From NCBI GenBank assembly GCA_965178125.1, contig OZ237759.1, positions 744,001 to 808,000 on the forward strand: a DNA stretch of 64,000 nt, read 5' to 3'. A program made the translations under genes and the position numbers. Below, piece by piece: positions 1-64,000 of this stretch (position 1 is the first letter of the stretch; each line of letters starts with the position of its first letter). The notes below the pieces were generated by a model. The model searched no databases. It saw only the letters and a program-made list of their open reading frames with translations, and was not told where the DNA came from. The stretch comes from Bilabrum cf. latius (Eukaryota).

Positions 1-1347
1 GGCGGATCGCTTGCTGGCGTTGTGGATTTCGCAGAGGCGGCGCTGGAGGCATTCGGCACATCGGACGGTCCCATCGCAGAGACGGTGCTGGAGAGTCTGT
101 ACTTCGCGTGCTTCCGTCAGGGGGTGCGGGAGCGACTGGTGGGGGGCAAGGGGTACGAGCTGTGTCGCAGCGCTGGTTCGCGTTGGGACGGAGGTGGAGC
201 TCATAGTCGTGTCCATGATTTCACTCGCGGCGTGCAGGTGCTGTGCGAAAAAGAGCTTCGGAATGCGGCTAGGCTGCGGGCCCGGCAGGAGCAGCAGAGG
301 CAGCAGCAGCAGCAGCAGGAGGCTGAGGCTCGAGCGGCATAGCAGGCCGCTGCAAGCGCTGATGGTGATCGGGATGGGGATCGGGATCGGGATGGGGATG
401 GGGATGGGGACAGGGGACGCGAGGCTGGTGTTGCTAGTCCAGATGTCACGGGCGGCTTGCTAGATGGCATGCAGCAGATGGAGTAGATTCAGCAGCAGCT
501 AGGACAGCTCGAGGGTCGCGTAAGATAGGTGGTGGGCGATCATGAGCTTGATTCTGCTGCCCATGAAGCCGTGGCTGGGAACCGGAGCAGCTTGGGCGAG
601 CTAAGCGCTAGGGTAGCGCGGATGCAGGCCATGTTCGAGGCCGCGAGCCGCATCAGCGGCGGAGATGAGCAGCTGCGAAGTCGCGTACAGGTGGCTCACG
701 GCTCTTCCCCTGCCAGTGGAAGCGAAGAGCCGGCATCGGGGGGCGTGGGGCGCTCTTCTAGCGGCGGAGCATGTGCAACCCTGGGAGAGTTGATGGCGGC
801 GGCGATGGATGCTACGGGCAATGCAGATGGAGCTGCTCCCCTTGAGCATGAGGAGTATGGCAGGTATGAATTGTAGTCGGACGAGGAAGAGGAAGAGGAA
901 GAGGAAGAAGAAGAGGAAGAAGAAGAGGAAGAGGAAGAGTAGGGTGGCGCAAGGGGGAGGGATTCCCCGCAGCACGGTATAGTCGCCCACCCTGCAGCTG
1001 CGTCTGCAGATTTGGACAGCTAGCAAGTCTTCGCTGGCATGCAAGCAATGGAAGAGTTCGCTGACTCGATATCAGCAAGTGCTGATTCCATGCCGAGCTG
1101 GGGCGCGCTGAGCGCGGGGGTGCAGGGAAGGCTGGAAGGGGCAGACCATGAGGGCGTCTGGGGGGACCTGCAGGAGGGGCACGCGGAGGAGGTGCAGCCC
1201 GAGGAGTAGGCAGGAGGAGGGCTAGTCGGTGGGTGGTAGCCAGGCAGTGGCAGTGGCAGGGGCAGTGGCAGTGGCAGTGGCAGGGGCAGTGGTCGTGGTC
1301 GTGGGCGCGGGGGTGATCGAAGGAGGCGGAGAAGCCGGGGTCGATGA
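1..1347 (+). CDS. 3' part of a low-complexity hypothetical protein (poly-Q, poly-E, GS/GR tail), read through about 8 in-frame TAG
   Basis: ORFs 22..342 and 529..876 share frame 1. That frame is interrupted only by TAG (e.g. 340, 484, 526, 874, 940, 1021) until TGA at 1345-1347. One TAG lies in the Q-rich context MQQME*IQQQLGQ. Confidence 0.7.
883..939 (+). repeat. (GAR)n trinucleotide repeat encoding poly-Glu
   Basis: Visible GAG/GAA run in frame with the 1..1347 CDS. Confidence 0.9.
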
Positions 1348-1495
1348 ATTGTGGGCTCTTAGACTGTTGCTATTCCGCGTCTTGATTGCCGCATATCAAG
1401 TATCTAAGCCTCTCAAAAGAAAGTACCCTCAACCGCCTCCGCATTAGTCGGTTCCGGTCTAGCTTGCTATCGCGCAACAGGATCCACTCGGGGGC

Positions 1496-2413
1496 ATGAG
1501 CAGGCTGCTTCGGGCGTCTTCGGCAATTGTCAGAGGCATTTCTCGGAATGTTACAGATGGGCTGCGTATTGAAGCTGGGGGAGCTTCAGTATCATTTCGG
1601 CAAGCACAGATGCAACACTTCGCCTACCAGGACAGCCTCCACACCCTTTTAAGTCATGGTGGTTCAACGGCCAGAATTTACGAGATTCCAGCCGATGATG
1701 ACATGCCAGATTGCTGTTTCGTCGAAGACACGGTCATAGTTCAGCCGGGGAGGCGCGCAATGATAACGCGACCTGGTGCTGCCGAGCGTCGGCTAGAGTT
1801 GCCGGCTATGCGAGAGTGCTTGGAGGGACTAGGTTGTGAAGTATCTAGCATCAATGATGCAACCCGCGCAACAATAGACGGAGGGGATGTTTTGTACACT
1901 GGAGACGCGTACTTTGTCGGGCTGTCTCGACGCACGAATGCGGCCGGCGCGGCGAAACTCAGAGTGGCCGCCGGGGGTATTCCAGTCGTGGAGGTGCCCA
2001 TGGAAGACGTCACTCAACTTGACGACACTCTGCATCTTAAGAGTGCCATCGCGCTCGCATCCGAGGACGTGATTCTCTGCGGGCCCTCAAGCGGGCACCG
2101 CGCGCTTGCGGAACATGTAGCGCAGAAACTGGTCGGGCTGCGCAAGAGCGCAGCTGAGGCCGGAAGCAAGCCAGCAGCCCAGTGGGGTGACGTGAAGGTG
2201 GCCCAGGTGGACGAGCTGGCCGGCGCGAACGCCGTGCTTTGCAACGGCGCGCTGATGTGTAGGACGGAGCAAGAGTGCCCCGGGGCGTACAGGGAGCTGG
2301 ACAGGATGCGCAGCGCGGGGTGGATCGACCTGCTGCTGCCCACGGCTGGCAGTGAGCTGGAGAAGATCGACGGGGCCTTGACCTGCTGCTCTGTGCTGCT
2401 GTGGGAGGCGTGA
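1496..2413 (+). CDS. DDAH: Dimethylarginine dimethylaminohydrolase (amidinotransferase superfamily)
   Basis: Motifs PDCCFVEDT, RPGAAERRLE, IDGGDVL, VGLSRRTN, LHLKSA and ELEKIDGALTCCSVL; ends at TGA. Confidence 0.92.
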   Translation: MSRLLRASSAIVRGISRNVTDGLRIEAGGASVSFRQAQMQHFAYQDSLHTLLSHGGSTARIYEIPADDDMPDCCFVEDTVIVQPGRRAMITRPGAAERRLELPAMRECLEGLGCEVSSINDATRATIDGGDVLYTGDAYFVGLSRRTNAAGAAKLRVAAGGIPVVEVPMEDVTQLDDTLHLKSAIALASEDVILCGPSSGHRALAEHVAQKLVGLRKSAAEAGSKPAAQWGDVKVAQVDELAGANAVLCNGALMCRTEQECPGAYRELDRMRSAGWIDLLLPTAGSELEKIDGALTCCSVLLWEA

Positions 2414-3146
2414 CCCTGTGGGAGGCGTGACCCTGTGGGAGGCGTGACCCTGTGGGAGGCGTGACCCTGTGGGAGGCGTGACCCTGTGGGAGGCGTGACC
2501 CTGTGGGAGGCGTGACCCTGTGGGAGGCGTGACCCTGTGGGAGGCGTGACCCTGTGGGAGGCGTGACCTTGTGGGAGGCGTGACCCTGTGGGAGGCGTGA
2601 CCCTGTGGGAGGCGTGACCTTGTGGGAGGCGTGACCCTGTGGGAGGCGTGACCCTGTGGGAGGCGTGACCTTGTGGGAGGCGTGACCCTGTGGGAGGCGT
2701 GACCCTGTGGGAGGCGTGACCCTGTGGGAGGCGTGACCCTGTGGGAGGCGTGACCCTGTGGGAGGCGTGACCCTGTGGGAGGCGTGACCCTGTGGGAGGC
2801 GTGACCTTGTGGGAGGCGTGACCCTGTGGGAGGCGTGACCCTGTGGGAGGCGTGACCCTGTGGGAGGCGTGACCCTGTGGGAGGCGTGACCCTGTGGGAG
2901 GCGTGACCTTGTGGGAGGCGTGACCCTGTGGGAGGCGTGACCCTGTGGGAGGCGTGACCTTGTGGGAGGCGTGACCCTGTGGGAGGCGTGACCCTGTGGG
3001 AGGCGTGACCCTGTGGGAGGCGTGACCCTGTGGGAGGCGTGACCCTGTGGGAGGCGTGACCCTGTGGGAGGCGTGACCCTGTGGGAGGCGTGACCCTGTG
3101 GGAGGCGTGACCCTGTGGGAGGCGTGACCTTGTGGGAGGCGTGGCC
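2399..3146 (+). repeat. 17-bp tandem minisatellite (CTGTGGGAGGCGTGACC) x ~44
   Basis: 748 bp = 44 x 17, with an occasional TTGTGG variant and no spacers. The first unit is the DDAH terminal codons plus TGA. Confidence 0.97.
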
Positions 3147-3478
3147 GGACGAGAGCCTGCAAAATTCCAAAGGTATGCATTGATAACTGAGCCAGGCTTA
3201 AACTGAACACCCATGTATATATACTGGCACCCATCCAAATGCACCATCATTGACCCGCTTTCATCATAGGTCCAGCACGTGGGAATGGGACTGATCAAGA
3301 TGTGGGTGGCTCCTGTGCTACTGAGACTCACCTGTAGTTGCATCCGATTGTGTTTCCAACCTAGAGTCTAGTGCTACTGCAAGATCAATCCGATCCGCTT
3401 ACCCGGAGCCGCTCGTCGGATTCTGGCCGACGCTCCGCAGCCCACACAACTCTACGACTGAACCGACCTGCTCAACCA

Positions 3479-5524
3479 ATGAAACCCATCGTGAGTGAAA
3501 CTGCAATCATTGGCATGATGTCATAGCATCCGAACGGAGAGCACAATGATCACAGCACAGGCGCAATACGTGCGGTGGTCAACTCGCGTACTGCTATCCG
3601 TCAGTTTCACCATGCGCACCGATTGCTCTCATGAAGGGTATGCTACGCTACTGCGTCACATCTTCACCTGCCATACATCCATGAATGATCATGCAAATCA
3701 ACGCATACGAGTTCCCTATATCTCTCGCCGCAGGCTGCTGCCGCACTGCTGGCTTCAGCAGTGCTGTGCGGCCTTGGACTGGCGGGCGTGCTGCCACTCC
3801 AGAAGACCATCTATGCAGACATCAAGCTTGGAATCCCCACAAAGCCGCTCGCATTCGGCGACATCGTACACTTGCAGATCGATGCGCAGGGGTGCGAGCA
3901 GCTGCTGCAGTTTCGCGACAACGGCACAGCCAAGGGTGAGCCCACCGGAATCGCGTACAAGCTGTTCGCCGCTGTGCAGGACCCGGTGACCAAGAAGAGT
4001 GTGCTCGTGGGCCAGAGCAATGCCGTGAGTCAGCCCGTGCTGAACATCACCAGCGCCGTGCCCTCGCCTCAGACCCTGGACGTGTTCGTGGTTGTCACCG
4101 GCTCTCCACCCCGAGCCGAGGACCCCCCTCCCGGGATGTTGACTTTGACCCAGAGCTCCAAATGCCTCGCCAAGAGCGTGCGGGCGGAGCGCGGCATGGC
4201 TCCGCATGATCCGTCCATCCCGCTGATCCAGCGGCCGGGAGGCGATGCCGTGGATCTGCAGCTTCTCGAGATCTCCGTGCCTGCCGAGCTAGCCAAGACA
4301 TCCGAGGATGCACCCAACCCTGCCAGCGTGGTGGCGCTGTACCCTGACAATGTGCTGCCTAACAACATCTCGGTGGTGGGGTACGGTCCTCAGTACGACC
4401 GCTGCATCAACTCGCAGGTGTGGTACGAGCTGCAGGGGGTGTACACGCAGGGCGGAGGCACCAAGCTGTGCTCTGCATCCAGCTCTGACAATGAGTGCGG
4501 CACCGTGTCTCTCTGCGAGTAGCCCGCGAGCCTCAAGTCGACTGACCTGATCTTCTCGCTGAAGGGCCTCATCGGCCTGGCCCAATTCGTGGGCATCTTC
4601 CCCGCGGTCACCGTGGACTCCGCCCCCAGCCGGTCTCCGGTGGCGCCTGTGCCCGCCCGAGGCTCTCTGCTGGAGCAGGTGCTGCGGAGCACGGAGATGC
4701 CCGACGTGTCCAGATTCGAGTACGCCTCCCTGAAGTACGCCACGGAGCTCATCAACATCCAGTACCAGAAGCCCCTGAGTGTGACGTACTCGCTCGATTC
4801 TCAGTGCAACAACACGTTCACTGTTGTGCCGGCAAAGGGGGCCGAGTTTGATACGCAGATCACGATCTTCCAAGGCGACACGGTTGTGGCGAAGTCGTTC
4901 GTGGAGCAGACCCCCACTGCCACGTACTCAGCTTCTGTGGGCTCGCCCACGGATCTGGTAGCGGTGTTCTCCATCTTCGGAGGGGCACCCTGGACGGCCA
5001 TTGCGAACGTCACCGCGTTCTGGGAAGCCAAGGGGTCATGCGTCAATGACGCCTCCGCACTGGTCAGGGCCAACAGTCGGCCCGCGGCCAAGGTCATCCG
5101 CCAGACCGGACAGATGCCGAGCAGCAGCAGCGATCCCACGGTAGGGGCCACTTGGCTGGCTGGCGTATCGTTCGGAGGGGCCTACACGCTGGACGCCACT
5201 GCCGCACCCAGGGAGACGACGCAGATAGCTATCTTGTCTCCGCGCGTGCCGGACGATACCACCGTCAACTTCACGCAGATGAGCCAGGGGGCCGTGAGCT
5301 GCCCCGCCACCGGCAAGCTGCCCTACTACAAGTTCGCCAACGTCACCGCCAACCGTGGGGCCACGTGCCTGTGCACGGCAAGGCCGGCCGATGCACCTGC
5401 ATGCAGTCAGGTGACTGGGTGCAAGCTGAACAAGGACATGGCCTCCTTCGAGGCCAACGCATTCATGCAGGGGGTGCAGGGGGCCGGGACTGCTGTCGGA
5501 CTGAGCTGGGACGCGCGGTTGTGA
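3479..5524 (+). CDS. Secreted Cys-containing hypothetical protein (~600 aa), copy 1; exons 3479-3490 and 3734-5524; in-frame TAG at 4520
   Basis: ATG AAA CCC ATC|gtgagt...cgcag|GCT gives the signal peptide MKPIAAAALLASAVLCGLGLAG. ORFs 3761..4522 and 4589..5524 are in one frame joined across a TAG (SLCE*PASLKS); ends at TGA; several N-x-S/T sites. Confidence 0.8.
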
Positions 5525-6064
5525 GTGCACCAGCCCGTGCTTGATACACCGATGAGATGGTGTGGCCTGGCAGGCGCGATGGGAGGTCAGGGATCTGTGG
5601 CGGGCAAGTAGTGGCGCAATGCGCGTGCCTGGTACGGACCGCGACAGTAGCGATCCGTTGTCAGGCGTCCTATGTTGAAGCCCGTGATCCCACACAACTT
5701 GCTAGCTTCGCTTGATTTGTACATGCAGTTTGCAATACTCGTAGAATCCGGATGTGCAGGGTGGCACGTTGTTGAATCAGTCTGACATTCGGGCTCTGTG
5801 GCAAGAGGAGTCGAGAATGCTTCATGGGAAGACTCTCGAGCTTTAGTAGTGGTTCAGCATCCAAGTGGGTGAGGGACTGATCAAGATGCGGGTGGCTCCT
5901 GTGCTACTGAGACTCACCTGTAGTTGCACCCGATTGTGTTTCCAACCTAGAGTCTAGTGCTACTGCAAGATCAATCCGATCCGCTTACCCGGAGCCGCTC
6001 GTCGGATTCTGGCCGACGCTCCGCAGCCCACACAACTCTACGACTGAACCGACCTGCTCAACCA

Positions 6065-8117
6065 ATGAAACCAATCCGGATCGTGAGTGAAACCGCAATC
6101 ATTGGCATGATGTCATAGCATCCGAACGGAGAGCACAATGATCACAGCACAGGCGCAATACGTGCGGTGGTCAACTCGCGTACTGCTTTCCGTCTGTTTC
6201 ACCATGCGCACCGATTGCTCTCATGAAGGGTATGCGGCGCTACTGCGGCACATCTTCACCTGCCATACATCCATGAATGATCATGCAAATCAACGCATGC
6301 TAGTTTCCGACGTCTCTCGCCGCAGGCTGCTGCCGCACTGCTGGCTCCAGCAGCGCTGTGCGGCCTTGGTCTGGCGGGCGTGCTGCCACTCCAGAAGACA
6401 ATCTATGCAGACATCAAGCTTGGAATCCCCACAAAGCCGCTCGCATTCGGCGACATCGTACACTTGCAGATCAATGCGCAGGGGTGCGACCAGCTGCTGC
6501 AGTTTCGTGACAACGGCACAGCCAAGGGTGGGCCCACCGGAATCGCGTACAAGCTGTTCGCCGCTGTGCAGGACCCGGTGACCAAGAAGAGTGTGCTCGT
6601 GGGCCAGAGCAATGCCGTGAGTCAGCCCGTGCTGAACATCACCAGCGCCGTGCCCTCGCCTCAGACCCTGGACGTGTTCGTGGTTGTCACCGGCTCTCCA
6701 CCCCGAGCCGAGGACCCCCCTTCCCGGGATGTTGACTTTGACCCAGAGCTCCAAATGCCTCGCCAAGAGCGTGCGGGCGGAGCGCGGCATGGCTCCGCAT
6801 GATCCGTCCATCCCGCTGGTCCAGCGGCCGGGAGGCGATGCCGTGGATCTGCAGCTTCTCGAGATCTCCGTGCCTGCCGAGCTAGCCAAGACATCCGAAG
6901 ATGCACCCAACCCTGCCAGCGTGGTGGCGCTGTACCCTGACAATGTGCTGCCTAACAACATCTCAGTAGTGGGTTACGGTCCTCAGTACGACCGCTGCAT
7001 CAACTCGCAGGTGTGGTACGAGCTGCAGGGGGTATACACGCAGGGCGGAGGCACCAAGCTGTGCTCTGCATCCAGCTCTGACAATGAGTGCGGCACCGTG
7101 TCTCTCTGCGAGTAGCCCGCGAGCCTCAAGTCGACTGACCTGATCTTCTCGCTGAAGGGCCTCATCGGCCTGGCCCAATTCGTGGGCATCTTCCCCGCGG
7201 TCACCGTGGACTCCGCCCCCAGCCGGTCTCCGGTGGCGCCTGTGCCCGCCCGAGGCTCTCTGCTGGAGCAGGTGCTGCGGAGCACGGAGATGCCCGACGT
7301 GTCCAGATTCGAGTACGCCTCCCTGAAGTACGCCACGGAGCTCATCAACATCCAGTACCAGAAGCCCCTGAGTGTGACGTACTCGCTCGATTCTCAGTGC
7401 AACAACACGTTCACTGTTGTGCCGGCAAAGGGGGCCGAGTTTGATACGCAGATCACGATCTTCCAAGGCGACACGGTTGTGGCGAAGTCGTTCGTGGAGC
7501 AGACCCCCACTGCCACGTACTCAGCTTCTGTGGGCTCGCCCACGGATCTGGTAGCGGTGTTCTCCATCTTCGGAGGGGCACCCTGGACGGCCATTGCGAA
7601 CGTCACCGCGTTCTGGGAAGCCAAGGGGTCATGCGTCAATGACGCCTCCGCACTGGTCAGGGCCAACAGTCGGCCCGCGGCCAAGGTCATCCGCCAGACC
7701 GGACAGATGCCGAGCAGCAGCAGCGATCCCACGGTAGGGGCCACTTGGCTGGCTGGCGTATCGTTCGGGGGGGCCTACACGCTGGACGCCACTGCCGCAC
7801 CCAGGGAGACGACGCAGATAGCTATCTTGTCTCCGCGCGTGCCGGACGATACCACCGTCAACTTCACGCAGATGAGCCAGGGGGCCGTGAGCTGCCCCGC
7901 CACCGGCAAGCTGCCCTACTACAAGTTCGCCAACGTCACCGCCAACCGTGGGGCCACGTGCCTGTGCACGGCAAGGCCGGCCGATGCACCTGCATGCAGT
8001 CAGGTGACTGGGTGCAAGCTGAACAAGGACATGGCCTCCTTCGAGGCCAACGCATTCATGCAGGGGGTGCAGGGGGCCGGGACTGCTGTCGGGCTGAGCT
8101 GGGATGCGCGGGTGTGA
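6065..8117 (+). pseudogene. Copy 2 of the secreted-protein gene with a +1 frameshift near 6721 (true lesion or sequencing error)
   Basis: GACCCCCCTTCCCGGG here versus GACCCCCCTCCCGGG in copy 1. The ORF track shifts from 6380.. to 6684..; the same TAG is present at 7113. Confidence 0.65.
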
Positions 8118-8647
8118 GTGCACCAGCCCGTGCTTGATACACCGATGAGATGGCGTGGCCTGGCAGGCGCGATGGGAGGTCAGGGATCTGTGACGGGCAA
8201 GTAGTGGCGCAATGCGCGAGCCTGGCACTGGACCGCGACAGTAGCGATCCGTTGCCTGGCGTCCTATATTGAAGCCCGTGATCCCACACAACTTGCTAGC
8301 TTCGCTTGATTTGTACATGCAGTTTGCAACACTCGTAGAATGTGCAGGGTGGCACGCTGTTGAATCAGTCTGACATTCGGGCTCTGTGGCAAGAGGAGTC
8401 GAGAATGCTTCATGGGAAGACTCTCGAGCTTTAGTAGTGGTTCAGCATCCAAGTGGGTGAGGGACTGATCAAGATGCGGGTGGCTCCTGTGCTACTGAGA
8501 CACACCTGTAGTTGCACCCGATTGTGTTTCCAACCTAGAGTCTAGTGCTACTGCAAGATCAATCCGATCCGCTTACCCGGAGCCGCTCGTCGGAGCCGAC
8601 ACTCCGAAGCCAACACAACTCTACGACTGAATCGACCTGCTCAACCA

Positions 8648-10693
8648 ATGAAACCCATTGTGAGTGAAACTGCAATCATTGGCATGATGTCATAGCATCC
8701 GAACGGAGAGCACAATGACCAGAGCACAAGCGCAAACCATGCGGTGCTCTTCTCGCCTACTGCTATCCGTCTGTTTCACCATGCGCACCGATTGCTCTCA
8801 TGAAGGGTATGCGGCGCTACTGCGGCACATCTTCACCTGCCATACATCCATGAATGATCATGCAAATCAACGCATGCTAGTTTCCGACGTCTCTCGCCGC
8901 AGGCTGCTGCCGCACTGCTGGCTCCAGCAGCGCTGTGTGGCCTTGGACTGGCGGGCGTGCTGCCACTCCAGAAGACAATCTATGCAGACATCAAGCTTGG
9001 AATCCCCACAAAGCCGCTCGCATTCGGCGACATCGTACACGTGCAGATCAATGCGCAGGGGTGCGAGCAGCTGCTGCAGTTTCGCGACAACGGCACAGCC
9101 AAGGGTGAGCCCACCGGAATCGCGTACAAGCTGTTCGCCGCTGTGCAGGACCCGGTGACCAAGAAGAGTGTGCTCGTGGGCCAGAGCAATGCCGTGAGTC
9201 AGCCCGTGCTGAACATCACCAGCGCCGTGCCCTCGCCTCAGACCCTGGACGTGTTCGTGGTTGTCACCGGCTCTCCACCACGCGCCGAGGACCCCCCTCC
9301 TGGGATGTTGACTTTGACCCAGAGCTCCAAATGCCTCGCCAAGAGCGTGCGGGCGGAGCGCGGCATGGCTCCGCATGATCCGTCCATCCCGCTGGTCCAG
9401 CGGCCGGGAGGCGATGCCGTGGATCTGCAGCTTCTCGAGATCTCCGTGCCTGCCGAGCTAGCCAAGACATCCGAAGATGCACCCAACCCTGCCAGCGTGG
9501 TGGCGTTCTACCCCGACAATGTGCTGCCTAACAACATCTCGGTGGTGGGGTACGGTCCTCAGTACGACCGCTGCATCAACTCGCAGGTGTGGTACGAGCT
9601 GCAGGGGGTGTACACGCAGGGCGGAGGCACCAAGCTGTGCTCTGCATCCAGCTCTGACAATGAGTGCGGCACCGTGTCTCTCTGCGAGTAGCCCGCGAGC
9701 CTCAAGTCGACTGACCTGATCTTCTCGCTGAAGGGCCTCATCGGCCTGGCCCAATTCGTGGGCATCTTCCCCGCGGTCACCGTGGACTCCGCCCCCAGCC
9801 GGTCTCCGGTGGCGCCTGTGCCCGCCCGAGGCTCTCTGCTGGAGCAGGTGCTGCGGAGCACGGAGATGCCCGACGTGTCCAGATTCGAGTACGCCTCCCT
9901 GAAGTACGCCACGGAGCTCATCAACATCCAGTACCAGAAGCCCCTGACTGTGACGTACTCGCTCGATTCTCAGTGCAACAACACGTTCACTGTTGTGCCG
10001 GCAAAGGGGGCCGAGTTTGATACGCAGATCACGATCTTCCAAGGCGACACGGTTGTGGCGAAGTCATTCGTGGAGCAGACCCCCACTGCCACGTACTCAG
10101 CTTCTGTGGGCTCGCCCACGGATCTGCAAGCGGTGTTCTCCATCTTCGGAGGGGCACCCTGGACGGCCATCGCGAACGTCACCGCGTTCTGGGAAGCCAA
10201 GGGGTCATGCGTCAATGACGCCTCCGCACTGCTCAGGGCCAACAGTCGGCCCGCGGTCAAGGTCATCCGCCAGACCGGACAGATGCCGAGCAGCAGCAGC
10301 GATCCCACGGTAGGGGCCACTTGGCTGGCTGGCGTATCGTTCGGAGGGGCCTACACGCTGGACGCCACTGCCGCACCCAGGGAGACGACGCAGATAGCTA
10401 TCTTGTCTCCGCGCGTGCCGGACGATACCACCGTCAACTTCACACAGATGAGCCAGGGGGCCGTGAGCTGCCCCGCCACCGGCAAGCTGCCCTACTACAA
10501 GTTCGCCAACGTCACCGCCAACCGTGGGGCCACGTGCCTGTGCACGGCAAGGCCGGCCGAGGCACCTGCATGCAGTCAGGTGACTGGGTGCAAGCTGAAC
10601 AAGGACATGGCCTCCTTCGAGGCCAACGCATTCATGCAGGGGGTGCAGGGGGCCGGGACTGCTGTCGGGCTGAGCTGGGATGCGCGGGTGTGA
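8648..10693 (+). CDS. Copy 3 of the secreted-protein gene (intact; in-frame TAG at 9689)
   Basis: Same exon structure as copy 1; ORFs 8957..9691 and 9758..10693 are in frame; ends at TGA. Confidence 0.8.
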
Positions 10694-11843
10694 GTGCACC
10701 AGCCCGTGCTTGATACACCGATGAGATGGTGTGGACTGGCAAGCGCGATGGGCGGTCAGGGATCTGTAGCGGGCAAGTAGTGGCGCAATGCGCAAGCCTG
10801 GCACTGGACCGCGACAGTAGCGATCCGTTGCCAGGCGTCCTATATTGAAGCCCGTGATCCCACACAACTTGCTAGCTTCGCTTGATTTGTACATGCAGTT
10901 TGCAACACTCGTAGAATGTGCAGGGTGGCACGCTGTTGAATCAGTCTGACATTTGGGCTCTGTGGCAAGAGGAGTCGAGAATGCTTCATGGGCAACGCCA
11001 CCGTGACGTGGCGATACGTGGTGATGCTCACAAGAACTGTGACTTACACACCAATGCCAACAAGTCGTGCAAGATCGAGCTGAACTGAACTTGCTGCATT
11101 CCTTCAGCTCGCAGCTTTGGTGCGGGCGTGTGTACAACACTGGGTACGGGTACCCAACGATGCAGTGGCAGTGACAACTTGCGGAAGTGAGCGACCCCGG
11201 CAACCCTGCGCGCAAAATACCAGAATACCAGAATAATTTGTACGATACGTGGTGATGCAACAGGAAGCAGCAGCAGTGGCAGCGGCAGGTGAGGCGGCAG
11301 AGGCCGCAGCACTCGCAGCAGTCGTTGAACAGACCGAAGCTGAAGCCGACCAGCAGCAGGAAGAATTGCCGGTCGCACTCAACCTACAGGGCGGAATCCG
11401 GGGAGGAGCAGTCGCAGCTGCTGACCCTGGCGAAGCACCTCCTCAAGAGATCGAGCCCGAGGATCCAGGAGCTCCAGCTGCAGCACAACCCCACCACGGT
11501 GGGGTATAGGTGCTTCTGGATCATCTTGAGTGAACTCGGGAGTCTCGATGAGTGCCACAGAGATTAAGTGTTGGACGAGGGTCCGGTGCGAGATCTCGAA
11601 GGTGATGATGATGATTGAATGTAACGATACGACTTTTCACGAATGGCTGTCACACCCCCAAGGTGGGGCCATCAAAGATGACCTCAGAGAACAACGCGAT
11701 CAAAAGACCCGCAGCCCCCCCCTAAAGCAAAGGCCAAAGCCTCAAAAGAAAGCAAAAGAAGGAAGAATCCCTCGTCCCGAAGAGGATTTCCGAAACATCA
11801 TGGTGCTACACATACCGAGACGATCACCCTTAGACTCAGCCAC

Positions 11844-13990
11844 TCATCCACCAAAGGACCAGAGGGAAGGAGAGTGAGCCCGAGCCATCCTCGTACGGAC
11901 AGCCGGACCGTCAACACATGCCATCCGCCACCAGCGGGACGTCCATGTACGACGTAGCTACTCCCTTTCACGCAAGACACAACGAAGCAAAGTCGCCATC
12001 TCACGCGCCCAGATCCTCTCAAGAGTGTGCATGAGCCCTCTAGGGCGAGCCACACGATGTCCTCTCCGATCCTGAGCTCGCATTGCAGCGTACAGGTCAT
12101 CCGATGAGCTCGCAGTCCAGCCTCGCACCGAGGCCCCAGTCCACCACCTGCAGGCAGTCCAGGACGGAAACGCTCTGATCTTTACACTCAGCTCATCAAC
12201 CACCCGTGTCGCAAGCCGTACCAATCCAACAGAGGCGCTAGAGCGGGCAATTGCTCGGCGCATCCTGGGAATGGTTCGCTCAGCAGCAGCGACTCCACGC
12301 CTGTCCTGCTCCAGAGGTTGTGGGTGAGGTTCAAGACGTAGGCCATGGTCCGCCCATGCCTTCCTTATCTTGCCCTTCTCCTCTGAAGTTCGACTGGCCC
12401 AGTCACCGGAGACCCACTCTGCCTGAAGACCACGTGACTGCAGCGATGACTCTCGGCGAGCCATCTCCACAGCCACCTTGTCAGTCAGTTCTGGAGTAGG
12501 GGAACAGGAACGAGGGTAAATACCCGCACGAACACGAAGGATCAATCGACCGTCGGAGCCACGCGGTTGCAGTGCTGCAGTGGTAGGCAGTGAACCAGGG
12601 CCGAACACCCCATCAACCTGACCATGGTACTGGTCCAGTGACACTGTCTGTTCTGCATTCTGCTGCCTGATTGCGCTCGCCAGGACGTAACCGGAGTGGC
12701 ATCCAGGGCTCAAGTTCCTGAAAGACCTGATGCTAGAAGCAGACTTCGACGAGTGCCAACGGCGCACCGCCCGATTCAGCTCCTTCTCACCCAGCCAAGT
12801 CATCCCGTTGTCAACAGATACTCCATTGTCATGAAGGTGAAGCCTGAGAGACGCCGCAGCACCAAGAGGTCCCTGCTGCGACATCTGCGGGCACATGTAT
12901 GCAGTCCGGATGTAGTGAGATACCACTGGTAGGCCCCTCCTATCTGGGGCTCGCTTGAGCTCAAAGAGGTCCCGTGCGGTCCTTCCGGCAGCACTCGCAA
13001 GCCATACCTCAGATCCCAACGCCACTTTCGGCACTCGACGTCCCTCGACGGCAAATGGCATACGGTCAGCCATTCCAGTGGCCAGCATCCACCTCATGCG
13101 TGCCAGGAAACGGTCCACTACACTCATCACAGCTGCATTCATGATCACGCCGTAGTTCACCGAGATCCGCTGTTCCAGACCTCGAAAGCGTTCCCAGCCA
13201 GTGGCACATCCAGCAGCACCAATGCCATAGAGCGCGCTAGTGAGCGCTCCAGAATAGAGAATCTGGGAGTGTAGACGTACCGACCAATCACAGTCAACTG
13301 CAGCGCGGGTTATGATGGATGCTTGTTGCATCGCCATTGCCACCCTCCGCCGAACGTGAGGGACCATGTCAATGGCTATCACGTCCCTCTCTTCGTAGCC
13401 GGGGCCAAGCTCTGCTGCTGTGGCATGGATCCTCGTCGTTGATATCAGCAACCCTAGATACACATACAACTTCGCGCGGGGGACGGTCCATGTCTGTTCT
13501 ACCCAGGATGGGTTCACTTCCGTGGCTGTACACGCGATATCGTCGTCCCACCCTCGGGGAAAGGAGTCGGCTGCAAGTCCAAACGGCATCATGGCAGTCT
13601 TTTTCGCGAGCCCTGATGGACTCACTGGTCGAAATCCAAGCTCAAGTCCGGCCAGTTCAAACAGCTCAGTGACGACCGCGACCACCTGACAGGCCTCTGT
13701 CCATGTCGTTGCTGCCGCTACATAGTCATCTGCATAGCCGCACTGTCCCCAGGGAGTACCCCTAGATCCTGGTGACGGTTGCAGTACATGAGAGTGTCCC
13801 AACTCTGAGCGCTCTCTAGCAATGGCCTCGAGTAGGACCCCCATGAAGACGAGGAAGAGCGCCGGTGAGGGTACTTCTCCTTGCGGGGTCCCAGCTTCCT
13901 TCTGGATTGGCCTGGATGTCTTGCCAGTAGCTGGATCCCTGATCCGGACCGAGACCTTCAATCGTGACAGAAGGAAACCAGTTGCCTGAT
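11844..13990 (-). mobile_element. 5'-truncated non-LTR (LINE-type) retrotransposon reverse transcriptase ORF
   Basis: GTPQGEVPSPALF, GYADD, KKTAMM and YVYLG are LINE RT motifs; the upstream RT motifs and endonuclease are absent. The frame continues past TAG at 11958 to TGA at 11844-11846. Confidence 0.88.
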
Positions 13991-14127
13991 CTCCCCGAGA
14001 TAGAGGATTCCGGCAGAGTTCAAGTTGCGTGTTGTTTGGCGTTTATACGATTTTCAGAGGGACGACACCAATGATTCATTGGCAGTCCAAAACTGCAACA
14101 TTGAATCGTGCTTTTAGCGGCAATTCA

Positions 14128-17100
14128 ATGCGGTAGTATTTGCCTTTTCGGTTTGCGAAGTCGTTTGCCACGCGCTCTATGCTCCCATAGCAAATACGTA
14201 GACTTGCGGGATCATGCCGTCAAGCTTGCTACAGGCCAGTCCCACGTGAGTGCAAACGGGTTGTGTATTAACATACTGGTGACTTTCCCTGATCATTTGC
14301 TGCGGCGTAGAGGCAGGACCTTTGTATTGCTTGTCACGTGAGAATGGTTTCTTGCTCTGTACTCGGATCGCAGATTTTGGTCTTGCCCAGTCACGTGGCT
14401 AGGTGCTCGCGAAGGGTAGCTTAGGCTTGATTTACTCAAAATGCCAGGAAGTCGCGGGGAGATCTTGGCTGTCGAGTGCATCGTCTTCAAGTGTTCCACC
14501 TGAAGAATACCCTATACCTGCTCCTCATGCTCAAGCAGATCCCTAGACCATTCTCCAATTCATGAAAAATCTTGAGTTGGATGGTGCTACTGGTGTATTG
14601 TTTTATATTCACTCCTAGGTGGACCACGCGACGGCTCTGCACTAGATTGAGCTGGTCACTCGCGTGATGCAGCATGGTAGGGTATTTGCTCGATCCTTCT
14701 CATCTCATGAGAGCAACAAAGGCGAAACAAGGAGCGATGTGGCACAATCAATTGCTGCTGCAGCGCGCAAGGTTGCTGAGCACAGGGAGATGGACCTAGG
14801 TATTGCTGCCTTGGATGTCGAGGCATCGGATGGATAGCAGGAAATCAGTAGGCAGCTGTTAGACAGAGCGATTTAGGCGCTGTAGCGGGCAAAACCACCT
14901 ATTGATGCGCTCTTGTTGTTGACAAATTGGAGGGTTGTGGATTGCCTGCTCTCTCCCCAATTCACTAGAGATTGGCTCGAAGTGCAGCCTGAGCTTGCGA
15001 AGCTCGCTAATATCAGGAAGAAGCGCGCCGATGAAGAAGCCGCACGCAGGAGGAAGCTTGCCGATGAAGAAGCCCTACGCAGGATGAAGCTTGCCGATGA
15101 AGAGGCAAAGCTTGCCGAAGAAGAAGCCGCACGCAGGAGGAAACTCGCCGATGAAGAGGCAAAGCTTGCCGATGAAGAAGCCGCACGCAGGAGGAAGCTT
15201 GCCGATGAAGAAGCCCTACGCAGGATGAAGCTTGCCGATGAAGAGGCAAAGCTTGCCGAAGAAGAAGCCGCACGCAGGAGGAAACTTGCCGATGAAGAAG
15301 CCGCACACAGGAGAAAGCTTGCCGATGAAGAAGCCGCTCGCAGGAGGAAGCTTGCCGATGAAGAAGCCGCAACAGATGATATGGAACTCAAAAAAAGCGG
15401 AGTTGCATCTTTGGCTTAGCTTAATAATGGTAAGGTGGCGGTGCCAGTCACTTCTCCGCGGGCGATATTGAGGCTATGCTAGCAAGCCTCTGCGGCTGGC
15501 TTTAAAGCCCCGGGTGGATTGTCTCTGCAAGATTACATCGAGTAGTAGTGCAAGGTGCGTGCAAACGTGTTTCATGACGTGATCGCCAGGCGTGTGCTGG
15601 AGACGGTTGTCGTTGTTCAGCAAGCTGAGCGGCATGTGGCTGCCGTTCCAGCTTCGAAGGACACAGTTACAGCCAAGGAAGGTACGAAGCCGGAGTCGCC
15701 GGTGAGTGGGGCTGCTATGACCCCGGAGACTACGGGGGCGAAGCAAGAGGACAAGGGGTAGGCAAGCAAGGAGCTTTTAGTCTTCACAGGAGCTGCTGAT
15801 TCTCCCAGGGAGGCCGTCCTCGTGCAAGCCGTGAGCTACATCGTTAGTCTGGCCAATTCCAACATAGCAGCCATCGGGGATACGTATCGGTGCAAGCGGA
15901 TCGTTGGCCCAATGGGGATGGGGAAAACACGAGTTCTGTTCGGAATCCGTGAAGCATGCACTCTGCTTGACTTTGCGAATGACAAGTGTTGCATCTGCCC
16001 GGTGTATGTTGATAGCCCGACTAAAACGGACCCGCGACTGCCGCTGACATATATCGCAGCAGGCCTGCATGCTCGGGGCCTGTTGGTGGATGGCGAGGAA
16101 GCTCCCGGCTGGGCAGTCCGCCGGGAAATGGTTGATGCGCGCATGCATTCCTTCGTGGAGTGGTGCGAGCGGAAGAGAGTTATCCCGGTGCTACTTTTGG
16201 ATGAGGTGGCCAATTTCAGGAGGCTCTCTGAGGAACTCAAGGGAAGGGCTTTCCGCCAGCTGGACTAGCTGGCGTCAAGATCCGATTGGCGTGGGCTTGT
16301 GCGCGTATCCGGGACGTGGTCTCAAACCTCTTAGATGTTCCAGGAAGAAGGCGTCCACCCTGAGCGCTTTTCTGAAGATTCCATTCAGGGCTTGATGAGT
16401 ACTTCAGAAGCTGCACTGATGGGGTTGTATGCATCAGAAGGAAATCGGAACGGCAACAGTACACCAGTGGGTAGCAGTACGCCATTCATCCGTACTCTTG
16501 CGAAGGGGATGATGGAGGACACGGTGCCCAGCTTGGCTGCCACGGGCTTCACCGCCCATGAGACTTTGGACAAACCTGGCCAGGCTCAGGAAGAGCCATA
16601 GCACATTTCGATGGAAGCAGTGAAGGAGTGGGCCAAGCAAACTGGAGACTTGGAGTGGAAGTCTTTGGCCGACAAAGCTGAAGCGGTAGTCGACCGAATC
16701 ATGTTCTACACGGCAGGTGTGTCTCGCTTTATCGCAGAAGCACGTGACACAGGTGAAGTGGTCGGGCTTCCCAATCGCTTCCTAAAGGCACTTGAGAGCG
16801 ACGGTGCACTTCGCCATCTTTCGAAGTGGCTGCTGAAGAAAACAGTTGAGCAGAACCCGACCGTATTCACAATGGCACAGTCGGACTACACCGACAAGGA
16901 AGTCCCGCTTGATCGGAGCGTTTTGGAGGAGGCGTATGCAATGTGGATGGTAGACTCCGACAAAAAGACTGGCGACGCCGTGGACATGCTGGATAAATAT
17001 GAACGAGCAGGATTTGTGATGACCAAAAAGTACTAGGGCAATCTAAGGTACGGTGGGAGCTTCAGGCTTGGGATTCGCTTTGCATCATCGTTTTTGCTGG

Positions 17101-18029
17101 TTCTAGCCAACCTCCACACTCTGAATCTGGTGGAGGCCTTGTCGATGGACGAGATTCAAGCTCTAAGACGTCCGTCTGGCGACTATGGGAAAGACTTAAT
17201 GGAAGGTCTACTTGCGGAAGGCTTGGCGATGAATGGCCTGCCTGGGTTGGTGAGTGGGCTGGGCGGGACTTTGGCATTCAGAAGGGTAGATGCATCAGCA
17301 TGGGACCGTGTCACGTCTGGCCAGGACGAGCATGACGGTGATGCTCGTATGGCTTCGTTGGAGAAGCTTGACCTCAAGCGACTGCATGAATCGATCGGCA
17401 CCAACATCCCGTTGAACACCATCTTGAAGGAAAGCCCGGACAGGCGAAAAGCCGATCTCATTATGATCTGCCATGCTCCTGGTAGCAAGAGAGCATTCGT
17501 TGTTCGGATACAGATCAAGATGCGGAAGGATCGTGAAAATGTGTTTCTTTCTGCGAAGATGCTCAGGGACTCCTGGGCTGCAGAGACAGAGACAGGCAAG
17601 TAGAAGCACCCTGCCGTGCACTCCATCCTAAAGGAATCGACTTCGTTGAGAGATGCCGGGATTGTTGAGTTGGTCCACGTGCCAGTTTGGATGTCAGTCA
17701 TAAAGCCTAATGATGCTGATCGGGTGACCCGAGAGCTTGGTGTGAAGGTGATCACGGGGACGTAGTTTTGGGACATTGCCATCCCGCGGGTCAGGGCTGT
17801 AGCATCTACTCTTGATCGGTATCCGGCCATCCAGTTGGACAAAGGGCAGCTCAACGAGGCAATGCAGTCCGAGCGAGCGCACGCCTACCATGACACTGTG
17901 TACGAGGTGCAGGGAGCAGAAAACACTTCAGGTACGGGTACGGTGCATGGATCCGGATTCCGGATTGGCAGGCACGCCCACCTCTACAGGGGCAGAGGAA
18001 GAGGAAGAGGCGGGGCGCAGCGTCAATGA
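14128..18029 (+). CDS. Crinkler/RHS-like P-loop NTPase + PD-(D/E)XK nuclease protein with charged helical repeats; about 18 in-frame TAG in the main exon; 5' exon tentative
   Basis: ORFs at 14913, 15555, 15822, 16335, 16611, 17094 and 17835 share one frame with no TAA/TGA from 14283 to TGA 18027-18029. Walker A GPMGMGKT (~15906), Walker B VLLLDE (~16190), ESPDRRKADL...VRIQIK (~17430-17519). Putative intron from 14246 to 14310 or 14316. Confidence 0.75.
15018..15370 (+). repeat. Coding 33/21-bp tandem repeats (KLADEEAARRR / KLADEEA)
   Basis: Repeated GAAGCTTGCCGATGAAGAAGCCGCACGCAGGAG units. Confidence 0.92.
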
Positions 18030-18047
18030 TGAGAATTGCCGTTGAGG

Positions 18048-18987
18048 ATTCGTGGGCATCTTCCCCGCGGTCACCGTGGACTCCGCCCCCAGCCGGTCTC
18101 CGGTGGCGCCTGTGCCCGCCCGAGGCTCTCTGCTGGAGCAAGTGCTGCGGAGCACGGAGATGCCCGACGTGTCCAGATTCGAGTACGCCTCCCTGAAGTA
18201 CGCCACGGAGCTCATCAACATCCAGTACCAGAAGCCGCTGAGTGTGACGTACTCGCTCGATTCTCAGTGCAACAACACGTTCACTGTTGTGCCGGCAAAG
18301 GGGGCCGAGTTTGATACGCAGATCACGATCTTCCAAGGCGACACGGTTGTGGCGAAGTCATTCGTGGAGCAGACCCCCACCGCCACGTACTCAGCTTCTG
18401 TGGGCTCGCCCACGGATCTGCAAGCGGTGGTCTCCATCTTCGGAGGGGCACCCTGGACGGCCATCGCGAACGTCACCGCGTTCTGGGAAGCCAAGGGGTC
18501 ATGCGTCAATGACGCCTCCGCACTGCTCAGGGCCAACAGTCGGCCCGCGGCCAAGGTCATCCGCCAGACCGGACAGATGCCGAGCAGCAGCAGCGATCCC
18601 ACGGTAGGGGCCACTTGGCTGGCTGGTGTATCGTTCAGGGGGGGCTACACGCTGGACGCCACTGCCGCGCCCAGGGAGACGACGCAGATAGCTATCTTGT
18701 CTCCGCGCGTGCCGGACGATACCACCGTCAACATCACACAGATGAGCCAGGGGGCCGTGAGCTGCCCCGCCACCGGCAAGCTGCCCTACTACAAGTTCGC
18801 CAACGTCACTGCCAACCGTGGGGCCACGTGCCTGTGCACGGCAGGGCCGGCGGATGCACCTGCATGCAGTCAGGTGACTGGGTGCAAGCTGAACAAGGAC
18901 ATGGCATCGTTCGAGGCCAACGCATTCATGCAGGGGGTGCAGGGGGCCGGGACTGCTGTCGGGCTGAGCTGGGATGCGCGGGTGTGA
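18048..18987 (+). pseudogene. 5'-truncated fourth copy of the secreted-protein gene
   Basis: Homology to copies 1-3 starts abruptly at ATTCGTGGGCATC (18048), about 20 bp after the preceding TGA. It lacks the signal peptide and N-terminal half; 3' flank homology continues to about 19490. Confidence 0.75.
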
Positions 18988-20069
18988 GTGCACCAGCCCG
19001 GGCTTGATACACCGATGAGATGGCGTGGCCTGGCAGGCGCGATGGGCAGTCAGGGATCTGTGGCGGGCAAGCAGTGGCGCAATGCGTGAGCTTGGTACTG
19101 GACGATGCTGATGTGATAGGCCACTGCTGTCTCTTCCATCCGGATCGTGCAGGTAGGTGCCTAGGCTCTTGCGGGCCTCGGCAGAGCTCTCGAAGCTGTC
19201 GGCTTGCGTGCCGTATCTGGGGTGGAGGGCAGTTGGACGTTGTTTGACCTGGCGGGATGCAGTCGCATGATATGTGATCTGCATGCGGCATGTGGCTGGT
19301 GTGGATCTATACTAATGAGGCGCGGGGGTGCATGCATTGAGCCGCTAGCTCCATCAGCTGGACTGCGACAGCAGCGATCCGCTGCCCGGCGTGCTTTATT
19401 CAATGGCGTGATCCCACACAATTTGCTAGCTTCTCTTGAGTCATAAATGCAATTTCAAACACTCCTAAAATGTGCAGGGTGGCACTTTGTTCGATCATTC
19501 ACGGATAATCTGATCCGTGTCTGTGTAGGCCCAGGATTCCGAATTCCGGACAGTCACAGTCCTCGTCGTTGATGACGGTCATGATAGGGCATGCACAAAA
19601 GCAGCAGCTGGACGGTGATCGCAATGATCGCGAGCGAGAAAGGACTTCGTGCCGATCCGGTTCCGCTTGCTAATGCAGTCCCATGTGGTGGCGGAAGTAC
19701 CGCTAGTCTTCAAGTCGCTGAGGTGACCCATCGAAATATCGAAACTCCGGCCTCACCGCCGTTGGATCTCAGCACACTTGGCCCGCGCTGCTCGCCTGTA
19801 TCGCCTGGCTGCTTGAGCCGCACGGGTCCGACCACTGGCAGCGGATCCGCGACTCAAAGCAAGCTTCCCATCGCCGAGCCTTGGATGCAACATTCAATAC
19901 ATATGATATCCTTACTAAGGGATTTCCGATTCCTGCCGATTTGTGCTCAGCAGGCTGTGTCTCGAGATAGATTCTTCAAATTCCGGAATAAATATTTGGT
20001 CTGCCTCAAAATGCTGTTAATGCTAGTATTATCAGCTTCAATTCACAAGCAATAAAAACCTGATTTCAT

Positions 20070-20902
20070 ATGGCAGCTGCTGCGTCAGGTGGAGCGAAAG
20101 GCGGAGATAAAGTGCTTGAAACGTACGAGCATAAGGTGACCGAACGAGAGCTCCACGATAGAAAGCACAAAGCTACACGACAGGCAAAAATCGTCATCGT
20201 CGGCGATCCAGCCGTTGGAAAAACATCTATTATGACAAGATTCTGTGAAAATCAATTTGCTAGTGAGCCTGCGTTGCTGTTGCGAGGTGCTCTTATAGGA
20301 CTTCCAAGAAATCGTGTAGGCGTGTCCTTGACCATCCATCGATTTTCGCAGAAGTGCACATTCAAACAATTGGGATGGACCTTAAGACTAAAATTGTCAC
20401 GCATGACGACGCTACGACGACCAAGCTTCAGATTTGGGACACTCCTGGGCAGGACCGATACTATAAGCTGGCTCGTGGCAACATGGCAGGAACCGACGCC
20501 GTCCTACTGGTATTTTCCTTTGACGACAGGGGAAGCTGGCGATAGGTGAGAACGTGGATCGAGAACGTGAGCGCTCTGGGGGACGACACCTGCCCGATCG
20601 TGCTCTGCGGTAACAAGCTGGACATTCGGGATCGTTGCGAAGACGACCCGGAGAAGCGGATAGGCGACAGTGAAATCAAGAAGACGGCCGAAGAACTTGG
20701 GTGCGAGGTCATGTACTCAAGCGCAAAGACGGGCGAGGGAGTTGAGCAGGTCTTTCTCAAACTAGCTGACATGGCGAGGGCGAGGATGCCGCACGACGGC
20801 AGGCGAAGGCCGACAGGCAGGAACAGCGGCAGGATTGGCAAGCTGGATTCCGGATCTGAATCGGGCAAGGAGGCCTCGGCTAGGCCTTGCTGCGGGCAGT
20901 GA
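20070..20902 (+). CDS. Rab-family small GTPase; intron 20263-20351; in-frame TAG at 20543
   Basis: Motifs GDPAVGKT, TIGMD, WDTPGQDRY, GNKLD, SAKTG and a C-terminal CCGQ before TGA. The read-through gives SWR*VRTWIENV. Confidence 0.93.
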
Positions 20903-21003
20903 CTCGCGCATGCCGGTACTTATGAAGGCATAGGTGCATTCAGACGAAAATATTGAATTGACTAGTTAGCACATCCACCACCCGCCGCACGAAATTGCGC
21001 TCG

Positions 21004-22266
21004 TCAAAGCCCATCTGCACCCAATCCAGCCGTCTATTGATCTCCCATTTGTCGCCCCCTGGGCCTGTGAGAAAAAGCTACCCCCAGTCGATCGCTCGCA
21101 GGCAAGCCGTCCATATCCCCGATTCTCTCACTGCAGCCAAGGGCTGAGCGAGGACATCCGCCAGACTCGGACCGCCCCTCCCCCTCCCCAGTCCCAGTCC
21201 CAGCCGCCTCACCGAAGAGTGAATGCAGCCTCACCGGCCCCTCCCAGCCCCCCTCCTCCTCCTCCTCCTCCTCGCGGCTCCTCTGCCACCGCATCTACTG
21301 GCCCTAGCCCTCCAGAGCAACACCCCTGTTCCCTGCGGATATGGGCTGATGGTCTGCTGCAGTGCCAGTCCCATGAGACTGTCGCCTGCCCCGCTCGCGC
21401 CGCAGTGCGATGAAATCTTTGAGCACGCTGCCTGCGCTGCGCCGCACGTCTATCAATTTCTGCGATGCAGGGGATAATCGCACCTTACCTCGCCTTCCGT
21501 GGCCATCTATCGCGCCTTTCCTGTTCTCCCCGCCCGATTGCGCCACAGTGCCGTGCACACGCACCCTCGGTGAGCCGCCAAGCGCGATGCCTCCTGCCCA
21601 TCGGTTGCCGGGCACCAGTGCCCGGGATCGATTCTCGTTGCTAGCTACCCTACGCGGCGACACTGGAGGCCGAACGAGTATCTATCCCTACCCACAGGGT
21701 GTGAGGCCGAGCGCTGCCCGCATCTTCTGATCCGCGCTTGAACCGGAGACGGGCTGCTGCCCCACCGCAATGCTCAATCGGTGCTCACCCCTGGGCCCCT
21801 GTGAGTCTGCCGCAGCCTGGTCGGGACGAGTGTGCCACGAATCATCAGCATGCTACTGCCCCGGCACCGTGTCACTGTCAGAAGATAGCTCAGGGCTTGC
21901 GTGCGGGCTAGCTGGAAACGGCAGGGCCTCGAACAGCAGCGGCGATTCAATGCAAGCTGGTGCGTCGCGCCGTTTACGCTAGCGAGGTGGTGTGTGCAGA
22001 GCCGATAAACCATTGTTAACATCGGATCTGCCTCTGGATGGGGCAACACGCCACACGATCTGGACTAGCTTTGCGTGGACTGCAGCCACCAACTGACGCA
22101 AGAAAACTCCGAATCGAAGTAGAGCAGCGCGTAAATGCCCGGTCGCAGTTTTGACAAAACGAACTAAATTTGCAGCCACGCGGTTTAGTATCTTTCGAAG
22201 CATTATGAGACCCTGCAGGGACCCAAGCTGCAAGATGGCGCCAACGGTCGCGAAGATTCCCGGCAT
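21004..22266 (-). CDS. Hypothetical protein (~420 aa) with several in-frame TAG
   Basis: ORFs 21979..22266, 21304..21663 and 21034..21294 share one frame broken only by TAG; the first TGA is at 21004-21006. Confidence 0.55.
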
Positions 22267-22529
22267 TCAATTGCCCCAAACTTCACGGCAACCTTGCCTG
22301 GCAGTTGGTGGTACTAGTTCTTATGTACTACTTTCCATATCTATGTTTGCACAAACTTGTACTATGGATACAGGCCAGTCAGTGGCTTGTTGACATCTAG
22401 TGACGAGTGTGAAGTTGCCTGGTCCACTCTTGCCACAGATAAAGCATACTGGGGGGAAAACAGACACATGCATACTTGTACATCAGTAAACAGTACGTCT
22501 GAAATGGCCCTTTGAAGCGAGCAGTAGTG

Positions 22530-23198
22530 ATGGACCAGCAGGGTGGGTAGTTCGATGCTTTCGCATTATTTGGAGAAGCTCAGCAGCGTGAGAGCAAGTA
22601 GCAACTCCGGGCAGATATTATGGATGCTTTCGACGATGAAGTGCCAAGTCATCCATTGGCATGCGGTGATGATCGACCGGATCTTTGGAATGTCGTTGCC
22701 GAGAGCCTGTCACGGGCCCCAGGAGGCCATAGTGCTCCGGGCCGCGCTGACAAGAAATCTGCCTAGGGTCTTAGTACTGGCGCAAGCGCGTCCAATGCCA
22801 AGGAATTAGGATCGGAAGGGGCGCGCGATAGACCGCCAGCCAGCCAGGGCACACGGAGCATGGAGGCTACAAATTGCGGTGCTGCTAGCGGTGAGCGAGC
22901 AGATGATGATGGTGCTGAGGGGCTGGCCACAGCCCCTTCATTCACGTACTTTGGCGCCAATGAGGAGCACGAGATGGAAGAAGAAGACGCAGCGTTCGAA
23001 CAGGCCCTGCGCGGCCGGCGGGCGCCCCTGCAGCGCCTCGCAGAGGGGGCGAGGGAAGCGGAGCAGCTGCTTCAACTTGCAGCTGCTGCTGCCACTGGCA
23101 GCGATGGTGCGAGCACGGCATTTGCAGCAGCGCCAGGCAAAGGCAACAGCCGGCGGTCAGGCGCTGGGGCAGGCAGATCACGTGGGAAGCCTGAGTGA
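22530..23198 (+). CDS. Hypothetical acidic protein (~222 aa) with 3 in-frame TAG
   Basis: MDQQGG*FDAFALFGEAQQRESK*QLRADI... is continuous with ORF 22860..23198 and ends at TGA; divergent from the 22266 gene. Confidence 0.55.
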
Positions 23199-23383
23199 AC
23201 ATTCGCAAGTGCTCTCAAGTGCTTCCTCTCGGTAGAGATCCAAAGCCATTGAGTGGCTCGACTTGCATGTCCCGTGGCATTAATCAGGTTCATATAGAGG
23301 CTTTAGTTACATGCAGCACTTACTCTTATCCTAGCAATGAGCTGAAATGCTGCATCAATTTCATTCCCTCGTTCCCATCCCTC

Positions 23384-26130
23384 TCACGACCACGCCTCCA
23401 CCCTGACCCGCCCCTGCCTCTCCAACTCCTTCAGCATCGCCCTGGCTCGATCCTTCCCACCATCCGACCCCTCACTTGTCACACCTACGCCGCTCGTCAC
23501 ACCGCCAACGGCACTCAGGTGCCCCTCGATGCACTCCACCAGCACGTCCTTCACGTCGCTTGGCATGCGGTTCGCGCTGCCCGCAATGTACACGTAACCG
23601 CCTTCTTCCACGAGCGCCCGGCCAACCCATGCCGCCTGCTCCAGCAGTCTTTTTGTAACGTACACTTTGTGCTTTCCGGTGCTCCTCGAGAACGCAGTGT
23701 GCAGCCCTTGCAGCGCGCCCCCCTGCACCATCCTCAGCCAGTCGCGCGCATAATAATAATCCGAGTCCGCCCGCCGGCATCCAAAGAAGAGCCGCCAACC
23801 GACCTCACCAGGACCTACACTCTCGGCGTAGGACTCTGGAGATCGGAGCACATCTGCGGAACCTCCATCGCGCGGCCCCTGCACCAACATGAAGGGCGGC
23901 ACGTTGGCCGTTGCCGCCGCCGCCGCTCCATCACCCGCATCCCCAGCCGCGCCGCCGTGCGATGCACCCGACCTCAGCGCCGCCTCCCGCTCCATCAGCA
24001 GGGAACGCATGGGAGCGACTCCTGTACCCGGTCCAACCATAATGAGGGGGGCCCCCGGATCCACCGGTGGACGGAAGCTGCCGGGTACAATGTACATGGC
24101 AACCATGGCGCCTCCACCGGCACCGGCACCAGCACCAGCACCAGCACCAGCGTGCGATGCACTTGCCGGGAGCCCCGCTAGCCATGAGGAGCACAGCCCC
24201 TGCCTTTTGGCTCCGAATCTCGTGGTGTAGGCCAGCTTGGCCACGAGGAGCTCCAGCCTGCCGGGGAGGGCGCTGGGCCCCGAGGCGATGGAGAAGGACC
24301 TGGGCTGCAGGGGGGCCACCAGCTCCAGAAGGTGGGGCAGGGGAACATGGACGGAGGGAAAGTCCAGTAGGACCTCTAGCCAGGACCTGCTCTCCTGCTC
24401 GATGTACGCGAAGAACACGTCGGAGCCCCCCGGGCTGGCCATCTCGGCCAATTTCTCCGCCTCGTCCTCGTCAGCAGCGAAGAAGCTCAGCTGGCCGAGC
24501 GCGCGCCTCCTCGGCTTCCCGAACACGTCAAGGTACAGCGTGAAGAGATCTCGGACCGTGATCTCTGTACCGTAGGGCAGCCGGTGCGAAGGTGCCCTGG
24601 TGCGAGGCAGCCTGGTGGGATACCTTGCGACCAAGGGGTCGTGGGGAGACGGTCTAGCGACCCGCAGCGCGGAGGCAGACACACCCATCCCGCTGGATCC
24701 GGATAGAGCATCCGCTGCCTCCTCGGCGGCCTGCATGTCAGCGGCGGAGATACTTTCAGTTTCCAAGCGGGAGTCGGTGCTTGCAATTGCAAGCTCGCCG
24801 CCACCGGCAGCATCAGCATCGCTCATGGCAGGCTGCCAGGGCATCTCTCCCCCTGCACGCGTGGACATACTTCCATCCCCACTCCCGCTCCCAGCAGACG
24901 TACTTGCTGCCTAGCTATCTCCCGTCTCGCTGGTGCTCCTCTAGCTCAACGGCCGATCCAGGGCGGAAGGGAGGGCGGGATTGCGGTACACCCTTCGAAG
25001 CAGGTCCAGCACCTCTGCTGGGGTGGGCTCCAATTTCGATGACGTGTGACGAGTGCCGGCGGAAGCACCACCATCGAGCGGTGCATCTGGTGCTTCGCCC
25101 CCGTCCGCGTGTTCCCTGATCAGCACCGTGTCGTCTGGCCTGAGTCCCAGCCTCCCCCACATCGCTCGGAGCCTCTTTCCCCCGTCTCCGTCGTTCCTCG
25201 GCCAGAGAACACAGACGTCCCCTGCCTGCCAGCGCGGCGCCCCCTTAGGCAAGCGGAAGCGCAGGTGGCGGGTGTCTTGCGACCAGCCGCTCGCAGTGAC
25301 TCGCTCGTTCGACTCCAGCTGGGCGAGCATCGGGGCAAGTGTTCCCGTGGTGGATGACCGGTAGGCTCGCCCGGGAGGCGCAAGAAACGCAGGGAAATAC
25401 CTCGGCGCGCGGATGGGGTGGTGTGACGAGTGCGTTGGTGGTTTCAAGGATGTGCTGCTCGCCCGGCCCGCTGCAGTACTAGCAGTCGTGCGCTGCACCG
25501 AGTAGCGCGTGCCGGCCACCGCGGGCTGGTCCGAGATTGGCAGCAGCTCGGGCGGCGTGGGGCAGCGCTTCTGCAGAGCGGGCCACAGCTGGGTCTTGAG
25601 CCAGATATCAAGGTCGCCTTCGAGGCCCTGCTCGCTCTACTCGTCCGCAAGTCCCCTGGGGCACATATTTTTGGCGCCGAGCTGCTCCAGTCGAACGCTG
25701 AGCATGCGCGCAGCTGCATTGAACTTCTCGTACGAGGAATCCCCTAGGCCTAGGACTGCTACCTCGGTGCTCGACAGAGAATCATTCGGCAAGCTTGGTT
25801 GCCTTAGGAATTTCCAAAATGATGACATGTTATCCGGAACTTCGCCGTCTCCGGTGGTTGATGCGACAAACACAACCATACGGCGACGTGGCAGATGCTG
25901 CAACTCGATTGAATCCATCGGAATGCAGTCAGGGGAGCACCCCCTTCGTTCTGCCATATCAGAAATTCGCTCAGCAATATCCTGCGGACTAGCAGTGGGC
26001 CGAACACGGGAGAGAGAAAATCATTTCAAAGAATCGACAGGTCTGGCAATTTAGGACCGCAGCTCTCTCTTACCTGCGCGGTGCCAGTCTAGGATCCGTA
26101 TGCAATTAACAATTCATTTGGAGAGCTCAT
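23384..26130 (-). CDS. NDOR1: NADPH-dependent diflavin oxidoreductase 1 (Tah18/NDOR1); intron 25982-26073; 4 in-frame TAG
   Basis: Flavodoxin motifs IAYGS*TGTAQ, ASTTGDGEVPDN, GLGDSSYEKFN and RGLADE*; FAD/NADPH motifs PRSFSIAS, GLCS, MVGPGTGVAP and LFFGCR; C-terminal EAWS then TGA. TAG at 26089, 25637, 24941 and 24911. Confidence 0.93.
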
Positions 26131-26504
26131 TGCTGGAAGTACAATAGTGCAGGTACAGCAAGCAGTAACTGTTGCAATTGGGCCGAAGTGCGTGACGAGG
26201 GCACTGCTTGGCAACCAGCCCCCCGTGTTGCTGCATGATGTATGCATACAGCACAGTGTGGCGCTTGCTATATACCAAGTTATTATGAAAATCGGGCATC
26301 TCCCTTCAGCAGACACGACAGAGGACTGCGGGAGCTCAACTGCCACAGGTGTGGCGGGTTCGGCAAATTTCCCTTCCACCACCACCAGGCCCACTTGCGG
26401 TTGCTCGAAATCAACAGAAATCCCATAATCTTTGATTTCAATCCAACTAGATGCTTGCCCCGACATCTCCTGCACGCAGAACCCCACATTCCCCCAGGTC
26501 ACGA

Positions 26505-27285
26505 TCACTCCTCCTTCTCCTGGGAGTGGTACAGGTAGTACAGCGTGCCAGAGCCGGAGAGCAGTGTGCTCGCGATCCAAAATCCGAAAGCAGTGCCGTT
26601 GATCTGCGGGGAAGTGGAGGGGTCCATGAAGCACAAAATACAGTCTCATGCATGTGCAGGCGATGGCTCGGTGCAGCTTTGTTTACGGCAACCGATCAAC
26701 TCTAGTGTCCGAGCGAGTAGCCTAGCCGAACGGGCGGAGGCCTGTCCGATGCGTTTGCGTTAAATCTCACCTCTCCTGTGTGCAGCAGCACCAAAGGCAA
26801 CCCCAGCAAGCAGCTCATCACTGCTGCCACCACGCAAGTGCCGAAATTCGCTGTCTACCGCTGAGCTATTGTCATGTCATCCCAGTTGTCGTGCTTGGGG
26901 TTCACCAGGTGGAACAGAACAATAATGATGGGTAAGCACAATACGAAGACGAGATCCACGAACAAGACCCATGCGGATGTGATGGCAGCCCCAACGACTA
27001 GCAAGCAGAACGACAAGCCTATCGTTAACCCCATAACCTGCGGTGATTTGCAGCATGTTATGGAAGTCGCCACATTGGGAGTTCCTGTCAGATTCCATCA
27101 ATATAATGTATATGTGGCATGTGACTGACTGATTCATTTAGCGCCAATACGTTTGCCCCAAATCAAAGCCGAACCGCATGGTAGATACTGCTACAAATTG
27201 ATCCAGTCCACGGCAGCTGCCCCGCGATTCTCACCATTGTAATAGTTGCACCTTGCGATAGACCACAGCATTTTCCAGAACACAT
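26505..27285 (-). CDS. Vps55/LEPROT-like small multipass membrane protein (3 exons; in-frame TAG at 26855)
   Basis: Spliced model MCSGKCCGLSQGATITM|VMGLTIGLSFCLLVVGAAITSAWVLF...QR*TANFGTCVVAAVMSCLLGLPLVLLHTGE|INGTAFGFWIASTLL...EKEE-TGA. It has four hydrophobic segments and a GLPxV motif recalled from Vps55. Confidence 0.7.
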
Positions 27286-27581
27286 GATTCCACAACCTGC
27301 GGGTATATGAGGGGTGATGCAGATTCAGATCGGTTTCGACACATAGCGTATTCTGGACCAAACGATTGATACTGACCGAATTTTAGGGGTGACCAACGTT
27401 AAGGCTGATACAATCATACTTCGGATCTTTCTCACTCAGATATCGGCGGCTGGATGCGTAGGAGCTGTATTTATCCCTTTTCCCGGAACACCCCTAGAAC
27501 GGAACATTCGCGTCGATCGGAGCAGTGCGCGGCGCAAATTTTCCTTGCCTCACTGTAGTCTGCAAAGAAAGAACGCTAACC

Positions 27582-28309
27582 ATGTTCAAGAGGTACGATA
27601 TATTGACCGTTCGAATGTCTGATTGCTTGTTAATGGTTCCAACACCCCCATAAATGCCCTGTTTGTCAGCACCCAATGCGCAGGTTCGAGAAGAGTGATG
27701 TATCTACTGTTACCTTGCTCAAGTCTAGTGCCCAGAGGAATATTCGGAAGCAGATTGTGGAGCAGTATCCAGCATCGGAAGCATCAATCGATAATTTTTT
27801 GCCAGCTGGTGAGCCCATGTGCGCGTTCAAGTTCAGGCAAAGATACTAGGTTGCCTGCCACCAGAGCGAGCTCTTCTAGCGTACCTGCCCAGACGCACGC
27901 AGGCAAAATCGAAGAGGCAAAACTGCCGCACAAGACAACTATTGCGTGCATCGATAAGGAACCTCTTGCTTTCCACGCCAAGGGCGAGCCATATGTGCCA
28001 ACCCTCAGAGTGGTCCACAAATACCCGGGCCTCATGCCCCGTGTGACCGTCGACAAGGGTGCCATCCGGTTCGTCCTCAACGGTGCCAACGTAAAGGCAC
28101 CTGGCCTCACCAGCGAGGGCGGTAGCGTGGAGATCGACGAGCCCGCAGGCACACCGGTGGCCGTGTATGCAGAGGGCAAGGCATCGGCCATCGCTGTGGG
28201 CACCCTCGCCATGGACGCCAAGGACATCAAGCCAGGCGTGACGGGCGATGCCATCAAAGTGCTGCATTACTTGAACGATGGGCTTTGGAAGCTCGAGAAG
28301 CTGGCGTGA
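27582..28309 (+). CDS. MCTS1: MCT-1/Tma20 translation re-initiation factor (PUA domain); introns 27593-27683 and 27809-27902
   Basis: Starts MFKRF; motifs PTLRVVHKYP, VDKGAIRFVLNGANVKAPGLTS and HYLNDGLW; ends at TGA. Confidence 0.93.
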
Positions 28310-28497
28310 TGTGGAAGTTTTTGGGTTTGTTTCAGGGCAGGTTGGAGCGAGAATCTCGAGGTCTTGGCCAGTGGGAGACGGAGCCAGCCGGCCTGCATGC
28401 AATGGAAGAGAGGAGGGGACACCCGACGCAATCTATCAGCTGGATGTTTTTGACGGCTTTCAATTGCCATGTGGAGGCTGTTTGAGTGCGGTGTGGA

Positions 28498-28520
28498 GGG
28501 GGGGGGGGGGGGGGGGGGGG
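28498..28520 (+). repeat. Poly-G run (23 nt)
   Basis: Directly visible homopolymer. Confidence 0.9.
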
Positions 28521-29119
28521 CTCGAAACCAGCCGTACTTGCCGCAGTGCAACATCAGCGCATCGCCCACACGAACGCGCTCTCTTGTGTCGACGGGCAGG
28601 GATAGCAACAGCGTGCATCTCATCTTGATTGCCTGCCTGTATCGGGCAGCAGCTGCCGTGGGTGGAATTGCCTCGGTGAAATGTCTCCACGCCCAGCCAA
28701 TGATGGTGCTATCAGTGGAAGCGCAAGTTTAGGAGCATCAGTGAAAGGAGTGCACGGAATGCGGCAGCCTCTTAGAAAGCAAGTGTTCCTTGGGCTGCCT
28801 CGATCAGCAGGGTGCAGAGAAACGGCCGTGACTACCAGCCCGCGATGGTATCTAGAACCGATCGACCTAGCCCCTAGAGGGTCAAGCTGGAGGTATATCG
28901 GCCCGAGCATCAGGTCATCAGGTCAAGTGAACATGGGCCGGTTCGTCTGTGCCGATCTGGATATGAGGATTGATTGAGTCGCATAACCTTGTATCGTACA
29001 ATACTCAGGATCCTTAGTCCCGTCCACTTGTCAAGATCTAGGCCAACTAACCGTTCGATCGATCGACCGACCAGATCCACATCCGGATCAACCAGAGCCC
29101 CACTGGATGCTGCCCTCGT

Positions 29120-30433
29120 TCAACCAGAGCCCCACTGGATGCTGCCCTCGTTCGTCCTTGCGTTGAACGTGACCTTGGTTCCGCTGGCAAACGCGCGACG
29201 CCACTCATCCGTGGCCTCGTCATACACCGCATCCCCAAGGGGGGGCCCCAGCGGCCGGTCGAACAGCCCCGGGATCCAGTGCGTCTTGAAGGACCCCTGG
29301 TCTGCCGCGCTCGACTGCCACCCGCCAGTCACAAAGTAGTGGTATTCTCCAGCGCCGGCAAGGAAGGCGGCCACGTTAGGGAGACACGTCTCATTGGCGG
29401 GGGCCTTGTTGCAGCCCTGGTGGCACTCGTACACGATCCGCTTGCCGGTGCTACGGGAGTACCGAGTCAGGTTGCGGAGGGTCATGACCGTATCGTTCGA
29501 CGCAACGCAGCCCTCATGCAGCACGCCGTTCACGTAAGGCTCCTGCTCCCCGAAATCCTCCGGGGTGAGGATTTCTCCCGGAACTTTCCCGAGGAGAAGG
29601 CCGTCCCCCAGCGCGGCCGTCGTGTCCCTGAGTGCCTGGTGCCTGCCCCTGTCCCACCCGTACGCAGTGGTGGCATTCATGCCGTATTGGAGCTTGGTGC
29701 AGTTGAAGCGGCCTTTCCCGTCCCAGTCGGAAGGAGGCTGGCATGCCACCTGCCAGGAAGCGTCCGCCCCGCACCCGTCGATCACCCCGCTGGCGGTGAG
29801 GTTGAGGCACATGTCGCGCCAGTAGTCCCTGGCCGGCTGCTGGTCGAACCCGAACAAATGGCAGTGGCTCCAGGCGTCCATCGCGGGGGAGCCGTCCGCC
29901 CCCATGACCACGTACGGGTCACGATGCGTCTCGAGGAAACCGGCGGGGCGGAAGTGTCCCGTGGAGCAGGCCTCTGTGGCGTCTGGGTTTAGCGTGTGGT
30001 TCACGCCCGAGTGGCCTTGAGGTGGGAACCACCAGCCCGTGTAGATGCGCATGCTGTCCAGCCAGACAACCACGCTGGCGTCCGGGTTACGCTATTTGAT
30101 TTCCTGCGCAGACGCGACCATGGCGTCTTCCTCCCAAAGGAACACAGGGTTCCCCTCGCCGTCCTTGGCCTACGAGCCCTGCCACTTCTCGATCGTAACC
30201 AGTGGAAATCGGGAGATCGTTTCCATCTCGGCAGCGGAATAGGTGCCCGCTGGGCCAGTAGTGGATTCTGCGCTGTGAAAGGCCACCGGAACTGTGTCCC
30301 AAGACCACTTAGGCCCTTTGCAGGTGGCGCACGACGCCCGCCCGGCCTGCTCGCGTGCCCGTGCGACGCTTGACATCGCTGTAGCACTGGCCACAAGGGC
30401 TCCTATAATTATATGCTTACATAAAGATTTCAT
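29120..30433 (-). CDS. Secreted putative glycoside hydrolase (GHL15-like), 2 in-frame TAG (30170, 30092)
   Basis: Signal peptide; motifs WSWDTVPV, FPLVTIEK, AAFLAGAGEYHYF, DRPLGPPLG and WRRAF. Clear paralog of 30753..31913; ORFs 30170..30433 and 29120..30073 are in frame. Confidence 0.75.
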
Positions 30434-30752
30434 TGTACGCTACCGTGACGAAGTGTAAATCCTGTGAAAGATGCAAATCATCGAGTAGATCCAGAAAATA
30501 GCAAAATCATTCGGCAACCAGCACAGCCACACAGACCCATAGGAATAAAGGTGTCTCCCGCACCATCATACACTTTGAATACTTAATACGTTGACTCACG
30601 ACAGTAAACTGTGATTCCAGGGAAGGATCGCGCCGTAGCCGCGTTGCGTCGCGCGCTACTGAAGTAGCGTGCTAACGTCTGCATTGCTAGATCGTGCCGC
30701 GCTGATCCCTACACAGCAGCCCACGCACTGATTGCCCCGGTAGTATAGATTC

Positions 30753-31913
30753 ATGTTCTCGCAACTAAGCATACTGGCTGCGGTCGGCACGGTAGCGCTC
30801 GGCGCTGGACCTCCATTCACGTGGGACACCGTCCCTGTGTACTCACACATGTGCAACAAATCTGGCGAGTTTTCGCCCGAAACGGTGGCTGCCCTCGCGA
30901 AGTTTCCGATCGTTACGGTCGAAAAGGGCCAAGCAGTTGATCAGCCCGGATGGGCCGAGGACAAGATCGTCGCTGCGCTCAAGCAGGTCCGTGAAGCGAA
31001 TCCAGCTGTTCACACCGTCATGTACCTCAATTCAGTGCTGAGCTGGGAGCAATACAAGCTCTCCCAGACGATCGCAAGCGATCCAAAGTACCAGCTGCTC
31101 AACGACACGGGAAAACCGGTGCGGCAACACGGCGACCACAGCTTCAAGCAGCCTCCCAACGGAATGCTCATTTATGGGTTCGACAAGCAGCCCGCGAGGA
31201 GCGCCTGGTCGGGCACCTGCCTCACCGCAGTGAGCACGGGCTACGTGGATTCTTGCTTCAGCGACCGCTCCTCGGAAGACAGCTTCCACGACAACGTCCT
31301 GTCCCCGGCCACGCAAGCGGCCTACACTGAAGGTCACGCCGGGGTGCAGCGGGAGCTCCAAACGGCGCTGGACGGACAGGGCAACGGCGGTTTCGTGGTG
31401 GCCAACAACGGGGTCGTGCAAGGGGTGCGTGCAGGGATGTACGAGAGCTTCGGAGCGTCGAACGCAAGCATCAATGCCGTGCTACAGTACGTGCGGAACG
31501 GCTTCGGTAACAACACCGCGGAGGCTGCATCGAACGGTGGTGCATCGAAGTACGACCAGAGGTACCTTCTCGAGGTACACGCAGGGTATCACCCCGACGG
31601 CGACGACAACCACTGCAAGGACGGGGTCACCAACTCGCTGGCTGCATTCCTGATCGCCGCCGGGCCCAACTCGTACTACGGTTGCGCCAGCGACTGGGTG
31701 GTGTCCAAAGACGACCAGCAGTGGGTAAAGTGGTGGCCCGAGTACTCCAAACCCCTAGGGGAGCCCAAGGGGCCGGGGGTGTACGACCCCAGCTCGGGGT
31801 CTTGGAGCCGAGAATTCGGGGCCGGGACGGTGGTGACGTTCGACGCCGGCGCGGGGACGGGCCGGATCGAGTGGAGCGACGGCACGGTGAGCCAGGGGCG
31901 TAGGCGTGCGTGA
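30753..31913 (+). CDS. Secreted putative glycoside hydrolase (GHL15-like), intronless
   Basis: Signal peptide; motifs FTWDTVPV, FPIVTVEK, AAFLIAAGPNSYYG, WPEYSKPLGEPKG and WSREF; ends at TGA. Confidence 0.78.
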   Translation: MFSQLSILAAVGTVALGAGPPFTWDTVPVYSHMCNKSGEFSPETVAALAKFPIVTVEKGQAVDQPGWAEDKIVAALKQVREANPAVHTVMYLNSVLSWEQYKLSQTIASDPKYQLLNDTGKPVRQHGDHSFKQPPNGMLIYGFDKQPARSAWSGTCLTAVSTGYVDSCFSDRSSEDSFHDNVLSPATQAAYTEGHAGVQRELQTALDGQGNGGFVVANNGVVQGVRAGMYESFGASNASINAVLQYVRNGFGNNTAEAASNGGASKYDQRYLLEVHAGYHPDGDDNHCKDGVTNSLAAFLIAAGPNSYYGCASDWVVSKDDQQWVKWWPEYSKPLGEPKGPGVYDPSSGSWSREFGAGTVVTFDAGAGTGRIEWSDGTVSQGRRRA

Positions 31914-32508
31914 GGAGGAAAAGTGTGGGGTTAGGCAAGAACGGTAAGTGTTTAGTGGTGGCATCCAGGCCAGGCCAACCGGGTGACGTTGACGTTGGGG
32001 ACTCACCAGGGAGGAGAGCCAGGATCGGCCTTGTCGCATCCTACTTGACCCGACTTGCCGTGTTCTATTTCGAACAAAAGTTTGCAAATCGTGTGCGTGT
32101 GTACAACTGTGGGCGAAGCAGCGTCGGGGGCACGGTGCATTTTGGCGGGCCTTTGCGACCAATATATTGTAATTCCGAATCGTTTGTTCGACAAAGTTGT
32201 AGACACCCAATTGCGGCGCACTGAATCACTTTGAGTTCGGTAACACTGCATTTTCTTGGGCTTCTACGCCTGATATACTTAGTGGTCTACCGTTCAGGCG
32301 TATAGCTTTCCAAGCTATCGTGGATAGTAGGTTAGACCCTCCGTTCTCGAAACGATCAACCATTCTGTGTTCGACGAGACATTTAATACCTGTACGTGAC
32401 AGAACGCTGGCCCATTCTCGCTACAATTATAATAAACTTATTGGATTCAGGTGACACTTTGCTTACGAGATTTTGTGCGCGTATTCCCTCCGCAAGCAGA
32501 AAGAAAAA

Positions 32509-33911
32509 ATGTCAAACAGAAACAATGAAGCCGAGACTGCAGCAGTTCTAGAGATTGCCCTGAAATCAGTCTGCAAAGACATGCGAACCATAATTCTCGC
32601 GACTATGAGCGCATAGAGCGGTGCGTAGGCGCAGGCTCCGTGCCGCGAAGGAGAGGCTGCTGCAGTGGTAGCCCCACCATCCACTTCAGATAAAAGCTGG
32701 TGTCAAGTGTTTGCACTCATCGTCATCAACCTGCTGGTGCAAGTCGGACTTCTTTCTCCAGAAAATGCGCGCAACTTGCTCTTGGCCAGATTCCAGAAAG
32801 TGGCTGCCAGGCCCACCCAAGCGGGCCAGAAGCTTTCGCAGAAACAGGCCCAGGGTGCGTCGTCAACACCGCAGGATACGCAAGAGCTGACCATCATTAA
32901 GAAGTGCATGCGAGATGCTATTTCTGCGCAGCCGTCACCTGCTAAAATATCTGTAAACTCCCTCACCGCTCTTCTAAAGTAGAGAGTTGCGGCTGGTGCA
33001 CTGGCCCTGGCCCTCAACCCCCTCAATGAACGTGCGGACACTCTGGACTAGTTCTACAGTATCGCGAACAGCTCCCAGGCGCACGACGCAGAGCATCGGC
33101 GCAGTGATAGGGATCAAGCAACTTCTGGTTTGAGGTGTCAGCGAGTGCTGAAAACCGGCTACAGTACGGCGGTGGACCATATACGGCGACCGAAGTGGGA
33201 GGTCCCTGCCGTGCTGTGTGACAATGTCCGCAACAACGCAAAGACCGCTGTAGCGCGCGCCTTCCTTGAGGCTATCATGAACAGAATGCCACAGCATGGT
33301 CCTGAGACTATCATGAACAGCATGGTGAATGCTGGTTTGGACGTCGTAAGAGATAGCACTCTTCCATCTACACCGCGCTGCGCGGCAGCGGCTGGATCGT
33401 CTTGGTTACCTGGACAAGCTCGGGCTGGAAGCTGCGCTGATCCCGGTATGAGCGCACCATCTTCTTCTTCTCCATCTTCTTCTTCTTCATCATCTTCTTC
33501 TTCTTCATCGTCATCTGCATCTGCCGCCGGTGAGCCAGCCGCCGGTGCTGCCACAGGAGGGGCGGCCCTGGAGACGGCCGCCTAGGCCGTGGTCAAGATG
33601 CTGGAGAACACTCGCCTCTCGCTGGAGAAGATCCCTGATGCGAGGACGGGCAAGACAAGGCGAGAGAAAGCCATCGAAGAGCATGTGGCTGGTGAGGCTC
33701 AGAGACTTGAGGATTTACCCTTGCGGTGGCAACAGAACCCTGCAGTCAGGTCGCTGGCCATGTACGGGGACTATGCCGCTGCACTCGTGATGAGGGAGCC
33801 GAGTGCATTGGTCACATTCAGCGGGAATGGCGCAAAGGCCGTGGCTGAATACATGGGCACCTAGCAAGGTGGTGCTGGTGCTGGCGATGGCGCTGTTGGT
33901 CGTGTTCGTGT

Positions 33912-33961
<50 letters not shown>

Positions 33962-33992
33962 ATGGTCTTGGTCGTGGTCTTGGTCTTGGTCT

Positions 33993-34042
<50 letters not shown>

Positions 34043-35556
34043 TTCATGGCCGCGATGACGAGCACGATAAGCGTGGCACTGATTCCGTAGCCGCAGCTGC
34101 GGTCGAAGCATTCGGACATAGTAGCCGCGGAATGAGGCCGCATTTGCCCATACAGGCTTCGTGTGCGATGCCCTAGGGTAAGCCACCTTTACTCGCAACT
34201 TTTCAGCGACTTACTGAGCAAGCGTTATCATTATTGTAGGGCACAAGCGGGAGCAGGGCGCAACACTCGGGGCATCCGGACCCGGGTGCAAGCGAGGATC
34301 AAGTGGGCGTGGGTGACAACGAGTACGAAGACACTGGCAGTGACGCAGAATCTGTATTTGCAGCTCGGCTCAGAATCGGTGGCCTTCGCAGCCGCGCAGC
34401 ATGGCTGCCTTGGCGCCTATACGAAGCCTGTGACAGCGATAGTGACTGCTCTGACCTTGCTCGTGAGTTACAACCAGCGCATCAGCAGCCGTAGCTTGCT
34501 TCTTCATCCGCGGCATGCCAACTCGCAGTGACGCCTTCTACTAATTTGCGGCGGTCCAACTTTGACACGCATGCATGGAGTCTCTCTGCGGCTTCAGGGG
34601 TCCAGTATCAACCGATTGCAGTGCCAGACAGTTTTCGAGAATCGGATTCAGAAGTGAGCTCAGAGGCAGTGAAGCGCGTTTCTCCAAAGATTGCTGCAGT
34701 TCTCAAGGCAATGAAAAGTGCAGCTAGAGATAGGCACTCATCTAGTTCGACTGATAGAAAGTCCGTGACGGGGAGCTCTGCAGCGGCGGACTCCTAGTCC
34801 CTGCATGGCTAGGAGAGAACGTTGACGCCTGCATCGAGGCCTGACACGAGCTCCAGTGCAGGGGAGAGGCTGCTTTCACTGAAGTGGCACCCCTCGGACG
34901 CTCACCCGGATAGTGTTCAAGCATGCTCAGCCGTAGTCGAGCAAGCAAATGCGGATGCTCGGAATTCTAGGGGCAAAGCCGGAGCCGACGACGATACCAA
35001 AGCCGACGCTGATGCTGGGGCTAGTGCTGGCGCCCAAGCTGATGCTGATACTTGCGGTACGGCCGAAGCACAAGATGGGATTGGATCTACTGACTTCGGT
35101 GCTTGGACTGCGGCTGTAGCGGCTGTAGGTAGGCTTGAAATCGACGAGGCTGGCATGTCAACTGAACTTGCATGCCCCAGTACTGCATTGGGTGACGGAG
35201 AGCCAGCAGAACTCGTTGATGGAGAAAGACTGCGGGATGGCGAAGGATGCCATGGCCGCTTATCAGTTGGTGAACATGTAGGTGCGGCTCCTCGTGCAGG
35301 TGCAGGTGCAGGTGCAGGTGCAGGTGCAGGTGCAGGTGCAGGTGCAGGTGCAGGTGCAGGTGCAGGTGCAGGTGCAGGTGCAGGCACGGGACAAATCGCC
35401 GGCGGCAAGCGAGCAAGGCGGCTCAGGGATTCTGATTCCGATTCCATCCGGTCGACTGCCTCGAGGGGGTCTGCCTTCAATGGCTACGTGAGGCTGACAC
35501 AGCTTGACGGGGAGGCCATCAGCTCCACGAGCCGCAAGCGTACAAAGATCGTGTGA
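32509..35556 (+). CDS. Large low-complexity hypothetical protein (~1015 aa; poly-S, GR and GA repeats), about 11 in-frame TAG
   Basis: ORFs at 32665, 33130, 33589, 34303, 34528 and 34822 share one frame from ATG 32509, separated only by TAG; ends TGA TGA. Confidence 0.7.
33897..34043 (+). repeat. (GGTCGT)n hexamer repeat (Gly-Arg in the coding frame)
   Basis: Directly visible. Confidence 0.9.
35294..35384 (+). repeat. (GGTGCA)n hexamer repeat (Gly-Ala)
   Basis: Directly visible. Confidence 0.9.
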
Positions 35557-35776
35557 TGAACCATTGCTGAACGGTGACGATGTAGCAGGTTCATGCTTGG
35601 AAGGGCTGGATGTTTAGGGCATCCATTTTGGATTTTGATGTGTTCATTTAATTTTTTTTATAGCTTTGACGCGCTACACGATCCCGATGGGGTCATGTGC
35701 GATCATATCCGGAGCCGTAAATAAATTTCGTGCGCGTCGATTGGCACTCCATACCACACAGCGGAAGAATTTCATC

Positions 35777-36457
35777 ATGGCAGCTGCTTCCGAGCCAACC
35801 ACTGAGTCAGTTTTTGAAGGAGTTGCGTCGTTCAAGCCCGCTGCAGATATCTCCGTGAGAATGCTGTCGAAAGTTTGATAGATCCGACCTGCGCATTTTC
35901 CTTTCGGAATCCACTACTTTCCCCTGCTGGAATCTTCTTTCACTCAGGTGGTATTTTCTTCTGGATTTGAGGTTACGCAAGAAACTTCCGGGGTGGAGGG
36001 AGCACCGGCCAAGACTGCCGAGGTCCCGACGGTGAAGCTTGGCGGAGCCAAGGAGGGTTCCTTGTACACGGTCATCCTGTCAGACCCAGACGCCCCCAGC
36101 ACCACTGACCGCAAGTTCGGAGAATGGATCCACTATCGCGTCGTGAATTGCCCAGCGGCCACTGACGGGACCCTCACGCTGTCCGAAGGGCAGGACACGG
36201 TTGCGTACGTGGGCCCTGCTCCGGGCGACGGCAGCGGCAAGCACAGGTACACTTTGGTGGTGTACGAGCAGGACAAGAAAATCGAGGAGGATGGAGACAA
36301 GATTGCGGCAGACAGTGGGTTTGCGCCCAGGCGGTCCTTCAACTCGAGCAAGTACGCGGAGGAGCGCTCACTCACTCCAGTCGCGGCTGTTCGGTTCTTG
36401 GCCGCATTCGACGACAGCGTGCCAGCTGCGCACAAGAAGCTGACCGGGCAGTCCTGA
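35777..36457 (+). CDS. Phosphatidylethanolamine-binding protein (PEBP/RKIP family); intron 35855-35947
   Basis: Motifs LYTVILSDPDAPS, EWIHY, YVGPAP, GKHRY and VYEQ; ends at TGA. Confidence 0.92.
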
Positions 36458-36838
36458 GAGATGCATGACAATACATTTGGTGCTGTGCCAGCGGTCCAGG
36501 AAGCGCCGGCGCCTTTCTCCATCGAACCGGGCGCCTCGCTGAGCAAGGGTGTCCATGACAATGTGGGGGCATGCTCGGCTGGGAGAGCGCTGCTGGAGCA
36601 GCCATACGGCGCGAGGATGGCCAGCTATTTCGAATTGGCGGGGGTGATTATGGTTACAATGCAGATTGCGTGTACAGCCTGCAAAACCTGCTATGCATCA
36701 CTGTTCCATTCCCGGCCCACGTAGCCCACCAACCTAGTCCAGTGCCTTGACTTGGTCGCAAACTGTAGCACTGTGCAGTTCCTGGACCCAAGCCATATCA
36801 TTACCGGGCCAGCCGGGCCCCGATCTGATTTATTCAAT

Positions 36839-39800
36839 ATGTCTGATGGTAAAATCTTAGAGGCTGAAGTACGAGCTGTGCTGCAGGCCGCTGGGCAATC
36901 GCAGCGAACAGTCGAGAGGACGCTGCGTGCCACTGAGGACACGCTGGTGTCGTCCATGAAGCATGTGTTCGGCAAAGCAGACATGTAGGATGGCAGGGAT
37001 GAGCGTAGACTTGCTTTATCATACATTTAGCACGCTGCTCCCGAGGCGAGGCTGAAACGGCACGGAATCGATGTTGGCGGCGCAGTTTCCGTTGGTGGCG
37101 GAATGTCGAAGCGAGCCGTAGTTGACTTTCGCAGGAAAGCAGCAGAAGCGTGCAAGGCCACAGGCGTTGACGATGGTCCGGATGACAGCGACGAGGAGCA
37201 GGAGCTGGATGTACTGGCTCATTCGACTCTGGACGACGACTTGCTGCTGGCTGCTGCAAGCAGCAGGGCTGATGCTGCGGAGTTCTCTCCACCAAGCGCG
37301 CGCAGCGCGAGCGGGCGAATTGGGGGTCCATTGAACTCATCCAGGAACGGGCGAAGGTCTTCATCGCCGGAGTTTGTCGCTTCGGCATCCGAGGCGGTCA
37401 GGAGACATGCTGGCGGTGGGCAGAGCAATGGGATCTCCTTGCCGCACCCTCCGTACGGCAGCGACGCAAACGATACCGTTGATGCCGTGCACGATCAAGT
37501 TGGGATTTCCAGCGAGTACAGCGCGGGCGACATAGCCGCCAAGCCGACACCTAGCCGGGCAATTGCTCCCTTCGAGCGCCAGAAGAGCGTTGCCCGCTCA
37601 TTGGTCCAGCAGTGGCTCGGCCGAACGGCGTCGGAGCGAGCAAGGCTCGTTGACGAGCAAATTGACGTTGAAACGTACGGCAGAGGGCGTGGTGGGCGGC
37701 GGGCGAGCACAGGCGAGGTCGCAAGCGGGTCGACTGCCGATGGTCGGTCGCAAGGCTCCGCCCCTCTCCTCTTGCGGCCATTTTCCCCCCGGCTGGACCG
37801 GGAGGGCGCTGCCCTTGACACGCTGGGGGCATCTGGTCCCGTGTCTGCCTCGCTGCTCCCACACGACCCCGAGGACGGCGAGGGAGCGAGGGCGCGGAGT
37901 AGTAGAGCTGGAGCGGGCAGTGACGCAAGCCACGGGACGGGGGACTCGTCGGGCCCAGCCACGGAGGAGTTGCACGCGCCGAGGAGCGGCGGGAGCGCCG
38001 CTGCCTCTGTACTGCGCTGGCAATCGGCGCAGCTTAGGTTCTGGAGGAGACGGGCCAGGAGGTGGAGGGCGGTCTCGGCTGCCTGCGTGGTGCTTGGGCA
38101 GGAGGCACTGGAGGCCGCGGGGCGGAGGGCGGAGAAATCGCTGAGGGCGGGGCTGGTGCGCGTGCGTCGCGCCGCGGAAGACTCTCTGGATGGCGTTGGT
38201 CGCAAGGCCCGCGCCCGGGAAGCAGCCGCGGTGAAGCGGGCGAGGGAGGAGGTGGCCTCAATGCGGAGGTCCATCGAGGAGCAGGTAAAAGGGAGGGTGG
38301 CTGCTCTGGGGGTGCAGGCGGAGGAGAGGATCCGGAGGGTGCTGGAGCAGCAGGATGAGGTGGTCAATGCGGCGGTGGCCAAAGAGAAGGAGGCAAGAGA
38401 GGAGGCGGAGGCAGAGGTAAGGCAGTGGGAGGCGAGGACAGCCGTGGTGTGCAGGCTGTGCGAGGTGCTGCACGGGGCTCTAGCCAGCGTGGGGCTCTCA
38501 ATCGGGGCGGCGAGCGGAAGGGTGGATCTTGACGTGGTGAGGAGGGCGATGCAAGAGTCGCAGAGGGGGGAGGGGACTGCGGGTGCCGGGTTGCTATCCG
38601 CCCGAAGCGTCGGCTCAAGGGGGGGGAGCAGGGGCGGGAGCAGAGGGGGTGTGCGATCAAGGGGAGGACCAGGGAAGGACGGTGCCGACGATTTTGAAGA
38701 TGAAGACAACGAGGGATCTGCCGCGTGGCTCCGGAGGCTAGGCGAGGAAGAGGCGCGGGAGGTGGAGAAAGAAGCAGCAGAGGTGGCCAAAGCCGGGGGT
38801 GAGGGTCCTGCGAGCATGAAGCGAAAGAGACCAACGCCTGGGAAACAGCCAGCGGGGTCCTCTGCAGAAGCGGCTGGCAGTTCCATGGAATCATCCGGAG
38901 GAGTGCACGACGGCGACGGCAAAGGCGAAGGCAGGACGCCCAGTGGCTCCGGGGAGCAGCCCCTGGATCTCGCTGTGCCGCTGAAGGCGCTCCGGGAGGA
39001 GCGAAAGGACTTCCTGGAGAGTATTCGGAGCGCGGCCACGGGGAACGGGAGAAGGCAGAGCGGGGGCGGTCTCGGTGGGGGAACAACAGCGCGGTCCAGG
39101 GCCAGTGACGACGATTCCGAATCCGAGAACGGAGCCCTGCGAGCTCGGCTGGCGGTGGATAGCGGCCGCGAGGCATTCCTAGAGGTGGTCAAAGAGGCTG
39201 GATTCGATCCTGGAGAGGTGGTCAAAGGAGGCGAGGACGAGCCATCTGCCAGTGGGGGGCTGCGTTCGATTGCAGACGTGGTCGCAAGCGCCAAGAAAGA
39301 GAAGCAGAAGAGGAGAGCCGTTGCGCAGAGGAAGAGGCTGGCAGGGGCGGCGCTGGCGCTGGCCATGCGGCCAGCCAGGCTGGGGTTGGAGCATGCAAGC
39401 AACGAGGAGATCCACGCGAGGGGCAGCAGGCTCAAGAGCAGGCTGGAGGGTCTTGCGGCGGTGGCCATGGGACGGGCTGCTGCCCTGTCCAGGTCCGAAT
39501 CCGGGTGGCACTGCGCCCTGGGGTTCTTGTCTCGGTTCGGCAGGCGGGCTGGGCGCATGGCGCAGCGGGTGCTGAAACTGGAGCAGGCGCTGCGGGGGAT
39601 GAAGCAGGAGGCGGCCAAGGCGCGAGAGGAGGCCGACAGGGCGCTGGCGGGCCACACGGTGGACGCTCTCGACGAGCTGCTGAAACGAGGGGCGGAGCAG
39701 AGGGCGCAGACGGAGCGCGAGCGCAGGGGGGTCAAGATGGTCACTGAGTCCATGCAGACGGGCTTCACCGTGGGAGAGCTCAAGCTCATCGAGAAGATCC

Positions 39801-41872
39801 AGAGGAAGTTCCGCAGGATTCGCCGCGGCGCCGCCGCTGTGCCAGAAACACCAAAGGCTATCCCGAATCCGGAGCGGGTCCGTCGGCAGAGCTTGTTCTC
39901 TGATATGGGCGACGAGGTAGTGGAGGCCGAGGAGGCAGGGAAAGAGGGGGGGGCAGGCAACAAGGCAGTTGAAGGTAACGCATCGGAAGACCGGGTGGTA
40001 GATCCTATCCCGTACGAGGGCGACGCTCCCGAGCGGTCATAGGAGCAAGAAAACATAGCCGACAAGCCGGATCGCCATAGCACTCCCGTCCCCGCCTACC
40101 CCTCGTTGATGAGCGAGCAAACTCCTGTTCCCGTCGAGCAACCATCCAGGGACTCTGCAGCGTGGCGGATGGAGCCGCAGGAAGGAGAGAGCACCAACGA
40201 CAGGACGAGTAGCGCTGGCAGGGAACAAGCCAGGGAACGCGACAACCCCGGTACGAGAGACAGCGATCTCATTGACGCTGCGGTAGCTAGGGAACAAGCC
40301 AGGGAACAGCTGGCCTCCCAGGCTTCGAAGAGAAAGGTCCTAGGGAACAGACCCGGCACGGGGGACGGTCGTGTCTCTAGGGGGAACGGCGGGGCTGCCG
40401 CAGCCGGGGAGGGCAGGGGCTTGCGCGGAGTGACCGGTGCCGGCAGGGGCCACAAGCCCAGGCCTGCCAGCTCGCGGCCGGCCCCGCCGCCGCGGCCGCT
40501 CACGGGAGGGGGAAACTCGCCCCTGCATGCCGCGTCTCCCGCCGTGCGAGTGGGCATGGGTGTGCCGCAAGGTGGCCAAAGTGGGGAGGATGTGGATCCG
40601 GAGCTTGAGGACCGCATTCGCCCAACTAGCCGGGAGTCGGGTGCAAGCCTCTTTGGTCACCAGCAGGCCCTGCTGGAAGAGAGCGACTCGGAATTAGAAT
40701 CGCCCTCTCCGTACGGCCACAGACGGGGCAACGTACCTGGGGAACAAGTGATTCAAGGGGAACAGCCGCGGTGGCGAGGAGACCCCAAGGAGGACCCTGC
40801 TGTCGGCTCGCACAACCGAAGCTAGACTAGGCAAGGCATTCACAGCATTCGTAGCAACAGAAGCGGCATCACGCAACGAAGAAAGGGGGGGCGGATAGCC
40901 CCTAGCGGGCTCCTGGCCCACGCCCAGGTGCAACCGAGCGGACCCACTCGTCTCGCCATCCGCCGCCGCGGCCTGATCCGTCCCCCGAGCGAGACCACCA
41001 CGGCGCTCGCCGAGAGGATCTCGAGCAGGGAGGGGCGCTCGGGGCCCCCCAGGCAGGTGGGGGCCGTGGGTTCCAGCGTACTGGTGGGTGATGATGCGCT
41101 GACAGAGGAACACCACCGCGGTGACGTCATCGGTGCGGCGGGTCACCACCATCCACCGGGCGGGCTGGTACCGCTGGACCGGGGCTACGGCGGGTCGGTT
41201 GTGGAACACGAAGGGCTCGGGCTGCTCGACGCAGGCTCGCTGGAATAGCGTGCACTTTCTGGTATAGAGCTACCGCCGAATTCCCGCACGGCCTCCACGC
41301 CGGTCCTGAAGCAGCGTGCGTCTAGAGAACATGCGCGGATGGCCCGGTTGCAGGGACTGCAAGAGTCCCCCATACGCATGCACCCTGGGGAATGGGGCGG
41401 CCCTGGTGGAGGCGAGAAAGGCGCTGCTTGGGGTGCATCAAGAATCCGAACCGAGGCAGGCCACGAGTCGGCAATGCGGGCTGCCAGCCGGTACGCAGGG
41501 GGTACGAGTCGGCACGCACAGTCCACCGGTGGGTTGCCGTCTCTGTGGGACCGGGGTGGCGATACCGCGATAGCAGAGTCGAAGGTTGCAGCCACCGCTC
41601 AGCGGAACCGGCGCCGCGCACCCCGGGGTCTGGGGGCGAGTGGCGCGGTGCCTGCGGGGAGGCAGCAGGGGGTCCTACCCCGCAATGGGGGAGGGGGAGA
41701 GCTGATGATGTTCCTGGGACCCTCGGGGGAGCGCATGGGGCCGCAGGGCGGCAGGCCGATGAAGCAGTCCCTTGCACGGGGCGAGGACCTGGTGAGCCGC
41801 TCCAGCAAGGCGGGGTTTGTTCCTCGGAGGATGCCGAGGACGGCGGCGATGCGGAGGAGAGGGCCCGGTTGA
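36839..41872 (+). CDS. Large coiled-coil/disordered hypothetical protein (~1677 aa), 5 in-frame TAG
   Basis: ORFs at 36752, 37103, 40106, 40928 and 41339 are in one frame joined across TAG; ends at TGA 41870-41872. Contains an IQ-like IEKIQRKFRR segment. Confidence 0.75.
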
Positions 41873-42076
41873 AGCGCTCCCCATGCTCCTTGCCTGATGG
41901 GTGCCACGTCGCCAGTGAGGTTGCATTCAATTTGAAGAAGTGACATACATGCAATCATGGCTATTAGGTAGCCTCCAGCCGTACCTGATGATTTCATCAC
42001 CTTGTTGCGCGGCGCCAGATGGTTCCGCACACTGCCATTTCGGTTCGTTCACGGAAGTTTCGGAAATCGCCAAATC

Positions 42077-45000
42077 ATGGAACCATCGGGTGGATGGGAC
42101 GATTCTGCCGAGCTGCAAACAGTGATTGTGCTAGCAGCAGAGCTTGAAACCACTGCAGTTTCCCTTGCACTTCGCGCCGGGTGCTGGGAGGACATGGTGG
42201 TGCCGGCTACCCAAAGCGCCGTTCTCGCCGCCATACAGCAAAAGTAGCGGAGCATATGGAGCTCGGGGACACGATCATTCATAAACGGATCAATTGGTCG
42301 CAATGGGCCGTGGTAGAGAGCGCCTGCCAGTATCCTGGCTCTGGTACAGTGCTGCGTAGCCGAGGAGGCCATTCTGTGTGCTGCAGGCTCGCAGGACGCC
42401 ATCGCTGCCTTGTGCTGTCCCGGGTTACGGCAGCAAAACAAGCATATTTCTCGACCAGCTAGACAAGCCCGTGATGAATGTATGAGACTGTGTACAATAG
42501 CACTCCTGTGCGCCAAGTGGGCGGCAGGACTGACCGAAGCGGACATTTCTGGGCTTGAGGCCGAGCTCCCCATGGCCCGACCGGGATACGCGCGTGAGTC
42601 CGAGTTTAATGCACAAGATGCAATCATATCTGGTACTCGTGCGACCCAGACGTGGAAGCAATGGATGCATGGCATGCTAGCGCCTAGCCCAGGTACTCCC
42701 TCCCGGTGTGGCCCCTTGGGACTTGCCCTGGATCTGATGGCGCAAAGCAACGCGGCGAGCGGAGGATCGAGGCACTGTACCCCGGGGTCATACTCTGGCG
42801 CGGGCATTGCCTCCTCCTCCTCCTCCTCTACGTTCTCAGACCCGAGGGTGCCTCCTCTCGCCGACACCCTTCCAGACCTCGAAGGAGCAGAGGAGCCCCC
42901 ACCGCCCCATGCCCCCGCCGTGCCGTTCGACCGGACGGTTGACGAGGATTCCTGCCCGGAGGGCGCAGAGTGGGCCAGCGACGGCAGCTCTGGCTCTGTT
43001 TCACCTCGCCCGGCGGGGTCCCTCCCCTGTCCCCCAGGGAGGGGGGCGGCTCGGGTGCTGCGGGCCTTCGTGTCGGAGCGACGGGCGCTGGACGCATGCC
43101 GCTGGATGGAGACGCTGCGGCGGGGCGGCGGCGCGCAAGGAGGTTCCGCATCCGCCCCGCCGGGTGCCTCGAGCGCGGCCAGCGAGTCGTCCAGTGGGAG
43201 TGGGAGCTGGAATGGAGGCAGCGGCGGTCTGGGACAGAGGGCCTGGACCTGGATGATTGACGCTGTGAGGGCGAGGCCCCGAGTAGCGGCAACGCTGGTG
43301 GTGCTGGGCGTGAGTCTGGCGGGGGCAGTCGCTTGGAAGGGGGCGGGGATGGCCCTTGATTACGCACGAGGTGCTGCGGGTGATGGCCCGGGCGCCGAGT
43401 CGGCTGCTGTGGCAGGCGAGGGGGTGCACGCAGATGCCCAGGCAGGACGCAATGCAGTGCAATCGGAGAGAGCACCCCGCGCCCGCAGGGACCCATCGTC
43501 TCGTGTTCCCCAGGCCGCCACAGAGGGGCTGGGGCGAGCTGCGCGGGGACAATCGGAGCAGTCCACCGGTGGATTTGGTGGGGCGCTTGGCCGCGTGGTT
43601 GAGGGGGCCGCGGGGGCCGTGAGCGGACTGGCATCGTCGTCAGCTGCACCAGAGGATGGTGGAGGAAACGGAACGGGCGCTGGTGGAGCTGCCGGTGAGG
43701 GGCGCGGCGGGCCAGCAAAACCCGCCTCCATTCCCATGACGAAGCTCAGGCCGACCATCAAGCACAGGGTCGCGCAGGGACTCCGCAAGTTCGCCGACAC
43801 GATTTCCAGCGCCGCTGATTCCATCGAAAAGGTGGAGCTGCCAAGGGCAGACCCGGACAACCCGCTGGCCAGGACCGTGATCGTGCACGACGCGACCAGC
43901 AAGACGGACATCCCCGTCGATGCTGCCAAGGCCGGCCTCAGGAGGACCGTGGAGCAGTACGGCGGGTGCGACAAGCGGGTGCAGAGGGCTAGATCCACGG
44001 CCACCTAGCGCATGAACGCCATGGATTCGCACGCGAGAGAGAAGGCCCTCATACAGGGGGGTGCCCTAGTGGCGGTTGGGGCGGCTGGATCGGCAGCGGC
44101 CATTGCCGTCCTGCAACTGGAGGCCTTGGAAGCCGCGGGAGACGTGCCAGAAGAGCTGCCCCCGATGCGGCTGGCCGGCGTGCTGCGTCGGGTTAGGCAG
44201 TGCTGCGATGAGGTGGCCGCTGCAGCTCACCAGCTCGCTGACGCAGATAGGGGTAAAGGAGGTGGTGGTGGATCTGCTGCTGGACATAGCAGCCTGATCG
44301 GGCCCGCCTCGCCAGAGGAGCAGCTCCGAGAAGATGCACTGCACGATGGTTTAGAGCTGCTGAGCCAAGAGTTGCGCGCGGCCCAAGTGGAAGCTCTCAC
44401 GCTGTGCGTGCTAGCCAGAGCACTGGGCGCATCGGAGTCGAGCAATGGCTTGCGGCAGGATGGGGATAGCGTTGGCTATGATGGTCCAGTGCTGCCTGCA
44501 AGCGGTCAAGCGCTGGCCAATGGCATGGGCGGAGTGCTGGGCGCGGTGTTTGCGAGAGCTGTAACGATGGGCTCCCTTGCGGCGACTGGAGATGCATCTC
44601 CATCACCACCAGCACCAGCACCAGCACCAGCACCACAAGGAGCATCGTCTCCCCGTGATGACACGGCAGGAGGGCGCTCCCCCACCGGGCAACTCGAAGA
44701 TTTAATGGCCCAGGGCATGCACCCTGGCAGTGAAAGAGTAGACTACAGGGCTCTAAGGCTCAGGTGGGTGCGCGCATCCGATGGTCTCGCATGTGAGTCG
44801 TCTGCTGGCTCTAGCAGGAGTAATGGCGGCAGCGCCGCATCATCGGGCGGTCCAGTCCGGTGTGTGTTGCAACCTATGTACGGCCCCGTGGTGACAGCGC
44901 CTGCACCCACCGAGGGTGTCCCCGATGCCTCATCTCCGCCGGCAAAGTCTGCTGCACCAGCTACATCGACTGCGGGTGGTGCTGGTACTGGCACCGGAGC

Positions 45001-45712
45001 CGACTCCGCGGACGATTGGCTGCTGGGAGACCTCGACGTGCATTCAGTGCGAGTCTCGCTGCAGTCTGCCCTGCACCGCGCCGCAGGCACCCTGTTTCCC
45101 TCGAGCCAGGCAGGCGGGCCCACCTGCGCGATCTGCATGGAGCGAGTGCTGCCGTGGCACGCAGCAGTGGCATCGCAGTCCCTTGGCTGCGGGAGGTCCC
45201 ACCAGCTGCACGCGAGGTGCTTCATGGAGCAGCAGACCAGGTCCCGGCCCTCCTGCAGGACGGAGGGAGACAAGTGTCCGCAATGCAGGCAGCCCATGCA
45301 GTACATCCACGCGATCGCAGTGCCCTCGCCGTTTGCCAGCCAGAGGGCGCCGGGGCAGGGGGCAGCCGGGGGGCCGGGAGAGCTCGAGGTGGTGAGGTGC
45401 CACCCCCACGATGCACAAGCCGCCGCTGAGGCTGCTGGGATCGTTGCGATCCGCGGGATTGTTGTGGCCCGCGCTGCATCTGGGGTGGGAGACGCGGCGT
45501 TGGCAGCCGACAGCAGTGCGTCGATGCGGGCGGCGGGGGCCGCGGCGTCGGCAGCATCGGGGAAGCAGCCAACGCGAGGAGATCCCATTCGCTTGCCCAA
45601 AGTGGATCGAGGAGAATCGCAGGAATCCAAGCAGGGGTCGCCGTTCCCAGAGGACGTTGGCGCTATCGATGGTGTTCGAGTGGATCATTTCGGTGGAGCA
45701 GTGCAGCGGTGA
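42077..45712 (+). CDS. RING-finger protein (~1211 aa) with hydrophobic membrane-like segments; 3 in-frame TAG
   Basis: CAIC...GCGRSHQLHARC...CPQCR resembles RING-H2; VAATLVVLGVSLAGAVAW is hydrophobic. ORFs 42002, 42410 and 44012 are in frame across TAG at 42245, 42314 and 44006; ends at TGA. Confidence 0.75.
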
Positions 45713-46047
45713 CTACCTATCAGAAGGGGCTTTGGGGTTCATGTGGAGAGTATCGTACGATTTGCATAGTTGCACAGAAGTGTCGGCGTTTCTCATTGAA
45801 CAGATTTATGAAGTAGGCTACAAGAAAAATACATGGGCTGGTTTGACCGTGTAGATTGATCGTGGAAGTCAGTCTAGCAAACAAAATGATGCGCTGAAAG
45901 CCGACGCAAAAGACACACCTGAGCGTTCGAAAAATTATTCAATGCTGAAAAGGAAGAAAACGCACGCCGGCAAAGTGCCAGCGCCGCAGCGCTCAAGGAG
46001 CGCGCGGCAATGATGACGATAGCTGCGTCCGGCTGCCCCCAGAGGGC

Positions 46048-49000
46048 TCAGCTGCCGCAGTTCAGGCACCCCTCCTCCTCCTCCTCGAGCCCAGCAGACT
46101 TGGCTCCTCCAATCCGCACCTGCCTGGCAAGGTTGGCCAGCAGGTCGTCCCCGTCCTCCTCCTCGGCAGCAGCCGCGGCGCCAAAGGCGAAGCGGGACTT
46201 GGCCGCAGCGGCGGGCGGTGCCACCGCCGCTGCTGCCTCCGTGGAAGCGCCCGAAGACGCGCCGCTGGAGGCCGCAGCAGGGGTTAGCTTGGCTCCAGCG
46301 GGGGCCCCCACGTTGCCGGAGAGCGCCCTCAGGGCAGGGGAAGAGCCCGCAGAGGCCTTGCTTGGGGAGGCCTCGGCTGCCTCCGCGGCGGCGGCGCCGC
46401 CCTTCGCTGCCTCTGCCTTGCCGGCATCGTCAGCGACCTTCTTGTCGGCCTTGGCCGTGTCCACGGTGAACTGGATGGCATGTGCCTTGGGCTTGGTGCG
46501 CAGGTAGTACATGCCGGTCTTGAGGCCGGACTTCCAGGCGTGGAAGTGCATGGATGTCAGCTTGCGGATGGTGGGCGCGCCCATGTGAATGTTGAGGCTC
46601 TGGCTCTGGCAGATGTACGCCCCGCGGTCCGCGGCCATGTCGATGATGACCCTCTGCTTGATCTCCCACACGGTCTTGTACAGGGCCTTGAGCTCTGCAG
46701 GGATCTCGCTGACGGCCTGGATGCTGCCCCGGTCCCGCATGATCTGGTTGCGGATGCCCTTGGTCCACAGCCCGCGCTCCACGAGGTCGCGCAGCATGTG
46801 CTTGTTCACGATCGTGAATTCGCCGGCCAGCACGCGCCTCGAGTAGATGTTGGAAGTGAACGGCTCGATCCCCTCGTTGTTCCCCATGATCTGGGCGGTG
46901 GATGCCGTGGGCATGGGGGCCACCATGAGCGAGTTGCGGATGCCCGTCTTGACGACCTCTGCCTTGAGCCCGTCCCAGTCGAACCTCGAGGACGGCTTGA
47001 CTCCCCACATGTCGAACTGCAGGCGGCCCTCGGAGGCCGGGCTGCCCTCGAAGGTCTCGTACGGGCCCTCCCTCTGGGCGATCTCGTTCGAGGCGCTCAC
47101 GGCGCCGAAGTAGATTGCCTCAAAGATGTCCTTGTTGAGCTGGCGGGCCGCGGGCGAGTCGAAGGGCAGGCGCATGAGGCACATAGCGTCGGCGAGCCCC
47201 TGCACACCGATGCCGATGGGGCGGTGGCGCATGTTGGAGCGGCGGGCCTCCTCCACGGGGTAGTAGTTCACGTCGATGACCTTGTTCAGGTTGCGGGTCA
47301 CCACCTTGGTGATGCGCACGAGCTCCTCGAAGTCGAACTCGCGGGAGGTCACCTGACCCTTGTCGTCCTTGGACACCCGGACGAACATGGGGAGCGCGAT
47401 GGAGGCAAGGTTGCACACCGCCACCTCATCGGGAGACGTGTACTCTAGGATCTCCGTGCACAAGTTGCTGCTCTTGATCGTGCCCAGGTTCTGCTGGTTG
47501 CTCTTGGCGTTGCATGCGTCCTTGTACAGCATGTAGGGAGTCCCGGTCTCGATCTGGCTCTGCAGGATGGCGAACCAGAGCTTCTGGGCCTTGACCGTGC
47601 GCCTGGCCTTGCCGTCCCTCTCGTACTTGGTGTAGAGCGCCTCGAACTCGGCGCCGTGGCAGTCGGCCAGGCCGGGGGCCTCGTTGGGGCAGAAGGTGGA
47701 CCAGTCCCCGTTGCTCTCCACCCTCTTCATGAACAGGTCAGGCACCCACATGGCGTAGAAGAGGTCCCTGGCCCTGGCCTCCTCCTTCCCGTGGTTCTTC
47801 TTGAGCTCCAGGAACTCGAACACGTCATCGTGCCACGGCTCCAGGTAGATGGCGAAGCTGCCCTTGCGCTTGCCTCCGCCCTGGTCCACGTACCTTGCCG
47901 TGTCGTTGAACACGCGCAGCATGGGGACGATGCCGTTGGAGGAGCCGTTGGTGCCGCCGATGTACGACCCGGTGGCGCGGATGTTGTGGATGGAGAGACC
48001 GATCCCGCCCGCGAACTTGGAGATGCTGGCGCACTGCTTGAGCGTGTCGTAGATCCCGTCGATGGAGTCGCCCTTCATGGTGAGCAGGAAGCAGCTGCTC
48101 AGCTGGGGCCGGGGGGTGCCGCTGTTGAACAGGGTTGGGGTGGCGTGCGTGAAGAACTTCTGGCTCATGAGGTCATACGTCTCGAAGGCAGAGTCCAGGT
48201 CCTCCCCGTGGATGCCCAGGGCCACTCGCATGAAGAGGTGCTGCGGGCGCTCGCTGATGATGCCGTCCATCTTGAGCAGGTAGGAGCGCTCGAGGGTCTT
48301 GAACCCGAAGTAGTCGAACCTGCAATACCAATGGAAAAAGAGATATCGTTGCACGATGGGAAGTGGGGAAGTTGGGGGACCGGGTGTTTCAGTGTCAGCC
48401 GGCGAGGGCTCCTCTGCGACCAACGCGTCACCGCGAAGGAGACTAGAGGGGAGAAAACGCTTCTCTTCTTGGCACAAATATGCAGCTGTCCGCAAGCGCA
48501 AACCCAATCAATCTCGAAATATACGCATTAATCTCACTCGAAGTCCCTCTTGTAGTTGATGGCCTCCTGGATGCGATTGGCGTTCGCCATAACGACAGCG
48601 TGCACCGAATCCGAGATTAGGGGCGCCGGGCGGCCCGTGCTGGGGTGCTTGTAGTCGTGCATCGTGTCGATCAACTTCGAAAAGTTCGTCTCGGTCATCT
48701 TGTGCAGGTTGCTGATGCTGATGCGCGCAGCCAGGATGCTGAAATCCGGGTGCTGGGTGGCATGGTACGCCGCTGCGATGTCGTGAGACTTGTGGGGCAA
48801 CTATACGATATCTGGCATGCACCCGATAGCGGACCCAGAACAACTTCGAATGTAAGCCCAGCCCAACAGTATCAGCCCGTGGGCGGTGGCTGTGGCTGTC
48901 TGATGCAGCGGCGGCGCGTGCGCCCCATCATTCGAAAATCTACTAGACTGATGTCCAGTCACGTAGCGCACAACACCACGAATCAATCCCTAGCGCACGA

Positions 49001-49390
49001 CATGCCGTCAATCAATACAAATTCCTAGCATCCTGCGTGCTGCCGCACGCTACTTGCAGAGCAAGGAGGTGATGAATTGGGAAGACGGATCTCACCTGTC
49101 TCAGCAGCAAGCTCATCGAGCTCCGACGTGGTCACGCCCTTATATACCCCCTGGATCACCTTCATGGTGATCTTTACCTACGATACGGAAGATATACGGC
49201 CGAGCAGGGTCGGTGTGGGATACATGCACGAAACGACGTGGCGAAGGGCCAAAAAATTCAAACGGGCTCAGTTTGACCTTACGGGGTCAACATGGCGAGA
49301 ATCCAGTCCGTAGCAGAGCTTCCGAATGCGAGAAGTGATCTTGTCGAACATGATCTCTTCTTTGTGACCGTTGCGCTTGATGACGTACAT
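46048..49390 (-). CDS. RRM1: Ribonucleoside-diphosphate reductase large subunit (class Ia); exons 49390-49283, 49177-49096, 48772-48538, 48319-46048
   Basis: ATP-cone MYVIKRNG...FDKITSRI; motifs [40 protein letters not shown] and KTGMYYLR; C-terminal CLNCGS then TGA. Confidence 0.97.
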
Positions 49391-50511
49391 CGGACCGGCA
49401 GGAGAATCAGAGCCAGAGGCTTCACGCTTGAGCCCTTTGACAGGCGTCGATGATGCTGTTGCTGCCTGCGATACATAAAATCAGAAGCAGACAGAGGCTG
49501 CATACATACTAACGTAACATGCTCTGCTGCACGAGTGCCGAATTCCCCTCACCATTGTGCCTGAATTTGCTTCGCGAATGCGTCGGGAAATTCAAGCTGC
49601 ACCTGTTTACGGAACCTGCCAGCGAACGCCGCGCATTCGGGATCGGATCAAATTTGAAGCAGAAACGAGTCGAATCATCAGCGATGATGCAGCTGGCAGC
49701 GTCGGAGCTTGAAAAAGTATGTTCTCATAGAAACTATTCCTGTTTCCTCTTGCTGTGTGTGTCTGCTAGCGATGCTTAGCCAGCAGCTCACTGGCAGGAG
49801 CTGATGGCTGGCAGATGCTACCCACAGATTTTGCATAGTCGTTGACTCTAGGGCCCATTCCGTGATACCAATGCGCACTAATCATCATTTAACGCTCCTG
49901 TTCGGGCACCTGCAGAATCGCTGCTGCTCCGCCTCACCCGCCCAACGACAACAGCAGTCGTCGTCCAGGTCGTCATGCCTTCCCTCATCGCTCACATCAC
50001 CGCGTGATATCATTGAAGCTACTATTCCCCAATCTTAAAGCGATAACTCCCTGTTTGCCTCGATCTCAGCGCAAAAAGCGTCGCCGGAGTCGTCGAACAT
50101 ATGACTTCAACATGCATGTGCATGAGAGACGTCCGTGCACGGCGTCTGAACGATGCCTATGCCATGTATTTTAAACAGAACTACATCCTAGACCAGTTCA
50201 CATTGACCTGTGGCTTAATCTTCACCCAGAAGACGAGTATCTGCTGCATAATGCGTTGTTCCGGCTTTTCAGTTGAGGATCGGATCAATATGCTGATGCA
50301 CTTTGGTGGCGTTTCTGCAACTCCTGTCACTGTTACGCGTTCGATAGAACTGTTTCCATTGCCATCTGCTTTTGAGACTGGATTGTGCTCGTTCCATCAC
50401 TTTGGAGTGGAATCAAGTCGAATAGTCACCAAAGTCGGCGAACTATCAATAGTACCGGCCAAACTGCAACAGGAGCTCGTGTCACAGCGGCTGAAGGGTG
50501 TATACCATCGC

Positions 50512-53500
50512 ATGGCCGACACAAAACATCATACTACTGCTTATGTTCCAGAAGGTCCTTGGAAGCTTGCTGGTGAGCTCAGTCCAAGTCCTACCACGGA
50601 TGGAACGCAAGCCGGCGAGCTGTTGCAAGCATCAGCGGCGCGGGACGAAACAGTACATCCTAGCTCCGGCAAGAACGCAAGTGAAGCTCATAGATCAAAT
50701 TCCCCAAATGCTTCGAGTCGAAATGCTGCATAGCCTCCGTTTCTGATCGAGGAGATTGACAGCGCTGCTGCTCAGGTGCATGCAAGGCTGCTGCGCAAGG
50801 CTGGCGCGAGCAGGACCGGCGATGCATCTTCTTTAAAGTCTAAGAGGATGCGATACGGCCAACACGAACCTGAACCATTCACTCGCGGTCAATTCAGCCT
50901 ATCAGTGGCTGGGCAAGGGGGAAGACGGGCCTCGAGCGGGCAACTGCTAGCGGCCCTTGGTCCCGGCCGGGGGGCTGCTCATGCGTCTCCCTCAACCCCC
51001 TCTTTCACCAGGCAAGGGTCGGCCCGCACCCTGGCATCAGAAGAGGGGGAATATGATGGAGATGGTAACGTGTCTTCTATCGATTGCTCGGATGATGACG
51101 AAGATGATGCAGCATGCTATGGTGCTGGGCGAGACCGCAGCCCGGGGGCAAACCACGGCAGCACGGGAAGCGGGGCACGAGATCAGCGGCAAGGGGGCGG
51201 CAGGAGCAGAAGCAGGAGCAGAAGCAGGAGCTCGTATACCTCCAGACCGACAGGCTCGCCTCAGTCTGGGACGTCCTTGCGCCGGTCTAGATCGCGCTCG
51301 TCACACTCGCCGACGCAATCACCCACAGGATCTGCGAGCGCCAAGAGCAGGGACGTGTCTCCATCCTCGGGGTCGTCTAGCACAAGGGGTGGCCAAACTG
51401 GCGCCAGATCCCCGCTGCGGCGCCAGGCCTAGGCCTTCAACGACCAGGAAGGAATGCCCCAAGTGGCTAACTCGGTCGATCACACGCAAGGGACTCAGCT
51501 GCCTTCATCCGCGGCCGACAAAGCGACCTGCTCGGGCACGGGGAACTCCGGCTCCGAATCGGCGAGCCCCAGCAGTTGCGATAATGACGAGTGCAATGGT
51601 ACTGTGGGCGTTGTGGGCATGGGTCTGGCCATCCGGCTGGGCTCACAGCCGGCCGTGCACCCAAGCCAGCTGGGGTCTCCTCTCGCTGGGTCTGATGCTG
51701 GCAGGGACGACGACGCCGATGCAGTGCCCATCGGGCCCATCAGCAGAGGCAGCGCTGCAAGCCCAGTGCAGTGGGACTGTCCAGTGCGTGTGTCTACGGA
51801 GGCACTGTCCCCGAAGAACAAGGAGGGTGCATTGCATGGCAGTGCCGATCGAAGGCTATGGTCGGAGAGCCGTGCCCCGGACGGAGAGACCCCGATGACG
51901 AGCATGCCCGCTGCCCCCAGCGAGTCGGGAGGGGGCACGATCAGGTCCAGGACAGGCACCACCATCGCCGCTGGGACCGGCCTCAAGAGCGGGCGGTTTT
52001 TCGCGAGAGAGCCCAGGGCCGAGTCCCCTTGGAGCCGAGGCAGCGGGACAGAGACGGACACGACTGAGATGTCCGGGCTGTACCCCGGGGGATGGGGGAC
52101 CTCTGGCAGGGAACAAGGTGACAGTCGAGGGGCAGAGCAACACGGCTCCGAGTTTGTGGAGGAGCATATTTGTGTGACGAGTGTGCTGGACTATGGGTAC
52201 GGGGACGGCGACTCCAGAGGGCCAGTGGAGGAGGAGGACGGTGATAGCGTGCGCTTTGTCCAGTCGTGGGTCACCAATGACGCAGATATGTCGGAGGGTG
52301 CGCATTCAAGGCAGGAGGATCTCGGTCGCAGCGAAGCCCACTCGAGATAGGAAGGCTTGGATCGCGGCTACAACGATCCCACTCGGGGCCGACAGCTCGT
52401 GGACCACACGGCAGAACAGGGCATCGGCCATGGTGCAGATGAGGTACACCAAGACTTGGGAGTGACTGGCGACAGCTACACCACGGGCCCAAGCTTCGTG
52501 ACGAGTGCCAACGATGGTGACACACTGAACACAGCCGGGACCTCGCTTATTGAGAAAAGAGCATTGCACTGCAGCGGGACCGGTAAGGACGACATGGAAC
52601 ATCAGCCGGGGAAGAAGTGCCTTCCCGAGTTGTCTCTCGGGTTCCTTTGGGCCGGGCAGAGGGGAAATGCAGGAGAGCGATGTGACGAGTGGGCCTCCCC
52701 CATCGGTGCGAGTGGGAGTGGCCAAACAGGCGGCGAGTTCGGGCCGCACTCGCCCGGTAGCGGCAGCCAAGGGGGCTCAGGGGCAGGGAACAGCAGCCAT
52801 GGGGCCATGGCCGCCCTGCAGCACGCCGTGGATCGGATGGCTCACGGCAGCGACATCGAAGGCAAGCAGGGGTAGACTGACTGCAGCCCTGGAGCGCGCA
52901 GCGGCGCTGGGAAATTGGGTCCTTTCAGGGGTGCGCACGCGGGTTTACCCACTCTCGCCTCTGCCCTAGAGGTGTTTCGCCTCTTTGCCCAGGTGGGCGC
53001 CGGATCTTCCACCGAGCAGGCGCTCATGTCCGTCCTCGGCCTCCTGCGGCGGCCCAGGGTGGCTCACAGTGTGACGAGTGATGTATGCACGAGAGAGGAG
53101 GACAACGTCCAGATGGAGCGACAGCTGGACAGCACAGGAGGAGAACCGGAAGTCGTCTGGTCGAGCGAGGGCTCGCCAGACGCTGAGTTGCTGGGCGTGG
53201 CAGCAGCATACGAGGTGGCATGCACCGTGGGCAGCGTCACACTCAAAGCGGCCGTGGCGGATGCGCTGCTGGGCACAGTGTGCGGGGCTGATAGTGCCGC
53301 CCCCCTGCCAGGCGCAGTGCACTGCGGTGCATTCGCCGGCCCGTCCACCGGCTCGCCTCCTGCCGCAGTGCACTGCGGTGCATTCGCCGGCCCGTCCACC
53401 GGCTCGCCTCCTGCGGCTCCCTTGGACCATTCCGCGGATTCCGTGGCCGAGACTCTTGGCGGCCCGGTGGCATGTTCCCGCAACTTCCGATCCCATGGCG

Positions 53501-55596
53501 ATGCCCCGCTCCAGGCACAGAGCTAGTGCAGTCCGCAGGGAACAAGAGGATCTCCGGTCGCGGAGGAGCTAATCAGCTCGCACTGCGACACCGTGGACGG
53601 CGCGTTCGCACAGTTCGCCAAGCAACACGCGCCTGCAGCGGAGCAACCGGGACCGGGGTGGCTGGCGAGAAGCAGCCAGCCGGGCTCCGCACGAACCCTG
53701 CAGGCCGGCTTCACGGCAGGTTGTGCCGCATAGGACAGCGAGGCCACGCATGGACCGAACCCAGGTGCAGCCATAGGCTCGATGGGGTGGGCTCGGCCGG
53801 CGTGGGAGGTGCCTGCGGTCGACCCCTATCAGTTCCGCGAGAGCCAGGAGGGCGGCAGGCCAGGCCACGTCCGGTACCAGCACCATTTGGCGCCTTGCCT
53901 GTTGGCCAGAGTGGTGGATCTGCAGGCGCACAGAGCTGGGAGGATGCAGGTGGAGGCGGCTCGGCGGGAGATGGAGGGGCAGCTCAGGAGGTACCTGAGG
54001 GGGCAGCAGGTGCACTGCACGCAAGTGCACTCAGACTCCGAGGGGGGCGTCAGTAGCAGCTGGTAGGCCGCTGCATGTACCCATCACCCAGCCGAGCATC
54101 ATCATCCCGCGGGTCACTACCAAGATGGGTATGCCAAAGGGAGAGGAGGCGAGCACGGTGGGATTCCCCCGGAGTACTCGTACGGCCAGTTCCAGGGAAC
54201 AGTAGCGAATGTTGACGATGACATCCACGCGGCAGACGAGGAGGCCATGCGGACGCTGGGTCTGAGCGGGGTAGCTGCCTCGATGGGGACGAAGGGAAGC
54301 GGCAGGGAGGGCACGGGGGCAGAGGGGAAGGGAAGCGGCAGAGAGGGCACGGGGGCAGAGGGGAAGCAAGGCAGCCGTAGCACCATCGATGGAGACGATC
54401 GAGACACGGGTCACGGGTACAGGGGGGGCATATCTGCTACCGATCCGCAGATGGACCGCTACGATCCATCGGTGCGGCACAATGGAGAATCGAGCGGGTC
54501 TCAAGGGAACGAACCAGGGAACAAACCAGGGAACAAATGGTTCCTGGCGGCTCGTGTACCTCCCCCCTGCGACACCGACGAGTCAACCAGCCAGGAAGAA
54601 CGCAAGGAGCAGCAGGACGGGCTAGACTGGAACGGGCATGACTCGGATAGGTCGATGCATGAAGCTACCCGCGGCGAGGGCATGATGGTGACCACTGTGG
54701 GGGGGACACGGGGACTGCTGCCCGTCTCACGCACCGGCATCGACCCGGCGACAGGGGGGCTGGTCATCGGAGGGCGCTTCCAGACAGCTCACGGGATGGG
54801 CAAGAGCGGTTGCAACCCCGTGCCAGCGGATGCTTGCAATCGCCCTGCAGTGTCAGACCCACGGCCACGGTGTGGCTCGGCCCCCGCTGGTACCAGCGGC
54901 GGCGGCCCGACCCATGCCCTGCGCCGCAGCTCCTTGGACCCGTTATCCTCCGGGGAGAGCTTGGGATCGCCAGGGCCCGCCAGGCTCTTCGGGCCCAGGA
55001 GGAACAGACAGGTCCTCGGGATGCAGTGTGACGAGCGAAGAGCCTCCTGTCTGCAGTGCCACCAGCTGCGGCTGCGGCTGCAGACCGTGCGTGCCACCCA
55101 CCGCGCGCGCGTCAGGGCACTGAAGCGGGATATGGGCGCGGCAGCAGAGGCCATAGAAGACCTCAGAATGGCACTTAGAGTGGCGCGCAGGCGACGAAGC
55201 AGCGGGAGCAAATCGGCGAAATAGGATACCAACGGAAAGGCCATGTCGGAGCCGGGACATGCCGGTGGGGCGAGATGCCATGGCGAAAGTATAAATTACG
55301 CCCAGCCCTCGTACCGACAGCCGGACGAGAACGAGGACGAAGAGGGGGAGGAGGGCGGTGAGCCGTTCGATGCCAAAGACGAGGCCATCGAGGAGCTGAG
55401 AGCCATGTGCGCATTCCTGCGCTCAGAGATTCGCGCCGAGCGTCGGGCGGCTAGGAAGAGAGAGAGGCTAGGCGCTCGCCTGCTGGCAGAGAACGCCGCT
55501 CACTTCGCGCTGCAGGAGCACCGGATGGCGACGGCGTGCCGAGCGCTGGTGCAGTGGGTCGCGCGGTCGGGCGATGCGAGCGAACAAGTCTGCTGA
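50512..55596 (+). CDS. Very large disordered hypothetical protein (~1690 aa; start uncertain, frame open from 50101), 8 in-frame TAG
   Basis: ORFs at 50101, 50776, 51454, 52357, 52915, 53782, 54247 and 55243 are all in the same frame and each ends in TAG except the last (TGA). The C-terminus is coiled-coil-like. Confidence 0.72.
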
Positions 55597-55644
55597 CCGC
55601 TAATTATGCAGAATACTGCTATTCATACTGTCGATTCCTGCAAT

Positions 55645-56238
55645 TTATAAGCCATTGTCTTTCCCGCTGGTTCCGACCTCGAGCTCCAGCTCCCGGACCC
55701 GCCTCGACAGAATTTCCACGACTCGAACCAGGCGAGCCACGTCGTCCTGCGCCTTGTCTAACTGTGCAGCGAGTATTCTATTATCGGACCTAACCTAGCC
55801 TGTTTTCAGGTCCACGTGCTCTTTGATGCCGGCCACTTCGGACGTCACACGAGCCGCTAAGTCCTCTCCGGTGCCTCGAATCGCATCCTCCTGTCGGTCA
55901 AGCCGCTCGGTCATTCCGTTGATTTCGATCCTGTGCTAATCGATAGATGCGTCGTGCTCCGCAGCTCTGGTTCTCAGTCTGCTCACTACATCTCGCAACC
56001 TTGAGCCGCCATCGTCCAGAGGAGCCGCACTCTCGTGCGAGCGGGCGGTGGCTGAAAAGCCCGTTCGACTGAAGGCAGACGGTGACTACATAAAACTCCA
56101 CAGCAAATCCGCCCGATGTATTCCGGAGAACTTTTGCTATTCTGCGCGCCCACCCGATTGGAGGAGAAGCGAGTACGGCGTCACTATCCGGCTCCGAATC
56201 GCCGAAAAAGAGCCGTTCACATGACGACAACAATTCAT
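55645..56238 (-). CDS. Hypothetical coiled-coil protein (197 aa), 4 in-frame TAG, ends in TAA; absent from the ORF track
   Basis: MNCCRHVNGSFSAIRSRIVTPYSLLLQ...DASID*HRIEINGMTERLDRQEDAIR...ILSRRVRELELEVGTSGKDNGL-TAA. Confidence 0.62.
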
Positions 56239-56408
56239 CGATTCCCGATAGCTATGGCTGCATCAAGTAACGCTCTAAATCTTGCTCTGAAATACGCAGC
56301 ATTTAGTCTGTACACTATCGATTATCAGCTAGACGCTCACGCCCGCGCACACGCCACACACAAAACATAATCACGGCTTGGCCAAACACCCACCGCACCC
56401 TCTCCCCC

Positions 56409-58499
56409 TCACTGCCTCTCGCCACCGCCCCCCCGGCCCTGCTCGCCCTCTCTGAAGCCCTCCCAGTCCCCGGGCACCTCCACCACCCTGGCCTCCTCCT
56501 CCTCACCACTTACCCACGCCACCCTCCCGCCCCGGCCCCCCCTGCTGACGGGCCGCGCACCGGCAGGCGCGCCCATACCCCCCATCACAGGGGCCTGCGA
56601 CGGCCGGCTGGCACCCCCCACGCCGCTCCCACCCGCCTGTTTGCCCACCCCCTGCTCCGCCTCGATGACTGCCTCTGCCCTCCCGAGCCCCTTGTTCACG
56701 TAGACCGCCCTGGCCTCCGAGAAACCGGTGCTCTTAGCCTGCAGCTCGCTGAGCTTGTCCTGCAGCACCTGCTCGAACAGGGCGCGGTTCACCTGCGCGC
56801 CGCCCCGGCCGTACGCAGCGCCCTGCACACCCAGCATGAGCTTGGAGATGGCGCGCCCGCTCATCCCCTCCGTCAAACCCGCTACCTCCTCCCAGTACGC
56901 GTCCGTGAAATCGTCCCCCTCGATCGACAGCCGGGCAGCGGAGGGCCGCCCCAGCCCGAACAACACACCAGGTGCGTCCTTCCCCGCGTCCCTCACGTAC
57001 TCCTGAAAGTACTTCTTGAGGAGCGCCACCCTCTCCTGTTCCCCGGGCAGCTCGAAGTGCAGGGCCTCATCCACCCTGTCCCCCACGGCGCTGTCGAGGT
57101 CCTCGGGCCGGTTGGTCGCGAGGACCAGCATGATGTCCCGGGAGGCCTCTCCTGTCCTGGCCAGCACGGCATTCAGGGCGTTCCTCTGCTCCTCGCTCAT
57201 GCCCTGCCTCGCTCTCGAGCTCAAAAAGGCATCGGCCTCGTCGATGAACAGCAGCAGCCCGCGGCGGGTGGTGCTCGACCAGTCGAACAGCTTGTGCAGC
57301 TCGGTCACGGCCTCTCTGCCCAGCGGCCCCACGTCTCCGCCCGTCATGAGTGCATAGTCCATCCCGGAGCTGAGCGCGAGTCGCTTGGCGAGCATGGTCT
57401 TGCCAGTCCCCGGGGGTCCGTAGAACAGAGCGTGCCTGAACGGGGCGCCAAACTTGCGGGTGCTGGCAGTGGCCGCCGCCAGCTCCGTCACCCTTCGATC
57501 CAGAGACTTGTCGAGGATCACGCCGGAGATGCCCGTCTCGGCCGGAGGAGCCATGCCCAGCCTGCGCATCAGCATGCGCCTGATCCCGAAATGTCCGGCG
57601 GTGCGGGAGGTCTCGCGGACGAGCTGGGGCTTGAACAGACGTGCCTCCAGCACCCTGCGGGCCACCCTCGTTCCCTCCCGCATGCCGTAGATGCCGGCCG
57701 CCACCGCGGTCACGCCCAGCACCGCTGCGCCCATCTTCTCCCGGTCGCCCAGGAAGCCCCCCATCTGGGAGCCTAGGGAAGAGAAGAACGTTTGTACCGC
57801 TTCTTTGACTTGCTTGACGCGCTGCTCGCCCTTGAGCTGGATCTGCTTCGCGTAGATGTCCTCGTTCTGCCGCATCTCCTCGATGCGCCCAGCTGCCTCG
57901 GCGTTGGCGCGGGCGACGATGTTCTCGCGTTCCAGGGCGGCGCGATGCTCATCGGATCGCCGACGTTCTGCCTAAATCTATTCTTCAGTCTATCGTCTCA
58001 TGTGTTCTCGCTCCATAGCCGCAGCATTTTGCTGACGAACAAGCTCCGCGTTGCGTTTCCTTGCCATTTCATCTTCAAATTGCATTTGCTACCTCTTTGC
58101 TTGCATTCTTTCTTGTTCTAATTGCTACGATGGATGTGAATTGGATGACAGTCATAAAAATGCATGCGTTTCCTGGCACAGACGCAGACAAAGTCGACTG
58201 ATCCAGCAAGGACAGGGACCCCGTCTTGAGCGCCCTCGCTCTACTATATCACTCACTCTTGCCATTTGCATACGATGCTCCTCTGTTTTGCGCTACTCTT
58301 CATACTTTACACGTTCCATTGATACTTGGGCTTCAGCCTGCCTGGCCCGCGCGGTCTCTTGCTCCGTTTCATATTTCTTGTTCTTCAACGCCTGCTCCCT
58401 TCGGGACAGTTCAATCGCAGTCTTTGAGTTCCTTGATGATTCAAGCTATCTTGCGAACTTTGCTGCTCGTTCAAGGGCATCCGCATCAAAATTGGACAT
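56409..58499 (-). CDS. ATAD3: ATPase family AAA domain-containing protein 3 (mitochondrial); intron 58125-58256; 6 in-frame TAG
   Basis: N-terminus MSNFDADALERAAK, coiled coil TEE*I*AERR, KPQLVRETSR, FYGPPGTGKT, MTGGDVGPLG, LLFIDEADAFL, LATNRPEDLD and GMSGRAISKL; ends at TGA. Confidence 0.93.
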
Positions 58500-58642
58500 G
58501 AATCACGAGGCTCACGGATCGTGCCGTCGTGCGTGGTCCAGCCTGAAGCGCCACAGTGTACTGCATCCAATGCGGAGCCCCAAATTGTATCACATTTCTC
58601 GATTCGCCAGCATCAGAACATATTTTTGGGCCCTTGGTTGCG

Positions 58643-61588
58643 ATGCGACTGTTATTATTGATCCTATGTGTCGTTCTTGGTTGCTTGCGGCTGGCCTCGA
58701 CACGCACTATGACTGGAATGGAGCATGTCACAAAGCACATCGAGCGTGAAACCCAGGAAGCCAACGTGCTTAAGCAGAAGATACAAAGCCTATCCAGCTT
58801 TAAGATAAGCGGCAATACAAATAAGCAAGGAGTTGGAACAGGCGATCCGATTCAGGCAGACATTGGACCAAATGGTGACATACACAATACCGATTCCCAC
58901 GCAAATGGGGTGGAGCAGACCCAACCTAAAACCAAGACAGATACAAACACAGCCCCAACCTCTGCTGAGCCCGGTCAAGCTGAGGAAGCAAGGCAAGCTG
59001 AGGAGGCCAGAATCGCTGAGGAGGCCAGAATCGCTGAGGAGGCCAGGCAAGCTGAGGAAGCCAGAATCGCTGAGGAGGCCAGAATCGCTGAGGAAGCAAG
59101 GCAAGCTGAGGAGGCCAGAATCAATGAGGAGGCCAGGCAAGCTGGGGAGGCCAGGCAAGCTGAGGAGGCAAGAATCGCTGAGGAGGCCAGAATCGCTGAG
59201 GAAGCCAGGCAAGCTGAGGAAGCCAGGCAAGCTGAGGAAGGCAGGCAAGCTGAGGAGGCCAGAATCGCTGAGGAGGCCAGAATCGCTGAGGAGGCCAGAA
59301 TCGCTGAGGAGGCCAGAATCGCTGAGGAGGCCAGAATCGCTGAGGAGGCCAGGCAAGCTGGGGAGGCCAGGCAAGCTGAGGAGGCCAGAATCGCTGAGGA
59401 GGCCAGAATCGCTGAGGAGGCCAGGCAAGATGGGGAGGCCAGAATCGCTGAGGAGGCCAGAATCGCTGAAGAGGCCAGAATCGCTGAGGAGGCAAGAATC
59501 GCTGAGGAGGCCAGAATCGCTGAGGAGGCCAGAATCGCTGAGGAGGCCAGGCAAGATGGGGAGGCCAGAATCGCTGAGGAGGCCAGAATCGCTGAAGAGG
59601 CCAGAATCGCTGAGGAGGCCAGAATCGCTGAGGAGGCCAGAATCGCTGAGGAGGCCAGAATCGCTGAGGAGGCCAGAATCGCTGAGGAGGCCAGAATCGC
59701 TGAGGAGGCCAGGCAAGATGGGGAGGCCAGAATCGCTGAGGAGGCCAGAATCGCTGAGGAAGCCAGGCAAGCTGAGGAAGCCAGGCAAGCTGAGGAAGGC
59801 AGGCAAGCTGAGGAGGCCAGAATCGCTGAGGAGGCCAGAATCGCTGAGGAGGCCAGGCAAGCTGAGGAGGCCAGAATCGCTGAGGAAGCCAGGCAAGCTG
59901 AGGAAGCCAGGCAAGCTGAGGAAGGCAGGCAAGCTGAGGAGGCCAGAATCGCTGAGGAGGCCAGAATCGCTGAGGAGGCCAGGCAAGCTGAGGAGGCCAG
60001 AATCGCTGAGGAGGCCAGAATCGCTGAAGAGGCCAGAATCGCTGAGGAGGCCAGAATCGCTGAGGAGGCCAGAATCGCTGAGGAGGCCAGAATCGCTGAG
60101 GAGGCCAGGCAAGCTGGGGAGGCCAGGCAAGCTGAGGAGGCAAGAATCGCTGAGGAGGCCAGAATCGCTGAGGAAGCCAGGCAAGCTGAGGAAGCCAGGC
60201 AAGCTGAGGAAGGCAGGCAAGCTGAGGAGGCCAGAATCGCTGAGGAGGCCAGAATCGCTGAGGAGGCCAGGCAAGCTGAGGAGGCCAGAATCGCTGAGGA
60301 GGCCAGAATCGCTGAAGAGGCCAGAATCGCTGAGGAGGCCAGAATCGCTGAGGAGGCCAGAATCGCTGAGGAGGCCAGAATCGCTGAGGAGGCCAGGCAA
60401 GATGGGGAGGCCAGAATCGCTGAGGAGGCCAGAATCGCTGAAGAGGCCAGAATCGCTGAGGAGGCCAGAATCGCTGAGGAGGCCAGAATCGCTGAGGAGG
60501 CCAGAATCGCTGAGGAGGCCAGAATCGCTGAGGAGGCCAGAATCGCTGAGGAGGCCAGGCAAGATGGGGAGGCCAGAATCGCTGAGGAGGCCAGAATCGC
60601 TGAAGAGGCCAGAATCGCTGAGGAGGCCAGAATCGCTGAGGAGGCCAGAATCGCTGAGGAGGCCAGAATCGCTGAGGAGGCCAGAATCGCTGAGGAGGCC
60701 AGAATCGCTGAGGAGGCCAGAATCGCTGAGGAGGCCAGAATCGCTGAGGAGGCCAGAATCGCTGAGGAGGCCAGAATCGCTGAGGAGGCCAGAATCGCTG
60801 AGGAGGCAAGAATCGCTGAGGAGGCCAGAATCGCTGAGGAGGCCAGAATCGCTGAGGAGGCCAGAATCGCTGAGGAGGCCAGAATCGCTGAGGAGGCCAG
60901 AATCGCTGAGGAGGCCAGAATCGCTGAGGAGGCAAGAATCGCTGAGGAGGCAAGAATCGCTGAGGAGGCAAGAATCGCTGAGGAGGCCAGAATCGCTGAG
61001 GAGGCCAGAATCGCTGAGGAGGCCAGAATCGCTGAGGAGGCCAGAATCGCTGAGGAGGCCAGAATCGCTGAGGAGGCCAGGCAAGCCGAGGAGGCAAGAA
61101 TCGCTGAGGAGGCAAGAATCGCTGAGGAGGCCGAGAAGGCGGGAATTTTTCCGTCTGTTTGGGATGTTGAGCACAGTAAGGAGAAGGCTGGGCAATACTG
61201 GAACGCTGTCTCTGGATACTATGGGGACGTTACTCGGAGCGTTATGGGCGCAGTCTCAGAGTTGGCTGGATAGTTGTCGTCTGCAGTTGGGTACTTTTGG
61301 CGGCAAAGGCGGGCTATCGGTGTACTATTGGGGATTTGTGCTATGGCAGCCGGCATGGTTTGGGTGATCGTCCGAGTGTGCTGCAGCAGGCCTGCTGCCA
61401 GGCGCGCGGGTGGGTCGGGAGCTGGCTCCCGGCAAGTTGCTAGGAGCCCTAGTAGTGGTCCATTTGACCGTGGCAGCCAGTGGGATGAATACCTGGACGA
61501 GTCACAGGCGTGGGAGAGTGGCATGGGGAAGAAGCCGGCTGTGGCTTACCAGGGGGTGGTAAAAGTGGGAGCAGGCGGGGTAGGCTGA
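58643..61588 (+). CDS. Signal-peptide protein with ~120 AEEAR(I/Q) repeats and a C-terminal TM helix reached through TAG at 61271
   Basis: N-terminus MRLLLLILCVVLGCLRLAS. ORF 58556..61273 (TAG) abuts in-frame ORF 61274..61588, which contains IGVLLGICAMAAGMVWVIV and ends at TGA. Confidence 0.8.
58979..61133 (+). repeat. 18-bp coding tandem repeat (GCTGAGGAGGCCAGAATC / ...AGGCAA)
   Basis: Directly visible, with higher-order blocks of variant units. Confidence 0.97.
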
Positions 61589-61700
61589 AAGCTGATGGAA
61601 TTGACGCGAGTTGGGGTTCAACTCTGAGATAAAATACCAGATCTCCAGCGAAGCAATGCTATCTTGAATAGATATGGATGTATCTGACAAATCTCACGAA

Positions 61701-62827
61701 TCATGCCTGCGCCGCTTCCAGCACCTCGATCCTCCGGAGGGCCATGGCAAGCTGAGCAGCGAGACCCGCCACCTGCCTCTCTAGGCCGTCATGGCGATCT
61801 GCATCAGATCGGAGCAAGCCTCCCCCACGCCTGTCCGCCAAGGTGCTCGTAGCTGCCTTCATGGTGGCGTACTGGGGCAATATGGCGTTGTACTCTGCCC
61901 CTATCGGTGCCTTGTGACTCCTCAGGACCTCCACGCATTCCGCGTGTCGCTCCAGAGCGGCAGCCGCCATCGGTGTGACGAAGTGTCCCGTGGGCAGGAA
62001 TCCTTTCCTCGCGTGGCCCTGCGCCAGCTTGCCAAGCCTCAGTCGCTTGGCCAGCTCCAGAGGCCGTCCAGTGGAGGCAGCTTGGAAGACACAGGCAGCG
62101 TCTCTGTGCGCCTCGTGTGCTCTTCTCCATCGAAGCAATTGCTGCCACCTTGGCGGCTTGAAGCTGGCTATCAACGCTGCAATCTGTTCGTTGCTCTCGC
62201 GCACCGCCTCCGCGAAACATGTTCGGCCTTGCTGTGAGTAGAAACAGCTGCCTGAAAACACCATGGTATTATTTGCACTTGAACAATAGGTACCAAAATT
62301 CAACTAGCCTCGGCGCTGGCAAACTCACAGTGTCCCGTATGAACCGGTTGGCTCCCGCTCGCAGCAGATACTCTACAATTTCCTTGCTAGTAGCTTTCTA
62401 CCGGAATGCAGCACGATGCAGCGGGGTATCTCCATTCTACTATCATGGACCAGCTCAATAAGTGAGTGACATGCTTGAAGAGGACGCCTGTACTAGTCGG
62501 TCTAAATGTACCCAGATCAGATTCAAGTCCAGATGCTCACCTTATCTTGTTTGTTGAGATCCACCCCACACCGTACCAGAGCTTTAGCAGCCTCCAGTTT
62601 GCCTGACTCAGACGCCGCATGTAGAGGAGTTTTCCCGAACTGCAGGCATACCGGCAATAAGATCAGCCAAAACTATCGTTTTTAGTGCCAGTGCCGGTGG
62701 CTGATGAGACGAGCGCAATTCAGAGGCTGAAGCCGCTCACGTCCGGCCTTCCCAAAGGTGCATTTAGATCACATCCTTGCAAAAATAGTGATTCGATGGA
62801 CGCACCATCGTCAGCATCGATTGCCAT
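61701..62827 (-). CDS. Ankyrin-repeat protein (exons 62827-62741, 62639-62541, 62436-62329, 62231-61701; start uncertain); TAG at 62398
   Basis: FGKTPLHAASESGKLEAAKALVRCGVDLNKQDK; NGDTPLHRAAFR*KATSKEIVEYLLRAGAN; VTPMAAAALERHAECVEVL; ends at TGA. Confidence 0.85.
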
Positions 62828-63122
62828 CTTGACTTGCCCCGACCTGCTCGCGATAACATGGGCGGGTGTGGCTCAACTGTGATAGAAGTGGAAGTCTGTT
62901 TCATGCCATCGTAGCTACTGCTAACATCGTATTTGAAAAGAATATGAGCGGATCGATAGCCAAATCTGCAGCTTTGGGGAATAGCTGGGGAATAGTCTAG
63001 GGCCTAACCGAAAATATTGATGAGGAGACCAAAAAATTGGCCAACCGATGTTACCAGGCATAGCCAAAGCAAACACATAAACTGGATGCTATATCCGGGG
63101 AATCATATTGGTCAATCCCTGA

Positions 63123-64000
63123 TTAACAGCATCCTCCCTCAGCCTCCTCGGCCAGCCCCCCCCTGGCCGCCACCGCGACCCTCTCGTGGTCCTCCCTCTT
63201 GGCCCTCTTGGCGTCCTCGTGGGCCTTGAAGGCGCCAGGGTGCGCCCCGATGCTCTTCACCAGCGTCTAGATCGCCTGCTCCACGTTGTCTCCCGTCTTG
63301 GCGCTCGTCTCGACGAGGCCGACGAAACCGTTCCTGGTGGCGTACTCCTTGGCCTCGTCCATCGAGACGTCCCTCCTGTCGGCGAGGTCGCTCTTGTTGG
63401 CCACCAGCAGGACAGGCAGGGGAGACCCGTCGGGGAGAGTTACCTTGGATCGGATCTCATTCTTCCACTGCGCGCGGGAGCGACAAGAGGGAAAGGAGGA
63501 GGGGAGTGCCGACAGCAAGGCAAACGACTGCCACCTGGGAGGCGGGTCATTCAAGACCAAGACCGATTTACGGGCCCGCGCATGAACACATTATTTGATC
63601 AGCTGTACTCACCACTTCGATAGACTCGAACGATTTCTTCGAGGTCTAGTCAAACACCAGCAGAGCTCCAAACGCGTCCCTATAGAATACTCGAAAGATG
63701 GCGCCAAAGCGATCCTAGCCTGCAACACAAATATATAGCGGTGTAACGACGTGGACATATAAGCTGTACGACTGAATTGGTCGGGCAACGGATGAGAGCA
63801 GAGCCTGCCTGCTTACCAGCAACGTCCCAACTGCGAGGTGAGATTGCTTGGTCATGACATTGGACGAGTTTCGGCACGAATCGCGTTGCCATCAACGTGT
63901 AGACAACACAGTGATGTCACTCACAGCTAGAGGGAGCCACGTATTGTCCCAACGTCAAACTATTTAAGGTGAAAGTCCACGCCCACGGTGGGCTTCTAGT
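63123..64000 (-). CDS. Rab32/38-like GTPase (5' part outside window), several in-frame TAG, ends GGCC-TAA
   Basis: Spliced model [88 protein letters not shown]...ETSAKTG...AI*TLVK...EGGCC-TAA. Confidence 0.9.

Follow-up and report, generated by a model that had tools for sequence, protein, structure and literature searches.

UAG, very probably decoded as glutamine, in the nuclear DNA of a GC-rich protist of probable stramenopile affinity

Introduction

Changes to the nuclear genetic code are rare, and even fewer of those known treat UAG differently from UAA. Reassignment of UAG alone to glutamine is described for four lineages in a 2024 paper, namely the fornicate Iotanema spirale, the ciliate Protocruzia tuzeti and two phyllopharyngean ciliate lineages (PMC11687900), and the paper also links UAG use with higher GC content. 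The first-pass annotation of the DNA studied here had listed I. spirale and the phyllopharyngean ciliates, but had omitted P. tuzeti. According to that paper, both UAA and UAG encode glutamine (NCBI table 6) in many ciliates, ulvophyte green algae, Hexamita, Streblomastix and Amoeboaphelidium (PMC11687900). UAG uncoupled from UAA is reported as leucine in an uncultured rhizarian and as serine in Scotinosphaera, while an oligohymenophorean ciliate reads UAA as lysine and UAG as glutamate (PMC11687900 and PMC10553269). Finally, Condylostoma, karyorelicts, Blastocrithidia and Amoebophrya sp. ex Karlodinium are reported to have no dedicated stop codon.

The stretch of DNA analysed here (64 kb; hereafter the window) very probably uses a variant nuclear code of a known kind, in which UAG is glutamine and UAA and UGA are stops. 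With these codon meanings and a GC content of 55-66%, the window resembles the UAG-only lineages; unlike them, its source combines probable stramenopile affinity, a GC-rich genome and introns of 92-323 nt. It shares with the table 6 codes the capture of a stop codon by glutamine, presumably via a mutated tRNA-Gln, but TAA is not a sense codon here (0 of 7192 codons; it ends a Rab gene directly after CC). As in the Leu, Ser and Glu codes, the meaning of UAG changes without UAA following, but the residue differs, since Leu, Ser and Glu all fall far below Gln at this locus. As in organisms without a dedicated stop, a standard stop codon stands in frame inside genes; in contrast to them, neither TGA nor TAA occurs in frame within the counted ORFs, and both end conserved genes. 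In NCBI table 15, TAG has the same meaning (Gln).

Results

TAG is an in-frame codon across the window

The first-pass annotation had described the TAG pattern as window-wide, and it does extend beyond positions 23384-64000 (18 TAGs in ORF 14283-18026, eight in ORF 1-1344). Five long ORFs with 7192 codons together contain 47 in-frame TAGs and no TAA or TGA. The two alternative frames of these ORFs gave an expectation of 22.5-47 TAA and TGA codons per ORF, and the probability of finding none ranged from 1.7e-10 to 3.9e-21 per ORF; for TAA alone, none was seen against ∼23 expected. The in-frame density of TAG was 0.0065 per codon, similar to its off-frame density. When frames were scored by codon usage, with the model trained on five genes supported by homology and stop codons disregarded, the TAG-bearing frame ranked first of six in all eight test ORFs. 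Raw ORF length was dropped as evidence on the code, since long ORFs become even more numerous in GC-rich DNA when TGA is taken as sense.

The long ORFs lie on the plus strand and end at TGA. ORF 14283..18029 (1248 codons) has 18 TAG, 21 CAG and 13 CAA codons and no internal TAA or TGA, against 47 predicted by the other frames; codon usage ranks its frame first of six, and the ORF carries a P-loop-like motif, with no Pfam family. ORF 32455..35556 (1033 codons, 11 TAGs) encodes a low-complexity protein, and its margin in the frame test was small. The remaining three are ORFs 36458..41872 (1804 codons, six TAGs), 41936..45712 (1258 codons, four TAGs at 41969, 42245, 42314 and 44006) and 50047..55596 (1849 codons, eight TAGs). 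Two divergent GHL15-family genes occupy 29123-30565 on the minus and 30732-31913 on the plus strand (Pfam GHL15, E 1.5e-16 and 1.5e-29 respectively), the former with two TAGs in its conserved part (..KWQGSxAKDG.. and ..QEIKxRNPD..; x marks TAG here and below).

TAG accounts for ∼12% of the TAG, CAG and CAA codons in the 13 ORFs counted, from none in the ribonucleotide reductase (RNR) gene to 35% in ORF 14283, a share that fits a minor, non-preferred codon. The RNR large-subunit gene (46048..49278, minus strand; Pfam Ribonuc_red_lgC, E 3.5e-217) has a main exon running from 48317 down to TGA 46050-46048, with 23 CAG, two CAA and no in-frame TAG, and introns at 48318-48535, 48773-49095 and 49174-49278. 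A tandem array of near-identical genes without a Pfam match (3689..10693, plus strand; copies 3689-5524, 6636-8117 and 8858-10693, all ending at TGA) is followed by a partial fourth copy at 18046-18987. Aligned with one another, copies 1-3 carry the same in-frame TAG (..SLCExPASLK..); their comparison was discarded as a test of codon meaning, since all three copies that cover the site keep TAG and are thus uninformative.

TAG positions match glutamine of homologues

Three conserved genes on the minus strand were used to assess the meaning of TAG, and the in-frame TAGs to which the first-pass annotation had pointed in them are all present. The ATAD3 gene (56409..58499; Pfam ATAD3_N and AAA) consists of two exons, 58499-58257 and 58124-56409, with a TGA stop at 56411-56409 and a 132-nt intron at 58256-58125. 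It has six in-frame TAGs (58448-46, 58295-93, 58091-89, 57992-90, 57980-78 and 57974-72), the last two within the motif TEExIxA. Homologues have Gln in 115 of 117 cases at 57974-72 and in 95 of 101 at 58295-93.

The gene for an NDOR1-like diflavin reductase (23384..26130; Pfam Flavodoxin_1, FAD_binding_1 and NAD_binding_1; PDB matches to CPR and NDOR1) has exons at 26130-26074 and 25981-23384, separated by a 92-nt intron (26073-25982, GTAAGA..CGCAG) that is predicted from sequence and homology. Of its four TAGs, the first two lie in the motifs YGSxTGTAQ (26091-26089) and GLADEx (25639-25637), where homologues have Gln in 22 of 38 and 30 of 39 cases respectively; the other two (24943-24941 and 24913-24911) fall in a lineage-specific insert that has no homologue residues. 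Alignment to PDB structures placed GLADEx opposite GDDD of CPR, which is not decisive, and left the other TAGs of this gene, as well as those of ATAD3, outside the informative parts.

The Rab32/38/7L1-like GTPase gene (63123..63998, its 5′ end beyond the window) matches Rab7L1, Rab32 and Rab38 best in the PDB. Its exons (63998-63925, 63830-63817 of 14 nt, 63719-63613 and 63467-63123) follow a predicted splicing model with GT..AG introns of 94, 97 and 145 nt. TAG occurs at 63998-96, 63962-60, 63929-27, 63717-15, 63648-46 and 63269-67. Removal of the three introns yields SLxLWDVAGxDRF, in which TAGs 63929-63927 and 63717-63715 stand at the LQLWD and AGQ sites; among 53 homologues, Gln occupies these columns in 31 of 40 and 32 of 41 cases. 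The database fragments P0285 (96% identical) and P0286 (98%) end just before and begin just after TAG 63269-67, as would be expected had a standard-code gene caller encountered this TAG in other sequence data.

Together, the three genes contain 16 TAGs, 14 of which were aligned with at least 10 homologue residues and could be scored (six in ATAD3, two in NDOR1-like, six in Rab32-like). Gln was the commonest homologue residue at seven of the 14, and its mean log-odds was +1.58. The CAG and CAA sites of the same genes, used as control, gave a mean Gln log-odds of +0.71, with Gln commonest at 13 of 53, and the sites of every other residue class tested had negative values. Judged by these alignments, TAG sites behave like the CAG/CAA sites of their genes and unlike the sites of other residues. 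TAG as another sense codon, with Glu or Lys as next best, is very unlikely. One site does speak for it, ATAD3 58448-46, where 100 homologues show 77 E, 10 K, 8 D and no Q, and E or K is commonest at three further sites among the closest or all homologues. However, the log-odds summed over the 14 sites reach +22.1 for Gln against -9.1 for Glu and -9.3 for Lys, and TAG stands at four near-invariant Gln positions (the Rab switch II AGQ and LQLWD sites and two in ATAD3). The assignment to glutamine proposed in the first-pass annotation is thus upheld by the scored sites. Three of these clearly favour other residues, i.e. E at ATAD3 58448-46, Y at Rab 63998-96 (18 of 31 homologues) and V/L/I at Rab 63648-46 (44 of 50, with Q in two); another three are variable, or have K or A in most homologues.

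Conserved genes end at TGA or TAA

The C-termini of three genes could be judged against their homologues, and none of the three ends at TAG. The NDOR1-like protein (..EAWS) and RNR (..CLNCGS) reach their conserved ends directly before TGA (23386-23384 in the former), and the Rab32-like protein ends with the conserved ..GGCC directly before TAA 63125-63123. Conserved C-termini end at TGA and TAA; therefore, only TAG is reassigned. Together with the absence of in-frame TAA and TGA, this bears out the UAG-only change that had been proposed.

TAG might instead be ambiguous, i.e. Gln inside genes and a context-dependent stop at some gene ends, as is known for stop codons of Condylostoma and karyorelicts and for UAA in Blastocrithidia. 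All 13 ORFs counted continue to TGA, but since TGA and TAA set the ORF boundaries, a genuine TAG-ended gene would merely appear longer. Moreover, the ATAD3 protein has a tail extending ∼60-100 residues past the end of most homologues, though this tail is free of TAG. Against ambiguity, TGA or TAA closes each of the three genes with a conserved C-terminus, and translation of the ORF that holds 18 TAGs would demand efficient read-through at every one; we consider ambiguous decoding unlikely.

Spliced contigs retain TAG unchanged

X6 and X8, two public sequencing runs from two studies, yielded contigs that lack introns of the window: four GT..AG introns are missing from X6 contigs and two of these also from X8, whereas X1 and X5 retain them. 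The 132-nt ATAD3 intron is absent from contigs of both X6 and X8; the RNR joints are found in X6, the first also in X8. The RNA label of these two runs is a guess (X6 is marked 'probably DNA'), and the case for RNA is made by the spliced joints. The listed pieces of spliced contigs cover nine TAGs in X6 and eight in X8 with no other letter at any of them, although contigs can hide rare variants. These include ATAD3 TAGs 57974-72 and 58295-93, and over 56648-58124 and 58257-58400 the contigs of both runs show no letter that differs from the window. Three of the four TAGs in ORF 41936..45712 lie within X6 and X8 pieces, again with no other letters, and TAG 51430 of ORF 50047..55596 lies within a listed X6 piece. 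These contigs argue for UAG being present, unedited, in mature mRNA, and hence against the editing and splicing-out that the first-pass annotation had set down as grounds for abandoning its reading.

The same results bear on an explanation without any code change, in which TAGs are lost through introns or U-to-C editing, or mark pseudogenes or assembly errors. One TAG of the raw ATAD3 ORF, 58127-58125, is indeed intronic, being the non-coding 3′ splice site, and long chance ORFs do arise in GC-rich DNA. However, spliced contigs from two studies cross the ATAD3 TAGs unaltered, the same letters are found in four runs from four studies, and TGA and TAA are excluded from the frames that hold TAG, whereas pseudogenes would gather all three stops. 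This explanation is largely refuted, and we regard it as extremely improbable. TAG is thus an ordinary in-frame codon in conserved, expressed genes, at positions that match Gln of homologues.

A metagenome scan with ATAD3 returned 71 loci, none of them close (best segments 64-73%), and the eight that were read said nothing on the code of this lineage. At one of the loci, L066, TAG stands directly past the conserved ATAD3 end and looks like the normal stop of another organism.

Discussion

The evidence is best explained, with high confidence, by nuclear DNA of a GC-rich protist in which UAG is decoded as Gln while UAA and (mostly) UGA mark gene ends. Cytoplasmic translation in this protist would insert Gln at UAG and retain termination at UAA and (mostly) UGA. 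By analogy to other lineages in which UAG or UAR became Gln, the decoder may be a dedicated tRNA-Gln whose anticodon, CUA, differs from CUG by one base, and recognition of UAG by eRF1 may be lost or weakened. Scans of the 64-kb window returned no tRNA gene of any kind and no Rfam family, and the eRF1 gene lies outside it.

The closest named relatives of the RNR and NDOR1-like proteins are stramenopiles, Cafeteria foremost, rather than ciliates or fornicates, and the source organism is probably a stramenopile, heterotrophic and akin to bicosoecids. This supports the suggestion made in the first-pass annotation that the reassignment is separate from those of ciliates and Iotanema; UAG as Gln probably arose here independently of other lineages. 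Our literature search found no nuclear code change in a stramenopile, though supplementary taxon lists might name one. It is somewhat more likely than not that this is the first stramenopile nuclear stop-codon reassignment, an independent UAG = Gln code with UAA and UGA as stops in a GC-rich, bicosoecid-related heterotroph. In this reading, the organism occurs unrecognised in sequencing runs that carry four different organism labels.

One more origin of this code, in another supergroup and a GC-rich genome, would provide a further case for studying how stop codons are captured. It bears on GC pressure that makes TAA scarce, on the single mutational step that turns the CUG anticodon of tRNA-Gln into CUA, and on the specificity of eRF1. 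In practice, standard-code gene callers truncate the proteins of this organism, and public protein sets probably already hold such pieces (P0285 and P0286); consequently, annotation, phylogenomics and contamination screens that involve the organism will give wrong results if TAG is not translated as Gln.

In-frame TAG codons of conserved genes align with glutamine

We derived gene models from the window sequence for the NDOR1-like diflavin reductase (23384-26130, minus strand), ATAD3 (56409-58499, minus strand) and the Rab32/38/7L1-like GTPase (63123-63998, minus strand). The in-frame TAG codons that the first-pass annotation had placed in these genes were all recovered at their positions, i.e. 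26091-26089 and 25639-25637 in NDOR1, 57980-57978 and 57974-57972 in ATAD3, and 63929-63927 and 63717-63715 in Rab. The NDOR1-like model joins exon 1 (26130-26074) across a 92-nt intron (GTAAGA..CGCAG) to exon 2, starting at 25981, and the joined exons read ..YGSxTGTAQ/DIAERI.. (x, TAG; slash, exon junction), in agreement with homologues. The Rab model reads ..SLxLWDVAGxDRF.. once three introns (GT..AG) are removed and an exon of 14 nt is included; this predicted micro-exon (63830-63817, minus strand) is flanked by introns of 94 and 97 nt and is required for the LWDVAG motif. In ATAD3, an upstream exon (58499-58257) adds two TAGs, and one TAG of the raw ORF (58127-58125) was rejected as a codon, being the 3′ splice site of an intron.

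The translations, with X at each TAG, were aligned to 120 homologues for ATAD3, to 42 for NDOR1 and, for Rab, to a set of 53 proteins with lengths of 160-270 residues, picked from the best 150 representatives; P0284, a further database protein aligned to Rab, was kept outside the residue tallies and inside the log-odds scoring. Fourteen of the 16 TAGs were scored, with sequence weighting, the other two lying in an NDOR1 insert absent from all homologues. Gln was the commonest homologue residue at seven of the 14 scored sites. It occupied ATAD3 57974-57972 in 115 of 117 aligned homologues and 58295-58293 in 95 of 101, Rab 63929-63927 in 31 of 40 and the switch II site 63717-63715 in 32 of 41, and NDOR1 26091-26089 in 22 of 38 and 25639-25637 in 30 of 39. 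Among the sites that did not favour Gln are ATAD3 58448-58446 (E 77, K 10, D 8 and Q 0 among 100), Rab 63998-63996 (Y in 18/31) and Rab 63648-63646 (V/L/I in 44/50, Q in 2/50). Also in this group, ATAD3 58091-58089 and 57992-57990 had K and A favoured across the full homologue set, but Q or E in the 25 closest, and Rab 63962-63960 and 63269-63267 fall in variable columns.

Summed over the 14 sites in three genes, the log-odds were +22.1 for Q against -9.1 for E, the next best, -9.3 for K and -12.7 for H, which supports the first-pass proposal that TAG encodes glutamine. The mean Gln log-odds was +1.58 at TAG sites vs +0.71 at the CAG/CAA codons of the same genes, a control in which Q was commonest at 13 of 53 sites; for every other residue class tested, it was negative (-0.61 to -2.25).

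TAA and TGA act as stops

Across 7192 codons of five long ORFs we counted 47 in-frame TAGs and no TAA or TGA. Judged from the remaining two frames of these stretches, 22.5-47 TAA plus TGA would be expected per ORF, and the probability of finding none ranged from 1.7e-10 to 3.9e-21 per ORF. TAG had similar frequencies in and out of frame. Selection therefore bars TGA and TAA, but not TAG, from these five frames. ORF length alone was discarded as evidence; it is weak in GC-rich DNA, where reading TGA as sense yields many long ORFs too. In a codon-usage model trained on five homology-backed genes, with all stop codons excluded from scoring, the TAG-bearing frame ranked first of six in all eight test ORFs, the margin being small for two of them (ORF 1-1344 and the long plus-strand ORF starting at 32455).

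The NDOR1-like protein closes with ..EAWS, as in homologues, followed by TGA; the ribonucleotide reductase large subunit (46048-49278, minus strand) ends ..CLNCGS before TGA, and Rab ends in ..GGCC, the prenylation end common to homologues, before TAA. Since in-frame TAA was also absent from the five long ORFs (0 vs ∼23 expected), the change is confined to UAG. Translation thus continues across UAG with a residue matching Gln, and UGA and UAA terminate.

Of 14 observed gene ends, 13 have TGA, and both strands of the window hold 355 TAA, 892 TAG and 1876 TGA trinucleotides. With TAA scarce in this GC-rich genome and TGA at nearly all gene ends, freeing UAG would have cost little. A tRNA-Gln(CUA) would decode UAG, and eRF1 would spare it. 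The TAG share of Gln-type codons varies between genes, from 0/25 in the reductase to 18/52 in ORF 14283 (plus strand, named by its start), which suggests that TAG is a non-preferred Gln codon.

Spliced contigs retain the TAG codons

In one search, 20 public sequencing runs carried the ATAD3 stretch, whole or in part, and four runs (X1, X5, X6 and X8) were compared with the window over 41900-58400. The sequence was unspliced in X1 and X5. X6 and X8, which belong to two further studies, held contigs from which two introns, 58125-58256 in ATAD3 and 48318-48535 in the reductase, had been removed exactly at GT..AG; X6 contigs also lacked introns 48773-49095 and 49174-49278. The first-pass annotation had considered that the TAGs might be edited (U-to-C) or spliced out of mRNA. 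The spliced contigs keep TAG, with no other letters relative to the window, although the RNA status of X6 and X8 is a guess (no listed holder is recorded as RNA) and contigs lose rare variants. The listed X6/X8 pieces span the ATAD3 TAGs at 58295, 58091, 57992, 57980 and 57974 and three TAGs of ORF 41936; one TAG of ORF 50047 is spanned in X6 only. The sole letter differences reported in 41900-58400 were two reductase positions in a second X6 contig.

The same sequence, with no other letters, occurs in runs under four coded organism names from four studies (X1-X8). In X1, word depth was 5-8 for window sequence vs 1034 for an unrelated contig of the same run. The window organism may have been present in the sequenced material as a minor contaminant or cobiont.

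Affinity of the organism

The reductase matched two database proteins, P0163 (99% identical) and P0164 (82%). Its best named matches were all stramenopiles, Cafeteria roenbergensis first (76%), then Rhizochromulina, Tribonema, Incisomonas, Pinguiococcus, Aphanomyces and Triparma; the match list also includes some Bacteroidota. A quick maximum-likelihood tree (28 rows) placed the window with P0163 and P0164 as sister to Cafeteria (SH-aLRT 90, branch not starred), with Bacteroidota separate from this group. The best named match of the NDOR1-like protein was likewise Cafeteria (40%), oomycetes coming next. ATAD3 was at odds with this, its best named match being Symbiodinium sp. KB8, as filed (56%). 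On this single-gene evidence, we take the window organism to be a SAR protist, probably a stramenopile near bicosoecids.

The reductases of the window organism (46051-48507, minus strand) and of other stramenopiles share 68-74% identity with enzymes of Bacteroidota, placed as sister group by the quick tree. An ancient transfer between bacterial and eukaryotic lineages is thereby hinted at.

Gene content and repeats

The 64-kb window (GC 55-66%, no N) carries genes of nuclear type, whose GT..AG introns measure 92-323 nt. Besides the reductase, ATAD3, NDOR1-like and Rab32/38/7L1-like genes, it holds two GHL15 genes, a DDAH/ADI-like gene (1112-2410) and several very long low-complexity ORFs. Scans of the window for tRNAs and Rfam families gave no match. 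Three near-identical genes of ∼490-610 codons each, without a Pfam match, form a tandem array at 3689-10693 (plus strand), and a partial fourth copy lies 7 kb off (18046-18987, plus strand). This family has a GC3 of ∼0.8 and a hydrophobic N-terminus resembling a signal peptide, and an in-frame TAG is kept in all three copies spanning that site.

The product of ORF 58547-61588 (plus strand, 1013 codons) is an (EEARIA)n protein whose N-terminus is hydrophobic, as is a stretch at its C-terminal end; its repeat (58997-61137) has an 18-nt unit in ∼119 copies, and its HRP and hexapeptide Pfam matches were dismissed as repeat artefacts. A second tandem repeat (2399-3143; 17-nt unit, ∼44 copies, 98% matches) lies directly past the DDAH/ADI-like gene. 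ORF 11847-14042 (minus strand, 732 codons, one TAG) has a weak RVT_1 match (E 1e-4, under the Pfam cut-off) and is possibly a retroelement remnant. Ankyrin-repeat-like exons at 62269-62700 (minus strand) contain more in-frame TAGs (..GDTPLHRAAFRxKA.., ..GKTPLHAASESGKLEAAKALV..).

A known kind of code in an apparently new lineage

PMC11687900 lists UAG-only reassignment to Gln for Iotanema spirale, Protocruzia tuzeti and two phyllopharyngean lineages, UAG = Leu for a rhizarian and UAG = Ser for Scotinosphaera. Literature searches, confined to the articles themselves and largely to open-access journals, turned up no stramenopile with a changed nuclear code; the stramenopile matches dealt with mitochondria or with stop codons that polyadenylation creates in Blastocystis. 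The code is of a known kind, in a lineage that is apparently new to it. Independent data break at a TAG as well, the Rab gene (region 63123-63467) being split there in public protein sets: P0285 (96% identical) stops just before 63269-63267, and P0286 (98%) starts just after. Gene calling with the standard code is thus fragmenting the proteins of this organism.

What the first reader, a model, noticed from the sequence alone, without database searches (positions are those of the whole stretch)
63123..63131. TAA remains a stop: UAA and UAG are decoupled (table-15-like code)
Seen in sequence: the Rab32-like gene ends TGC TGT TAA, a CC prenylation motif directly followed by TAA. The 55645..56238 model also ends in TAA. 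I found no in-frame TAA inside any reconstructed CDS, even the 14283-18029 frame with about 18 TAG and frequent CAA. Established knowledge: most eukaryotic reassignments change UAA and UAG together (table 6). Inference: eRF1 here must discriminate UAA from UAG, and a dedicated CUA-anticodon tRNA should exist.
Basis: partly seen in the sequence, partly recalled or inferred. Interest (0 to 1): 0.88.

Follow-up and report, generated by a model that had tools for sequence, protein, structure and literature searches.

The report
UAG means glutamine, UAA still stops
In this GC-rich protist DNA the stop codon TAG is read as glutamine while TAA and TGA still end genes, a rare but already described kind of genetic code seen here in what looks like a lineage not yet reported to have it.

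Summary
On the minus strand a Rab32-type GTPase gene ends TGC TGT TAA at 63131..63123. Spliced contigs from three public runs run straight through Cys-Cys-TAA into at least 20 to 99 nt of AT-richer 3' sequence.

In 14,833 in-frame codons of 19 ORFs there are 76 TAG, 0 TAA and 0 TGA. Out of frame, the same ORFs hold 78 TAA and 182 TAG, so 22 to 33 in-frame TAA would be expected if TAA were a sense codon. Delimiting ORFs by TGA alone leaves these ORFs unchanged.

TAG sits at near-invariant glutamines in ATAD3, in two Rab motifs and in NDOR1. Glutamine is the only residue with positive log-odds.

Of 22 gene models, 20 end in TGA, 2 in TAA and none in TAG.

This is a table-15-like code. The variant is already known from Iotanema and a few ciliates, and this organism is neither.

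The sample is small: only one conserved gene ends in TAA. tRNA-Gln(CUA) and eRF1 could not be checked, because no genome is held. The lineage is unresolved.

The parts
63123..63125 (-). TAA stop codon of the Rab32-type GTPase gene
   Evidence: Sequence. Spliced contigs of runs X5, X7 and X8 pass through it without a joint.
63126..63131 (-). TGC TGT: the two C-terminal cysteines (prenylation motif)
   Evidence: Of 12 library hits whose best aligned stretch reaches the query's last residue, 9 end exactly at their own last residue. The five of these whose sequence I printed end in Cys-Cys.
63126..63467 (-). Last coding exon of the Rab gene, with one in-frame TAG at 63269..63267
   Evidence: Exon start is fixed by the joint 63467/63613 in three runs. 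Pfam Ras match. Best PDB hits are Rab7L1, Rab32 and Rab38.
63024..63122 (-). 3' untranslated stretch covered by transcript contigs; GC 0.44 against 0.66 in the last coding exon
   Evidence: Contigs end at 63103 (X5), 63070 (X7) and 63024 (X8). GC values. The next in-frame stops are TAA at 63053..63051 and TGA at 62903..62901.
63613..63719 (-). Rab exon with TAG at 63717..63715, the position of the catalytic Gln of the G3 (DxxGQ) motif, plus one more TAG
   Evidence: Joints, translation. The homologue column has Q in 33 of 41 non-gap residues.
63817..63830 (-). 14-nt microexon of the Rab gene
   Evidence: In one search (tables 5, 5c, 8), 7 of its letters stand unplaced between the two sides of the joint. 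The other 7 were laid on 63720..63726 with one mismatch. Flanking introns are GT..AG.
63925..64000 (-). Upstream Rab exon, running off the window, with TAG at 63929..63927, the Gln position of the LQLWD-type motif
   Evidence: The homologue column has Q in 30 of 38 non-gap residues.
55645..56109 (-). Lineage-specific coiled-coil ORF ending in TAA (55647..55645), with 3 in-frame TAG
   Evidence: It has no family match and no homologue, so it is weak evidence.
56409..58151 (-). ATAD3 gene body: 5 in-frame TAG (first bases 58127, 58091, 57992, 57980, 57974); TGA stop at 56411..56409
   Evidence: Pfam ATAD3_N and AAA. Alignment to 120 hits gives Q in 115 of 117 non-gap residues at the TAG at 57974.
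23384..26020 (-). NADPH-dependent diflavin oxidoreductase (NDOR1/Tah18 type): 3 in-frame TAG; TGA stop
   Evidence: Pfam. The TAG at 25639 aligns with Q of human NDOR1, chain 4h2d_A. C-terminal region.
46048..48507 (-). Ribonucleotide reductase large subunit, main exon: no TAG, GC3 0.89, TGA stop
20342..20902 (+). Main exon of a second Rab-type GTPase, ending Cys-Cys-Gly-Gln then TGA (20900..20902), with one in-frame TAG
   Evidence: Pfam Ras 1.5e-30. Translation, stop.
27623..28309 (+). MCTS1/Tma20-type PUA protein, last exon, TGA stop
61701..62838 (-). Ankyrin-repeat gene directly downstream of the Rab: 3 coding introns plus one 5' UTR intron seen in X7 alone, one in-frame TAG in the spliced form, TGA stop
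   Evidence: Pfam Ank. Joints, spliced translation.
14283..18029 (+). 1,248-codon lineage-specific ORF with 18 in-frame TAG and no TAA; TGA stop

Best explanation
The organism reads its nuclear genes with a code in which UAG is glutamine while UAA and UGA stay termination codons, as in NCBI table 15.

Shown here:
- TAG stands in frame in most genes and at conserved glutamine positions.
- TAG is kept in spliced transcripts.
- TAA and TGA never stand in frame.
- TGA closes most genes, and TAA closes at least one conserved gene right after its C-terminal Cys-Cys.

Inferred from published work on other UAG-only lineages:
- A tRNA-Gln with anticodon CUA, one mutation away from tRNA-Gln(CUG), pairs with UAG but not UAA.
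- The release factor eRF1 no longer competes effectively at UAG but still recognises UAA and UGA.
For: (1) TAG is a sense codon.
- There are 76 in-frame TAG in 14,833 codons, present in 17 of 19 ORFs. That is about as frequent as out of frame (98 and 84).

(2) TAG means Gln.
- ATAD3: the column at the TAG at 57974 has Q in 115 of 117 non-gap residues, and a second column has Q in 92 of 117.
- Rab: Q in 30 of 38 and in 33 of 41, the latter being the G3 catalytic Gln.
- NDOR1: the TAG aligns to Q of human NDOR1.
- Summed over 11 TAG columns, log-odds are Q +20.9 bits and the next best (K) -20.0.

(3) TAG is not removed or edited.
- Spliced contigs of X5, X7 and X8 carry the Rab and ankyrin exons with no other letters at any position.
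- Two short proteins predicted from an independent, near-identical assembly break exactly at the Rab TAG (P0249, P0250).

(4) TAA is not a sense codon.
- There are 0 in-frame TAA against 36 and 42 out of frame.
- The number expected if TAA were sense is 31.8 by the CAA:CAG ratio, 23.2 by GAA:GAG and 22.5 by AAA:AAG. From one search's counts, the off-frame TAA:TAG ratio gives 32.6.
- ORFs delimited by TGA alone do not fuse across TAA in any coding frame.

(5) TAA terminates.
- The Rab ends Cys-Cys-TAA.
- Homologues aligned to the last residue end there.
- A full-length Ypt1 chain aligns end to end.
- GC falls from 0.66 to 0.44 right after the TAA.
- The transcript contigs show no splice after the TAA. 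They stop 121 nt or more before the next in-frame TGA.

(6) TGA terminates.
- It closes 20 of 22 models, including a second Rab that ends CCGQ-TGA.
Against: - The sample is one 64-kb window. Only 2 of 22 models end in TAA and only one of those, the Rab, is a conserved gene.
- The zero count of in-frame TAA allows, at 95%, a frequency up to about 3 in 14,833 codons, so rare or context-dependent sense use is not excluded.
- Four ORFs in the tally are paralogues and several are low-complexity. All lineage-specific ORFs are unverified as genes.
- Logan contigs cannot show transcript ends. The contigs stop at three different places. The library type of X5, X7 and X8 is not on record; the tool guesses 'RNA?' and, for X5, 'probably DNA'.
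- A 66%-identical relative's predicted protein (P0248) continues 19 residues beyond its Cys-Cys, starting with W. I could not fetch its DNA. It may be a TGA read as Trp by the gene caller, but that is a guess.
- No tRNA gene and no eRF1 gene could be examined.
Confidence: 0.85

Rival explanations
1. Both UAA and UAG are glutamine codons (table-6-like). TAA is merely rare because the genome is GC-rich, so the Rab TAA would be translated.
For: TAA is the rarest of the three triplets in the window: 355 on both strands against 892 TAG and 1,876 TGA. TGA closes 20 of 22 models, so TGA alone could in principle suffice as a stop.
Against: - TAA is not absent by composition: the same ORFs hold 78 TAA out of frame and 176 in-frame CAA, yet 0 in-frame TAA against 22-33 expected.
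- Reading through the Rab TAA would add 74 codons of 44%-GC sequence holding a further TAA and a TAG. It would bury the Cys-Cys prenylation end.
- The transcript contigs stop before the next TGA.
Confidence: 0.03
2. The code is ambiguous. UAA (or UAG) is both sense and stop depending on context, as in Condylostoma, Blastocrithidia or Amoebophrya sp. ex Karlodinium veneficum, and the window is too small to show the minor use.
For: - Such codes exist (passages of PMC12005148; PMC5304391).
- The closest named ATAD3 and RNR relatives come from a Symbiodinium assembly. An alveolate affinity, and so a link to Amoebophrya, is therefore possible.
- The window cannot exclude an in-frame TAA frequency below about 0.02%.
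Against: - There are no in-frame TAA or TGA in 14,833 codons, while TAG is at 0.51%.
- No model ends in TAG (0 of 22).
- Amoebophrya sp. Kv is described as much more AT-rich than its relatives and carries all three stops in frame in about half of its genes. That is unlike this 60%-GC window.
Confidence: 0.08
3. The in-frame TAGs are not translated at all. They would reflect pseudogenes, assembly errors, unrecognised introns or RNA editing, so nothing can be said about the code.
For: Many ORFs in the window are lineage-specific and low-complexity with no homologues. Logan contigs can drop rare variants.
Against: - TAG lies at the catalytic Gln of a Rab and at near-invariant Gln positions of ATAD3 and NDOR1.
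- It persists in spliced contigs from three runs of two studies, with no letter differences.
- It recurs at the same place in an independent near-identical assembly.
- In-frame TAG is as common as out-of-frame TAG, whereas TAA and TGA are excluded.
Confidence: 0.02

Closest known systems
Iotanema spirale (Fornicata): UAG = Gln, UAA and UGA = stop (Panek et al. 2017, PMC5304391; passages read)
   Same: The same code: in-frame UAG at Gln positions, no UAG terminators, and UAA and UGA kept as stops. The authors predicted a tRNA-Gln(CUA).
   Different: In Iotanema UAA is the predominant terminator, whereas here TGA closes 20 of 22 models. This window is 55-66% GC and encodes the mitochondrial protein ATAD3. 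That Iotanema is an anaerobe without classical mitochondria is my recollection, not a call result. No relatedness is indicated.
Ciliates with UAG = Gln only: Hartmannula sinica, Trochilia petrani, Protocruzia tuzeti (McGowan et al. 2024, PMC11687900; abstract, introduction and discussion passages read)
   Same: UAG is reassigned to Gln independently of UAA, and UAA is retained as a stop.
   Different: In those ciliates UAA is the preferred stop. Here the genome is GC-rich with long genes, introns of about 80-145 nt and TGA as the main stop. That ciliates are generally AT-rich is recalled. The one GC figure I read in that paper is 28% for Chilodontopsis.
NCBI translation table 15 ('Blepharisma nuclear': TAG = Gln)
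   Same: The same codon table as inferred here.
   Different: PMC5304391 says this variant was 'attributed' to Blepharisma 'by some sources'. PMC11687900 lists Blepharisma under UGA = Trp. Table 15 is therefore a label for the code, not a relative.
UAG-only reassignments to other residues: Rhizaria sp. exLh and uncultured phyllopharyngean ciliates (Leu), Scotinosphaera (Ser)
   Same: UAG is decoupled from UAA, and UAA is kept as a stop.
   Different: The residue differs. Here Gln is the only residue with positive log-odds, and neither Leu nor Ser is among the eight best-scoring residues.
Amoebophrya sp. ex Karlodinium veneficum (all three stop codons contextually translated; PMC12005148, passages read)
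   Same: Possibly the same broad group, if this organism is an alveolate. UAG is probably Gln there too.
   Different: There UAA and UGA also stand in frame and the genome is AT-rich. Here neither UAA nor UGA stands in frame in 14,833 codons.

Membership tests
Table-15-like nuclear code (UAG = Gln; UAA, UGA = stop) | In-frame UAG at conserved glutamine positions of conserved proteins | tested here: met
   ATAD3: Q in 115 of 117 and 92 of 117 non-gap residues. Rab: Q in 30 of 38 and 33 of 41. NDOR1 against chain 4h2d_A. Log-odds Q +20.9, next best -20.0.
Table-15-like nuclear code (UAG = Gln; UAA, UGA = stop) | UAG is not used as a terminator | tested here: met
   0 of 22 gene models end in TAG. 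The sample is small, and the lineage-specific ORFs were delimited with TAG read as sense.
Table-15-like nuclear code (UAG = Gln; UAA, UGA = stop) | UAA is absent in frame and is used as a terminator | tested here: met
   0 in-frame TAA in 14,833 codons against 22-33 expected. The Rab ends Cys-Cys-TAA, with transcript contigs running into the 3' UTR. A second TAA-terminated ORF lies at 55645. Only one conserved gene ends in TAA.
Table-15-like nuclear code (UAG = Gln; UAA, UGA = stop) | UGA is a terminator and is not in frame | tested here: met
   20 of 22 models end in TGA, including a Rab ending CCGQ-TGA. There are 0 in-frame TGA against 246 and 391 out of frame.
Table-15-like nuclear code (UAG = Gln; UAA, UGA = stop) | A tRNA-Gln with anticodon CUA is present, and there is no tRNA with anticodon UUA | not testable with these tools
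   No tRNA in the window (ARAGORN; Rfam). No whole genome is held.
Table-15-like nuclear code (UAG = Gln; UAA, UGA = stop) | eRF1 N-domain altered so that UAG is no longer recognised | not testable with these tools
   eRF1 is not in the window. According to PMC5304391 the UAG = Leu rhizarian shows no obvious eRF1 deviation, so this feature may not be diagnostic.
Table-6-like code (UAA and UAG = Gln) | In-frame UAA at glutamine positions | tested here: not met
   0 in-frame TAA.
Ambiguous codes with all three stops also read as sense | In-frame UAA and UGA in conserved genes | tested here: not met
   0 in-frame TAA and 0 in-frame TGA in 14,833 codons. Rare use is not excluded.
Rab32/Rab38/Rab29 subfamily of small GTPases | Closest similarity is to these Rabs, with a WDxAGQ(E/D)RF-type G3 region and a C-terminal cysteine prenylation motif | tested here: met
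   The nine best PDB sequences are Rab7L1, Rab32 and Rab38. G3 region. Cys-Cys end. The N-terminal part of the gene lies beyond the window, so no full subfamily phylogeny was made.

The most novel reading that the evidence does not exclude
This is an independent, so far unreported origin of the UAG = Gln / UAA = stop code in a GC-rich, intron-bearing protist, possibly an alveolate, in which TGA rather than TAA is the main terminator. If so, UAG was captured without the AT pressure and UAA-dominated termination seen in the ciliate and Iotanema cases I read about. The lineage, and its 82%-identical relative seen in public runs, would offer a system for asking how eRF1 tells UAA from UAG. It could also be an early stage of the path that led to all-stop reassignment in a syndinean.
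Probability: 0.4. Interest if true: 0.75.

Novelty: new member of a known kind. Interest (0 to 1): 0.6.

Why it matters
Codes in which UAG and UAA differ are rare. The papers I read name about eight lineages and call such codes 'particularly interesting and rare' (PMC11687900).

- Each independent origin tests whether the usual coupling of UAA and UAG is a mechanistic constraint (wobble by a UUA anticodon, joint recognition by eRF1) or an accident of history.
- A GC-rich case with TGA as the main stop would widen the conditions under which UAG can be captured.
- Practically, any annotation of this genome under the standard code, or under table 6, will be wrong. The standard code truncates or mis-splices most genes, since 17 of 19 ORFs here hold TAG. 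Table 6 would read through real TAA stops such as the Rab's.

Tried and rejected
- Whole genome: none is held.
- Sequencing runs: no RNA holder is listed on record. The three runs guessed as 'RNA?' were laid anyway.
- Fetching the DNA of the related Rab (P0248) from metagenome contigs: the machine gave no answer three times. What follows Cys-Cys in the relative therefore stays open.
- Lineage:
  - The dinoflagellate spliced-leader motif is absent.
  - Rfam found nothing in the window.
  - The protein atlas gave no useful taxa.
  - The paralogue family at 3689..5521 had no hit at all.
  - Cluster look-ups gave one named relative each for RNR (Symbiodinium sp. KB8) and ATAD3 (a EukProt transcript) and none for the Rab.
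  - An RNR tree put the gene in a clade with Bacteroidota-labelled sequences, so it says nothing about the organism.
  - A search for the accession prefix of the EukProt relative found no paper.
  - The lineage stays unresolved. 'Alveolate' is only a lean, from the 55% ATAD3 and 76% RNR hits.
- Literature: four full-text searches on UAG/glutamine/UAA reassignment turned up no non-ciliate UAG = Gln lineage other than Iotanema. The library holds only open-access papers and preprints, supplements are closed, and I could not search by organism name, so this is not proof of novelty.
- TAG share of Gln codons against GC3 per ORF: Spearman -0.33, p = 0.17, not significant. Dropped.
- Rejected as sources of in-frame TAA: the TAA codons with long open stretches on both sides. 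The nine longest I checked lie antisense to, or out of frame with, the coding ORFs, or in the 26-29 kb region. In that region the real genes (MCTS1 and a weak Vps55-like match) are in other frames.

Full report
**What is at the coordinates**

The + strand at 63123..63131 is the reverse complement of TGC TGT TAA. It closes the last exon of a small GTPase gene on the minus strand.
- That exon matches Pfam Ras.
- Its nine best solved relatives are Rab7L1/Rab29, Rab32 and Rab38.

The window has 55-66% GC. It holds no tRNA and no Rfam family. No whole genome is held for it, so everything below rests on 64 kb plus public protein and read collections.

**Gene inventory**

I read TAG as sense and scanned the long ORFs and four otherwise unannotated regions against Pfam.

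| Gene | Coordinates and strand |
|---|---|
| Ribonucleotide reductase large subunit | 46051..48507, minus |
| ATAD3 | 56412..58151, minus |
| NDOR1/Tah18-type diflavin reductase | 23387..26020, minus |
| GHL15 protein 1 | 29123..30565, minus |
| GHL15 protein 2 | 30732..31910, plus |
| MCTS1-type PUA protein | 27.6-28.3 kb, plus |
| Second Rab-type GTPase | 20.1-20.9 kb, plus |
| Ankyrin-repeat gene | 61.7-62.8 kb, minus |
| Reverse-transcriptase fragment | 11847..14042, minus |
| Rab32-type gene | 63123 to beyond 64000, minus |

The rest are long, low-complexity, lineage-specific ORFs. They include four paralogues with no database hit.

I count 22 gene models. Twenty end in TGA, two in TAA and none in TAG. 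The two TAA-terminated models are the Rab32-type gene and a coiled-coil ORF at 55645..56109.

**TAG is a sense codon and means glutamine**
- In 19 ORFs (14,833 codons) TAG stands in frame 76 times, in 17 of the 19 ORFs. That is about as often as in the two other frames, 98 and 84.
- In an alignment of ATAD3 with its 120 best hits, the TAG at 57974 falls in a column with Q in 115 of 117 non-gap residues. Another TAG falls in a column with Q in 92 of 117. The other three columns are variable: S, K and A are commonest, with Q present.
- In the NDOR1-type gene, the TAG at 25639 aligns with Q of human NDOR1.
- For the Rab, I joined the exons inside a script and aligned them with 54 Rab-length hits of 150.
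  - One TAG lies at the Gln of the LQLWD-type motif, Q in 30 of 38.
  - One lies at the catalytic Gln of the G3 motif, Q in 33 of 41.
  - The other four columns are variable.
- Summed over all 11 columns, glutamine is the only residue with positive log-odds, +20.9 bits. The next best is Lys at -20.0.

**The TAGs are in the mature message**

I laid contigs of four public runs on 61650..64000.
- Run X1 covers the stretch unspliced in one piece. It may be the source of the assembly.
- Runs X5 and X7 (one study) and X8 (another study) hold intron-less forms.
- Removed Rab introns: 63468..63612, 63720..63816 and 63831..63924.
- Removed ankyrin introns: 62232..62328, 62437..62540 and 62640..62740. 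A further one, 62842..62923, is seen in X7 alone.
- Every removed interval is bounded by GT..AG on the minus strand.
- The 14-nt microexon 63817..63830 that I had predicted from the sequence is borne out. Seven of its letters stand unplaced at the joint. The other seven were laid on the intron end with one mismatch.
- No other letter differences were listed, so the six TAG of the partial Rab message and the one TAG of the ankyrin message are unedited.

Caveats: these are Logan contigs and the library type is not on record. The tool guesses 'RNA?' and, for X5, 'probably DNA'. Precise loss of six or seven GT..AG introns at 99-100% identity is most simply explained by cDNA.

Independently, two short proteins predicted from a near-identical assembly end and begin exactly at the TAG of the last Rab exon (P0249, P0250).

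**TAA behaves like TGA, not like TAG**
- In the same 14,833 codons TAA is in frame 0 times, against 36 and 42 times out of frame. TGA is in frame 0 times, against 246 and 391.
- Those ORFs were delimited by TAA and TGA, so the zeros are partly by construction. I therefore repeated the ORF search with TGA as the only stop. The coding ORFs are unchanged. For example, 14283..18026 has 1,248 codons with 18 TAG and 0 TAA, and 36458..41869 has 1,804 codons with 6 TAG and 0 TAA.
- Two ORFs gain 10-11 codons at their 5' edge by passing one TAA.
- The TAA codons with long open stretches on both sides lie antisense to, or out of frame with, these ORFs.
- If TAA were a glutamine codon used like TAG, I would expect the following in-frame counts:

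| Basis of expectation | Expected in-frame TAA |
|---|---|
| CAA:CAG ratio | 31.8 |
| GAA:GAG ratio | 23.2 |
| AAA:AAG ratio | 22.5 |
| Off-frame TAA:TAG ratio (78:182, my arithmetic) | 32.6 |

The Poisson chance of seeing none is below 1e-9.

**TAA terminates the Rab**
- The codon follows Cys-Cys directly.
- Twelve library hits have a best aligned stretch that reaches the query's last residue. Nine end exactly at their own last residue, two within one to four residues, and one goes on for 19 residues.
- The five of those nine that I printed end in Cys-Cys.
- Among the 54 Rab-length hits, 19 end CC, 12 end CC plus one to three residues, 4 end CXC, 5 have another Cys in the last five residues, and 14 have none.
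- A full-length yeast Ypt1 chain aligns to the query's end with its own end.
- GC falls from 0.66 in the last coding exon to 0.44 in the 100 nt after the TAA.
- The spliced contigs cross Cys-Cys-TAA with no joint and stop at 63103, 63070 and 63024. In X8 the depth drops from 65 to about 3, where the contigs of the next gene begin.
- The next in-frame stops are a TAA at 63053..63051 and a TGA at 62903..62901. That TGA lies inside the 5' UTR intron of the ankyrin gene.
- Contigs cannot prove a transcript end, so the last three points are a hint and not a proof.

**TGA terminates**

TGA closes 20 of 22 models. One is the second Rab, which ends Cys-Cys-Gly-Gln then TGA. The NDOR1-type protein stops at a length consistent with cytochrome P450 reductase chains. 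That eukaryotic R1 proteins and diflavin reductases end in the same short motifs as these two genes is my recollection, not a call result.

**What it is**

The mechanism is inferred from published reasoning (passages of PMC5304391; introduction of PMC11687900):
- A CUA anticodon pairs with UAG but not UAA, and it is one mutation from the CUG anticodon of a normal tRNA-Gln.
- eRF1 must stop competing at UAG while still reading UAA and UGA.
- PMC5304391 notes that the UAG = Leu rhizarian shows no obvious eRF1 change, so eRF1 motifs may not be diagnostic.

Neither molecule could be examined here.

**Comparison with what is known**

According to PMC11687900 and PMC5304391, UAG and UAA differ in these lineages:

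| Lineage | Meaning of UAG |
|---|---|
| Iotanema spirale | Gln |
| Protocruzia tuzeti | Gln |
| Hartmannula sinica | Gln |
| Trochilia petrani | Gln |
| An uncultured rhizarian | Leu |
| Uncultured phyllopharyngean ciliates | Leu |
| Scotinosphaera | Ser |
| One ciliate | Glu, with UAA = Lys |

- The code found here is therefore a known variant.
- The bearer looks different. It is GC-rich, has GT..AG introns of about 80-145 nt, has long genes, and uses TGA rather than UAA as the main stop.
- Amoebophrya sp. ex Karlodinium veneficum, the one alveolate outside the ciliates with reassigned stops in the papers I read, is AT-rich and uses all three stops in frame.

**Which organism**

This is unresolved.
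- The best ATAD3 hits are unnamed sequences at 55-60% identity. The only named one among the top 26 is from a Symbiodinium sp. KB8 assembly, and plants follow at 46-49%.
- RNR has a 99%-identical and an 82%-identical unnamed relative in Logan assemblies. Its named neighbours are stramenopiles, the Symbiodinium assembly and Bacteroidota-labelled sequences.
- The organism's own proteins are absent from the named collections.
- Spliced contigs of it occur in runs labelled with other organism codes. That fits an organism living with or in others, but I did not pursue it.
- Four literature searches found no report of such a lineage. Their limits are stated under Tried and rejected.

**Verdict**
- Confidence that UAG is Gln in this organism is very high.
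- Confidence that UAA is purely a stop is good (0.85 for the whole statement). It rests on one conserved gene, one orphan ORF and a codon tally from one window.
- The code is a known kind. The lineage is probably a new bearer of it.
- One result is unexplained: a relative's predicted Rab (P0248) continues past its Cys-Cys, and I could not fetch its DNA.

Noticed in passing
window 63817..63830 (minus strand): A 14-nt microexon in the Rab32-type gene, flanked by GT..AG introns of 94 and 97 nt. It encodes part of the G3 motif and is supported by spliced contigs of three runs.
   Followed up: yes
window 3689..5521, 6636..8114, 8858..10690, 18046..18984 (plus strand): Four near-identical paralogues of a Cys-containing protein of about 610 aa, probably secreted. 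It has no Pfam match and no hit among 5.8 billion proteins. Three copies lie in tandem. The fourth follows a reverse-transcriptase fragment and the 1,248-codon ORF.
   Followed up: partly
window 58547..61585 (plus strand): A 1,013-codon ORF made mostly of several hundred copies of a six-residue Glu/Ala/Arg-rich repeat, with a hydrophobic stretch near each end. Its Pfam hits (HRP, hexapeptide) look like low-complexity artefacts.
   Followed up: no
window 46051..48507 (minus strand): The ribonucleotide reductase large subunit falls, in a FastTree tree of the 120 best hits, in a clade with Bacteroidota-labelled MAG proteins (local support 0.965). This could be gene transfer or mislabelled eukaryotic contigs. 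The gene has no TAG and GC3 of 0.89, the highest in the window.
   Followed up: partly
window 55594..55647: Two convergent ORFs, 50047..55596 on the plus strand and 55645..56262 on the minus strand, have stop codons only 48 nt apart. Their 3' UTRs must overlap the partner's coding region if both are real genes.
   Followed up: no
protein P0248 (JGI metagenome contig of 1,471 bp): A 66%-identical relative of the Rab C-terminal exon is predicted to continue 19 residues past its Cys-Cys, beginning with Trp. The gene caller may have read a TGA as Trp. The DNA could not be fetched.
   Followed up: partly
window 11847..14042 (minus strand): A reverse-transcriptase (RVT_1) fragment within a 732-codon ORF holding one TAG. 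It is probably a non-LTR retroelement remnant lying between paralogue copies.
   Followed up: no
window 2013..3520 (minus strand): A tandem repeat of about 51 nt that is open in three frames for 390-480 codons. Which frame is coding, if any, is unclear. One of the frames ends in TAA.
   Followed up: no
runs X5-X8: Contigs holding 41-62% of the sampled words of window 54500..58500 occur in runs labelled with three other organism codes. Three of these runs, laid on 61650..64000, hold spliced forms. This suggests the organism lives in association with others or contaminates their samples.
   Followed up: no
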